Both the position numbers and the translations under genes were made by a program. Below, piece after piece: positions 1-64,000 of a DNA stretch of 64,000 bases. Under the pieces are notes generated by a model that searched no databases, was not told where the DNA came from, and worked only from the letters and a program-made list of their open reading frames with translations. This stretch comes from Macrostomum lignano (lineage: Eukaryota), in assembly GCA_002269645.1 (NCBI GenBank), contig NIVC01001591.1, positions 62,001 through 126,000 on the forward strand, written 5' to 3'. Position 1 is the stretch's first letter. Each line of letters starts with the position of its first letter.

Positions 1-44
1 TACTAATTACTAGATCAACAATCAACCGAAACTTACTTAAAGAA

Positions 45-245
45 GTTAGACTATGTGTTACCTGTTAGACAGAAGTGTCACCTTTTATGACTGTTTGACA
101 AAGAGTGTCACTTGTTAGACAGTATAGTGTCACTTGTTAGACAAAGAATGTCACCTGTTTGCCAAATAGTGTCTAAGACAGGAGTATCACATGTTAGACA
201 GGAGATAAGTGTCACTTGTCAGTAATAATAGGAATAAGTGTCATC
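45..245 (-). repeat. Degenerate minisatellite, reverse complement of the 26-bp family at 62.6-63.6 kb
   Basis: Recurrent AGTGTCAC(C/T)TGTTAGACA matches the reverse complement of TGTCTAACAGGTG(TG)ACACT. Confidence 0.6.
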
Positions 246-814
246 CTATAAGGTCGACCTGAGAAGTTGCTGAACTACAGCAACAATTGGCCGTTCTGAG
301 TACATATAATATAAATTTGCTAAACACTCTACTTACGAACTAAATAAGTAGAGTAACCAGAATGCTGAATTTAAACGCGCTGTTTGTTTCAAAAAATATA
401 TATTGTATTGACTGTTTACGAGTAGTCAAGTCAGTGAGTTAGCGCATGAATTTCTTGTTTAACGTATTGTCTTCTAGGGGAAGAACTGCAACACGGCAGC
501 AGGATGCACTCAACGTAACGACCGGGACTGCTATTGAAGCTGAGATGTTTAGCTTGGCGCCAGCACTCCGACACTCGAATTCCGCTGCCATAGACAACTG
601 CAGGCTGGCGATGGGGTGCCAGGTAGATTGTCTCCGAGTAAGTTAAACAACCTTCTACTGATGGAGCCACGGAGGCTGCGTAATAATAGTCAGTTGACTC
701 ATTTTCTTCTGTAGTAAGTTGATTGGCCCCGATGCAGAAGACAGTGGACGGAGTGTTGGCGCAGCCGCTTTGCAGTGTTGACTAAAAAGAGGATTTAAAC
801 CACAGACAAAAATT

Positions 815-1240
815 GGTGAGAGTAATAACCGTGAGAGTCACAGAGAATCTACCGTGAGAGTCACAGAGAATCTACAGTGAGAGTCACAGAGAATCTACAG
901 TGAGAGTCACAGAGAATCTACAGTGAGAGTCACAGAGAATCTACAGTGAGAGTCACAGAGAATCTACAGTGAGAGTCACAGAGAATCTACAGTGAGAGTC
1001 ACAGAGAATCTACAGTGAGAGTCACAGAGAATCTACAGTGAGAGTCACAGAGAATCTACCGTGAGAGTCACAGAGAATCTACCGTGAGAGTCACAGAGAA
1101 TCTACAGTGAGAGTCACAGAGAATCTACCGTGAGAGTCACAGAGAATCTACAGTGAGAGTCACAGAGAATCTACAGTGAGAGTCACAGAGAATCTACAGT
1201 GAGAGTCACAGAGAATCTACAGTGAGACTCACAGAGATTT
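815..1240 (+). repeat. 23-bp minisatellite GTGAGAGTCACAGAGAATCTACA, ~18 copies
   Basis: Near-perfect tandem units; starts at a donor-like G|GTGAGA. Confidence 0.95.
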
Positions 1241-1699
1241 TACTTGGGTTAGTCACGAGTTTAATAAATAATTTTATTGATTTATTTATTTTACAGGAAA
1301 GCAGTTTAAATTAGCCTTACCACTTGAGTCATGCTCAGATGAAGAATCTGTTTGGAGTGTGGAATCGCCAGTTGAACTTATCTCGGTGGCACAGGGGGGG
1401 GGGGGCGCTACTAGCAAGCCATTGACTTGGTATTTAAAAGGAACGGTTGCAAATATAAAGTCCCTGACAATTAAAATACTAGCATATAGCTAGCATATTA
1501 AAATACGAGCATATAGCTGAAACCAACACTCGAATAAGTGCTCATTTCCGGTCGAATTATTTTTTGAGTTTGGCCAGCTAAAAAAACTAAAATGTTTTTC
1601 GTTTTAGCTGTCAGGGTTATTTTGAAGGTCAGTCGCTGGTGTGTCTTTTGGATTTAACTCTCTGGCTGTGAGGGTAATTTTAGCGACATCATGTATATA

Positions 1700-1960
1700 T
1701 TGTTGAGATTTCAGTGTCTAACATGTTACAGTGAAAATCTAACAGATCTCCAGTGTCTAACATGTCTAACATGTTACAATGAAAGTTTAACAGATATCCA
1801 GTGTCTAACATGTCTAACATGTTACAATGAAAGTTTAACAGATATCCAGTGTCTAACATGTCTAACATGTTACAGTGAAAATCTAACAGATATCCAGTGT
1901 CTAACATGTCCAGCATGTTACAGTGAAAATCTAACAGATATCCAGTGTCTAACAGTTCAA
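1700..1960 (+). repeat. Compound minisatellite (GTGTCTAACATGT / TACAGTGAAAATCTAACAGATATCCA)
   Basis: About 5 tandem compound units; explains the repetitive ORFs at 1689-2086. Confidence 0.85.
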
Positions 1961-2198
1961 AAAGAGACTTTTCTGTCGAAATTCTGTCCATCTGCGCCAA
2001 AAGAACGTTACAGAAACATACAGAAGGCTCAAAAGCAATGCTCAACAATCTTTCGATTTGAGCCAATCAGAGAAATGAAGGAATAGAGAAAAAATGGGAA
2101 TGAGTTAACGAGCGGCTTATAAGACAGTTTGGGAAGGCTTGATCCTTCGAGCCGAATTCTCCAAAACCCTTGCTAACCCGACTGCATCCTTTGTCGCC

Positions 2199-5100
2199 AT
2201 GGAAACTGAAGACGCTAACGACGATAGCATGCACCAGACAACGGCGGAGACGCAGCGAATGACATTCATCCTGACCGGTTGCACCGGCACAGCCGTCTGC
2301 TGCTTTGGCATTGTTGCAAATCTGCTTTCGCTAGCTGTGCTGACTAAGAAATGCATGCGAAGCAGCAACACGAACCTGTACTTGTGCGCTCTGGCTGTGG
2401 CGGACACGATGGTTCTGCTCATGTCCACTCTGGTGTTTCTAAAAAATACTCGAACAGATTTTGATTCGCCAGAATTCCTAGTCTGGAGCGACTTCCCAGC
2501 AATGCCCTACATCTACATGTACTCGCATGCCATGAACCTGCTGTTCCAGGCGAGTGAGCTGGTGCTGCTGTTAGATCTGTTAGATCGAGTTAGCCCATGT
2601 GTTTGCCGTTGGACTGAGGTCTCTGTTCTCACCTGATGTAGACTGTTCTCACCTCCTACAGACACTGTTCTCTTCTGTTTACAGACACTGTCCTCCTCTG
2701 TTTACAGACATTATCCTCACCTGTTTACAGACATTATCCTCTCATCTGTTTTAAACAGAAAAATCCTCACCTGTTTACAGACATTATTTTCACCTGTTTA
2801 CGGACATTGTTCTCACCTGTTTACAGACATTATCCTTACCTGTTTACAGACATTATCCTCACCTGTTTACAGACATTATCCTCACCTGTTTACAGACATT
2901 TATCCTCCTCTGTTTACAGACACTGTCCTCCTCTGTTTACAGACATTATCCTCACCTGTTTACAGACATTTATCCTCCTCTGTTTACAGACACTGTCCTC
3001 CTCTGTTTACAGACATTATCCTCACCTGTTTACAGACATTATTCTTACCTGTTTACAGACATTATCCTTACCTGTTTACAGACATTATCCTCACCTGTTT
3101 ACAGACATTATCCTCACCTGTTTACAGACATTTATCCTCCTCTGTTTACAGACACTGTCCTCCTCTGTTTACAGACATTATCCTCACCTGTTTACAGACA
3201 TTATTCTTACCTGTTTACAGACATTATTCTTACCTGTTTACAGACATTATCCTTACCTGTTTACAGACATTATCCTTACCTGTTTACAGACATTATCCTT
3301 ACCTGTTTACAGACATTATCCTCTCACCTGTTTACAGACATTATCCTTACCTGTTTACAGACATTATCCTCACATTATTTTCACCTGTTTACGGACAGTA
3401 TCTTCACCAGTTTACAGGCATTATCCACACCCGTTTACAGACATTACAAAGTTAATTCTTAAAGGTAATCCTTCTTGAGCAGTTGAGTCACTTGAGTAGT
3501 TAAAATCAAGGCAAGTCATCAAGCACAAGAATCCTTTTGAAGTTGAGAAGAAACTTTCAAATTGCTTCCCAAGCCTAACTACCTTTTTTACTAGTCAATT
3601 TCCACTTGCTTCTGTGAGCCCCGATGCAGAAACTCTTTGAGCGAAGCCTTATTTGGACGAAAAGCTTTCAGATAATTAAGAAGCTCCGTTTACAGGTTGA
3701 GTGAAGCTTGCCAACTACAGAAAGCCCAAAATCACTTATCATGTAGAGTCTGCTTGGCAGGAGTCGGAGCTGCACTTTTATTGCCTATTTGCCGTCACGT
3801 GATTTGCCTGCTAGCTGAAAGTTACCCGCGCTGAGCAGCTAGAGCCGCCCCCGTCTCCCCCGACTCTGCTCCCGCTGCCCCTATTTCCAACGTGTCATAT
3901 TCACTTGCTATCTTTTAAAGTATATCTCTGCTGCAGATCCCTGCCTCGCGCCCTCGATTGAACTCGCCTCTCCTCCGCCTCTCACCCGCACCCTCACCAG
4001 CCCTCTTCTCCGCCTCTCACCCGCACCCTCACCAGCCCTCTTCTCCGCCTCTCACCCGCACCCTCACCAGCCCTCTTCTCCGCCTCTCACCCGCACCCTC
4101 ACCAGCCCTCTTCTCCGCCTCTCACCCGCACCCTCACCAGCCCTCTTCTCCGCCTCTCACCCGCACCCTCACCAGCCCTCTTCTCCGCCTCTCACCCGCA
4201 CCCTCACCAGCCCTCTTCTCCGCCTCTCACCCGCACCCTCACAGCCCTCTTCTCCGCCTCTCACCCGCACCCTCACCAGCCCTCTCCTCCGCCTCTCACC
4301 CGCACCCTCACCAGCCCTCTTCTCCGCCTCTCACCCGCACCCTCACCAGCCCCTCCTCCGCCTCTCACCCGCACCCTCACCAGCCCTCTTCTCCGCCTCT
4401 CACCCGCACCCTCACAGCCCTCTTCTCCGCCTCTCACCCGCACCCTCACCAGCCCTCTTCTCCGCCTCTCACCCGCACCCTCACCAGCCCCTCCTCCGCC
4501 TCTCACCCGCACCCTCACCAGCCCTCTTCTCCGCCTCTCACCCGCACCCTCACCAGCCCTCTTCTCCGCCTCTCACCCGCACCCTCACCAGCCCTCTTCT
4601 CCGCCTCTCACCCGCACCCTCACCAGCCCTCTCCTCCGCCTCTCACCCGCACCCTCACCAGCCCTCTCCTCCGCCTATCACCCGCACCCTCACCAGCCCT
4701 CTTCTCCGCCTCTCATCCGCACCCTCACCAGCCCTCTCCTCCGCCTTTTACTCCTCCCTCTCCTCTGCCACTTCATCAATCTCCCTCAACCGCTCTTCCC
4801 TCTAACGCATGAATCTCAAATATATTCATAAATAAATAATTACGGTAAACATTGAGCAGCAAGAAACAGCTGTTAGTGCCTAGTGACAGGGAAGTTACCG
4901 TAATTACTGAGTCTCGACATTGTGTTAGACAAATTATTTAACATACTCAAATACGATATTCACTCACTGGCTCGCTGTAAAGAGTGATTAAACAGAATAG
5001 AATCAATTTTTCAGCAACAGGTGCAGCTCGCTATGCAAATTTTTCCAAGGAAGATTCGTGACCAAGCAAACACCCAGAAAATAACATTGCGACCCAGAGC

Positions 5101-7909
5101 ATCAAGCAGTCAAAATATTTTGATTTTTTTATAGTTGTATCTATAGCTTGCAAATCGACTAACCTTCATAATAACAAAATAATTTTCAAATTTAATTTTT
5201 TAAAAATATTGGTTTGATTAAAACAAAAATGCTTTTAGCGTTATAATTGTATTAAGCTATATAATATCGATGCCTTATTTTTATAGTTTCCGGATTTTCG
5301 CGCGAATTTAAATTTTTCAACACCCAAGGTTGCGGAATTAAATATTATGCAATCGTTATCTACGAGTACATGGTAAAATTTCGTACAAGTATAACAAGGC
5401 TCATAATCTTTTCACCCTTAAGCAACGGTTGCTTACTGTAAATCCAGGAAGAAGCCAAAATAATCTCCCTTCATCATGCAGAGCTGTGTGAGTCCGTATA
5501 TCACAAAGACAACTCAACAAAAAGGAGGGGGGCCTGAGAGACTAACAAGATGACAGAGACTCAAAGGAAAATGAATAGTTTTGTTTGAAAAGTTGCGAGC
5601 CGCACACTGACTAAGATGGGGAGCAGGAATCTTTGACGAGTTAGCCTTTTTTCCTTTGGAGCAGCTGCGCGTGTTCCCCAGTAATTACAGGATTCAACCA
5701 GGTAAGCCGACAAGGCAATGACTACCTGTACCGTGTTTGAGCAGCTTCTCAAGTAGAAAACTTTTAAATTAGGTCTCGTTAGAATTGTCAGGCGGGACAA
5801 CAAAAAAAGCACGCAGTTGTCGATTTATTTTGGGAGCTGCTCAAATTCATATCGTTCTTTTGTTTTTTCGACAAACCGTAGCCCGGCTGACTTGTTGTAG
5901 CCAGACTAATTAGGGATGCTTCTGGATTCGGTCTGAACCGATTGCTTTATTCTCGAGATTCTTTAGGAATTCAGCACTAGGCTGATTAGTGGACGAAGGC
6001 TGCAACTTTGTGTGTCTAAAGATGAATAAAAACATTGATTAGTAAGAATTGCTACCAAGGTTGTTGAAGTATAAATAAGAATTGGTGTTTTTAGATTCTC
6101 TCACCTGATAGATAAAGACTCCTACCTGATAGATAAGGACTCTTACCTGATAGATAAGGTCTCGCACTTGATAGATAAGGACTCTTACCTGATAGATAAG
6201 GACTCTTACCTGATAGATAAGGACTCTTACCTGATAGATAAGGACTCGCACTTAATATTGATAGATAAGGACTCTCAGCTGATAGATAAGGATTCCCACT
6301 TGATAGATAATGATTGTCACCTGTTATAGATAAATAGATTTAAGTATCAGCACCTGACTGATAAAGATTCTCAATTGGGAAATACGGGTAAAATTATTGC
6401 CTATTAAACAAAAAACCCCAAGCCATCTGATAAACAATAACTGAAGCTGAGGCCAAGAATAAAACAACAGACCCTATCGAACACCTTTGTCAGGTGGCAT
6501 CTGTGTGGCTAACCGTGGCCTTCACAGCCGACCGCTACCTCATGATCTGCCATCCATTTCTTGCCGAGCGTCTCTGCAGTCGTCGTCTTGTCGGCCAGGT
6601 GGTAATTAGCATATTCGTCTGCTCAACTCTCTACACTCTGCCTCGACTATTTGAGCACGAGATTTTCACACCCAGTTTGCCGGAATTTTTGGCCAATCTG
6701 AACGACACACAGTTGGATCGCCTGGAGAACCAGCTGGTGCAGCACCAGGCCAACGGCCGAGTATTGGCTGCACAGCTGAGACAGGTCTGAGTCTTCTAAG
6801 TGCTGATTTCCTGTTGCTAAGTGAGTGGCCTGCTAGGTTGTTAGACTTGGAATCAAGCTGTTAGATGAATACTCAAGCTGTTGGATAAATACTCAAGCTG
6901 TTAGATAAATACTCAAGCTGTTAGATAAATACTCAAGCTGTTGGATAAATACTCAAGCTGTTAGACAAAAACTCAAGCTGTTAGATAACTACTCCAGCGG
7001 TTAGACAAGGACTCCAGCTGTTCCCCTACTATTTTCCAGCTGGTGAAAGGCGGCGAACGAACCTGGTACCACCTGTCGAAATTGGGCGTTACCTCCGAGT
7101 ACCGGATCTACTACCACCTGGTGGCCTGGCTAATCCTGGTAGTCCTGCTGCCCTTCATCAGTCTGGCTGTGATGAACGCCTTCCTAGTCCGGGCTGTTCG
7201 CCGGGCTCGCCAGCGAAGTCGCCGACTCAGCGGCTCCCTGAGCGTCGCCGGACCGCCGCAAGCCTCTTCGAGCAACTTCGCTGGAGGAGCAGCTGGCCGA
7301 CCGGGCGGTCCTCAGGGCCCGGTTGGTCGTCATCAGCGGACGAGAAGCGACACCACCGTGATGCTAATCGGCGTCATTGTGCTGTTCTTCGTCTGCCAGA
7401 TCCCCGCAGCCGTGATGCACGCCCTGTGGAGCACCAGGAAGATCGGGCAGAAGCTGGTCTTGGCCGACTACGCATTTCAAGACGTGTCGAACCTGTTGGT
7501 AGTGCTGAACTCAGCCATCAACATCGTGCCGTATTGCTTGTTTAGCGGCAAATTCCGTCGCCAGCTACTTGGGACTCTGCTCTGCTGCGCCGGCGCCCAC
7601 TGCGCCAGGAAAATCGGCGCTTCGCTTGACGGCGCCGACGTGCCGAGGGCAGCCGTTGCGGCATCTGGTCTGAACCGGCTGGTCCAGTCTAGAACTATGG
7701 AGTTGCGCTCTGTGGCCGCTCAGAATAGCAGGCCTGCTGCGGAGGCTTCCATGTTGAAGCGGACGAGGAAACAGCAGCAGCAACAGCAGCAGCAAGCTGA
7801 GCAGAAGCAGAAAAAGAATCGAAATCCTAGAAGGCAATCGACAATGTCGTTTGGCTATCATTACGGACCGTTTCTAGTCGACGCTGAACTGATGTCCCTG
7901 CCAGTGTGA
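2199..7909 (+). CDS. Class A (rhodopsin-like) GPCR, FMRFamide/neuropeptide receptor-like, 3 coding exons, ~503 aa
   Basis: Exons 2199-2549, 6494-6784 and 7040-7909 join in phase 0/0. Motifs: TM1 GIVANLLSLAVL, TM2 NLYLCALAVAD, TM3 ASVWLTVAFTADRYLMICHPF, TM6 VLFFVCQIPAA, TM7 LNSAINIVPYCLFSGKFRR. ATG in GCCATGG context. Intron 1 needs a GC donor (CAG|GCGAGT). Confidence 0.92.
2625..3450 (+). repeat. ~23-bp minisatellite CCTCACCTGTTTACAGACATTAT, GPCR intron 1
   Basis: Tandem units with variants and higher-order duplication. Confidence 0.95.
3955..4800 (+). repeat. 35-bp C-rich minisatellite CTCCGCCTCTCACCCGCACCCTCACCAGCCCTCTT, GPCR intron 1
   Basis: About 22 tandem units. Confidence 0.95.
6095..6370 (+). 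repeat. 21-bp minisatellite CTCTTACCTGATAGATAAGGA
   Basis: About 10 units near the 3' end of GPCR intron 1. Confidence 0.9.
6830..7020 (+). repeat. 20-bp minisatellite CTCAAGCTGTTAGATAAATA filling GPCR intron 2
   Basis: About 8 units. Confidence 0.9.
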
Positions 7910-7989
7910 GGCGAGTGATTCTCACAGAGTGTGACGCGGTTTTGTTTTAGCAGTCTCTATGTCTTTATGGGTTACGATTTTTGGATTAT

Positions 7990-8680
7990 GCTTCAGCAGC
8001 CCCTGCCCCACAGCCCCTACCCCAACTCCTGCCCAGCACTAGCTCCCTGCCCCAAATCCCCCCTGCCCCCACACTCCCTGCCCCCACACCCCCTGCCCCA
8101 ACTCCCCTGCCCCCACACCCCCTGCCCCAGCACTCTCTGCCCCACACCCCTGCCCCAGCACTCTCTGTCCCCACATCCCCTGCCCCAACTCCCCCTGCCC
8201 CCACACCCCTGCCCCAAATCCCCCTGCCCCCATACCCCTGCCCCAACTCCCCCTGCCCTAACTCCCCCTGCCCCAACACCCCCTGCCCCAACTCCCCCTG
8301 CCGCCACACCCCCTGCCCCAGCACTCTCTGCCCCAACTCCCCCTGCCGCCACACCCCTGCCCCAGCACTCTCTGCCCCAACTCCCCCTGCCCCTACACCG
8401 CCTGTCCCAGCACTCTCTGCCCCCACACCCCCTGCCCCAACTCCCCTGTCCCAGCACTCTCTGCCCCCACACCCCTGCCCCAACTCCCCCTGTCCCAGCA
8501 CTCTCTGCCCCCACGCCCCTTGCCCCACTGCCCCAACTCCCTTTCCCCCACATCCCCTGCCCCAACTCCCCACGCCCCACACCTCCTGCCCCAACACCCC
8601 TGCCCGCCACACCCCCTGCCCCAACTCCCCCTGCCCCAACAGCCTCTGCCCCAACAATCCCACCCACCCGCACCCACCCG
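7990..8680 (+). repeat. C-rich ~15-bp minisatellite CCCCTGCCCCAACTC downstream of the GPCR
   Basis: Degenerate tandem units; source of the Pro- and Gly-rich spurious ORFs. Confidence 0.9.
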
Positions 8681-9339
8681 TGTTGGTGTCGCTTTGCTAA
8701 CACTTTGTAACATTACAAATTTGTAAAATTTCACTTTGTAACATTGTAACATTACAAAACCCAATTTTTTCCCGTGTTATTTTGATCTGATTACTCGTAT
8801 TAGCTTGTATTTCTTTAAAATAAGTGTCACTAGGCGCGCCAAAATGAATGTCAAGTAATGGCGTCAAAATTATGATAACAAATTTCAAGTACATATATTT
8901 TCACCTTTTAACCCATTATCATGTGTACATTTGTGTACTTGTAATTTGTTCCTTGAATATGTAATTATCCGTATAGCTTATTGTTGCGATTCAATTGCTT
9001 TTAGGCTACGGAAGCAAAACTGCTTTCCAGTTTTGTCCTGCTAGTGCCGGGTTTTCAACCTGAGCAGATAAAGGCAGTTCCAAAAAGGTAACATTTGATT
9101 TTTTATTCATACTCAGCACTTGCACTGGAATGCAATCAACATCTGTGTATTTCTGCTTCTGTTCACCCGATTTGCACTGACAAAACCCGCGACGCTTAAC
9201 TGATCCCCTTTGTACTCTCTGCACTCCCCTCAGCTTTGCTTTTGGCTTTTTGGCTATTTGGCTTTTGCTTTGCTCTGATTTGCATGCCCCACTCTTCATA
9301 TCTGCTGTTTTTTGTCCAAATCTCACTTGTACAGCTCTC

Positions 9340-9720
9340 TCATCACTTACCCGCCACTCTCATCACTCCCTCTCGTCTCTCCTTATCATCTCTTCTCTCA
9401 TCTCTTCCTACTAACCGTCATCTATCCCTCTCATCTCTCTACTCATCTCTCCTCTCATCTCTAGTATCATCTCTCTTCTCATCTCTCCCTCTCTCTCTCT
9501 CCCTCTCATCTCTCCCTCTCATCTCTCATTTCTCCCTCTCATCATCCCCCATTCTCATCACTTGCACTCTCACCACTCGCCACTTCTCTTCATCTCTCCT
9601 CGCATCTCTTCCTCTCATCTCTCCATCTAACCACATACACTCACTTCTTCTGCATCTCCCATTCATCTCACCCAGCCGTCTCTTTCTCTCTTTCGCCTTC
9701 CACTCCCCCTCGCCATCATA
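9340..9720 (+). repeat. CT-rich low-complexity tract
   Basis: TCTC/TCATC repeats. Confidence 0.85.
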
Positions 9721-10199
9721 CCATTCGTGGGCAATATGGCTCACGTGTTTATATTTTTTATTGTTTTGCTTGCAAAAACACCGAAGTAATTTTGCACATG
9801 GATCAGATAATGTTTATCTTATAATTATTTTGATAACAACTGAGTAACTTGAGCACCTTATACTGCTTTGAATAAGAATTGTCCTGCACATTCGATATGC
9901 ATAGCTGTTGTTCAAAATTCGTTATAAAATGTTTTTCTTCTGATTAGTTTTTAGTTTTTAAGTCCTGTATGATTTTTTAAAACAGAGGAAGACAAATTTT
10001 TTGAATAAATTTTTTATTCGTTGATTGATGGATGGAATTTTTGTTTTAATTCAATTTTCGCCGGGACATCCGCAAAGCTGATTCTGGCATCTGTATGCAC
10101 TGGAAAAAACTCAAATATTCTTCTAGCTGTCACGGGAATATTTTCATAATATCTTATCTACTCCTATGGGAATCATCTATCCTTCTAAGTAATCTTTTC

Positions 10200-11750
10200 T
10201 CAGTTCCCACCGATGCCCATCCGCCCCTACTGTCTCCCCATCCGCCTCTACTGTCACCATGCACATCCGCCCCTACTGTCACCACATCCGCCCCTACTGT
10301 CACCACATCCGCCCCTACTGTCACCACATCCGCCCCTACTGTCACCACATCCGCCCCTACTGTCACCACATCCGCCCCTACTGTCACCACATCCGCCCCT
10401 ACTGTCTCCCATCCGCCCCTACTGTCTCCCTATCCGCCCCTACTGTCTCCCATCCGCCCCTACTGTCTCCCCATCCGCCCCTACTGTCTCCCCATCCGCC
10501 CCTACTGTCTCCCATCCGCCCCTACTGTCTCCCTATCCGCCCCTACTGTCTCCCTATCCGCCCCTTCTGTCTCCCCATCGGCCTTTACTGCCTCCCCATC
10601 CGCCCCTACTGTCTCCCCATCCACCCCTACTGTCTCCCCATCCGCCCCTACTGTCTCCCATCCGCCCCTACTGTCTCCCATCAGCCCCTACTGTCTCCCC
10701 ATCGGCCTTTACTGCCTCCCCATCCGCCCCTACTGTCTCCCCATCCACCCCTACTGTCTCCCCATCCGCCCCTACTGTCTCCCATCCGCCCCTACTGTCA
10801 CCACATCCGCCCCTACTGTCTCCCATCCGCCCCTACTGTCTCCTATCCGCCCCTACTGTCACCACATCCGCCCCTACTGTCTCCTAACCCAATCCGCCCT
10901 TACTGTCTCCCATCCGCCCCTAGTGTCTCCATCCGCCCCTGCTGTCTCCCATCCGCCCCTACTGTCTCCCATCCGCCCCTACTGTCTCCTATCCGCCCCT
11001 ACTCATGTCTCCTAACACAATCCGCCCTTACTGTGTCCTTTCCGCCCCTGCTGTCTCCCATCCGCCCCTACTGTCTCCTATCCGCCCCTACTGTCACCAC
11101 ATCCACCCCTACTGTCTCCCATCCGCCCCTACTGTCACCACATTCGCCCCTACTGTCTCCCATCCGCCCCTACTGTCTCCTATCCGCCCCTACTGTCACC
11201 ACATCCGCCCCTACTGTCTCCTAACCCAATCCGCCCTTACTGTCTCCCATCCGCCCCTAGTGTCTCCATCCGCCCCTGCTGTCTCCCATCCGCCCCTACT
11301 GTCTCCCATCCGCCCCTACTGTCTCCTATCCGCCCCTACTCATGTCTCCTAACACAATCCGCCCTTACTGTGTCCTTTCCGCCCCTGCTGTCTCCCATCC
11401 GCCCCTACTGTCTCCTATCCGCCCCTACTGTCACCACATCCGCCCCTACTGTCTCCTAACCCAATCCGCCCTTACTGTCTCCCATCCGCCCTAGTGTCTC
11501 CATCCGCCCCTGCTGTCTCCCATCCGCCCCTACTGTCTCCCATCCGCCCCTACTGTCTCCTATCCGCCCCTACTCATGTCTCCTAACCCAATCCGCCCTT
11601 ACTGTGTCCTTTCCGCCCCTGCTGTCTCCCATCCGCCCCTACTGTCTCCTATCCGCCCCTACTCATGTCTCCTAACCCAATCCGCCCTTACTGTCTCCCC
11701 ATCCGCCCCTCTTGTCTCTCCATTCGCCCCCATCTTCCTCGAGCCAACCT
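10200..11750 (+). repeat. 20-21-bp minisatellite CATCCGCCCCTACTGTCTCCC with higher-order duplications
   Basis: Variant unit ACTCATGTCTCCTAAC recurs at ~11000, ~11340 and ~11570. Confidence 0.95.
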
Positions 11751-12169
11751 ACAATCCAGCAGTATTGTGCATACCAATGCAGTAAGCCAGCTATAATGCA
11801 ATCGATCTGGTATGAATACTAGCTAGCATGCATGCTGGAGCAGTGCAAGCACTAATGCAGTGTTAACAGCTTCTGGATATTTCGTAATCTGCAGCGCTTG
11901 GTAAGTGTCTGAAGCATACATGTAACGCATAGCATAATCCTTTCTAATTGGCATGCATGCCAACCCAGTTTGACACAAAACTGCGTGAATATCTTCGCTA
12001 ATTTAGATTCTCAATTAGCTTGATTCTCTGCTGCCGCGAATGTGAATTCTGCAATCATAAAAGTACATTCTAATTCTACTAATGAGTGCATGTCAGTTAA
12101 ATTGTGTCGAGTTACTTTTTTCATTGTTTTCAAATCTTTCGGGGAAACGGGTCCGACGAGAATTCCTGA

Positions 12170-12700
12170 AATGATTTCCAAGAATATCGGAGCCTAGTTT
12201 TCCTGGAATATGGCGCCAAGTTTTCCTGGAATATGGCGCCGAGTTTTCCTGGAATATGGCGCCGAGTTTTCCTGGAATATGGCGCCGAGTTATACTGGAA
12301 TGTGGCGTCGATTTTTCATGGAATATGGCGCTGAGTTTTCCTGGAATATGGTGCCGAGTTTTCCTGGAATATCGGAGCCTAGTTTTCCTGGAATATGGCG
12401 CCGAGTTTTCCTAGTATGTGGCGCCGATTTTTCCTGGAATATGGCGCCAAGTTTTTCTGGAATATGGCGCCAAGTTTTCCTGGAATATGGCGCCAATTGT
12501 TTTCTGGAATATGGCGCCGAGTTTTCCTGGAATATGGCGCCGAGTTTTCCTGGAATATGGCGCCGAGTTTTCCTGGAATATGGCGCCGAGTTTTCCTGGA
12601 ATAGACGTCGAGTTTTCCAAGAAAAGGGGAAGTACTCCTAAAACGTTTTCCAAGAATAGGCCTGAAATAGACCGCCGAACTTTCCTGGAATTAGCCATGT
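12170..12700 (+). repeat. 23-bp minisatellite TTTCCTGGAATATGGCGCCGAGT
   Basis: About 18 units with a GGCGCC core. Confidence 0.95.
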
Positions 12701-13264
12701 CCATAATATATTCAAAACTACAGGGTAATATTTTTCCAGCCATTAAATTAAGAGTTCAGAATCAGAGTTCCAGACTGATTAAATTGCAGTGACATCAAAA
12801 GTCGTCGCATCCCACGCCAATTATTCCCAATAGACAAATAAGTACCGATCGAAAATTCGACAAAAAAGTTATCCGAGAGTCAGGCAGCGACCCAAAAAGA
12901 TCAAAGGGACCGCGCAATTACAAAGAAGGGTAGCGAAAAATGTCTCAAAAGGTTCCACCAGAGTAGGCTTGGAATTGCGTGCTACATGAAGTTTTGCGGC
13001 GTGTGCACAATTGCTACAGAGCTCCTGTCTCAGATATATCCCCCAAGGCTATAGAAAACTGCTATGCAGAGTCAAAAAGCGAATCCTAAATTAAGTACAT
13101 GTAGCCATGGAGTGAGCTTGTAGGACTGACTTTTGGATGTTATACAAGGCTGAGTTCTCCATGCTCCGTTTGCTTTGGCATGGGCCAAAATTTGCCGAAC
13201 CCCAGTGTAGATGTAGAGAGGAAATAAGACATCTGATAGTTTTGGGTGGATTTTGTTTTGGTAC

Positions 13265-13850
13265 CACTGTAAATAAAATTTTAGTTTTGGCGCCACTGTA
13301 CATGAATACTTTTCTTGGCGCCACTGTACATGAAAATTTTTTTGCGCCACTGTACGTGAAGAATTTATTTTGGCGCCACTGTACATGAATACTTTTTTTG
13401 GCGCCACTGTATGTGAAGACTTCATTTTGGCGCCACCGTACATGAAGAATTTTTTTTTGCGCCACTGTACGTGAAGGCTTTATTTTGGCGCCACTGTACG
13501 TGAAGACTTTATTTTGGCGCCACTGTACATGAATACTTTTTTGGCGCCACTGTACGTGAAGGCTTTATTTTGGCGCCACTGTATGTGTAGGCTTTGTTTT
13601 GGGGCCACTGTACGTGAAGACTTTTTTGGCGCCACTGTACGTGAAGGCTTTATTTTGGCGCCACTGTATGTGTAGGCTTTGTTTTGGGGCCACTGTACGT
13701 GAAGACTTTTTTTGGCGCCACTGTACGTGAAAGCTTTGTTTGACGCCACTGTACTTGAAGTGAAGGTTTTGTTTTGACGCCACTGTACTTGAAGTGAAGG
13801 TTTTGTTTTGACGCCACTCTACTTGAAGTGAAGGTTTTGTTTTGGCGCCA
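13265..13850 (+). repeat. ~30-bp minisatellite TTTTGGCGCCACTGTAC(G/A)TGAAGRCT
   Basis: Tandem units with a GGCGCC core. Confidence 0.9.
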
Positions 13851-14249
13851 TTTGTCACAACACGAGAAAAAAATAAACAAACTTAAATTTTCAAAATGTA
13901 AATTGAAACTGAAATTAAACTTATTCGTATTGCCTGGTTGCAAAACACAAATAATGATGATATATTTAGCCATACAAGGATATTCAATATGTAAGAGATT
14001 TTATATAGTTTTTAGCAACAAACATTAACATTTAGGATGCGCGCCTTAATTCTGGTCGAGGAACTTTAATATATCAGGATAAAAACAGAGAGAAATGGTA
14101 GCAGAATACCGGCATAAGGAAGACAATTTTTTAACACCTGTCTTCTTTTGTTCCAATGCGAAAAAATACTCTTTGGTTGGCTATAAATGATTACATATCA
14201 GCTTCTCATACTGACTGACTGGTTCTGCACCTTCGGAAAGACTGTCTAA

Positions 14250-14925
14250 TCTACTCCTATCTACCGCTCTCTCTCTTTCATCTACTTTTACGATCTACCT
14301 CGCCTATCAACTTTCTTATGTCATCTTCCTGTCTCCAATATATCTGATACTCCTCTTATCTACCTCTCTCTCATCTACTTCTTCTATCTACCCCTCTATC
14401 TACCTCTCTTATCTGCCCCTATTTATCTACCTCTCTTATCTACCACTATTATCTACCTCTCTTATCTACCTCTCTTATCTACCACTATTATCTACCTCTC
14501 TTATCTACCACTATTATCTACCTCTCTTATCTACCTCTCTTATCTACCTCTCTTATCTACCACTATCATCTACCTCTCTTATCTACCACTATCATCTACC
14601 TCTCTTATCTACCACTATTATCTACCTCTCTTATCTACCACTATCATCTACCTCTCTTATCTACCACTATTATCTACCTCTCTTATCTACCACTATCATC
14701 TACCTCTCTTATTTACCACTATCATCTACCTCTCTTATCTACCACTATCATCTACCTCTCTTATCTACCACTATCATCTACCTCTCTTATCTACCACTAT
14801 CATCTACCTCTCTTATCTACCACTATCATCTACCTCTCTTATCTACCACTATCATCTACCTCTCTTATCTACCACTATTATCTACCTCTCTTATCTACCT
14901 CTCTTATCTACCTCTCCCTCTTCTA
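14250..14925 (+). repeat. 13/26-bp minisatellite ATCTACCTCTCTT-ATCTACCACTATC
   Basis: Tandem units. Confidence 0.95.
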
Positions 14926-15859
14926 ATCGCGCTAAAACGAAGCAAATAAAAAGCAAAACGCTAAACAACCCAAACTACTACAAGTATTATTAATAGCCAA
15001 CAATGATTACATTATTGTTATTATTATTAAAGAAAGAATAAAAGTAGTAAAAATCGCAGGATTTACACGGGAAACAAAAACACAACAGAAACGCGCTGAC
15101 ACACAAATAGATAGATAGATATAAAGAATTTAAATCAGAAAGAGACAACACTGCAAACAGCTTGACTAGCATATGACACAAATATTTTGCTTCTTTGTTT
15201 AATTGCAACAACGGCTATGCAAAGTAACACTAAAAGTGAACAAATAGTAGCAATATTAATTTATTTATATACATGAGGATTATGAAAGCAAATACTCGTA
15301 TACAGGTTTAGACTAGTAAAATTCTTACATTACTGCTAGCCCGTGAAATTCAATGCGATAAAACACTGTATTAAATAAGGAAACTGACAATTTTATAAAT
15401 TGTATAAGGCAACTTTGGAAGGCAGAGACAGACAAACTAACAGCTTATATAGTGGTGTTAACAATAACCAGATATTTTGTATAGCGGAAGAGAACAGAAA
15501 CGACTTTCACTACTGATTATAAGTAGTATTATTAGTAATAGCGTGAAATTATTGCAACTATAGGTCACTAAATGTTAAAAGCTACATCAATCGTCACTTT
15601 CATTATACACTACTATACTATTAGTTAAATGTAGTAGTCACTATCGCGTTTAAATAAACAGCTTGGCGCACAAAATGATAAGTATTTATTTGATAAATAA
15701 TAAAATGACCGGCTTAGGGTGACTGTTTTAAATATTCCGATAACCACGACGCGACAAAGTGAGATTAGAGGTGGATGAACTGGCAATGTGGAGAGAGATT
15801 GAGAGAAGAAGATTGATTTCTAAAGTGGAGAGGTGGTTAGAAGCGAAAGGTGAGGAAAA

Positions 15860-16215
15860 TATAGGGAGAGGGAGAGAAGAGGAGAGAGGGAGAGAGAGAG
15901 GGAGAGGGAGAGGGGGGAGAGGGAGAGAGGGAGAGAGGAGAGGGAGAGAGGGAGAGAGGAGAGGGAGAGAGGGAGAGAGGAGAGGGAGAGAGGGAGAGAG
16001 AAGAGGGAGAGAGGGAGAGAGAAGAGGGAGAGAGGGAGAGAGGAGAGGGAGAGAGGGAGAGAGGAGAGGGAGAGAGGGAGAGAGGGAGAGAGGAGAGGGA
16101 GAGAGGGAGAGAGGAGAGGGAGAGGGGGAGAGAGGAGAGGGAGAGGGGAGTGGAAGAGGGGGCGGGAGAGAGGGAGAGAGAGGGGTGGAAGAGGGAGAGA
16201 GAGGGGCGGGAGAGG
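15860..16215. repeat. Homopurine (GA-rich) tract downstream of ONECUT
   Basis: GAGAGGAGAGGGAGAGAGG units. Confidence 0.95.
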
Positions 16216-16526
16216 AAGAGACTATTTTTCAAATTTTTCAAATTTGATTTTTCAAACTAGGACTTTAAGGGGAAGGAAGAGATGGGAGAGATAGAGGCAG
16301 AGGTACGTATACCTAAAAAACAGCCTAACTTAGACCACATAGACAGACTAATTAATAACTAGATGAGCCAGTAAGGCAAATATTAGCTAACAAAAGCACA
16401 GCTGGTGTCTAGCTAGTGCAAGTGTACCAATCAACCAGAGACAGCAAGCATGCCTCATCATTGACTCTTATAGTTAAAAACTTCCAACTAAGAGAAATCG
16501 GGTAGTCAGACCTAAGCATTTTTCTT

Positions 16527-19500
16527 TCACAACCCGGTGCTGCACACTGAGAATGTCCCAGACGATATCGACGAAGAACTGGAGGCTTGCCGATACTGCT
16601 GATGCTGTTGTTGAGCGCTAAAGTTCAACAGTGGCGGCGGAGGCGGCAACGGCTGGACGAATAAACCGATTTTATCCAAAACTGGAGCTCCATCAGCGGC
16701 AGGATTAGCGTCAGTCTGTTCATCCTCCGACTCGTCAACAGCTGACAATGTCGGATCAAAATCGGCAAATTCGTCGGCAACAGTTTGACATCGACGCTGT
16801 CGTTGCTCGGTTGACGAGTCGCTGGAGTCTTCTTGCCATTTCTCTAACGACCTCCGACGTGCGTTCATGAAGTAATTGCAGACTGTGGAGAGTTCCAGAC
16901 CCAGCTGCTCAGCTATGATCGATTGCATCTCTTTACTAGGCCTGCTAGTTTCGTTGAATATCGCGTTGAGTGTCCGGCGCTGGATGTCCGTGAACACCAG
17001 CCGGGGCTTCTTGGCCGGGGTGCCGTTCGGTTCAGACGGCTTTCTAGTTGACGATTGTGGAGCTGGCGCTGAAGACTGCGACTGCGGCTGGAGCACGGAT
17101 CTGGTAGGTGGCAGCTTTGGCTGCTGCTGCTGCTGGGCCTGAGACAGAGGGCCGTTGCAGTCACCAGAGTCAGCAGTGTCGAAGCTGCGTTTCAAAGCTG
17201 CAATAATCAGTTAGACAGTTGTACATATATTACACTATACAATGTTAACATCATATTAGATAAAACGCATGAGACAAGAGAAAGAATGAAGAAAGATTAG
17301 AGACAGAAAGCTAAAGAGATTAGAGGGTTCTAGAGAGAGATTAGAGATAGCGAGAGAAAGATAAGAGATAGCAAGACAGAGATTAGAGATAGCAAGACAG
17401 AGATTAGAGATAGCGAGAGAAAGATAAGAGATAGCAAGACAGAGATTAGAGATAGCAAGACAGAGATTAGAGATAGCAAGAGAGAAACTAAAGATAGCGA
17501 GAGAGAGAGAGAGAGAGAGATTAGAGACAGTGAGAGGGAGAGATTAGAGAAAGCGAGAGGGAGTTTAGAGACAGTAGGAAAGAAGTTTGAGATAGCGGGA
17601 AAGAGATTAGAAATAGCGATTCTTAAATTGGATTAGATGGCGATTCTGAGAATGGATCAGGGGCGATTCTGAGAATGGATCAGGGGCGATTCTAAGAATT
17701 GGTCAGGGGCGATTCTGAGAATGGATCAGGGCGATTCTGAGAATGGATCAGGGGCGATTCTGAGAATGGATCAGGGCGATTTTTGGAATGGATCAGGGGC
17801 GATTCTAAGAATGGGTCAGGGGCGATTCTGAGAATGGATCAGGGGTGATTCTGAGAGTGAATCAGGGGTGATTCTAATAGTGGATCAGGGGGGGGGGGCA
17901 ATTCTTGCCTCTCTCAGGGCAAGAGACCACTTCAAAACTTACAGGCCGAGTGCAGCGAAGACATTCTATCCTCTACGGGAGTTTGCAGCCATTTCCACAT
18001 GCGTCGGAAAGTTTCTCGACCAGATTTTAATTTGCTCCACGGCTTGGGATTGCGCAACAGATCGGACAGGGTGCCCTGGCTCCGGCAGAGCACCTGCTGA
18101 GCGAACACCGCCTGAGGAATGCCGCACTTTTTCAACTCGAAGATGACTCGCTGGGCCACCTCTTTCGTATTGATTTCGAATAACGGATCCGAAGCTGTCG
18201 GTAAATCTGCACTGCCGCTATCGGAATTGGCGTCCTTCTTGCTGTTGTAGTCTTGCAGTGTTGAGACCAGAATTTCGGCCGCATTGTCTTGGACTGTCAC
18301 TGCAGCGGCTTTTGACGTTTGGCTTTTTGACTTTGCCGATGTCGGTTTGGGCTTTGCTGGACTGAGCGACACTGCTGCTTGGACTGGGGTGTCGACAAGC
18401 TGGCTACCGAGCCTGGCGTGCGAGATTTTTGGTAGGTTTATGGTATACTATTGTATGTTTATGGTATACTATTGTATGTTTATGTATGTTGTATGTTTAT
18501 GATTATATATTATCTGTATGTTTATGGAAGATTATCTGTACATTTATGGTAGATTATCTGTATGTTTATGGTAGATTATCTGTATGTTTATGGTAGATTA
18601 TCTGTATGTTTATGGTAGATTATCTGTATGTTTATGGTAGATTATCCGTATGTTTATGGTAGATTATCTGTATGTTTATGGTAGATTATCTGTATGTTTA
18701 TGGTATATTATCTGTATGTTTATTGTAGATTATACTGTATGTTTATGGCATATTATCTGTATGTTTATGGAAGATTATCTGTACATTTATGGTAGATTAT
18801 CTGCATGTTTATGGTAGATTATCTGTATGTTTATGGTAGATTATCTGTATGTTTATGGTAGATTCTCTGCATGCTTATGGCCGATTATCTGTATGGTTGT
18901 GGTAGATTCTTTGTATGCCATAGATTATTGATATGTTTATGGTATATTCAATGTTGGGCACCATTAATGAAAATCTTAACTTTTATCAATAGCAAAAGCA
19001 TTAACATTAAAGCAAAAAAATCTTAACTTATTAACTCTTAATTTTGTTAAGTTAACTGAAAGTTAACTGATTATCATTAATAAGCATTAATCCATTAAAA
19101 TTAACACAAAATACAGAAATCTTGCACTAATTTCCAAAGCAGACTTTATAATGCACTGTCTTTGCTTTTCCACCTTTTTAGTAAAACACAAAGGTCATCT
19201 AAGCAATTTATGAGCTAAAAAGTAATAAATAATACTTTTAAAAACTTGTATATATGATACTACTAAAAGTAAGCATACGATAAATAATAACTCAGCTATT
19301 TGAAACTTGAAAGCTAATTAGTTAATCATAAAATATGGATAGGAAGGTTGTTTTAGTAGCATTAACAGGCGCAGCAAAAAGTTACAAAAGATTAGGGAAG
19401 AAGTGAATCAAAGCGATCAATGCTCACATGCAACAATAAAGTCAAATTTTAATTTATTATTAAAGTTCATTAGTAAGAAGTTGTTACATTTGCATGATCA

Positions 19501-21705
19501 TCGTTATAAACAAAGAGATTAATTAGGCATTTAGGTAAATTTGAATACATTTGTAATGTTGTAACTTCTTATCAGACTTATATTTTTGTTCTTTCTTTGC
19601 ATCTTTATTTGCTCATTGACATTGCCATTAATGTTAATGATGATGTCATTAACTCACATAATTATTAATACAAATTTGTTATTCCATTAGTTCAAAAAAA
19701 TCTTAATGGCAGTCCATTAATGTTAATGAAAAATCTTAATACTTATTAATGCTTATTAACAGATTAACACTTATTAATGGACTGGTGCTTAACACTGGGT
19801 ATATTATTGAATATATAATAATAGTAGGTAAATTGTATGTTTTAAGTAACTCTTCTATATATTTTAAGGATTCATTTAGACTCATATGTTTATAATATAC
19901 TTTTTTAGATTTTTTGAAAAAGTTTATAATAGACTTTTTTAGATTTTTTGAAAAAATGCTTAAGGCTTAATGATGGAATTCTAGTTAATATAAGACAATT
20001 CTTGGGGGAAGTTCAAGGAAACCCTAGAAAAAGCATATTTGAGTTATAGATTGTGTTTGAAAATATGTTTTAAAATTTCTTTTAATCACAAGTTTATATA
20101 ACTTGTGAAATTTTATTTTATAATAGATAATTTTCTAAAATCTATATATTTTATAGATAGATAAATAGATACTACCTACTGATAAACCATTTTTAGTACA
20201 ATAGATTATGATAAATTGAAAAGTTGCTATTATTTAAATTTTAAATAATTAATGTTTAGTTAAGAAACTTTTTAATCTAAGAGAAGTTGCTTGTGTTATC
20301 ATAAAAGATAGTAATTTTTCAATATATAAGTATATAATATAATAGGCCTATAACACAATAAACTATTAGCCAAATAAGTCTAGGCCTAATTAGATAAAAT
20401 AAAGACTAAATTAAAAAAATTACTAAGCATTAAAAAGATTGTTAGATAGATGGCTAATTAATAAAACAATTATTTATTTTTATAGATTCAGTATGTTTTA
20501 ACTTAAAAAAATTCTTAGGGCCTAGTTTTAAATTTATAAATAAAATAAAAATGCTTACCAATAATAGGCATTTGAGGCTTTTGAGCCTGTTTACATGTAG
20601 TTGTTGTATCTTGGATTGTAGAATCTGGCTGAACTTCACTTGTTTGAAAAAACTCATTAGAATCTTCAAAATCTTGTTGGTTGTCTTGTGCTTGAAACAT
20701 TGAAGCAACATTTGGCATAGAAATAAAGCCAGATACATCACCTTGCATTTGAGTAGGTTGAATTTGCATTGATTGACCATGACTAATTTGCAAAGCTTCA
20801 CTTAGCAAAGGTTGTTGGTGATGCTCATTAGAATCACAAGCATAAATGAGATTTTGTGTTTTATAGTCAAGTTGGTCTAGAGGATCAATTGGCAATGTTG
20901 ATTCAATTCCTTGATGACTAAGGTTTAACTTCATACCATCATTAGATAAAAATGATGATTCTTTACTTTCAGCCATGGCTAGGTTGGATGGTTGATCAAT
21001 TAGAAAATCAAGGCCAGGTGTAGAAGGCCGATTCAACTGAACTTCAAACTTATCAGCTGGCATTGATGATGACATTGATGATATAGCAAATGATGGCATA
21101 GCCATAGTGCCACTTGTAACAGAACTAGTAGCATTTAGGACATGGTTTTGGCTATTGTCAATAAGCTGATAGGACACAGATCTTGCATCAGCTGGCACTG
21201 ATGTCAATGGCAGACTTATAGAAGAGTCTGTAACACTAGCCGCTATTGCCATTGTTGGCATGTTGCCAGGTTGCAGTTGAATTCTAGGATTAGAAATGCT
21301 GACAATAGGAACTTGATTGCAGTTTGGCAATAGAACTGGCTGTTGTTGAATTTCTGGTTGCTGTTGAGGCTGCAATGCTGGCGCTGCTATCAGAAGCTGT
21401 CCGCCGATAGGCAGATTTGGGTCCACATTAATCAGAGCAAGAGTGACGGTCTGCTGTCCTTGTCCAGTCTGAGAGTGAGATGCGTCTACTTTTGCGTTTG
21501 GTAAACTGATAACTTGCATAAGTTGATTCATCTGATCTGAATTAAGCCCACTAGACCGAATGCAAATATTCTGCGGCACTTGAAAACTCGATTGAGAAGT
21601 TGAGGCCATTATCAACGGCTGCGAACGTACTTGCTGGGAAATACCAGCACCATAGCTGTTGGAAGCAGCAATTGATCCGTAAGAAAACAGAGAATTTATT
21701 TCCAT
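16527..21705 (-). CDS. ONECUT: ONECUT-class transcription factor (single CUT domain + homeodomain), 3 coding exons, ~752 aa
   Basis: Exons 21705-20559, ~18383-17943 and 17197-16527 (phase 1/1). CUT domain EINTKEVAQRV...CRSQGTLSDLLRNPKPWSKLKSGRETFRRMWKWL; homeodomain KKPRLVFTDIQRRTL...TVCNYFMNARRRS. Joining the Q/S-rich first exon and the exact exon 2 acceptor is inferred from phase. Confidence 0.9.
17280..17625. repeat. GA-rich minisatellite (GAGATTAGAGATAGCAAGACA), ONECUT intron 2
   Basis: Tandem units. Confidence 0.85.
17630..17900 (-). repeat. ~23-bp minisatellite, sense unit GAATCGCCCCTGATCCATTCTCA, ONECUT intron 2
   Basis: Plus strand reads TGAGAATGGATCAGGGGCGATTC, ~10 units. Confidence 0.95.
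18435..18950. repeat. 22-bp minisatellite TTATCTGTATGTTTATGGTAGA, ONECUT intron 1
   Basis: About 20 units. Confidence 0.95.
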
Positions 21706-22679
21706 GTCATTACATTGGCTTTGTATACAAAATTAAACACAGAGGAGTGACTGCAAATTAAAAAAAACAAGAAAGCAATAAAGTCACGGTGCTGTGCTGT
21801 TCGCGTCTTAGAAAACTTCTTCAGAATTAATGGTTATTAATGAATAACAATTCTAATTAGTAAACGCATTTCGCGGAAAAGACACTTCATATGGTCTGAA
21901 AAAAGTAGTATTTCAAACAAAGTTAAACAGTACCCAAAAATTAAAATTTTATTGCAATAAAACTTACTATGTAGGGTGATTTTAGTTCTAAAGCTTACAT
22001 ATATTTTTATAGATTTTATGTTAAACGGATCGGTTAATTTTGAATGCTTTTAATCGTCAATATACTAAATCTAATCAATGTTCTATTATCGATGCAAAAC
22101 CAGTGGCGGCGCAGGGGGGGGGCAGCTGCCCCCGGGTGACCACAGGTCACTGCCTCAAGGTGGGTGACCACCCCACCATCCCCACGGCCCTCGAAAAGAC
22201 CCTAGGAAGGGCCAGGGCAGATGGTCACCCCTTGCTATGCAACTAGCACCAATGATTAAAAAAGCATTTTTATAAGATTTCTCGTTTTGTAAATTCATTT
22301 TGTAGGAAGTGTGTCATAATTTGTTCGTAATTTTTCACTGTCTTAGAAAATGCATGTGTTCTAATTCAAATGTTTTAATTTATTTGTTTAATTACGATTG
22401 GGAAGGGGCGGGTTGACCACCTAGTGGATTAAACTGATGTCTTGATGTAAAGAAAAGTTTTTATGTTTAATTTAAACTCATTTTCAAGTGTTTGCAATTT
22501 CTTAGCGACTTGGTTAGTCTACGACTCCGGCGATTTTTTGTCTTATTTTAACCATCAATACATCTTTAGTAAATCTGCATGTTATACATGTGATCAAATT
22601 CCACTGAATCTTCCAACTAAACCGATTATTTCTTAGGGGTAGTTACTTAAGCGCGTTTTTGACGGTTAATTCTCTGGTA

Positions 22680-23260
22680 AATAAAATAGATAACACCACA
22701 AGATAACATTCGCTCAAACAAGATAACACTGCCCCATTCCGGTTATGCAAAATATTATCTTGTATGAATCCTGTTTGCGTGACGAAATCTTACGTTTCAG
22801 CTTGTTTCATGAACAAGATTCAAATAGGATTCACTGATCAGGTAACAGTCGGGTAATTCATGCAAAAATCCTGCAGGGAAACATCGTGTTATCCTGTTTG
22901 TTATCTTGTCTGACAAACAGGATTCGCTGACCATGGTAACAGCCGGGTAATTCATGTGAATCCTGCAGGGAAACATCGTGTTATCCTGTTTGTTATCTTG
23001 TCTGACAAACAGGATTCGCTGACCATGGTAACAGCCGGGTAATTCATGTGAATCCTGCAGGGAAACATCGTGTTATCCTGTTTGTTATCTTGTTTGTTAT
23101 CCTGTCTGACAAAAAAGATTCGCTGACCAGGTAACAGTCGGGTAATTCATGCGAATCCTGCAGGGAAACATCGTGTTATCCTGTTTGTTATCTTGTTTGT
23201 TATCCTGTCTGACAAAAAAGATTCGCTGACTAGGTAACAGTCGGGTAATCCTTGCGAATA
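22680..23260. repeat. GATAAC/GTTATC-rich region with ~80-90-bp tandem units (GTAACAGTCGGGTAATTCATGCGAATCCTGCAGGGAAACATCGTGTTATCCTG...)
   Basis: About 5 long units; similar motifs recur at 25.8-26.2 kb. Confidence 0.8.
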
Positions 23261-23399
23261 AAAGCCGAAAGGCATTGACATCAAATTTCGCAGTAAAGAA
23301 GCGTATAAAAAGTTGGTGCTTCAAGATTTTATGAGTAGCATCTATTTAACAGCAGGGTGTCATTTGTAAGCGCCTCATACAAACTAAACGGTAGCTCAA

Positions 23400-24533
23400 C
23401 AGGAACGGAAACTTCTGGAGAACAGCGTGGCATACGTCTGAGTTTCGACAGTCCAGTTATAAGTAGACCTACTTATACTGTGGATACCAATTGATACTAC
23501 TGAATTGGTGATCTGCTGCGAGCTGGTGTACTCGCTGGCGAGATCGGACCTGCTGTACTCGGACGCGACTCTGACGGCAGTCGACGCTTGAGCCAGACGT
23601 TTGAAAGATCGGGTCGCGTACGCGGACGGCGATTAATGAGACCACTGACGGGGGCTTGCATTTATATGCTGGCGCAATGGAACGACTCTGCATTATTAAA
23701 GTTAAATTAAATGGCGATGGAAATAGGCAGCTTTTCCCAAATATACACAGTTATAAAGAAACAGTAATGTACATACACACTCAATCGTCTAGCTCTAACA
23801 GACAGCGACGGTTCGCCGACAATCATTGCCAGATTGTACGACTGTTCACTAGTAATGTCAGCTGCGTCGATAGAATTGTCATTCGTAGCATAGTCGTCAT
23901 CCGGAATCAACTGGCTTTCGTTGATCGGCTGCTCGTAGAGCGGAGACAAGGTGAATGGTGTATCATCTGATGCGCCGGCTCGCGCGGCGATGGCTTCGTC
24001 GTGCAGTTGCGTCCACGAAATGCCTACTGCGCTGGAAACTCTTACCTGATTGTCTTCGCAATCCTGTGTGCCAACGGTAATATACAACTGACTTGGCGTT
24101 GCAGATGTCGCTAGTGCGATGGACGATCGTCCAACGGCGTCATTAACTGTGTCGTTCGAAGCAGTGACACCCTCTGGAAACAAGTGGCTGACAAGATTAC
24201 CGACACTCGTAGTCTGTAACGACTACTCCCTTGACTTGTTCGAGGATTTATTAGCCCTCGACAAGATTACCGACACTCGTAGTCTGTAACGACTACTCTC
24301 TTGACTTGATCTGCTCTCGGCTGGTGCAACTGCAAACGCCTTAGACAAACCAATGGAGCATGCACCGAAAAAATCGGATTAGCGTCTATCTTAATAGGAA
24401 AGCTGCTTTGCATACTGGGCCAGTTAGAGCTATTTGGAACCATGCCACAGTCTCCGTCTAGACACCCAGCTGTGCCAAACAATATGGTTGGCTGACTCAT
24501 GCTTCTAAGCGTCAAATATGACGATAGAATCAT
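23400..24533 (-). pseudogene. Possible degraded or orphan coding region (Ser/Thr/Asp-rich reading frames broken by stops and a ~50-bp internal duplication)
   Basis: GC-richer than its flanks. ORF 24183-23707 (158 aa), ORF 24533-24267 and a further ATG-less frame (SPSAYATRS...RSFRSC) preceded by an in-frame TAA. Direct duplication at ~24190-24238 and ~24260-24308. No family recognised. Confidence 0.3.
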
Positions 24534-24769
24534 TCAGCCCGTTGACACACTAAGCAGCTGTGATAGACTACATGCCAGTGGTAGTCAAACCTCTCGCACA
24601 CAATCAGGGCGCAACAATTTATCAACTGTCACCTGTACGGAGGATGAGCACAGCCTGATCACATTACGGACGCTACAGTGCCTCCGAAAATCAGATCAAT
24701 TCACCTTGTAATTTCGAGGCTTTATTATCCCTCGGATTAAAGATTGTCAAATAAAATTGACTACTCTTA

Positions 24770-25440
24770 GCAGCTGCCTTGAGCCATAACAGACGCGAGG
24801 ATTGATTACGCCTCGCAGGTCAGCATAGCAGCTGCCTTGAGCCACAACAGAAGCGAGGATTGATTACCCCTCGAAGGTCAGCATAGCAGCTGCCTTGAGT
24901 CCCAACAGAAGCGAGGATTGATTATCCATCGCAGGTCAGCATAGCAGCTGCCTTGAGCCACAACAGACGCGAGGATTGATTATCCATCGCAGGTCAGCAT
25001 AGCAGCTGCCTTGAGCCACAACAGAAGCGAGGATTGATTATCCATCGCAGGTCAGCATAGCAGCTGCCTTGAGCTACAACAGAAGCGAGAATTGATTATC
25101 CATCGCAGGTCAGCATAGCAGCTGCCTTGAGCTACAACAGAAGCGAGAATTGATTATCCATCGCAGGTCAGCATAGCAGCTGCCTTGAGCTACAACAGAA
25201 GCGAGAATTGATTATCCATCGCAGGTCAGCATAGCAGCTGCCTTGAGCTACAACAGAAGCGAGAATTGATTATCCATCGCAGGTCAGCATAGCAGCTGCC
25301 TTGAGCCACAACAGAAGCGAGGATTGATTATCCATCGCAGGTCAGCATAGCAGCTGCCTTGAGCTACAACAGAAGCGAGGATTGATTACCCATCGCAGGT
25401 CAGCATAGCAGCTGCCTTAAGCCACAATAGACGCGAAGAG
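24770..25440. repeat. 58-bp tandem repeat CAGCTGCCTTGAGCCACAACAGAAGCGAGGATTGATTATCCATCGCAGGTCAGCATAG, ~11 copies
   Basis: Period 58 read from the line-to-line shift. Confidence 0.95.
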
Positions 25441-26543
25441 CAGTCTTATCCGTAACTTCATCGAGATTCGGGTCAATGGGAGCTGATCCCTGTGGATTTT
25501 CCGGATCACTTGGTCTAGATCACTGAGGAATTCCGACTGAACTCCCAAAATCTCATTCAGAACATTTTCATTTGGAAAACCTGAAATTTAGGTCTACAGC
25601 AGCTGTTCCAGGTTAAATTTTTTGGAAAATCCAGCCGGAACCGCTTTCCTTTTTCCCTAACTTTTGAAGGATCACATTTTCCGGAAAAGGGGACTATTCC
25701 GGGCCAAAAATGCTGATTCGGGCCTTCACTTGGAAATCAAATAATAAATCGGGCCCGGATCACAAAATTCTGGGTGAAAAGTACAACGGGTTCTTACAGA
25801 CCGGATAACACAAAGGCATCTTGATTGAAATATTTTTCCATTATCTGGTTTGCAAACCAGATTCGCATCATGTTATCCCGCAAATTTCAGATTCACACAG
25901 GTTTCTTACAAACCAGATAACACACGGTTATCTTGATTAAAATCTTTTACTGTTATCTGTTTTTCAAACAAGATCCGACCCATGTTATCCTGTGAAATTC
26001 CGATTCAAACAAGATCAACCAAGATAACAGAGAATTATCTGGTGGCGAATCTTATCATGTAATCTGACTTCTAAGCAAGATTCGGGCCATATTATCTGGT
26101 GAAATTCAGATAACTCACCACATAACAGTCAAATCCGATAACACTAAAATTACCTGGTGACGAATCTGGTGGTTTAACCAGTTTCGAACCTCAAACAAGG
26201 AAATCGGTGTACACGAACCACATCCAATGTTTTATGTAACTTCTACAATCCTAAAATGAGCCACTACCAATGAACCATTAAATAATTTAACGATAAACAC
26301 TGCATAATTAATTACTCAATCAATGACGTGCAAATAATTACAAACAAATGCACCCACAACACGGATTAGCGTAGACAGAGTCCAGTGTATTTTTGTCTGT
26401 AGCAATATGGATGCATTTTAGATGCAAAAGAATTAAAAAGGCGAATTTATAATCACTGTCGCTGGAGATGTACAAACATACATTTCTTATTAAAATTTAA
26501 ATGGAATTTATTGATAGCCAATTAATTGAATTGTCCTTCAAAT

Positions 26544-29500
26544 CTACCAAAGCAGCCGTTTTTCCATGATCTCCACAGTGATCCGTTTGCGAAAGTACGG
26601 CATGTTGTCCTGAAATAAATCGGGCCAAGTTTTCACTTTTTTTGATCGTGCGTAATATTTGAACATTTCTACTTTAAGTAAGATGATAAGTACCTGGCTT
26701 GAAAAAGGGTTAGTGTTCGGTTAAAGATAGATAAATTAAGGTGTAGGTGAGATTAGAAATGGAAATAATAAGATGAAGAATAGATTTAGTGATGGTAGGA
26801 TTAGAGATAGATTAGAATAGAGAATGGGTGGGATGAAAGAGTAGATGAGATTAGAGATAGATGAGAATAGAGAATAGAGATATACGAGAATAGAGAATGG
26901 GTGGGGTGAGAGAATAGATGAGATTAGAGATGCACGAGATGGGAGAATGGGTGAGATTAGAGATAGATGAGAATAGAGAATAGAGATATACGAGAATAGA
27001 GAATGGGTGAGATTTGAGAATAGAGAATGGGTGGGGTGAGAGAATAGATGAGATTAGAGATTGGTGAGAATAGAGAATAGAGATATACGAGAATAGAGAA
27101 TGGGTGAGATTTGAGAATAGAGAATAGATGAGATTAGAGATAGATGAGAATAGAGAATAGAGATATACGACAATAGAGAATGGGTGAGATTTGAGAATAG
27201 AGAATGGGTGGGGTGAGAGAATAGATGAGATTAGAGATTGGTGAAAATAGAGAATGGATGAGATTAGAGATGCACGAGATGGGAGAATGGGTGAGATTAG
27301 ACAGTTGAGAAAAGACAATGGGTGAGATGAGAGTTCTAGAGGACAAGAAACAGTTTATACGAACCAATTAGACTCTTAAAAAAAACACAACCAACCTGAC
27401 TAAACGTGAAGTCCTTCTGCTTGCAGTAGTAATCAGCAAATTTGCAGGTGAACACACCACAGTCTGATCCGTTCTCTTGTTGCGGAGCGCCAGTCTCGCG
27501 GATAAGCTGATAATCAGACAGGTCGGGCAATTCAGCTCCGGATTTCTTGTCTCGATGCTCGTCTGCCAAGTACTGTCGCATCAGAGGCAAGCAGCTGGCG
27601 CCGCCGCCCATTGACAGGCTGTCAAGATAGATGATGTTGCGGCAGCGCAGGTCAACAATGCACAGAGTCCAGTGGTTGTTGTGCAGATGGACGGGACAGA
27701 GAAGGATGTCGCAGCTGAATATGTCCACCTGATGGGGGTAATTAACATTTTCTTACCTATCCGATATTATACTGATAGTTCATTGAGAATCAAATAAGCT
27801 CAGAAACCGGGAATCTCCTACTCAGACAACAGGAATCCCTGAAAAGACACCAGGAATCCCCAGCTCATATATGAAGAATTCCAAAATCAAATACAGGGAA
27901 TCCCCAACCCAGACACAAGGAATCCCTAAACTAGATTCAGGGAACCCCCAACTCAGACACAGGGAATCCCCAACCCAGTCACAGGGAATCCCCAACCCAG
28001 TCACAGGGAATCCCTAACTCAGACACAGGAAATCCCCAACCCAGTCACAGGGAATCCCCAACCCAGACACAAGGAATCCCTAAACTAGATTCAGGGAATC
28101 CCCAACCCAGTCACAGGGAATCCCCAACCCAGTCACAGGGAATCCCCAACTCAGTCACAGGGAATCCCCAACTCAGACACAGGAAATCCCCAACCCAAAC
28201 ACAGGGAATCCCCAACCCAGACACAGGGAATCCCCAACCCAAACACAGGGAATCCCCAACCCAGACACAGGGAGTCCCCAACTTAGACACAGGGAGTCCC
28301 CAACCCAAACACAGGGAATCCCCAACCCAGACACAGGGAGTCCCCAACTTAGACACAGGAAATCCCCAACCCCAACTCAGACACAGGGAATCCCCAACTT
28401 AAACACAGGAAATCCCCAACCCCAACTCAGACACAGGGAATCCCTAACCCAGACACAGGGAGTCCCCAACTCAGACACAGGGAGTCCCCAACTCAGACAC
28501 TGGGAGTCCCCAACTTAGACACAGGGAGTCCCCAACTCAGACACTGGGAATCCCCAACTCAGACACTGGGAATTACCAACTCGGACACAGGGAATCCCTA
28601 ACTCGGACACCAGGAACCCCAGACCCAGATACATGGAATCCCAACCCAGACAGGGAATCCTTAACCCAGACACAAGGAGTCCCCAACCCAGACACAGGGA
28701 ATCCCTAACTCAGACACAGGGAATCCCCAACCCAGACACAGGGAATCCCCAACCCAGACAAAGGTAATCACCAACTCAGACACAGGGAATCACCAACTCA
28801 GACACAGGGAATCCCTAACTCGGACACCAGGAACCCCAGACCCAGATACATGGAATTCCAACCCAGACAGGGAATCCTTAACCCAGACACAGGTAATCCC
28901 CAAATTAAATACAGGGAATCCCCAAATTAAATACAGGGAATCCCCAAATTAAATACAGGGAATCCCCAAATTAAATACAGGGAATCCCCAACTCAGACAC
29001 AAGGAATCCCTAACTCAGACACAGGGAATCCCCAACCCAGACACAGGGAATCCCCAACCCAGACACAGGGAATCCTTAACCCAGACACAAGGAGTCCCCA
29101 ACCCAGACACAGGGAATCCCCAAATTAAATACAGGGAATCCCCAACTCAGACACAGGGAATCCCCAACCCAGAGTCCCAGACACACGGAATCACCAACTG
29201 AGACACCGAGAATCCATAACCGGTAAGTAACTAATCATAGCAATCAATCCATACCTTCCGAGTCCACCGTCTAACAGACGCGTAGCCGCTAGACGACAGT
29301 TTAGTATAAAAGAACGTAGAGAACGCGTGCACTTTAGGCAGACCCAGCTGTTCATCAGCTGACCTGGCCGCAATCAGCTGCATATAAAAATTCACAATAT
29401 TATCATTCAGCCAGTTTAATCCGGCCAACGATCTCAGCTCTTCCCTAGTAACTCGCAGGCTAAATCCTTCGGCTAGAACTTCCGAGCTAGGCAGCTGGCG

Positions 29501-32500
29501 AGACCAGGCTCGTTCAACTAGCTGCAGCTGGGCCTCGGTTAGGTCGGGAAATTCTTCCTCTTCTTCATCAGCTGGCGGCGGCGGAGTCGGCGGCGGCTCC
29601 TCGTACTGATAGGGCAAGACTGGCAGCTCGCGTTCGGCTAGTTTGAGATTGCGAGTCACCCTGGCAACCAGGTCGCGCTCGTCCGCTTCTCGCTGCATGG
29701 TTTGATTGACGATTAGGGATTAGTGAATATCTACGTTAATCCTATGGGATTAGGATTGGATTAGGGAATAATTACATTAATCCAATGGGATTAGGATAAG
29801 GATTAAAGAATATCCACGCTAATCCAATGGGATAAGGATTGGATTAGAGAATATCTATGCTAATCCTTTCGGATTAGGATTGGATTAAAGAATATCCACG
29901 CTAATCCAATGGGATTAGGATTGGATTAGAGAATATCTATGCTAATCCTTTCGGATTAGGATTGGATTAAAGAATATCCACGCTAATCCAATGGGATTAG
30001 GATTGGATTAGAGAATATCTATGCTAATCCTTTCGGATTGGGATTGGATTAGGGGATATCGATGCTAATCCTTTCAGATTAGGATTGGATTAGAGAATAT
30101 CTATGCTAATCCTTTCGGATTAGGATTGGATTAGGGAGTATCGATGCTAATCCTTTCGGACTAGGATTGGATTAGGGAGTATCGATGCTAATCCTTTCGG
30201 ATTAGGATTGGATTAGGGAATATCTATGCTAATCCTAGGGGATTAGGATTGGATTAGAATATCTACGCTAATCCAATGGGATTAGGATAAGGATTAAAGA
30301 ATATCTACGTTTTTCCAATGGGATTGGATTAGAGATAATATACACGCTAATCCAGTGGGATTAGGATTGGATTAGAGAATATCTACACTAAACATATGTG
30401 ATTAGGATTGGATTAGATAATATTTATGTTAATCCATTCGGATTAAAATTAGATTAGAGAACTACACGATCTTTGAGTTTTACATACTGTAATACTACAG
30501 TGGTCGTTGTGCCAATAACAAGACTATAGTAGGAATAAATTGTAAATGCGCTCGTAATAAAACTCATAATAACTCACTCTTTTAGCCCAATACTGCATCT
30601 TTAAATTCTCTTCGGTCTCGACGCGTTGCATGTAGGATTTTAACGACTGAGACGAGGTCTTGCTGCAGAAGAATCAAGGGTAGCCAATATTTAATAGCAA
30701 AAAAGTACACGATGCAATTCTCAGAAACCTTTTAATTCTCTCTAAATAACAGGCTTACATATCGTTTAACCAATCAGGCGATAAATATTTGCACGGCGAG
30801 ATGATATCGGCCACTGACTTCGGCTCCTCGATTGAAGTGATGACGCAATCTTCGTCATCGTCGGCTGAGGGGCGTTTAGAGGAGGGGTGATTCTCAGGTG
30901 AGATTGAGTTCGATTCTTAGGTGAGACTGAGGGACGATTCTCAGGTGAGATTGAGTGACGATTCTCAAGTGAGATTGAGGGACGACTCTGAGGTTAGATT
31001 GAGGAACTATTCTCAGGTCTGATTGAGAGGCGATTCTCAGGTGAGATTAAGGGGCGATTCTCAGGTGAGATTGAGAGGCGATTCTCAGGTGAGATTGGGG
31101 GCGACTCTCAGGTGAGACTGAGGGTCGATTCTCAAGTGAGATTGGGGGCGACTCTCAGGTGAGATTGAGAGGCGATTCTCAAGTGAGATTGAGGGGCAAT
31201 TCTTAGGTGAGATTGGGGGCGACTCTCAGGTGAGACTGAGGGTCGATTCTCAAGTGAGATTGGGGGCGACTCTCAGGTAAGACTGAGGGTCGATTCTCAA
31301 GTGAGATTGGGGGCGACTCTCAGGTGAGACTGAGGGTCGATTCTCAAGTGAGATTGGGGGCGACTCTCAGGTAAGACTGAGGGTCGATTCTCAAGTGAGA
31401 TTGGGGGCGACTCTCAGGTAAGACTGAGGGTCGATTCTCAAGTGAGATTGGGGGCGACTCTCAGGTGAGAATGAGAGGCGATTCTCAAGTGAGATTGAGG
31501 GGCAATTCTCAGGTGAGACTGATAGGAAATTCTCAGGTGATTTTGACACAGGAGGGTTGCACTATACCAGAGTCGGCAGCAGCTGATTTCGGCAAAGTCG
31601 ATGCAGCAGCAGCTGGATGCTTTTTCTTGTTGCTTTTGTCAGATCGAGCACCCGAAGAAGCCATACCGGTAGCTACAGTTGCTAACGGAGTAGAGTGAAT
31701 GCACGGCTGCTTCTGGGACTGCTGCTGCTGTTGCGAAGTTGCCTGGGCGACGATTGAAGCAGTTGACGCAGGCGGCTGAGACTTGTCAGTAGTAGAGGCC
31801 TGATTGGCTCCGGCTGGCGAGGGAGACTGATGAGAGTTGGAAGTGGGGGTGTAACGATTGATAGATTTTATCATCAACAGATTAAAAGTAACAGACTTCT
31901 TTAAAGAAATTTGGTAAACAAGAATCTTCAAGAGAAGGATTAGCGAAAATTAAGGGGCGAATATAATTTAGCTAAGGATTAGGGGCGATTCTTATCAAGA
32001 TTGGGATTATGGCGATTGTTATTTAGCTGAGGATTAGGGGCGATTCTTATCAAGATTGGGATTAGGGCGATTGTTATTTAGCTGAGGATTAGGGGCGATT
32101 CTTATCAAGATTGGGATTAGGGCGATTCTTATCAAGATTGGGATTAGGGCAATTGTTATTTAGCTGAGGATTAGGGGCGATTCTTATCAAGATTGGGATT
32201 AGGGCAATTGTTATTTAGCTGAGGATTAGGGACGATTCTTATCAAGATTGGGATTAGGGCAATTGTTATTTAGCTGAGGATTAGGGGCGATTCTTATCAA
32301 GATTGGGATTAGGGCAATTGTTATTTAGCTGAGGATTAGGGGCGATTCTTATCAAGATTGGGATTAGGGCAATTGTTATTTAGCTGAGGATTAGGGGCGA
32401 TTCTTATCAAGATTGGGATTAGGGCAATTGTTATTTAGCTGAGGATTAGGGACGATTCTTATCAAGATTGGGATTAGGGCAATTGTTATTTAGCTGAGGA

Positions 32501-35500
32501 TTAGGGGCGATTCTTATCAAGATTGGGATTAGGGCAATTGTTATTTAGCTGAGGATTAGGGGCGATTCTTATCAAGATTGGGATTAGGGCGATTGTTATT
32601 TAGCTGAGGATTAGGGACGATTCTTATCAAGATTGGGATTAGGGCGATTCTTATCAAGATTGGGATTAGGGCAATTGTTATTTAGCTGAGGATTAGGGGC
32701 GATTCTTATCAAGATTGGGATTAGGGCGATTGTTATTTAGCTGAGGATTAGGGACGATTCTTATCAAGATTGGGATTAGGGCAATTGTTATTTAGCTGAG
32801 GATTAGGGGCGATTCTTATCAAGATTGGGATTAGGGCGATTGTTATTTAGCTGAGGATTAGGGACGATTCTTATCAAGATTGGGATTAGGGCGATTGTTA
32901 TTTAGCCGGGAATTAGGAGCAATTATTATCAAGATGGAGATTGAGAGCGATTCTTATTAAAGTGGGGATTAGGGGCGATTCTTATTAATGTGGGAATTAG
33001 GGGCGATTCTTATCAAGATGAGGATTAGGGGCGAGTCTTATCGAGGTTGGGATAAAGAGACAATATAATAGGATTAGATTTCGAAGATTTCAGGAACAGT
33101 ACAGTTACAATCTAAAATTGACAGCCTAAAATATCGCTTAAATGATAGTAATACTACTCACATTCGCTGCAGACAAGTAGGAGTCTGGCAAATTAGTTAT
33201 CTGCCCTAGTACAGATTGTACAGCGTTCAGGGCAGAATGAGAATTCTGCTGACTTCTTCTTTGGCGCTGACGATTGCCACTAGAAGCAGAAGACGCTGAA
33301 CAAGCAGCAATCGATAAATGCTGATGCCGGTTGAAGCTCTGGCCTTGGCGAAGCTGACTGTATATAGAAGAGGTATACACAAAAACAAATAGTGTTCTAA
33401 GCTGGTGTTTGGTAAAAACTATATTTGAGCACATAAAAATATACAATCACATCAAATTACCTTGGTAAAGATTGCCGACTAATTAATGATGTGTTGCCAG
33501 TGCCAGCAAATATTTCCAAAGTGTTCTTGGAGAAATTGAAATCAGCCTGCTCAATATCCTGAAAATCGACCAGATATTATGTTTAAAACAAAACATAAAA
33601 TATTTACATTGAATTGTTTTTTTTTTAAATGCTCACCAAATTCCAAGTGCCTCGATTTTCGGTGGACAGGCGATTTCTTTTGCTATATAAAAAGTAAAAT
33701 TAAAAGGTAATTATATAATCTATTGTTTTTTTCAACCTTACATCAATTATTGCTCTACTATAGTTATGTCTATGGCTATAGATATATATTATACCTATAA
33801 CAAAAAATTGTGAAAAGCACTTACAATAAAATGCTATCTAATGTAGGTTAATGAAAAAGTAAAAAAATCTGTTTGGTAATCCTCAATATATAATATATTG
33901 ACCATTTATTAATTTATCAATCTGAAAAGATATAGACCATTTATTAATATAAAATAATTGATATACTGTTATAGCAATACATTATGGCACCAGCATACTT
34001 TAGTAACTAGTATTGTCTTAACAAAACCATTATTAGCCTAAAATATTTTATACTTATATGTGAATGAAATAATGAAATATTTTTGTGATAATTGATATAT
34101 TTAGCTATGCTTTAATGGTATTGTCTACAATGTGGGATGTCAAAAGCCATACATAATTTAGACTAGTTAAAGTAAAGGTATCAATCATATAAGGAGTACT
34201 TTAGAAAATTGAAGTTTTACACAAATGGAAAAGCACTATGTAAAGTAAATAGAAGCTATAAGAAATTAGGAATATATTTTGGTCTTTATAGAAGAAAAGT
34301 TAATAATTTGTAGATGGCATCTAAAGCATATGGTTAGCAATGGTTAGCATTGTGTAATATGAGTATGCTTTTGCATTTTGAATTCATTCTATAATACTTA
34401 CTAACCTAGCAAACTTAAATGTACAGCAAAACAAGGTTTACATAATGCTAAGACATAATAAATGATTTATACTCAAATCTAAAGTGCATATCTATTTGAA
34501 TCAAGGGATAATAGCTACTACATGCCAAATTGAATGTGCATTTATAGAAAGCAAAAAGTTATTTTAGGTATATGCACACAATCAGGTTAAATAGACCAAT
34601 GTACAAGTTAGTCAGTCAACCCTAACCCCCCACATAGCTTGGGCTAGGTAGGCAATTCCCACCCTTAATCTCTAGGATTAATGGTGTACAGATGCGGTGT
34701 GATAAGCAGATAGATACCAGGGCACCTAAATGGCAGCTTCTAAGATATGCTTAGGCCTATATTTGCTTGCCATATGAAAGTTTTAAATATTTATTTTGAA
34801 ATCAAAATTCTCAAATGAAAAAAAAGGCAATGGTCTTTTTTTACTCTTTTTTTGCCTCATTAAACTTACTTCAATCTTATAAAAATATGGCTGTAATTAA
34901 AAATTTTAGCATCTCTTACTCACTAGGCCTAATTAGACCTATGTTATAGACTATAGGGTCTTTTAAGCAATTTTTTGTGCAAACAATGTTATATTTCTAA
35001 TTATAGGCCTAATTTAAATGCAATATTGACAATGCAAAATATTATAAAATAATATTTATAACTTTTTAATTTTATATTATAATAAATAAAACAAGAAATA
35101 AAAGCCACAATATTAAAATCAACAAAAAATGATAATAATAGGTATAGTTTTATATCTAGAACATTTTTTTATTTTTGCATTGAATGCAAGACAAAAATGA
35201 ATAAGACAGGCTATAACCTTATTGCAGCCAATGGCTTTATTAAAATCCTGGCTATAAAAAGGGTCTATATAAAACAAAATTGAAAAAAGAAACAATTAAA
35301 AGCAAATAAGCCTATATTTAGCTAGAATTTAACTTGAAACTTCTTTAAATATTACAAACAACTTGCCTAGAGTGTTACAAAATTGTCTTCTTATCTTTAC
35401 TTAGGTTTATGTCTGACTAGGCTAGGCCTAGACTAGATGCAATATGTAATAATGATTCATGACAAGAAAACAATATTTTTAAAAGCCAATTACAATTTAA

Positions 35501-35707
35501 TAAACTTTTATACCTGTCAATAGTGCTGCCAAGATTTTCCTCAAATGCTTTCCTCTTTCGACTTGATTCAGAGCCACTGTGATGAACAAGAACGACTTCT
35601 GAATTTCTATGTGTTAGTGTAGGCCTTTGGATAGGAGCCACCTGCTCTTGACTTGGTCTCTCAGTTTCACTTTGAGGGAAAAAGAAATTACGAATAAAGC
35701 GGAACAT
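26544..35707 (-). CDS. SENP1: Sentrin/SUMO-specific protease (Ulp1/peptidase C48), SENP1/2-like, 10 coding exons, ~606 aa
   Basis: Exons 35707-35514, 33682-33637, 33558-33461, 33357-33162, 31826-31568, 30864-30759, 30662-30578, 29692-29255, 27728-27396 and 26609-26544 sum to 1821 nt with compatible phases. Catalytic domain: LNWLNDNIVNFYM, AFSTFFYTKL, VHLHNNHWTL, YLDS, PQQENGSDCGVF, DNMPYFRKRITVEI. Confidence 0.9.
26740..27335. repeat. GA-rich compound minisatellite (GAGAATAGA / GATGAGATTAGA), last SENP intron
   Basis: Tandem units. Confidence 0.9.
27825..29220. repeat. 22-bp minisatellite GGGAATCCCCAACCCAGACACA, SENP intron 8
   Basis: About 60 variant units filling the intron. Confidence 0.95.
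29715..30460. repeat. ~44-bp minisatellite GGATTAGGATTGGATTAGAGAATATCTATGCTAATCCTTTC, SENP intron 7
   Basis: Tandem units with internal GGATTAG/CTAATCC inverted symmetry. Confidence 0.9.
30875..31545 (-). repeat. 23-24-bp minisatellite, sense unit GAATCGCCCCTCAATCTCACCTGA, SENP intron 5
   Basis: Plus strand reads TCAGGTGAGATTGAGGGGCGATTC; fills the whole intron. Confidence 0.95.
31945..33060 (-). repeat. ~55-bp dimeric minisatellite, sense GAATCGCCCCTAATCCTCAGCTAAATAACAATTGCCCTAATCCCAATCTTGATAA, SENP intron 4
   Basis: About 18 dimeric units. Confidence 0.95.
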
Positions 35708-37174
35708 TATTGTTAGAACATTGTTTTGGATTTATTCGGAGAAGTATGAAAGCATAAGTTATAAAAGCTTTCTGTTTACTACTGTCAATATATCTGTATT
35801 ATCTAGTCTCTCTCAACCTCTCAACTTAAATTCAATATAAAGAAGTCAGCAGACAGTGATTTTGTCCGTCTGTTCAAATAAAAATGATGAGCATTAATAA
35901 GCCCTAAAAGAATGCGAAAAGAGTATGGTAAAATAAGTATATTAAGATGAGAAATATGATTCAAAATTCACAATTCTGACGGTATAGCTCCGAGAAAATC
36001 TTCTCCACCCCCACCTCAATTTATTACCGATTGGCAAATTTTTCTTAGAACTTTTAGATTCTTAGAAAATTTTTATTTAATTATAATAGACAGCTTGCTA
36101 AGAAGTTTTTTTAGTTTATTTAAATAATTAAATTGACTCATCTAAAACATTTAAGTTATTGAAAACTTACTTCTACTTAGTTTTTTTGTTTTACTGCTAA
36201 AAATTAACATAAAAACGCAGAAATACAAATGAGATTCTTTCTACGAATGCATGGAATAATTACTTCCTGTTCTGCTTCTAAATGCTGCTGAAGCTGAGTT
36301 TTCTCAGCGTTGCAATATTACACTGCCATGCTACGTCTGCCTTCATAATATATATTCTGTATGTAGTTTTGTTCTTTCTTCTTTTTTGCTACTTCGATTT
36401 CGATTTCGACAGAGACTTCGACAACCGACAAATAGATCTATCTTGATGAACCGGCCGCCTAGCCTGAAAAATGTTTAAAGATCACCATACCAGTTTTGAA
36501 AAACCTTTTTTTCATTAGCTTTTATGTATAAGGTTGTTTAAAAACTGCGATTTTTCAAGTCTTCTCTGTTCCACTTGCTATATTTGATAACATTATGTAT
36601 CGATTAACTGTGGCTAAGATCCTTGTTGATTATCGTATTCACAGCACACTGTGTTTAGGGAAAATTTGCCTGTTGTTTTTATCTAAGAATAAAATATTCA
36701 GCGGGATAGGCTTCAACAACTTCCCACTGTATCCGGATGCCCAGACCAGAGTCCACCTGTTGTTAGAAAAGTTATACAAATGTATGTTTTTTATAGCTAT
36801 GTGGTATAATTTAACTTGCATTTGTAAATTATTAGACTTTTAAAAGCCATTTTACTTTTACTAATTTTACTTTAACAGTTATTTTTAACAGTTTTATTTC
36901 ATCTAAAACATTGCCTAACATCAAGCCACTTTTTAAGAACAAAATACTCGACTTAGCTTTAAAGGTTAGGTTTAAATGCTTCAATTGCTTTTCCATAATA
37001 GCTACTTAATATTGTATTGATTCTATACGTTATTTATTTTGAAGTAGGGACACAAATATAATAGTTATTTTTGGCATAAATATTTTCCATTTAATAACAA
37101 TTGCTAGTATGAATAGCATATCATAAAAGCTCTAAAATATTCTAAAGAGAATTAGGTGTCTATACTTTTATCGC

Positions 37175-40100
37175 ATGGCGAAGTACTCAGACTTTGTTGG
37201 CTCCAATGTCAAGCAGAATGGGGTCGATGATATGGTGCTTATACCTCGAATTAATGAGGCCGCCATCACTGACAACTTAAAGATTCGATTTCTGAACAAT
37301 GCTATTTATGTGAGCTCATAATTTCTTCTGTTTTTGTCATTTGAAAATTATCATGAGTAAGATTTCAACTGAAAGCACCTAATTTAGACTCAGCAACATC
37401 TTGGTACTGATGACTCATATTTAATATGTTATACCATAATTTTAATTTCCACAGACCTACATTGGACCTGTGCTGATTGCAGTTAACCCATTCAAAGATG
37501 TGAAAATCTTTGACGATAAATTCATCGACATGTACCAGGGCTCTGTGAGTTGCTTTTTGATACACAAAATGCATTAGAACTGCCATCATAAACTTTTTAA
37601 TAATTTCTAAATAAAACTTTAGGCCCTGTTCGAGAATCCGCCGCATATTTTTGCAATCGCCGATCACATGTACAGAAGCATGGTGTCCGAAATGGAGAAC
37701 CAGTGCGTTATTATCAGGTAAGAGTTGCTGGTGGCAGCTCAAGGGGTCGTCATGAGATTCAAAATTCCCATCCCATGACAGCCAACCCCCAGTGCACAGA
37801 GACTGTACATGCTTGACGATTAGAAAGTCAGGGCCTCATTTTCCTCTCGGTGCGACCTTTGACTCTGTGAAATTCGCAAATTTGCAATATGCTTAATTTA
37901 CTAATAGTAGCTAAATCGCTTTTTCAAATATAAAAAAGTGGCGAAAGCGGCGCAGGAAAGACCGTCAGCGCCAAGTTGATCATGAACTACGTCTCAAAAG
38001 TATCCGGCGGCTCGGGCCGTGTCGAAGAAGTTAAAGAAGTCATTTTGGAGTCCAATCCGCTGTTGGAAGCTTTTGGCAACGCGAAAACTGTGCGGAATAA
38101 CAATTCAAGTCGATTTGTGAGTTCTCAATGGCGCATGGAAGTTCGAATTTTTATATACAAAAATTCAATATCGAAAAATGAAACAAGGAATATTGACTGC
38201 ATTGCATGAAATCCTTGCTTTAACTCTCTCACCTCTCTCCCTCTCCCTCTCTCCCTCTCTCCCTCTCTCTTCCTCTCCTCTCTCTCCCCTCTCTCCCTCT
38301 CTTTTTCTCTGTCTCCATCTCACTCCCTCTCCCTGTCTCCCCCTCTACCTCTCCTCTCTCTCCCTTTCATTGTCTCTCTCCCTCTCTCTCCCTCTCTCCC
38401 TCTCTCTCCCTCTCTCCCTCTCCCTCTCTTTCTCTCTGTCTCCATCTCACTCCCTCTCCCTGTCTCCCCCTCTACCTCTCCCTCTCTCTCCCTTTCATTG
38501 TCTCTCTCCCTCTCTCTCCCTCTCTCCCTCTCTCCCTCTCTCTCCCTCTCTCCCTCTCCCTCTCTTTCTCTCTGTCTCCATCTCACTCCCTCTCCCTGTC
38601 TCCCCCTCTACCTCTCTCTCCCTCTCCCTCTCTCTCTCCATCTCTCTCCCTCTCTCTCTCCTTTTCACCCTCTCTTCAACTGCTGCTTCCGCATAGCCTA
38701 GCGGGTTGCAGCCCAGTGGTTTGAGCATCGGAACTCACAACTAAAAAGTCGGGGGTTCGATTCTCGACCTACTTTGGAACAATTTGAGTCCTTGAGAAAG
38801 ACGCTTACATGTAACTTTGCATTGCTTCAGTTCACCCAGCTGTAAAATGGGTGCCAGCATTAGCTGGGGTAATTGAGGCTGTGTGTGGCGACCCCCCAGT
38901 CCTTGGACTGAACAGCCGTACGCAGCCTTCAGATGCGCCGCGCAATAGCTGTGGCTGAGCTGTCGGTTGCACATCTGGAATCCGTGATATGATACAACTA
39001 AAATACAAAAAACATCAAAACGGCCCATTTCAGGGCAAGTACGTTGAAATTCAGTTTAGCCGAGGCGGCGAACCAGTCGGAGGAAAAATCTCTCAATTCT
39101 TATTGGAAAAATCGCGTGTTGTGCTGCAAAACTCGGGCGAACGAAATTTTCACATCTTTTATCAGCTTTGCCGCGGCACCAGACCGGAAATGAAAGGTTT
39201 GAAAATATTTGTTTAAATTCATGAATTTTTTCTACATGGTTTTTTCACATGATTGGTTGCTCGCCTTCAATGCAGCCGCATTTAATCTGGCCGGACCCGA
39301 GTGCTTCTCCTACCTGAACCAGAGCGGCTCATTTGACGCTGACGGCATTGACGATGTGAAGGAATTTGGCGAAACTCTGGTGAGACATTCTCTTTCCGAA
39401 ATTGCTTTTTTTGTCGCTGTCAAATCTTTGTATTCAGGCTCGTGACAGCTGGCTGCAGTCTCAGTCCGCATATTGAGCTGCTTTTTTCGCGATCTCAACC
39501 CTCTGATCTCTGATCTCACTCTCTCAGATCTCTGATCTCACCCACTCAGATCTCTGATCTCATCCACTCAGATCTCTGATCTCACCCACTCAGATCTCAG
39601 ATCTCTCCCTCTCAGATCTCTGATCTCACCCACTCAGATCTCAGATCTCTCCCTCTCAGATCTCAGATCTCACCCACTCAGATCTCAGATCTCTCCCTCT
39701 CAGATCTCTGATCTCACCCACTCAGATCTCAGATCTCACACTCTCAGATCTCAGATCTCAGATCTCTCCCTCTCAGATCTCATCCCCTCAGATCTCTGAT
39801 CTTACCCTCTTAGATCTGTGATCTCACCTTCTCAGATCTCTGATCTCACCCTCTTAGATCTCAGATCTCACTCTCTCCGATCTTGATCTCACCCTCTCAG
39901 ATCTCAGACCGCACCCTCTCAGATCTCTAATATCACCCTCCTAGACTTTTGATCTCACCCTCTCAGATTTATTGTCTCTTCCTCTTGGATCTCTGATCCT
40001 ACCCTCTTAGATCTCCGATCTCACCCTCTTAGATCTCCGATCTCACCCTCTTAGATCTCGGATCTCACCCTCTCAGATCTCGGATCTCACCTCTTAGATC

Positions 40101-43100
40101 TTCGATCTCACCCTCTTAGATCTCCGATCTCACCCTCTCAGATCTCGGATCTCACCTCTTAGATCTCCGATCTCACCCTCTTAGATCTACGATCTCACCC
40201 TCTCAGATCTCTGACCCCACACTCTCAGATCTCATCCTCTCACATCTCAGATCTCATCCTCTTATATCTCTGATCTCGCCCTTTCATATCTCTGATCTCA
40301 CCCTCTATCTTACTCTCATATCTCAGATCTCACCTTCTCACATCTCAGATCTCTTCCTCTCAAATTTGATACCCCGTCTGATTTCTCTTCTTCTTTCATT
40401 ATTTTTCCGCCAATTTTCTGATCAAATTTACATATCATGGCGCAGTGAAACGCTATTTCCTATACTATCTGCAGTTTGTTTAGAATGGTTTTACATTTAA
40501 ATTCTTGTAAATTATACCTAATACGCAAGAACCATGCAAACACGGCAGATATGTTGGATTCCGACAATTTTTACAATTTCGCTCACTTACGGCAAGCGCT
40601 TGTATTGCGCACAATTCATCAGCCATAATATAAACGAATCCAGTTGTCTCGCCCTCTTCTCACCTCTCCCTGTGTACAGTTCACAGGCTAAATTTGGACA
40701 AACTTTTTATTGAGCCATTTTATTTATCTTGTTTAGTTTATCATCTGCATAGCTGTCCACTCCGCTAACCCCCCCCCACTCCGTAACCCCCTCATCTGCA
40801 TTTTCCATCTGTGTTCTTAGAGAAAGACGGAGAAAGATCAGCGTAGCCAGTCGTTTTATAGAGAAGCAGACAGGGACTTCCCTAGACGCTAGCGACCAAA
40901 TCAGCCTTTGACGAACCAAAGTTGGGAAACTCGAAAGTGAAGGATCCGCATTTTGTTTTGGACACAAAAATAAGGAGCGCCAATTATAGGGCGCCAAAAT
41001 AAGGAGCGTCAACTATAGGGCGCCAAAATAAGAAGCGCTAAAATAAAGAGCGCCAACTATAGGGCGCCAAAATAAGGGGCGCCAACTATAGGGCGCCAAA
41101 TAAGGAGCGCTAAAATAAAGAGCGCCAACTATAGGGCGCCAAAATAAGGGGCGCCAACTATAGGGCGCCAAATAAGGAGCGTCAACTATAAGGCGCCAAA
41201 ATAAGAAGCGCCAACTATAGGGCGCCAAATAAGGAGCGTCAACTATAAGGCGCCAAAATAAGAAGCGCCAAAATAAGAAGCGCCAACTATAGGGCGCCAA
41301 ATAAGGAGCGTCAACTATAAGGCGCCAAAATAAGAAGCGCCAAATAAGGAGCGTCAACTATAAGGCGCCAAAATAAGAAGCGCCAAATAAGGAGCGTCAA
41401 CTATAAGGCGCCAAAATAAGAAGCGCCAAATAAGGAGCGTCAACTATAAGGCGCCAAAATAAGAAGCGCCAAAATAAGGAGTGCCAACTATAGGGCGCCA
41501 AAACAAGGAACGTTAACTATAGGGCGCCAAAATAAGAAGCGCCAACAAGGGCGTAACTATGTAATTATATGGTAAACTTTCAACAAGAATTTAAAGAATT
41601 GGTTCTAGTGCTTCTAGTCCAGATTTTCAAAGATCCTTGACCGTATTAGGTGTGGGTTATAATTATCTGAGACAGTACAGGGTGCAGTGAACATTAATTG
41701 CATTTATAAACTGCTGGATGGAACTTCATTCAATATAGAGATGTTTTACTGGTTTAAGTAATAGAATTTTCGGCGTTTATAGTGTCTAAAAATAGTGAAT
41801 CATTTTTCTATAATAATTACCAGTTATTTTTTTCCACACAAAAATAGAGCCAGCTACTATGTAGCTCATAATACAATAATAGAAGCTGATATGCACGCAC
41901 CAGTTTGTACATTCTCACTACTCTACTTGCTAAGTAGAAATATAAACAAATAGCTGCCTTTATTGTATTAAATTTAGAAAAAAAGAACAGGACAAATTCA
42001 ACAACAAGTTTCGTTTTAACGGGGTTATGAATTTTGCTTGAACTTTTTTTTAATTCAGCACGCAATGGAAGTGATGGGCATGGATGAGTCAGTTCAAGAG
42101 GACATCATCAGCGTGCTTAGCGGAATTTTGCACCTGGGCAATGTGCAGTTTCGCTCAGCCGCCGGCGACGATCAAGTCGACGTGGTGGACGTTCGCCAAC
42201 TGGAGAGCCCGGCTGCGTTTCTGCAGATCGACTGCGAGACTCTGCGGCTGAAGCTCACCAGCCGGCTGATGGAGAGCAAGTGGGGTGGCAAGTCTGAGAA
42301 CATCAATGTTCCGCTCAACCAGGAGCAGGCCTGCTATACTAGGGATGCGCTGGCCAAGGGCCTGTACTCAAGGCTGTTCGACTTCATTGTTGAGGTAAGA
42401 ATCGGCCCTTGAATCGATCCTGAAGAATCGCCCATGAACTTGGCCTGAAGAATCGCCCCTGAACTGGCCCTGAAGAATCGCTCCTGAACCAATACTGAAG
42501 AATCGCCCCTGAACCGATCCTGAAGAATCGCCCCTGAACTGGCCCTGGAGAATCGCCCCCTGAACCGATCCTGAAGAATCGCCCCTGAACCGATCCTAAA
42601 GAATTGCCCCTGAACCGATCCTGAAGAATCGCCCCTGAACCGATCCTGAAGAATCGCCCCTGAACCGATCCTGAAGAATCGCCCCCTAAATAGATCCTGA
42701 AGAATCGCCCCCTGAATTGATCCTGAAGAATCGTCCCTGAACCGATCCTGAAGAATCGCCCCCTGAATAGATCCTGAAGAATCGCCCTTGAATCGATCCT
42801 GAAGAATCGCCCCCTGAACCGATCCTGAAGAATCGCCCCTGAACCAATCCTGAAGAATCGACCCTCCCTGAACTGGCCCTGAAGAATCGCCCCTTGAACT
42901 GGCCCTGAAGAATCTCCCCTGAACCAATCCTGAAGAATCGACCCTCCCTGAACTGGCCCTGAAGAATCGCCCCTTGAACTGGCCCTGAAGAATCTCCCGT
43001 GAACTTGGCCCTGAAGAATCGCCCCTGAACTGGCCCTGAAGAATCGCTCCTAAACTGGCGCTGAAGAATCTCCCCTGAACTGATCCTGAAGAGTCGCCCC

Positions 43101-46100
43101 TGTACCGATCCTGAAAAATCGCCCCTGAACTTGGCCTGAAGAATCGCCTGAAGGATTGACTTTGGTAACCCAAAAAATCGCCTCCAACAGTCCGTCAACA
43201 AGGCGATGGTGACCCAAGGCAGCGAGGTCAACGTTGGCATCCTGGACATCTACGGCTTCGAAGTGTTCAGACAGAACGGATTCGAACAGTTCTGCATCAA
43301 CTACGTGAACGAGAAGCTGCAGCAGATCTTCATCGAGCTGACGCTCAAAGCTGAGCAAGAGGAGTACCGCCAGGAGGGCATTCAGTGGTCGGAGATCCAA
43401 TACTTCAACAACAAGGAGATCTGCGAGATGATTGAGTCGAAAAACCCACCAGGAATATTTTGTGTACTTGACGACGTCTGCGCTACAGTGCACGCGGTGA
43501 CTGAAGGCATCGACAGCAAATTCTGCCAGAAATTGGCTGGCACCTTCAGCTCCTACAGGTGACTTTGGAGGCCTTCGTTGAGTGCTAACTACTCGCTAGG
43601 AGCTGTGACAGACAGGCAGACGCTGAGACAGATTCAGGCAGACACTGTTACATTAGCACATTCAAAGTTATGCTTCACATACTTAAGCGTTGTAAAAATA
43701 TTGTTGCTAGAATTATAATTAAGACTCAAATGCCACCAGAATTGGGTTTCAAATCGGCGCCAAAATTTGGTTTCAAATAGGCGCCAAAATTGGGTTTTAA
43801 ATCGGCGCCAAAATTGAGTTTTAAATCGGCGCCAAAATTGAGTTTCAAATCGGCGCCAAAATTGGATTTCAAATCGGCGCCGAAAGGGAATTTTAAATCA
43901 ACGCGAAAATTGGGTTTTAAATCGGCGCCAAAATTGAGTTTTAAATCGGCGCCAAAATTGAGTTTCAAATCGGCGCCAAAATTGGATTTCAAATCGGCGC
44001 CGAAAAGGAATTTTAAATCAGCGCGAAAATTGGGTTTTAAATTGGCGCCAAAAGTTAAAATTCAATTCGAAGCTTGAAGTAAAAATGTTTAAGCAACAGA
44101 GTTAGTAAAGAATGAATCTGAATTCTCATTTCAGGTATTTCAGCTACGCCACAGACCAGTTCACCATCAGCCACTACGCCGGCTCCGTGCAGTACTCTCC
44201 GTCGGGTTTCTGCGAGAAAAATCGCGACGCTCTGAACAACGACTTGCTGCTGCTGATGCAGAGCAGCTCAAACGCTTTCATTCGAGCTCTGTTCCCGGAG
44301 AAAGTTCAGGACAGGTCAAGGCCAACCACGGCTGGTACGAAGATTCGTAGTCAGGCCAATCGGCTGGTGAAAACTCTGATGAGCTGCACTCCGCATTACA
44401 TCCGGTGCATCAAGCCTAACGAGACTAAGAAGCCGGGCGATTTTGATATGGAACGGGTGAAGCACCAGGTGATGTACCTGGGACTCAAAGAGAACATCAA
44501 CGTACGTCGGGCCGGTTTCGCCTATCGGAGGCCGTTCGATAAATTTCTGAAACGGTGAGCGCTTTTTTTCAAAGGATTTTTTACAATCGTTGGGGGTTCT
44601 TTTCTTTGACATTTTTACAATTCTTTTACAAAAGAGGGTTGTAGTCTAGTGGTTAGAGCATCGGACTCACGACTGGAAGGTCAGGGATTCAATTCTCGAC
44701 CCACTCGAAACAATTTAATTAGCTGTAAAATGGGTGCCAGCATTAGCTGGGGTAATTGAGGGTGCGTGTGGCGACCCCCCACCCCCAGTCCTTGGACTGA
44801 ACAGCCGTACGCAGCCTTCAGATGCGCCTTGCAATAGCTGCGGCTGAGTATTGGAATGTACAGTTTACCTGCCCCTGCCTCTCTTCCCCCTTTTCGCTCT
44901 GTACTGTACACCCGCTTTATCGATCGCCCCAACCCCCTTTTTTGACTCATCAATGCTAGGCCAACCCCTTTCCCCCATGCCTTATCTATAAATATCTCTG
45001 ATTAACTTGGTTGCTGATTTCTCAAATAGCCATTCATTAGCGGTTTGTGATCACGATAATTGGTCCAAGGGGTTGTGAGTCCAAGCGATTCACAGATCAA
45101 GGCACAGACAGTACATGCCTGAAGATTAGAAAGACAGGGCCCTTGTACACCCTGTGAGAGAGTGCATATGAGTGCATGTTAGGAGCCAGGGAAATGGGTA
45201 GAATAGCCTTACATGTACAAGCGCCAGTTGTGGCACGATATCGCCGAGAAGTCGTTGCCCAAATCCCACAAGACTGTAATCTGATGAAACCGATATGTAT
45301 CGTAATTAACTTTACAAAGAACTGACCGAAAACTTTTAGCTACGCCATCCTCACCAAAGAGACTTGGCCTCAATGGCGCGGCGATCCCAAGGAAGGCATC
45401 AACCATCTGATGGCTCACGTGGCGATGGACAGGGCGCAGTGGCAGCTGGGCAAGACTAAACTCTTCATCAAGAGTCCAGAATCTGTAAGTGAAAATAATC
45501 CTGCTCCTATTCTTAACTTAATCCAATCCAGAATAAAAAACATTTGAATTTTAAACACCGGAATTTCAAGTATCAAAATTTGAAATCCAAAAAACTCGAA
45601 ATCCTATGATTCGAAACCCCAAAATTCGAATTCTTAAAACTTGAGATCTAAAATTTAAATCCCGAAATTTAAATCCCGAAATTCGAAATCCCAAAATTCG
45701 AAGTCCTGAAATTCGAAATCCCGAAATTCGAAATCCCAATATCCGAAGCCACCAATTTTGAGATCCCATGATTTCAAATCCTATTAAGTCGAAATCCCGA
45801 AATGGCCGACTCAATCCGCCAGCTCTTCATGCTCGAAGACGAGCGCCAGCGCCGGTTCGACCACTACGCCCGGGTCATCCAGAAAGCCTTCAGGTCGCAC
45901 AATTCCGATCGAGCGGTCAGCAATCTGCGGAGTCGAGCTCGCGACCTCTACCACGGCAAGAAAGAGCGGCGCTGGTGCAGCCTCTACAGGCAGTACGTCG
46001 GCGACTACATCGGGCTCGATGAGCACCCGGGACCCACCGCCTGCCTTCGCCGGGAGAAACTGCTGCGCAAGAAGGACAAAGTGTTATTCGCTGAGACTGT

Positions 46101-49100
46101 GGTGAAATATGACAGGCGCTTCCGGCCGGTGAACAGGGATCTGCTGCTGGCCGCGGACCGACTCAGCATCATCGGGCGCGAGCTGGTCAAGAAGGGACCG
46201 CAGAAGGGACAGATTCTTGAGGTGTGGGATTTGTCTGTTTGTCTGCTGGTCCTCAGGGCCACCAGCCTCCCAGATCCTCAGTTGCTGGGCCACCAGCCTC
46301 CCAGATCCTCAGTTGCTGGGCCACCAGCCTCCCAGATCCTCAGTTGCTGGGCCACCAACCTCCCAGATCCTCAGTTGCTGGGCCACCAGCCTCCCAGATC
46401 CTCAGTTGCTGGGCCACCAACCTCCCAGATCCTCAGTTGCTAGGCCACCAGCCTCCCAGATCCTCAGTTGCTAGGCCACCAGCCTCCCAGATCCTCAGTT
46501 GCTGGCCACCAGCCTCCCAGATCCTCAGTTGCTAGGCCACCAGCCTCCCAGATCCTCAGTTGCTGGGCCACCAGCCTCCCAGATCCTCAGTTGCTGGGCC
46601 ACCAGCCTCCCAGATCCTCAGTTGCTGGGCCACCAGCCTCCCAGATCCTCAGTTGCTGGGCCACCAACCTCCCAGATCCTCAGTTGCTGGGCCACCAGCC
46701 TCCCAGATCCTCAGTTGCTGGGCCACCAACCTCCCAGATCCTCAGTTGCTAGGCCACCAGCCTCCCAGATCCTCAGTTGCTAGGCCACCAGCCTCCCAGA
46801 TCCTCAGTTGCTGGGCCACCAGCCTCCCAGATCCTCAGTTGCTAGGCCACCAGCCTCCCAGATCCTCAGTTGCTGGGCCACCAGCCTCCCAGATCCTCAG
46901 TTGCTGGGCCACCAGCCTCCCAGATCCTCAGTTGCTGGGCCACCAGCCTCCCAGATCCTCAGTTGCTGGGCCACCAACCTCCCAGATCCTCAGTTGCTGG
47001 GCCACCAGCCTCCCAGATCCTCAGTTGCTGGGCCACCAACCTCCCAGATCCTCAGTTGCTAGGCCACCAGCCTCCCAGATCCTCAGTTGCTAGGCCACCA
47101 GCCTCCCAGATCCTCAGTTGCTGGGCCACCAGCCTCCCAGATCCTCAGTTGCTAGGCCACCAGCCTCCCAGATCCTCAGTTGCTGGGCCACCAGCCTCCC
47201 AGATCCTCAGTTGCTGGGCCACCAGCCTCCCAGATCCTCAGTTGCTGGGCCACCAGCCTCCCAGATCCTCAGTTGCTGGGCCACCAACCTCCCAGATCCT
47301 CAGTTGCTGGGCCACCAGCCTCCCAGATCCTCAGTTGCTGGGCCACCAACCTCCCAGATCCTCAGTTGCTAGGCCACTGCCTCCCAGATCCTCAGTTGCT
47401 GGGCCACCAGCCTCCCAGATCCTCAGTTGCAGGGCCACCAACTTCCCAGATCCTCAGTTGCAGGGCCACCAACCTCCCAGATCCTCAATTGCTGGGCCAA
47501 CCTCCCAGATCCTCAGTTGCTGGGCCAGTCTCCCAGATCCTCAGTTGCTGCTCCAGCAGCCTTCCAGATGCTGTTTCTGGGCCAGCCTTCCAGATCCTCA
47601 GTTGCTGGGCCACCAGCCTCCCAGATCCTCAGTTGCTGGGCCATCAGCCTTCCAGATGCTGTTGCTGGGTAAGTCGAATCAAAAGATTCTAAAACGTCAA
47701 CTCGCAGGTCATCAAACGCTCGGTGGCCGTCTCGGACATCCTATCGCTGCACCTGTCTCCCTATCAAGACGGCTTCCTTGTGGTGAAATGTCGCGATGGA
47801 GACGATTCTCTGCTCGAAGTGGCGTGCAAAACCGAGTTGCTCCTGCTGCTACTCGAACGGAACCCGGATTTGAAAATCGACTTCAGCACCAGCGTGGAGT
47901 TCTCGCTGCCGAAACGGGGCCTGCTAGGCAGGACCACCCGGCGGGTGAACTTCGTGTGCGACAGGGCTCGAGTCCGCCAGCCTGACTCGGTGCACGATCG
48001 GCGAGTTGCCACGGACGACTCGGCTCGGGTCGTGCTCAAGTCTTCGGGAATCGGTGAGGTTTTTTTCCTGTACTGTTTGAATTATTTCCAAGAATCGCCT
48101 TTAAGCAGTTAGAGAATCAATCGTTCTTGAGCAGTTCCAAGAATCGCCCCTGAGCAGTTCTGCAAAGAATCGCCCCTGAGCAGTTCTGCAAAGAATCGCC
48201 CCTGAGCAGTTCTGCAAAGAATCGCCCCTGAGCAGTTCTGCAAAGAATCGCCCCTTAGCAGTTCTGCAAAGAATCGCCCCTGAGCAGTTCTGCAAAGAAT
48301 CGCCCCTGAGCAGTTCTGCAAAGAATCGCCCCTGAGCAGTTCCAAGAATCGCCCTGAGTAGTTCTGCAAAGAATCGCCCCTGAGCAGTCCGAAGAATCGC
48401 CCTGAGCAGTCCGAAGAATCGCCCTGAGCAGTCCGAAGAATCGCCCTAAGCAGTTCAAAGAATCGCCCCTGAGCAGTTCTAAAAATCGCCCCGTGAGCAG
48501 TTCTGCAAAGAATCGCCCCTGAGCAGTTCAAAGATCCAATTCTAATTAGTCTACTATCAGTAGAAAGACGATTTTTTTACAAAAATCCTGCAGGCGGCAG
48601 GGGCGGCCTCACTGTCACGGTTGGCTCCGGCCTGTCCAACACAACGGACGCGTCGGGTCCCCGGTCCAAGCAGGCTGGTGGCGGCGGGCAACGCGCCGTC
48701 CGTCAGCAGCCGCAGGTCATCGATTCGCGCCTCCCGCCAGCCGGCCAGCTGCCCACGGCCAGGCGCCGGTCGCGAGACAACAACAGCGGCACCAGCGAGC
48801 GGCAGCAGCAGATCGCGCAACGCCGGCAAAGTTCTGCAACCACCGCAGCCAGCGGCAAGCTGCCGAAACCGACGCCCGCCCAGCGACAGCAGCGACAACA
48901 GCCGAATCCGAATCCGAATCCGAATCCGCCGCCAATTCTCACTGACAGCGTCATCTATCAGGCTGTGCAAAAGCCGGGCCCGCCGAGGCCGCCAGTGCCG
49001 CGTCAGAAGCCGCCGCCTCCGCCGCCGACCGCAGTGCCGCGCTGTGTCGCTCTGTGGGCATACGACGCGCAGGACACCAACGAGCTCAGCTTTAACGTTG

Positions 49101-49782
49101 ATGATGTTATTGAAATTGTTAAAAAGGTTGGAATCTTTGTTTTTTTAATGCCTAATATTGATTGCTTGTGGCATTTATTACGACCGAATCGCCCCTGAAC
49201 AGCTGAGAGAATCGCCCCGAACAGCTGAGAGAATCGCCCCTCATGAACAGCTGAGAGAATCGCCCCTGAACAGCTGAGAGAATCGCCCCTGAACAGCTGA
49301 GAGAATCGCCCCTGAACAGCTGAGAGAATCGCCCCTGAACAGCTGAGAGAATCGCCTCTGAACAGCTGAGAGAATTGCCCTTCATGAACAGCTGAGAGAA
49401 TCGCCCCTGAACAGCTGAGAGAATCACCCTTCATGAACAGCTGAGAGAATCGCCCCTGAACAGCTGAGAGAATTGCTTTTCATGAACAGCTGAGAGAATC
49501 GCCCCTGAACAGCTGAGAGAATCACCCTTCATGAACAGCTGAGAGAATCGCCCCTGAACAGCTGAGAGAATCACCCTTCATGAACAGCTGAGAGAATCGC
49601 CCCTGAACAGCTGAGAGAATTGCCCTTCATGAACAGCTGAGAGAATCGCCCCTGAACAGCTGAGAGAATCGCCCTGAACAGCATCAATAAATATTTTCCT
49701 TTCCGCAGACTCGGCCTGGTGGCACTGCCGACTCAACGGACGCGAAGGTCTCCTACCATCGAATTACGTTCGGGAACTTTGA
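37175..49782 (+). CDS. MYO1E: Long-tailed class I myosin (motor, IQ, TH1, Pro/Gln-rich TH2, SH3), MYO1E/F-like, 14 exons, ~1128 aa
   Basis: Exons 37175-37309, 37455-37544, 37623-37717, 37939-38116, 39034-39196, 39276-39379, 42059-42394, 43191-43558, 44135-44554, 45340-45484, 45823-46221, 47708-48053, 48594-49126 and 49709-49782. Motifs: [56 protein letters not shown]3 [15 protein letters not shown]...[18 protein letters not shown]. The last junction is off by 1 nt (see findings). Confidence 0.95.
37781..37835 (+). repeat. Short dispersed repeat family, copy 1 (GCACAG..GTACATGCTT.ACGAT.AGAAAGTCAGGGCC)
   Basis: Same motif at ~45099-45170 and ~57758-57860. Confidence 0.6.
38215..38690. repeat. 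CT homopyrimidine tract with internal duplication, Myo1 intron 4
   Basis: (CT)n variants. Confidence 0.95.
38703..38960 (+). mobile_element. tRNA-derived SINE, copy 1 (tRNA-like head plus CORE-like central segment)
   Basis: Head GGGTTGCAGCCCAGTGGTTTGAGCATCGGAACTCACAACT...GGTTCGATTCTCGACC has A- and B-box-like motifs. Body has ...CAGCTGTAAAATGGG. A near-identical body occurs at 44.7-44.85 kb. Lies in Myo1 intron 4. Confidence 0.75.
39490..40385 (+). repeat. ~20-bp minisatellite TCTCACCCTCTCAGATCTCAGA, Myo1 intron 6
   Basis: AGATCT-rich tandem units. Confidence 0.9.
40970..41555 (+). repeat. Minisatellite GGCGCCAAAATAAG(G/A)AGCG(C/T)CAACTATAG, Myo1 intron 6
   Basis: Tandem units with a GGCGCC core. 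Confidence 0.95.
42398..43155 (+). repeat. ~25-bp minisatellite GAATCGCCCCTGAACCGATCCTGAA filling Myo1 intron 7
   Basis: About 30 units starting at the donor (GTAAGAATCGG...). Confidence 0.95.
43730..44055 (+). repeat. 24-bp minisatellite AAATCGGCGCCAAAATTGRGTTT, Myo1 intron 8
   Basis: About 13 units with a ~120-bp higher-order duplication. Confidence 0.95.
44636..44850 (+). mobile_element. tRNA-derived SINE, copy 2 (internally deleted)
   Basis: GGGTTGTAGTCTAGTGGTTAGAGCATCGGACTCACGACTGGAAGGTCAGGGATTCAATTCTCGACCC, then AGCTGTAAAATGGGTGCCAGCATTAGCTGGGGTAATTGAGG...CAGTCCTTGGACTGAACAGCCGTACGCAGCCTTCAGATGCGCC shared with copy 1. Lacks ~55 bp present in copy 1. Confidence 0.75.
45099..45175 (+). 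repeat. Short dispersed repeat family, copy 2
   Basis: AAGGCACAGACAGTACATGCCTGAAGATTAGAAAGACAGGGCCCTTGTACACCCTGTG. Confidence 0.6.
45570..45805 (+). repeat. Degenerate AAATCCCGAAATTCG repeat, Myo1 intron 10
   Basis: Short tandem units running up to the acceptor. Confidence 0.8.
46250..47670 (+). repeat. 31-bp minisatellite CCAGCCTCCCAGATCCTCAGTTGCTGGGCCA, Myo1 intron 11
   Basis: About 45 units; 310-bp higher-order period (identical ORF starts at 46560/46870/47180). Confidence 0.97.
48085..48535 (+). repeat. 26-bp minisatellite GAATCGCCCCTGAGCAGTTCTGCAAA, Myo1 intron 12
   Basis: About 17 units. Confidence 0.95.
49185..49685 (+). repeat. 23-bp minisatellite GAATCGCCCCTGAACAGCTGAGA, Myo1 intron 13
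   Basis: About 21 units. Confidence 0.95.
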
Positions 49783-51019
49783 AGTTGCTGCAATTGCAGA
49801 AAAATTGTGAAAGCAATTTTATAAATAAAAACAAAGTTCTTTCGGTTAAATAGAAAAGACGGAATATCAGTTTTTTACACGTGGAGGTACCCTTGTTTGC
49901 CTTTTATACATGCCTTCCATATTTGGAAATTGCGTTCTATCTTTCGAATTAACTAAGCCAATCATACTTGTGATTGAATTTTTTTGTCTTTTTTCAGCTC
50001 ATTATTTCTCTTGTTCCGTGATATCTAAGAGGTACAAATGTAGTTTTCTGTCTGTATTTTATTCAAAATTTTGTTATTCTACTCGTATATCCCAGTTGTG
50101 CCTCTTTGGTTAAACTGCTGCTATTTAAGCTGAGTTGCTTCAATCATGTGATTTGTTGTGTTCAGTAAGCGTGCCATTAAATCAGATTTATATTGAAATT
50201 GAATGAAATTTAGTTTTATAATTATTTTCTTTTTATTTGCTTCTGCGCCCTTTGTCGCATAGACATCATTTTCTTTACGTTTCTTTACGTTCGACAATAT
50301 TTCAAGTCGGTCTCCTTGGTAATCAGAAATATATTGATGAACTTGATCACCACTTCATTAATAAAAACGAATATACAGAGAATAGCAATAAACACTACTG
50401 CTGTGAAACTATCAGTAGTTGAATTAGTAAATTAACGTAAATAAGCAAGAAACAATGTAAGTTTAAATTTAAAGAACGTATTGAATATTTTCTTCAATCT
50501 TAGAATCTTTTCTGTTACTCTTAGTAGGCAAGTTCGGGATATTTCTGCTTTATTTATTCTGGTACTTGCGAGTATTTTTGTTATTTTCCAGGATATAGAC
50601 TACTTTCGTTGTTAATTGCTCGAGCAGAGCCAAGCCGAGATTCCAATTTGGCCCCAAATTAATGTGACTGCACTTGGAATCGAGCCTGGGCCGCTGGCAC
50701 ATCAGAGCGACGTCGCGCTTCAGGGTTACGCGCCCCCCCCCCCCCCCAACTGAAATTTTGACTTTTTTGACATCTCATGTCAAAGATATGTCGCTGGATG
50801 CATGCAGTTTTAAATGCTTCTGCTAGTAAAAGTTCACATAGCAACGGTCGATGCGATGCAACGTCGTGTCAATTTTCCCCATTTCTGGTTAGCGGTCAAT
50901 TCACTTCCGGCATTTACTTGGAAAATTGTTGCTACATTTTTCTCCATCCTCCCGATCGCTAAATGTTGTCAGAATTCATGCAAAATGATAAATAAGAATA
51001 TTTTATTAGGAAAGATGAA

Positions 51020-52470
51020 CGGATGGGAGAGGAGAGGGGAGAGGACAGGTGAGGAGAGAGGAGAGGAGAGGAGAGGAGAGGAGAGGAGGAGGGGAGAGAG
51101 GAGGGAGAGAGGAGAGAGGAGAGGAGAGGAGAGGAGAGGAGGGAGGAGGGAGAGAGGAGAGAGGAGAGGAGAGGAGAGGAGAGGAGAGGAGAGAGGAGAG
51201 AAAAAGGGAGGAGAAGGGAGGAGAGGAGAGAGGAGAAGGGAGGAGAGGAGAGGAGAGGAGAGAGGAGAAGGGAGGAGAGGAGAGGAGAGGAGAGGAGAGA
51301 GGAGAAGGGAGGAGAGGAGAGGAGAGGAGAGAGGAGAGGAGACGAGAGGAGAGGAGGAGGGGACAGAGGAGGGGAGAGAGGAGAGAGGAGAGGAGAGGAG
51401 AGGAGAGGAGAGAGGAGGGGAGAGAGGAGAGAGGAGAGGAGAGGAGAGGAGAGGAGAGGAGAGAAAAAGGGAGGAGAAGGGAGGAGAGGAGAGGAGAGAG
51501 GAGAAGGGAGGAGAGGAGAGGAGAGGAGAGGAGAGAGGAGAAGGGAGGAGAGGAGAGGAGAGGAGAGAGGAGAGGAGACGAGAGGAGAGGAGGAGGGGAG
51601 AGAGGAGGGAGAGAGGAGAGAGGAGAGGAGAGGAGAGGAGAGGAGAGAGGAGGGAGAGAGGAGAGAGGAGAGGAGAGGAGAGGAGAGGAGAGGAGAGAGG
51701 AGAGAAAAAGGGAGGAGAAGGGAGGAGAGGAGAGGAGAGAGGAGAAGGGAGGAGAGGAGAGGAGAGGAGAGGAGAGAGGAGAAGGGAGGAGAGGAGAGGA
51801 GAGGAGAGAGGAGAGGAGAAGGGAGGAGAGGAGAGGAGAGGAGACGAGAGGAGAGGAGAGAGGAGACGAGAGAAGAGAGGAGAGGAGAGGAGAGGAGGGA
51901 GGAGGGGAGAGAGGAGGGGAGAGGAGAGAGGAGAGGAGAGGAGAGAAGAGAGGAGAGAAGAGAGGAGAGGAGAGAGGAGAAGAGAGAGGAGATAGGAGAG
52001 GAGAGAGGAGGGGAGAGAGGAGAGGAGAGAGGAGGGGGAGAGAGGAGAAGAGAGAAGAGAGGAGAGGAGACGAGAGGAGAGGAGAGAGGAGACGAGAGAA
52101 GAGAGGAGAGGAGAGGAGAGGAGGGAGGAGGGGAGAGAGGAGGGGAGAGTAGAGAGGAGAGGAGAGGAGAGAAGAGAGAGAGAAGAGAGGAGAGGAGAGA
52201 GGAGAAGAGAGAGGAGATAGGAGAGGAGAGAGGAGGGGAGAGAGGAGAGGAGAGAGGAGGGGGAGAGAGGAGAAGAGAGAAGAGAGGAGAGAAGAGAGAA
52301 GAGGAGAGAAGAGAGGAGAGGAGGGAGGAGGGGAGAGGAGAGAGGAGAGAGAGGAGAGAAGAGAGAGAGAAGAGAGGAGAAGAGAGAGGAGATAGGAGAG
52401 GAGAGAGGAGAGGAGAGAGGAGGGGGAGAGAGGAGAGAGAGAGAGGAGAGGAGAGAGAGAGGGGAGAGCG
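51020..52470. repeat. ~1.45-kb homopurine (GAGAG/GGAGA) tract between Myo1 and TRPM
   Basis: Almost exclusively G and A on the + strand. Confidence 0.97.
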
Positions 52471-52959
52471 GTTTATTTATTATTGCATGCAACTCCAAAA
52501 AGTATATAAAATTCCTGCCCCAACTTTGTCTGCGCAGCAAAGGACTTCAATTACAATAGCATCGTACGCGATCGTAATCTTTAAAATTGCAACCATAAAA
52601 TATTGCTGATAGCATGAAACTTTTTTGGTGCAGGAAAATTTCGAGTCGATTCCTCTCCAGCTGAAAACTTTCGGCACAAAAAATGAGTTCCTCTGCCTCG
52701 TATCCGCCTGTCATTCCCAATTTTAAAAAAATGCTTTCCCATCCTCCCTCTGAAAAATCTACTGACAATTACGCAAACTTCCTATGCAATGCCAGGCTTG
52801 TTTTCCGGTCGCGCGGTTTTTAAAAAGCCGCCGCATTTCTCCCAAGCCTACCAGCGTTTGTGGCGAATTCGAGAACTGCAACTCGATCGCTTATCAATTC
52901 CACTTGGCGCTTTAGATAGTGAAAATAATAAACAGATAGATAGAGAATCTAACACCGCT

Positions 52960-55900
52960 ATGATGGAGCAAGCAGGTTCGGCCATAGACAGCTGGTTGGA
53001 CGCCGCTTACGCCGGTGACTTGAGTCGCTTGCGCGACCTGCATCAGAGCGGGCTTGTGCAGCTGGAGTCGAGGGCGGATTTCGACAAGGTCAGCTTTTTT
53101 ACCGCGGGTACTTTTGTAGAGTTGCTCTTGTCATGTACAGGACATGTACTGGACTAGACTGGACATGCAAATTGCTGAGATGTCAATCAAGGTTTATAGA
53201 GGGAATTGCTGAGACGTCAAGGCTCACGGGGGGAATTGCTGAGATGTCAAGGCTTATTGGTGGAATTGCTGAGATGTCAAGGCTTATTGGTGGAATTGCT
53301 GAGATGTCAAGGCTTATTGGTGGAATTGCTGAGATGTCAAGGCTTATTGGTGGAATTGCTGAGATGTCAAGGCTTATTGGTGGAATTGCTGAGATGTCAA
53401 GGCTTATTGGTGGAATTGCTGAGATGTCAAGGCTCATGGGTGGAATTGCTGAGATGTCAAGGCTCATGGGTGGAATTGCTGAGATGTCAAGGCTCATGGG
53501 TGGAATTGCTGAGATGTCAAGGCTCATGGGTGGAATTGCTGAGATGTCAAGGCTCATGGGTGGAATTGCTGAGATGTCAAGGCTCATGGGTGGAATTGCT
53601 GAGATGTCAAGGCTCATGGGTGGAATTGCTGAGATGTCAAGGCTCATGGGTGGAATTGCTGAGATGTCAAGGCTCATGGGTGGAATTGCTGAGATGTCAA
53701 GGCTCATGGGTGGAATTGCTGAGATGTCAAGGCTCATGGGTGGAATTGCTGAGATGTCAAGGCTCATGGGTGGAATTGCTGAGATGTCAAGGCTCATGGG
53801 TGGAATTGCTGAGATGTCAAGGCTCATGGGTGGAATTGCTGAGATGTCAAGGATCACGGGATGAATTGCTGAGATTTTAAGGCTTATAAGGGGGGAATTG
53901 CTGAGATTTCAAGGCTTATTGGGAGAATTGTTGAGATGCCAAGGCTCACGGGGGAGAATCGCTGAGATGCCAAGATTTTAGGGAGGATCGCTGAGATGTG
54001 AAGGCTGAGGTCAGAAGCTACATTTACTGTAGTTTATTAAAAAATTGTATTTTATTCTTTAGTTGGCCCCCAACGGCGCCAACTCAAAAATGGCCACTCA
54101 AGGACTACTAGACTAGACTAGACTATATAACGAAGTGTTCCTAGTGGTCCTTGTGGCCACTATCTTCACGAATAATCCCTTACCTAACAAGAAACAGGAA
54201 AAACTGTTTCTACAAAATCCTGCCATGATTTATTTCCACGATATAAAAAGGCCGAGATGAAGTCGGTCACGGCGCTGCTGCTGGCCGCGGCGGCCGATCG
54301 GTACCACTGCACCCGATGGCTGCTGTCCGAAGGCGCCGATCGCAAAGCTGCTCTGCCAGACGGTCGGACTGCGCTGCACTTGGCCTGTCAGTTCGGCTGC
54401 CCTCTGGTCACGGCCGCACTGCTGGAGGCCGGCTGCGATGTTGACGCCACGGACTCGGTCAGTGACATGCTGAGGATGGTCGGCTGCTCAATTGCTGAGT
54501 GCAAGTGCTGTAAAACGGGTTGCCAAGCTGAGCCCAAAGAAGGGCTCTGCCACAGGGATATTGTAGGGCGATACTATACCAGGGGCTTAAGCCCGAGATG
54601 CCAGTACGGGGACTTCCCCAAGCTAAAGACTGCACAACCCAAACCTATGGGATCACCGCCAACCCAACAGTGGAATCAGGAGGACGTGTGCAAAGACCCA
54701 GACCATCCACCAACGACAAAACCCGAGTGTGATTTGGAACTTTTTTGGATAGCAAGTTCGAGAGTGGGACCCCAGCTAGGCTTCATATTGGAGCGAGTCT
54801 GGGCAGCTTATTTACCAGGGGCGAGTCTCCTGTCAGGTAGGCCTCCAGGATAAAACCAGCTCCTATAGGGCTGCTAGAGACAAGGCCCTTTCACTACCCA
54901 GCTCTAAAAAGCCCAAGCCAAGGGGTTGGAGAAGGAGCAAAGGGCTCAGCCGGTTGTGTAACATTGTTATCGATTGAAATAGTCGTGCTTGATTATATCA
55001 ACTAAAACATTTACAGCATTTACAGTTACTTAGAGTAGGCTGTTCAGAGTATAAACTTGCTATATAACGGAGTTAATATATAGCCTGTCTATTGTCCTTG
55101 CCAGGCTGGTCGGCAACCGCTGCAACTGGCCGCTTCTCCCGAGTGCATTCTCCTGCTACTCAAGGCTGGTGCTTCAATTCAGCCTGCTCACGTACGGCCC
55201 TGTTGAACTGAGAAGCTGTGCTTGCAAGCATAAATCATAAATCATTACTCTCTTATATCGGAGAGAGCGGCAGTTTTGATTCGTTTGAAATGTTACAATT
55301 TTTTAGCAATAAAATGCAACTCTCCGTAGCAGTGCCAATTCCGCAAGATTAAGCATTAAACACGCCATGTAAGCAATTATTTATATTAGCTGTTGTGTTT
55401 TTTTCAGGCCTCACACCAGGAGAAAAGCAAAGAGTCATTGAGCGGTCAAGGAAATAGTGGATTGCTTGATCGTTTCAAAAATGTAAGTTTATTTTTTCTC
55501 TGTTAGGTTGATTACAAGCTTATCAATTTGTGATTGTGAGAGCCGTGTGCGGTTAACGATAATTTGGGGTTCTTCGTACAAAAGATTGGTGGAGGGGTAC
55601 GTTTAGGTTTAGGGTTAAAGTGTAGATTTTGGGTAGGGTTTTGGTCTTGGGTAGGGCTTAGGTTTGGGTAGGGTTTAAGTTTAGGCTAGGGTTTAAGTTT
55701 AGGTTTAGTTTATGGCTTAGGTTTAGGTTATGGTTAAGGTTTAGGTTTACGTTTAGGTTAAGGCTTAGGTGTAGGTTAGGGTTTAGACATAAACATTAGA
55801 CATTTAGACATTAGGAATTAGGTTTCAACCAGTTTTAGTTAAAGGTTAAAGTTTAAGTTTAGGTTAGGGTTCAGGTTTAGGTTAAGAATTAGGTTTAAGC

Positions 55901-58900
55901 TAGGGTTTGTATTTATGATTATGGTTTAGGTTTTGGTTTAGGTTTTTGGTTTAGTCATAGAGAACGGTTTAGGTTCAGGATTAGGGTTTTGGTAGGGTTG
56001 GTTAAGGTCGTCAGTCTAATGTCGTAGACTCACTGTCAAAGCAAAAGTATCTGTTCAAGCGTTCTAAAAAAACTGCATTTCTACCAACTTCCACACCGTG
56101 TAAATTTATATCGTCAAACTTCTTGAGTTGAGTCACTGTGAGTCGCCTCCAGCTAGGCACAATATAGTAAAATGCCTTTGTATTGGCAGTGACAGTATAA
56201 ACAGTTAAAATGGGCGGCCACCCAGATCAAGGAAGCTAACTGTGCTGTTATGTCCTGGAGGCGCCACTGTCGCTTAAAATGTAGGAGTAGCCTGTCTCAT
56301 AGTCCCGAACCCCAACCTCTGGGCAATAGCAGTTTGCTACAGAACCCTCCAGCCTTAAACAGCTGGAGTAGGAATTAATCCTGCACCCACACCCTCCACC
56401 CTTGCAAGTTTATTATTGGTTGTCAAGGCCAAGCAGTCACCGATGGCTGACCCTACCAGAGACGCAATAAACGCCCTGTCGTGTCAGAGGCAGTTTACTG
56501 TCCACTATATCGCTAATCTGCTAAACTAAACTAGTAGTTGCTGCAGAGAAGAAAAGTCAGCCTTTTTTATAATCGAAGTTGCCTGTTAGAAGGTGTCTGT
56601 TGCTAAAGAGACAATATTTATACATTTTCATCTCGTGTTGTACCATCTTTGGCAGGATCGGGAGCATTCTTGGTATCCTTTGAACTTGAGTCGCAGGCAG
56701 TGTGTGCAATTCAGTCCATCGAGGTGAGAACTACCATATTCTCAGATTGAACTACCATATTCTCAGATTGAAGTACCATGTTCTCAGATTGAAGTACCAT
56801 GTTCTCAGATTGAAGTACCATGTGTTCTCAGATTGAAGTACCATGTTCTCAGATTGAAGTACCATGTGTTCTCAGATTGAAGTACCATGTTCTCAGATTG
56901 AAGTACCATGTGTTCTCAGATTGAAGTACCATGTTCTCAGATTGAACTACCATGTGTTCTCAGATTGAAGTACCATGTTCTCAGATTGAACTACCATGTG
57001 TTCTCAGATTGAACTACCATGTGTTCTCAGATTGAACTGCCATGTGTTCTCAGATTGAACTACCATGTGTTCTCAGATTGAACTACCATGTTCTCAGATT
57101 GAACTACCATGTGTTCTCAGATTGAACTACCATGTGTTCTCAGATTGAACTGCCATGTGTTCTCAGATTGAACTACCATGTGTTCTCAGATTGAACTACC
57201 ATGTGTTCTCAGATTGAACTACCATGTGTTCTCAGATTGAACTACCATGTGTTCTCAGATTGAACTACCATGTGTTCTCAGATTGAACTACCATGTGTTC
57301 TCAGATTGAACTACCATGTTCTCCAGGCGAACTCTTTAATCTGAGCTTTAACTCCAGCAACCTGCTCCCCCCCCCCCAGGTCTGACCCCGTAGTCTGCGC
57401 CTGCGGCGGCACCGCCGAAGGTCATCCAAGCGATATGCTTCCATCGGACAATGATTCCGGCGGATTCGGTGGCAGCATCAGGCGAAAGTTCTCACTGAAG
57501 CCACAGCAACAGCAGCAGCAGCAGCAGCAAAAGCAAGATGTTCCAGCAAATGAATCAGACTACCTGGCTGAGGCTCTGCCGACCAATGCTTTCGGTGAAA
57601 TCGAGTTCTCCGGAATGAAACAGTTGGCTAAGGTTCGTCCCGTTTAATTCGTGATGCTCGTTTGGCTCGATTCCAAGTGCAGTCGCATTAATTTGGGGGC
57701 TAAATTGGAATCTCGGTTAGCATGGCTCTGCTTGTGCAATTAACGCCCAGCTTGAGGGCCAACCCCCCCCCCAAGGCACAGTGAAGTGTACATGCTTAAC
57801 GATAAATAAAGTCAGGGCCGCTGTACACTCCTGTGTGAGTGTGTGCCTGTGCGTATGACTGCGTACGTATCCGCGCGCTTGTGTGCCTGCTCAGGGGAGT
57901 CGGCAGAATGGGCAGCAATGCCTCTCGCCGATTGTGTGACAATGTCGCTTAAAGTGCACCAGGGTGCACACAGCCTCCTGTCTCTAATTAGAATGAGACA
58001 TCAATAAATTAATGAATTTCAGTTCGTCCGACTCGACTCCAACACACCCGAGGAGGCGCTTCACGAGCTGCTGGTCAAGAAGTGGGAGATGAGTCGGCCA
58101 ACGCTGGTCATCAACATTTTTGGCGGCGACTTTGAGAAGAAGAGACAGTTGAAAATGATATTTAAGAAGGGACTCTGGAAAGCGGCGGAGAGCGCTGGTG
58201 AGAGAGTTAATGATTTGCATTCTGTGCTGTTTTGTAGTTTAGCAGAAATTGGCGATTTATAGATACTTTGAAAAGTTGTTGCAAAAAACTAAATTCAAAG
58301 TTATCAGCCTCCCACATCCTCGGTTGCTGGGCCATCAGCCTTCCACATCCTCGGTTGCTGGGCCATCAGCCTTCCACATCCTCGGTTGCTGGGCCATCAG
58401 CCTCCCAGATCCTCAGTTGCTGGGCCACCAACCTCCCAGATCCTCAGTTGTTGGGATGCCCTCCCTGATCCTCAGTTTCTGGACCAGCCTCCCATGTTTT
58501 CAGTTGCTGGGCTGCCCTTCCAGTTCCTCAGTTGCTGAGCCAGCCTCCCAGATCCTCAGTTGCTGGGCCAGCCTCCCATGTTCTCAGTTGCTGGGCCAGT
58601 CTTCCAGATCCTCAGTTGCTGGGCCAGCCTCCCAGATCCTCAGTTGCTGGGCCAGCCTCCCATGTTCTCAGTTGCTGGGCCAGTCTTCCAGATCCTCAGT
58701 TGCTGGGCCATCAGCCTCCGAGATCCTCAGTTGCTGGGCCAGCCTCCCAGATCCTCAGTTGCTGGGCCAGTCTTCCAGATCCTCAGTTGCTGGGCCAGCC
58801 TCCCAGATCCTCAGTTGCTGGGCCAGTATCCCAGATCCTCAGTTGCTGGGCCAGCCTCCCAGATCCTCAGTTCCTGGGCCAGCCTCTCAGATCCTCTCAG

Positions 58901-61900
58901 TTGCTAGTGATCCCTTTATGGCCCACTTTGAGTTACTTTCACTTTCAAAAAATAACTTTTCAAGGCCGAGACAAGTCGAACACACAAGGAGGTGAGGAAC
59001 CAGATTGCTTTTGCATGCATCAGGAGGAAAATGCTGATTGTTGCAACCTCATTCTTGCTTGGTTTGAGATTCTTAATTAACTTTTTTCGTGTCGCTTTAA
59101 ATTGTATTCAGAGTTGAAGCAATGTTCTAATCGGTTGGTGACTTTGAATATGAATGAGCCATGTTGTGTCAACAATACGGTTTAAAAATTTCGAGAGCAT
59201 TATATGCAATCTCTGACTTTCTGACAACAGAATGCGCATTACAAAGACATTATCTTATACCTAATGCAGGTTTAAATAATGTTTGAAAACTTATCTAACG
59301 AGTTCAGTGCTTATCTATCAAGTTCAGTGCTTATCTAACAAGTTCAGTGCTTATCTTTTCAAAGATCAATGCTTTTCTAACAAGTTTAGTGCTAGTCTAA
59401 CAAATTCAATGCTTATTTAACAAGATCAGTGCTTATCTAACAAGTTCAGTGCTTATCTAACAAGTTCAGTGCTTACCTATCAAGTTCAGTGCTTATCTTT
59501 TCAAAGTTCAATGCTTATCTAACGAGTTCAGTGCTTATCTAACGAGTTCAGTGCTTATCTAACAAGTTCAGTGCTTATCTATCAAGTTCAGTGCTTATCT
59601 ATCAAGTTCAGTGCTTATCTAACAAGTTCAGTGCTTATCTATCAAGTTCAGTGCTTATCTAACAAGTTCAGTGCTTATCTTATCTAAGTTCAATGCTTAT
59701 CTAACAAATTTAGTGCTAATCTAACAAATTCAATGCTTATCTAACAAGTTCAGTGCTTACCTATTAAGTTCAGTGCTTATCTAGCAAGTTCAGTGCTTAT
59801 CTAAAAAGATCAGTGCTTATCTATCAAGTTCAGTGCTTATCTAACAAGTTCGGTGCTTATCTAACAAGTTCAGTGCTTATCTAAAAAGATCAGTGCTTAT
59901 CTATCAAGTTCAGTGCTTATCTAACAAGTTCGGTGGTTATCTAACAAGTTCAGTGCTTATCTAAAAAGATCAGTGCTTATCTATCAAGTTCAGTGCTTAT
60001 CTAACAAGTTCAATGCTTATCTAACAAGTTCAAAGCTTATCTAACGAGTTCAGTGCTTATCTAACAAGTTCAGTGCTTATCTATCAAGTTCAGTGCTTAT
60101 CTATCAAGTTCAGTGCTTATCTAACAAGTTCAGTGCTTATCTTATCTAAGTTCAATGCTTATCTAACAAATTTAGTGCTAATTTAACAAATCCAATGCTT
60201 ATCTAACAAGTTCAAAGCTTATCTAACGAGTTTTGTGCTTATCTATCAAGTTCAGTGCTTATCTATCAAGTTCAGTGCTTATCTAACAAGTTCAGTGCTT
60301 ATCTATCAAGTTCAGTGCTTATCTATCAAGTTCAGTGCTTATCTAACAAGTTCAGTGCTTATCTTATCTAAGTTCAATGCTTATCTAACAAATTTAGTGC
60401 TAATTTAACAAATCCAATGCTTATCTAACAAGTTCAAAGCTTATCTAACGAGTTTTGTGCTTATCTATCAAGTTCAGTGCTTATCTATCAAGTTCAGTGC
60501 TTATCTAACAAGTTCAGTGCTTATCTATCAAGTTCAGTGCTTATCTATCAAGTTCAGTGCTTATCTAACAAGTTCAGTGCTTATCTTATCTAAGTTCAAT
60601 GCTTATCTAACAAATTTAGTGCTAATTTAACAAATCCAATGCTTATCTAACAAGTTCAAAGCTTATCTAACGAGTTTTGTGCTTATCTAAAAGGTTAAAT
60701 GCTAATCTATTAAGTCCAGTGCTTATCTAACAAGTTCAGTGCTTATCTAACAAGTTCAATGCTTATCTAACAAGTTCAATGTCTATCTAACAAGTTTAGT
60801 GATTATTTAACAGGTTAAATGCTTATCTATCAAGTTCAGTGCTTATCTAACAAGTTCTTTGATTATCTATCACTCTACACCTAATCTCAGGTTTCTTTAC
60901 TTTTTCTTTGTCTAACATATGGAGTGCAATAATTGGAGTTTTTTACCCAAATATCGCTTTTTATTCCGTAATCAAAAACTTCAAGGCTGCTGGATTGTCA
61001 CCGGCGGCTTCAACGTTGGCATCATGAAACTGACTGGTGAGGCTGTGAGGGACTACACAGATGCCTACGGCAGCAACCACATGAATGCCATCGGCATCGC
61101 CAGCTGGGGCTGCATCGCACGGCGGGAGGCCCTTGAGAATCATAATTATGAGGTTGGCGGAGACTGCAATGATTTGAATAAATTACAGTTTTTCAAATTG
61201 TCATTTCTCAGATCGATCAATCCCAGACTCTCAGGTAGATCAATCCCTGTGACACCTCTGGGTAGGGTGTCAGATCAGACAACCTACCCAGACACTCAGG
61301 TAGACAGGTAGATGAGACACCTTACCCAGACACTCAGGTAGACAGGTAGATGAGACACCTTACCCAGACACTCAGGTAGACAGGTAGCAGACACCCTACC
61401 CCCCTACCCAGACACTCAGGTAGGCATGTAGACCACACGCTCCCACCATCCCACAGGGCTCATTCCCAGCATCGTATCAGTCTGAGGACTCCGACAGCGG
61501 CCGGCCGCAGGACTTGCAGCCCGCTTCGATAGCCCAGGACGAAGAGGAACTGCCGTTGGACCCGAACCACACTCACTTCTTCCTGGTTGACACCGGCTTC
61601 AATCGTCGGAAAGGCCGCGACTGTCAATTCCGGACCCGATTTGCTCACGTCATCGGCACCTGGCGCGATGAGGAGAATCGCGAAGTGAAAGTGCCGATGT
61701 GCGGCCTGCTGATTGGCGGAGATCGGTTCAACTTGGAGCAGATTTTCTACGCTCTGACGGATAACCGGTGCCCAATTATGGCGATAAAGGTAAGTTAAAA
61801 TGAGTAGTTAAGACTAGATTTTCTTAGAAACGATCAAAAGGCATTTTCTTAGAAATGGATTAGAACTAACAACTTTGAAACGATGCACGATTTGTTTTTC

Positions 61901-63936
61901 TTCGAAGCACAAGTTTGAAGACAAGTTTTTCTTAGAAAATGTACAGAAAAAGCTTTTTCTTAGAAAATTATCAAGACTGAACTTCGTAAAAAAACATCAA
62001 TAATATTTTTAGGAACGGGTTAAGATTTTTTTATAGAAAATATAGATTGCTAGCTGTGAAAGAATAGCTTTTCTTAGAAACGGTGAAAGACTAGCTTTTC
62101 TTAGAAACGATGGAAAACCAGCTTTTCTTAGAAACGGTGAAAAACTAGCATTTCTTAGAAACGATGGACGAATAACTTTTCTTAGAAACAGTGGAAGACT
62201 AGCATTTCTTAGAAACGGTGGATGACCAGCTTTTCTTAGAAACGGTGAAAGACTAGCTTTTCTTAGAAACGGTACAAGACTAGCTTTTCTTAGAAATTAT
62301 ATAATTGACTACTTTTTTTAGATGCGATGAAAAGAAATAAAAAATCATAGAAAAACTATACTACATACTCGTATATTACAAAATAAAAGTACACTTCGCT
62401 CACTCAGGGCACTGGCGGGGCGGCAGATGTGGTTGCCGTCGCATTCGACTCCTACTTCCAAGAGGTGGCGTCGCCTGACAACCCGAAAAAGGAACTGGAG
62501 ACAGATGAGGAGAAGCAAGCCAGACTGTCCGCTAAGTGAGTCACGTGACTTACGGTGATGGGCCATGATGATTGCCTGGCTGTAAAAGTTGCAATCCTCT
62601 GTCTAACAGTTGTGACACTATCCTCTGTCTAACAGGTGTGACACTATCCCCTGTCTAACTGGTGACACTATCCCCTGTCTAACAGTTGTGACACTATCCT
62701 CTGTCTAACAGGTGTGACACTATCCCCTGTCTAACTGGTGACACTATCCCCTGTCTAACAGGTGTTACACTATCCTCTGTCTAACAGGTGTGACACTATC
62801 CCCTGTCTAACTGGTGACACTATCCCCTGTCTAAAAGGTGTGACACTATCTCCTGTCTAAAAGGTGTGACACTATCCCCTGTCTAAAAGGTGTGACACTA
62901 TCCCCTGTCTAAAAGGTGTGACACTATCCCCTGTCTAACAGGTGTGACACTATCCCCTGTCTAACAGGTGTGACACTATCCCCTGTCTAACAGGTGTGAC
63001 ACTATCCCCTGTCTAACAGGTGTGACACTATCCCCTGTCTAACAGGTGACACTATCTCCTGTCTAACAGGTGTGACACTATCCCCTGTCTAACAGTTGTG
63101 ACACTATCCCCTGTCTAACAGGTGTGACACAATCCCCTGTCTAACAGGTGTGACACTATCCCCTGTCTAACAGGTGTGACACTATCCCCTGTCTAACAGG
63201 TGTGACACAATCCCCTGTCTAACAGGTGTGACACTATCCCCTGTCTAACAGGTGACACTATCTCCTGTCTAACAGGTGTGACACTATCCCCTGTCTAACA
63301 GTTGTGACACTATCCCCTATCTAACAGGTGTGACACTATCCCCTGTCTACCAGGTGTGACACTATCCCCTGTCTAACAGGTGTGACACTATCCCCTGTCT
63401 AACAGGTGTGACACTATCCCCTGTCTAACAGGTGTGACACTATCCCCTGTCTAACAGGTGTGACACTATCCCCTGTCTAACAGGTGTGACACTATCCCCT
63501 GTCTAACAGGTGTGACACTATCTCCTGTCTAACAGGTGTGACACTATCCCCTGTCCAACAATCCCAAATCCCAACCCGCAGACTCGCAGGCATCTGTCAA
63601 GAATTCTTCAACTCACCCGAGGGCTTTTGCGACTACAGCAGAGAGGTGGAGATGCTGCACACCATCATGTCTCAGCACACCAGCTTAATCGAGATATTCG
63701 ACATGGAAGAGGACTTCGATCTGGATGGCAAAATGATTGCATCGCTTCTGAGCAGCGGTGGGTTTGTTGCTAACTCCGTTTTTCGAATTTAAAATTGATA
63801 GAAAAAAACATTTTTTTCAGCCGGTAGCGACACCAACCCCGATCAGCTGAACTTGAAACAGCTGAAGATCTGCCTGACACTGAACCGGGCGGATATTGCC
63901 AGGGACAAAATCTTCCTGGAGAACAAGAAGTGGAAG
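52960..63936 (+). CDS. TRPM: TRPM-family cation channel with N-terminal ankyrin repeats; 5' part only, continues past the window end
   Basis: Exons 52960-53088, 54251(or 54263)-54457, 55105-55191, 55408-55482, 56656-56723, 57380-57632, 58023-58197, 60986-61152, 61457-61789, 62408-62535, 63582-63757 and 63821-63936, all phase-compatible. Ankyrin motifs DGRTALHLACQFG and AGRQPLQLAA. TRPM MHR/SLOG motifs CACG..H, PTNAFGEIEF, WIVTGGFNVGIMKLTGEAVRD, IGIASWG, LDPNHTHFFLVD, KGTGGAAD, QLKICLTLNRADIARDKIF. Start may be upstream (ORF is open from 52789). Confidence 0.88.
53170..54005 (+). repeat. 30-bp minisatellite GGAATTGCTGAGATGTCAAGGCTCATGGGT, TRPM intron 1
   Basis: About 22 near-perfect units in two variant blocks (CTTATT then CTCATG), plus degenerate flanks. 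Confidence 0.97.
54509..55015. mobile_element. Possible solo LTR or other small insertion in TRPM intron 2
   Basis: ~507-bp GC-richer block bounded by TGTAAA...TTTACA (inverted repeat extends to 9 bp, TGCTGTAAA/TTTACAGCA). A second inverted pair GCTGAGCCC/GGGCTCAGC lies inside. No target-site duplication found. Confidence 0.3.
55590..56010 (+). repeat. Degenerate telomere-like (TTTAGG/TTAGGG) tract, TRPM intron 4
   Basis: GGTTTAGGTTTAGGGTT-type variants. Confidence 0.7.
56724..57325 (+). repeat. 21/23-bp minisatellite GAA(C/G)TACCAT(GT)GTTCTCAGATT, TRPM intron 5
   Basis: Begins at the donor GTGAGAACTACCAT; ~27 units. Confidence 0.97.
57758..57860 (+). repeat. Short dispersed repeat family, copy 3
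   Basis: AAGGCACAGTGAAGTGTACATGCTTAACGATAAATAAAGTCAGGGCCGCTGTACACTCCTGTG. Confidence 0.6.
58300..58905 (+). repeat. 30-31-bp minisatellite (CCAGCCTCCCAGATCCTCAGTTGCTGGG), TRPM intron 7; same family as 46.25-47.67 kb
   Basis: Some units are identical to those of the Myo1 intron 11 array. Confidence 0.95.
59290..60870 (+). repeat. 20-bp minisatellite GCTTATCTAACAAGTTCAGT with higher-order blocks, TRPM intron 7
   Basis: About 75 units; the variant AAATTTAGTGCTAAT marks repeated blocks. Confidence 0.97.
61205..61445 (+). repeat. ~38-bp repeat CTTACCCAGACACTCAGGTAGACAGGTAGATGAGACAC, TRPM intron 8
   Basis: 4-5 units. Confidence 0.85.
61810..62300 (+). repeat. ~27-bp minisatellite GCTTTTCTTAGAAACGGTGAAAGACTA, TRPM intron 9
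   Basis: TTTTCTTAGAAA recurs about 14 times. Confidence 0.85.
62590..63560 (+). repeat. 26-bp minisatellite GTGTGACACTATCCCCTGTCTAACAG, TRPM intron 10
   Basis: About 37 units. Confidence 0.97.
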
Positions 63937-63948
63937 GTAATTATACTG

Positions 63949-63949
<1 letters not shown>

Positions 63950-64000
<51 letters not shown>
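63950..64000. repeat. (TGTC)n microsatellite
   Basis: Runs to the window end. Confidence 0.95.

Follow-up and report, generated by a model that had tools for sequence, protein, structure and literature searches.

The stretch of DNA analysed here, referred to as the window, comprises 64,000 nt from Macrostomum lignano, a model of regeneration and stem-cell biology in which tandem repeats hamper genome assembly and annotation. Tandem repeats make up 41% of the window; for the whole M. lignano genome, simple and tandem repeats have been reported at 15% (PMC5730564). Domain matches agree with the identities and strands assigned to the host genes in the preliminary description: a GPCR gene on the + strand (7tm_1), an ONECUT gene on the - strand (CUT domain and homeobox exon), a SENP gene on the - strand (Peptidase_C48) and a Myo1 gene on the + strand (Myosin head and TH1 domains). 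The last ONECUT exon, which carries the homeobox, shares 99% identity with the M. lignano protein A0A1I8HP61, and the public protein model of ONECUT contains a splicing error directly beside one of the arrays described below; a search with Myo1 gave at most 65% identity. Gene strands and intron borders were inferred from the sequence alone, and the reading frames are consistent across the array-bearing introns, the one exception being the last Myo1 intron with its 1-nt problem. An Rfam scan of the whole window gave zero matches at the gathering score, that is, no known structured RNA family, and a tRNA scan of the window detected no tRNA-like genes.

Six tandem arrays that have the motif AGAATCGCCCCT in common are located in the ONECUT, SENP and Myo1 genes, and their coordinates as determined by TRF agree with those given earlier, with deviations of a few bases that reach about 40 at one edge of an array. 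All six (6/6) lie in introns bounded by GT..AG, where arrays occupy 74-94% of intron length; the core-family array alone accounts for 37-94%, as the ONECUT intron has a second, unrelated array. This putative ONECUT intron (17198..17942, - strand, 745 nt, 81% tandem array) separates the CUT and homeodomain exons. It houses 12 copies of a 23-bp unit, AGAATCGCCCCTGATCCATTCTC as read on the - strand (17616..17891), with 6 exact copies of AGAATCGCCCCT on that strand, and the unrelated 21-bp CT-rich array (17290-17619) abuts it. The borders of the intron, read from the sequence, are the donor GGCCT/GTAAGT and the acceptor TTATTGCAG/CT, and they join the exon frame as ...LHSA-S-LKRSFD.

Both SENP arrays are organised as dimers on the - strand. 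The first, SENP-a (31976..33053), in which a 55-bp dimer (28+27) of AGAATCGCCCCTAATCCTCAGCTAAATA and ACAATTGCCCTAATCCCAATCTTGATA is repeated about 20 times, contains 13 exact copies of AGAATCGCCCCT on the - strand and makes up 81% of a 1335-nt intron running from 33161 to 31827. In the second, SENP-b (30882..31540), 24-bp units form a 47-bp dimer, AGAGTCGCCCCCAATCTCACTTG / AGAATCGACCCTCAGTCTCACCTG. This array fills 94% of its intron (31567 to 30865), where the last unit, a degenerate one, serves as the real acceptor, AAACGCCCCTCAG/CC. The statement that all six arrays carry AGAATCGCCCCT is literally true here, but this array has a single exact copy, and its two alternating subunits have the core in the mutated forms AGAGTCGCCCCC and AGAATCGACCCT.

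The three Myo1 arrays, and the exact cores in them, lie on the + strand. The first, Myo1a (42397..43148), consists of about 30 copies of 25-bp AAGAATCGCCCCTGAACCGATCCTG, with a variant ...GAACTGGCCCTG and 10 exact cores; it makes up 94% of its intron (42395-43190), beginning at position +3 of the donor (GAG/GTAAGAATCGG). This intron (FDFIVE/SVNKAM) has the position of an intron in Myo1e of the fish Pogonophryne (FDYLVD/CINKAI), and because the codon position is shared, the intron predates the array. Intron gain, or an introner origin, is therefore ruled out for the Myo1a intron, the one that was compared, its position being ancient. Myo1b (48128..48529) has 16 copies of 26-bp AAGAATCGCCCCTGAGCAGTTCTGCA with 11 exact cores and accounts for 74% of a 540-nt intron (48054-48593). 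Myo1c (49186..49682) has 21 copies of 23-bp GAGAATCGCCCCTGAACAGCTGA that alternate with a 26-bp variant (49-bp dimer), again with 11 exact cores, and covers 85% of a 582-nt intron (49127-49708) within the SH3-coding region, where the assembled sequence joins the exons 1 nt out of frame.

The motif AGAATCGCCCCT occurs 52 times exactly in the window, exclusively inside the six arrays, with all + copies within 42.4-49.7 kb and all - copies within 17.6-33.0 kb, and it is absent from 100 shuffles (expected 0). That a non-chance core is common to six separate intronic arrays is thus upheld. Two aspects of its conservation are highlighted. Between array consensuses, the invariant block of 12-14 nt is longer than uniform neutral divergence predicts, with P ranging from about 3e-4 if the six lineages are independent to 0.05 if three are. 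Some force acts on the core when arrays are founded or spread, and the explanation favoured below leaves that force unnamed. Within arrays, mismatches per site amount to 4.26% in the core and 4.29% in the rest of the unit (Fisher p=1.0), and since the core is no better kept there, selection on every copy as a binding site receives no support. A literature search for the core motif gave nothing relevant, only occurrences in primers.

The preliminary description regarded the remainders of the units as unrelated and proposed that a short seed had been amplified repeatedly and independently. The consensuses quoted for this were right, but the remainders are significantly alike compared with shuffles, both between genes (summed alignment score -14.5 vs a null of -42.8) and within genes (15.5 vs -9.8; p<0.0005 in each case). 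All periods fall within 23-28 bp, TRF reporting some arrays as dimers of 47-55 bp, and 12 pairs of array consensuses have common words of at least 12 nt, where 0.15 are expected; one 14-nt word is common to the ONECUT array and the three Myo1 arrays, and one 16-nt word to Myo1a and Myo1c. Homology over the whole length of the unit, together with the equal period of 23-28 bp, shows that the arrays have all diverged from a single ancestral unit of about 24 bp. Arrays of the same gene are each other's closest relatives. The ONECUT units are nearer to those of Myo1 than to those of the adjacent SENP gene, despite lying on opposite strands, which implies at least one inversion that kept the sense orientation. 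The six arrays are thus a single diverged minisatellite family of about 24 bp, ordinary and dispersed, with a conserved box, and do not stem from six separate amplifications of one seed. This family is new for M. lignano, and a literature search on minisatellites or satellites of Macrostomum retrieved nothing relevant.

An array downstream of the GPCR gene (10216..11730, + strand; 20/21-bp CCCATCCGCCCCTACTGTCT(C) by TRF) had been noted for a similar core. It does contain TCCGCCCCT on the + strand, 55 times, but the likeness of its unit to the family does not rise above shuffles (p=0.27), and the only sequence common to both is the 7-mer CGCCCCT. Distant membership was also considered for the arrays at 27799, 62594, 39491 and 2657; none of these, nor the array at 10216, passes correction for 31 tests, the best candidate being 62594 (p=0.01 uncorrected). 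A metagenome scan for two cores 8-20 nt apart returned 61 loci that were judged not to be this family, and the multi-copy loci among them are repeats with 15-bp or 22-bp periods on unrelated contigs. Peptides translated from the antisense strand of the arrays, compared with the protein database in search of other arrays of the family, gave no matches.

The core lies on the + strand in Myo1 and on the - strand in ONECUT and SENP, so the observation of six sense arrays out of six holds; these are not six independent trials, however, but three genes (binomial p=0.25), too few to show that the process is transcription-oriented. A broader tendency is observed across the window: intronic repeats keep G-rich, donor-like sequence off the sense strand. 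On the sense strand, 22 of the 30 genic arrays have a negative GC skew (p=0.016), or 16 of 24 when the core family is left out (p=0.15), and the skew is almost nil in non-array genic sequence. The donor-like word GTRAG occurs in genic arrays once on the sense strand and 128 times on the antisense strand (in 1 vs 10 arrays), a depletion that is not clearly beyond that of 5-mers of equal composition (577 vs 1554 copies), and at least three donor-PWM sites are found in 1 array on the sense and 8 on the antisense strand (p=0.04). Among the six arrays, inverting SENP-b would create 25 strong donors, whereas Myo1a and Myo1b have zero donor potential in either orientation; donor avoidance accounts strongly for one array of the six, SENP-b. 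Other families likewise share the orientation of their genes (46256 and 58305; 17290 and 26802), and as arrays of other families in the window obey the same G-poor, donor-free sense rule, orientation needs no property of the core motif. In neither orientation do the six arrays contain a cryptic poly(A) signal, and all genic arrays together have at most 4 copies in either orientation; stop-codon asymmetry is inconsistent among the six.

The reading that we favour, at a probability of roughly 0.55, is a locally spreading minisatellite family whose sense bias results from survivorship and small numbers, and in which the core needs no function. Introns in M. lignano are largely made of arrays with 20-35-bp units. 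Each of the six arrays has been homogenised separately, giving array-specific variants and the 47-55-bp dimers, and each has expanded within a pre-existing intron up to the splice sites; higher-order dimers and degenerate edge units are among the signs of growth in place, together with the 74-94% share of the introns and the ancient position of the Myo1a intron. Such growth would proceed by replication slippage and unequal exchange, and new arrays would be seeded over short range into neighbouring introns, as suggested by the close kinship of arrays in the same gene. The AGAATCGCCCCT(GA) segment would then be the part of the unit that diverges slowly, a conserved box, and not a seed that was reused independently. 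The sense orientation would most simply be a survivorship effect combined with small numbers: intronic arrays in this window may be kept mainly where the transcript is G-poor and devoid of donor-like GU(A/G)AG, because intronic arrays of cryptic donors would impair splicing. The C-rich core would fit this G-poor rule, and at two introns it appears to supply the polypyrimidine tract and AG of a real acceptor. The pattern, we infer, does not need a sequence-specific function of the core.

That the core is instead a functional cis-element multimerised in introns, with selection keeping it invariant and its strand fixed, is considered unlikely. On the RNA level, a candidate role is that of a C-patch (GCCCCU) bound by a protein of the poly(C)-binding or hnRNP K type, or of some other splicing regulator, and on the DNA level that of an array of binding sites. 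On the one hand, the 12-14 nt block stays invariant between arrays while the remainder of the unit diverges, the core is on the sense strand in three of three genes, and the arrays abut splice sites, degenerate units making two real acceptors. On the other hand, the core varies within arrays as much as the remainder, the main subunits of SENP-b and the second subunit of SENP-a have mutated cores, the orientation comes down to three genes, many unrelated arrays in the same introns are also C-rich on the sense strand, Rfam gave no match, and the searched literature has the motif in primers only. A related and still weaker candidate is that the AGAATCGCCCCT(GA) box is a strand-specific element, acting either as an RNA C-patch that aids the processing of repeat-bloated introns or as a recognition or priming site for transcription-coupled seeding of arrays beside donors. 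If this were true, the family should be sense genome-wide well above other arrays, with the box kept while the unit drifts. A transposon origin, in which a non-autonomous mobile element (Helitron/Helentron-type or MITE) would have carried the arrays as its central tandem repeats, or reinsertion of circular DNA would have spread them, and in which orientation would be due to insertion preference or post-insertion selection, is equally improbable. It would account for one family in six introns of three genes, in both absolute orientations within 32 kb, and for the recurrence of several other array families in the window, and elements derived from oyster Helentrons provide a precedent for the spread of satellite-like arrays (PMC7492417). 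The footprint of a mobile repeat suggested earlier is nevertheless not seen: BLAST comparisons among the 500-bp flanks, and of these flanks with the masked window, revealed no common flank or terminal inverted repeat, only two chance matches of 20-25 nt, and the sole dispersed repeat in the window, 128 bp long, is not adjacent to these arrays. Moreover, the Myo1a intron has 2+42 nt and the SENP-b intron 27+17 nt outside the array, at most 44 nt, which leaves no room for element ends. This origin was dropped for want of common array flanks.

Alternatively, a process tied to transcription or splicing could have made the arrays directly in the sense orientation, for example by junction duplication of the amphioxus 'mirage' type or by microhomology-guided seeding beside donors. 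The start of the Myo1a array at donor +3, the occurrence of GAATC(G) at most 12 nt from the Myo1b and Myo1c donors (background 1.23 per kb per strand), the two acceptors made of degenerate units and the duplication of exon-intron borders by 'mirage' minisatellites (PMC3087553) speak for such a process. It is very doubtful all the same: the units are free of exon sequence; where GAATCG sits with respect to the GT varies by intron, so that these junctions lack homology; in ONECUT and SENP-a the arrays begin 50-110 nt away from the donor; the GAATC pattern was noticed post hoc; and a splice-site consensus cannot give 12-16 nt identity across genes. The least probable explanation, which we hardly credit, is that orientation follows the direction of replication forks from an origin at the divergent SENP(-)/Myo1(+) promoter at about 36 kb, the C-rich strand being the same nascent strand on either side. 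The C-rich strand of arrays does flip at about 36 kb, and also at about 15 kb where gene ends converge, but the transcription model predicts likewise, non-array sequence is almost without skew, unlike what mutational replication asymmetry produces, and the two directions are inseparable within one window.

For now, the six arrays amount to an ordinary minisatellite family with a conserved box, and a motif-specific, transcription-oriented function of the core is unproven. If introns are largely made of a few locally spreading minisatellite families, repeat libraries, gene models and studies of intron evolution would benefit; the donor-motif-free sense strand of the arrays would be equally useful for all three. 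Should the orientation exceed the general background genome-wide, the core would become a candidate cis-element, in an organism where transgenesis is already established.

Human hypervariable minisatellite families with a common core of 10-15 bp were reportedly described by Jeffreys et al. in 1985. The M. lignano family resembles them in occupying many loci with short tandem units whose remainders differ around one short core, and in the strong G/C difference between strands; its units are arranged head to tail, fall in the range of about 10-100 bp (12-30 copies) and have a core across loci beyond chance. It differs in that the core sequence is unrelated, and in that the arrays take up small introns in adjacent genes, with units that can be aligned over full length. 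In Tribolium castaneum, the euchromatic satellite-like families Cast1-Cast9 and the TCAST-like elements are reported to form short arrays scattered through gene-rich DNA and also within introns (PMC4675708, PMC3411249); as in M. lignano, each array there evolves in concert and transposition accounts for only part of the spread, whereas the monomers are given as about 170 or 340 bp instead of 23-28 bp. The non-autonomous Cg_HINE Helentrons of the Pacific oyster (PMC7492417), with satellite-like repeats at their centre, likewise scatter clusters of related tandem repeats as many short arrays, but these lie between conserved left and right flanks, whereas the arrays described here have no flanks in common. 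The 'mirage' minisatellites of amphioxus (Adh3, globin; PMC3087553) are also intronic and set against splice sites, as Myo1a is in overlapping the donor region, and they leave normal splicing undisturbed. The arrays were not assigned to this class: 'mirage' units duplicate the exon-intron boundary including exon sequence, whereas the M. lignano units contain no flanking exon sequence and only the first Myo1a unit overlaps the donor, from +3 to +10. Unlike in 'mirage', one unit recurs in M. lignano in unrelated introns.

The six intronic arrays of the core family were delimited with Tandem Repeats Finder, and their limits agree with those of the preliminary description within a few bases (about 40 at one edge). 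On the reverse strand these are the ONECUT array (17616-17891, 23-bp unit), SENP-b (30882-31540, 24-bp unit arranged as a 47-bp dimer) and SENP-a (31976-33053, 55-bp dimer of 28 + 27 bp); on the forward strand they are Myo1a (42397-43148, 25-bp unit), Myo1b (48128-48529, 26-bp unit) and Myo1c (49186-49682, 23-bp unit). The core is a short C-rich block of the unit, GAATCGCCCC, and its exact 12-mer form, AGAATCGCCCCT, occurs in 52 copies in the window against 0 in 100 dinucleotide-preserving shuffles. The copies are confined to the six arrays (6, 1, 13, 10, 11 and 11 in the order given), those on the forward strand all lying at 42.4-49.7 kb and those on the reverse strand all at 17.6-33.0 kb. 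The earlier view that every array carries the core holds for the 12-mer in 6 of 6, but SENP-b has one exact copy, because both of its alternating subunits are one base off the core.

The remainders of the units had been described as unrelated, and the core as a seed amplified repeatedly and independently; the arrays instead form one family with a common descent. All six have periods of 23-28 bp, ONECUT has the 14-mer AGAATCGCCCCTGA in common with Myo1a, Myo1b and Myo1c, and a stretch of 16 nt is common to Myo1a and Myo1c. The remainders left after removal of the 12-mer aligned better than composition-preserving shuffles (p<0.0005 in both comparisons): the summed score was -14.5 between genes, where the null averaged -42.8, and 15.5 within genes, against -9.8 for the shuffles. 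The closest relatives are arrays of the same gene (Myo1a/b/c; SENP-a/b), and the ONECUT array clusters with Myo1, not with its neighbour SENP. Variants peculiar to single arrays, dimers of 47-55 bp and degenerate units at the edges are present, as is usual where each array has been homogenised separately. The array at 10.2-11.7 kb, previously credited with a similar core, has only CGCCCCT in common with the family and a unit similarity no higher than that of shuffles (p=0.27), and no convincing further members were found among the other arrays of the window. Four of the latter (12175-12618, 13252-13850, 40967-41553 and 43736-44053) have in common TTTTGGCGCC / GGCGCCAAAAT, a block that contains the palindrome GGCGCC and resembles the E2F-site palindrome TTTGGCGCCAAA.

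Pfam domains bear out the gene identities and strands assigned before: a rhodopsin-type GPCR (+), ONECUT with CUT domain and homeobox (-), a SENP/Ulp1 protease (-), a long-tailed class I myosin with motor, TH1 and SH3 (Myo1, +), an ankyrin gene (+) and a TRPM gene (+). A Macrostomum lignano UniProt protein matches the final ONECUT exon at 99% identity, so the window is M. lignano DNA or carries a homeolog of that gene. The public ONECUT model (UniProt A0A1I8HP61) omits GRETFRRMWKWLQTPVEDRMSSLHSA at the CUT exon's end (window 17935-18020), and seems to be mis-spliced beside the array-filled intron; it differs from the window ONECUT in a few residues and may represent a homeolog or another allele. 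An ARAGORN scan of the window returned no tRNA-like genes.

Donors, acceptors and reading frames were deduced from the sequence (junctions are marked here by a slash) and are consistent save for a 1-nt frame problem in the last Myo1 intron. The host introns are small (540-1335 nt) and array coverage is 74-94% per intron, more than half of it in the ONECUT intron being a second, unrelated array. The introns of Myo1a and SENP-b are almost wholly array: the Myo1a array begins at donor +3 (GAG/GTAAGAATCGG), its acceptor AAATCGCCTCCAACAG/TC is a degenerate final unit, and a degenerate unit likewise supplies the SENP-b acceptor AAACGCCCCTCAG/CC. The position of the Myo1a intron is identical to that of a fish Myo1e intron (FDFIVE/SVNKAM versus FDYLVD/CINKAI); therefore, the intron is ancient and the array grew within it, an instance of in-place growth in old introns. 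At the SH3-coding junction of Myo1 (49127 / 49708, AAAAAG/GTTGGA ... CCGCAG/ACTCGG), GT..AG splicing is 1 nt out of frame and the SH3 motif requires ...AAG G+AC TCG, which is likely to reflect an assembly homopolymer-length error or a non-canonical splice. Stop codons in Myo1a, Myo1b and Myo1c number 60, 19 and 40 in the sense frames versus 3, 4 and 10 in the antisense frames, where open frames reach 250 aa; this asymmetry is absent from the ONECUT and SENP arrays.

Tandem repeats make up 41% of the window, spread over some 37 arrays 150 bp or longer, whose units are mostly of 20-35 bp; in the M. lignano Mlig_3_7 assembly, simple and tandem repeats amount to 15% genome-wide (PMC5730564). A literature search turned up no account of minisatellite families, or of the core motif, in Macrostomum. 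Non-tandem repeats in this window are limited to a 128-bp dispersed repeat in two Myo1 introns (38838-38959 / 44721-44848, same strand, 91% identity) and an 81-bp inverted pair (50611-50686 / 57664-57744, 88% identity); there is also a 52-bp tandem duplication (24190-24311).

The core had been said to lie always on the sense strand of its host gene. This stands for 6 of 6 arrays (p=0.03), but same-gene arrays are related through local spread, so that this figure over-counts; only three genes are involved (p=0.25), and the trend is not specific to the family. A strand rule runs through the whole window: sense-strand C exceeds G in 22 of 30 gene-body arrays (p=0.016), or in 16 of 24 without the core family (p=0.15), and genic sequence outside arrays has almost no skew. 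The donor core GT(A/G)AG is present in 1 sense versus 128 antisense copies (1 versus 10 arrays), and under a nine-position donor weight matrix, three or more sites with a score of 6 or higher are present in 1 array in sense versus 8 in antisense (p=0.04). Control 5-mers of the same composition are also skewed (577 versus 1554 copies), and therefore donor avoidance is hard to tell from the G-poverty of the sense strand. Upon inversion 25 strong donors would arise in SENP-b, a few weak ones in Myo1c, ONECUT and SENP-a, and none in Myo1a and Myo1b. Therefore, a general filter accounts for the orientation only in part, and what is left over is either chance or a motif-specific effect.

Arrays at 46256-47669 (Myo1 intron) and 58305-58905 (TRPM intron), with an identical 28-mer CAGCCTCCCAGATCCTCAGTTGCTGGGC on the same strand of two + genes, constitute a second multi-gene minisatellite family co-oriented with transcription, and another family, with arrays at 17290 and 26802, is likewise co-oriented with its genes. 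A (T)CTAACA block is common to the arrays at 92-173, 1715-1954, 6853-7022, 59290-60869 and 62594-63560; in the 6853 array, located in a GPCR intron, it lies on the strand opposite to the other four, an exception to the idea that array families are strictly sense-oriented. Intergenic arrays of two kinds are G-rich on the forward strand, opposite to the within-gene trend: a 1.44-kb pure-purine (GGAGA)n array (51025-52468) between Myo1 and the ankyrin gene, and (GGTTTA)n arrays (55601-55954) between the ankyrin and TRPM genes.

Our results suggest, with a probability of roughly 0.55, that the core family is a self-propagating, functionless minisatellite lineage with orientation-filtered survival. 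The arrays would expand inside old introns by slippage and unequal exchange; by the seeding mechanism that we infer, neighbouring introns would be seeded over short distances, and by the selective filter that we likewise infer, arrays would survive chiefly in the orientation yielding a G-poor, donor-free transcript, the conserved C-rich box being compatible with polypyrimidine tracts. A functional core binding RNA or DNA is an unlikely alternative on which the conservation of the box bears. With the six arrays taken as independent lineages, complete invariance over 12 consecutive positions among about 24 has P of about 3e-4, and about 0.02-0.05 if only three are independent, which makes the core moderately special between arrays. 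Within arrays, core sites mismatch at a rate of 4.26% and the other sites of the unit at 4.29% (Fisher p=1.0; the count was anchored on core-like matches, and any bias would favour a conserved core), and core variants are mostly C-to-T. There is thus no sign of selection holding each copy, and some influence keeps the box intact at the founding or spread of arrays.

It is less probable still that the arrays were carried by a mobile element, whose footprint had been proposed as one possible role. When the 500 bp flanking each array were compared with one another and with the array-masked window, only two chance matches of 20-25 nt came up; this lack of shared flanks also excludes terminal inverted repeats, and two introns have no room left for element ends. 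No evidence of a transposon was thus seen. Generation coupled to splice junctions or to transcription appears improbable to a slightly greater degree, even though GAATC(G) is present at, or no more than 12 nt from, each of the three family-adjacent Myo1 donors (42395, 48046-48054 and 49127-49140; GAG/GTAAGAATCGG, GGGAATCG/GTGAGG and AAG/GTTGGAATC), GAATC having a background of 1.23 per kb per strand. This pattern, noticed after the fact, may hint at microhomology-guided seeding. Coupling of orientation to replication direction is the least credible of these explanations.

The functionless lineage proposed here can be placed among known systems. Its units lack exon content, unlike the amphioxus mirages (PMC3087553). 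A mirage-type exon-boundary minisatellite is found in an Antarctic fish: at the Myo1e locus of Pogonophryne albipinna, tblastn revealed about 20 tandem 71-bp copies (4128-5533) that repeat the initial 57 nt of an exon (5548-5754) and are sited in the intron upstream of it. The core-family arrays also lack element flanks, unlike the Helentron-borne arrays of oyster (PMC7492417). In their behaviour they resemble the classic minisatellite families with a common core and the satellite-like repeat families in Tribolium euchromatin (PMC4675708).
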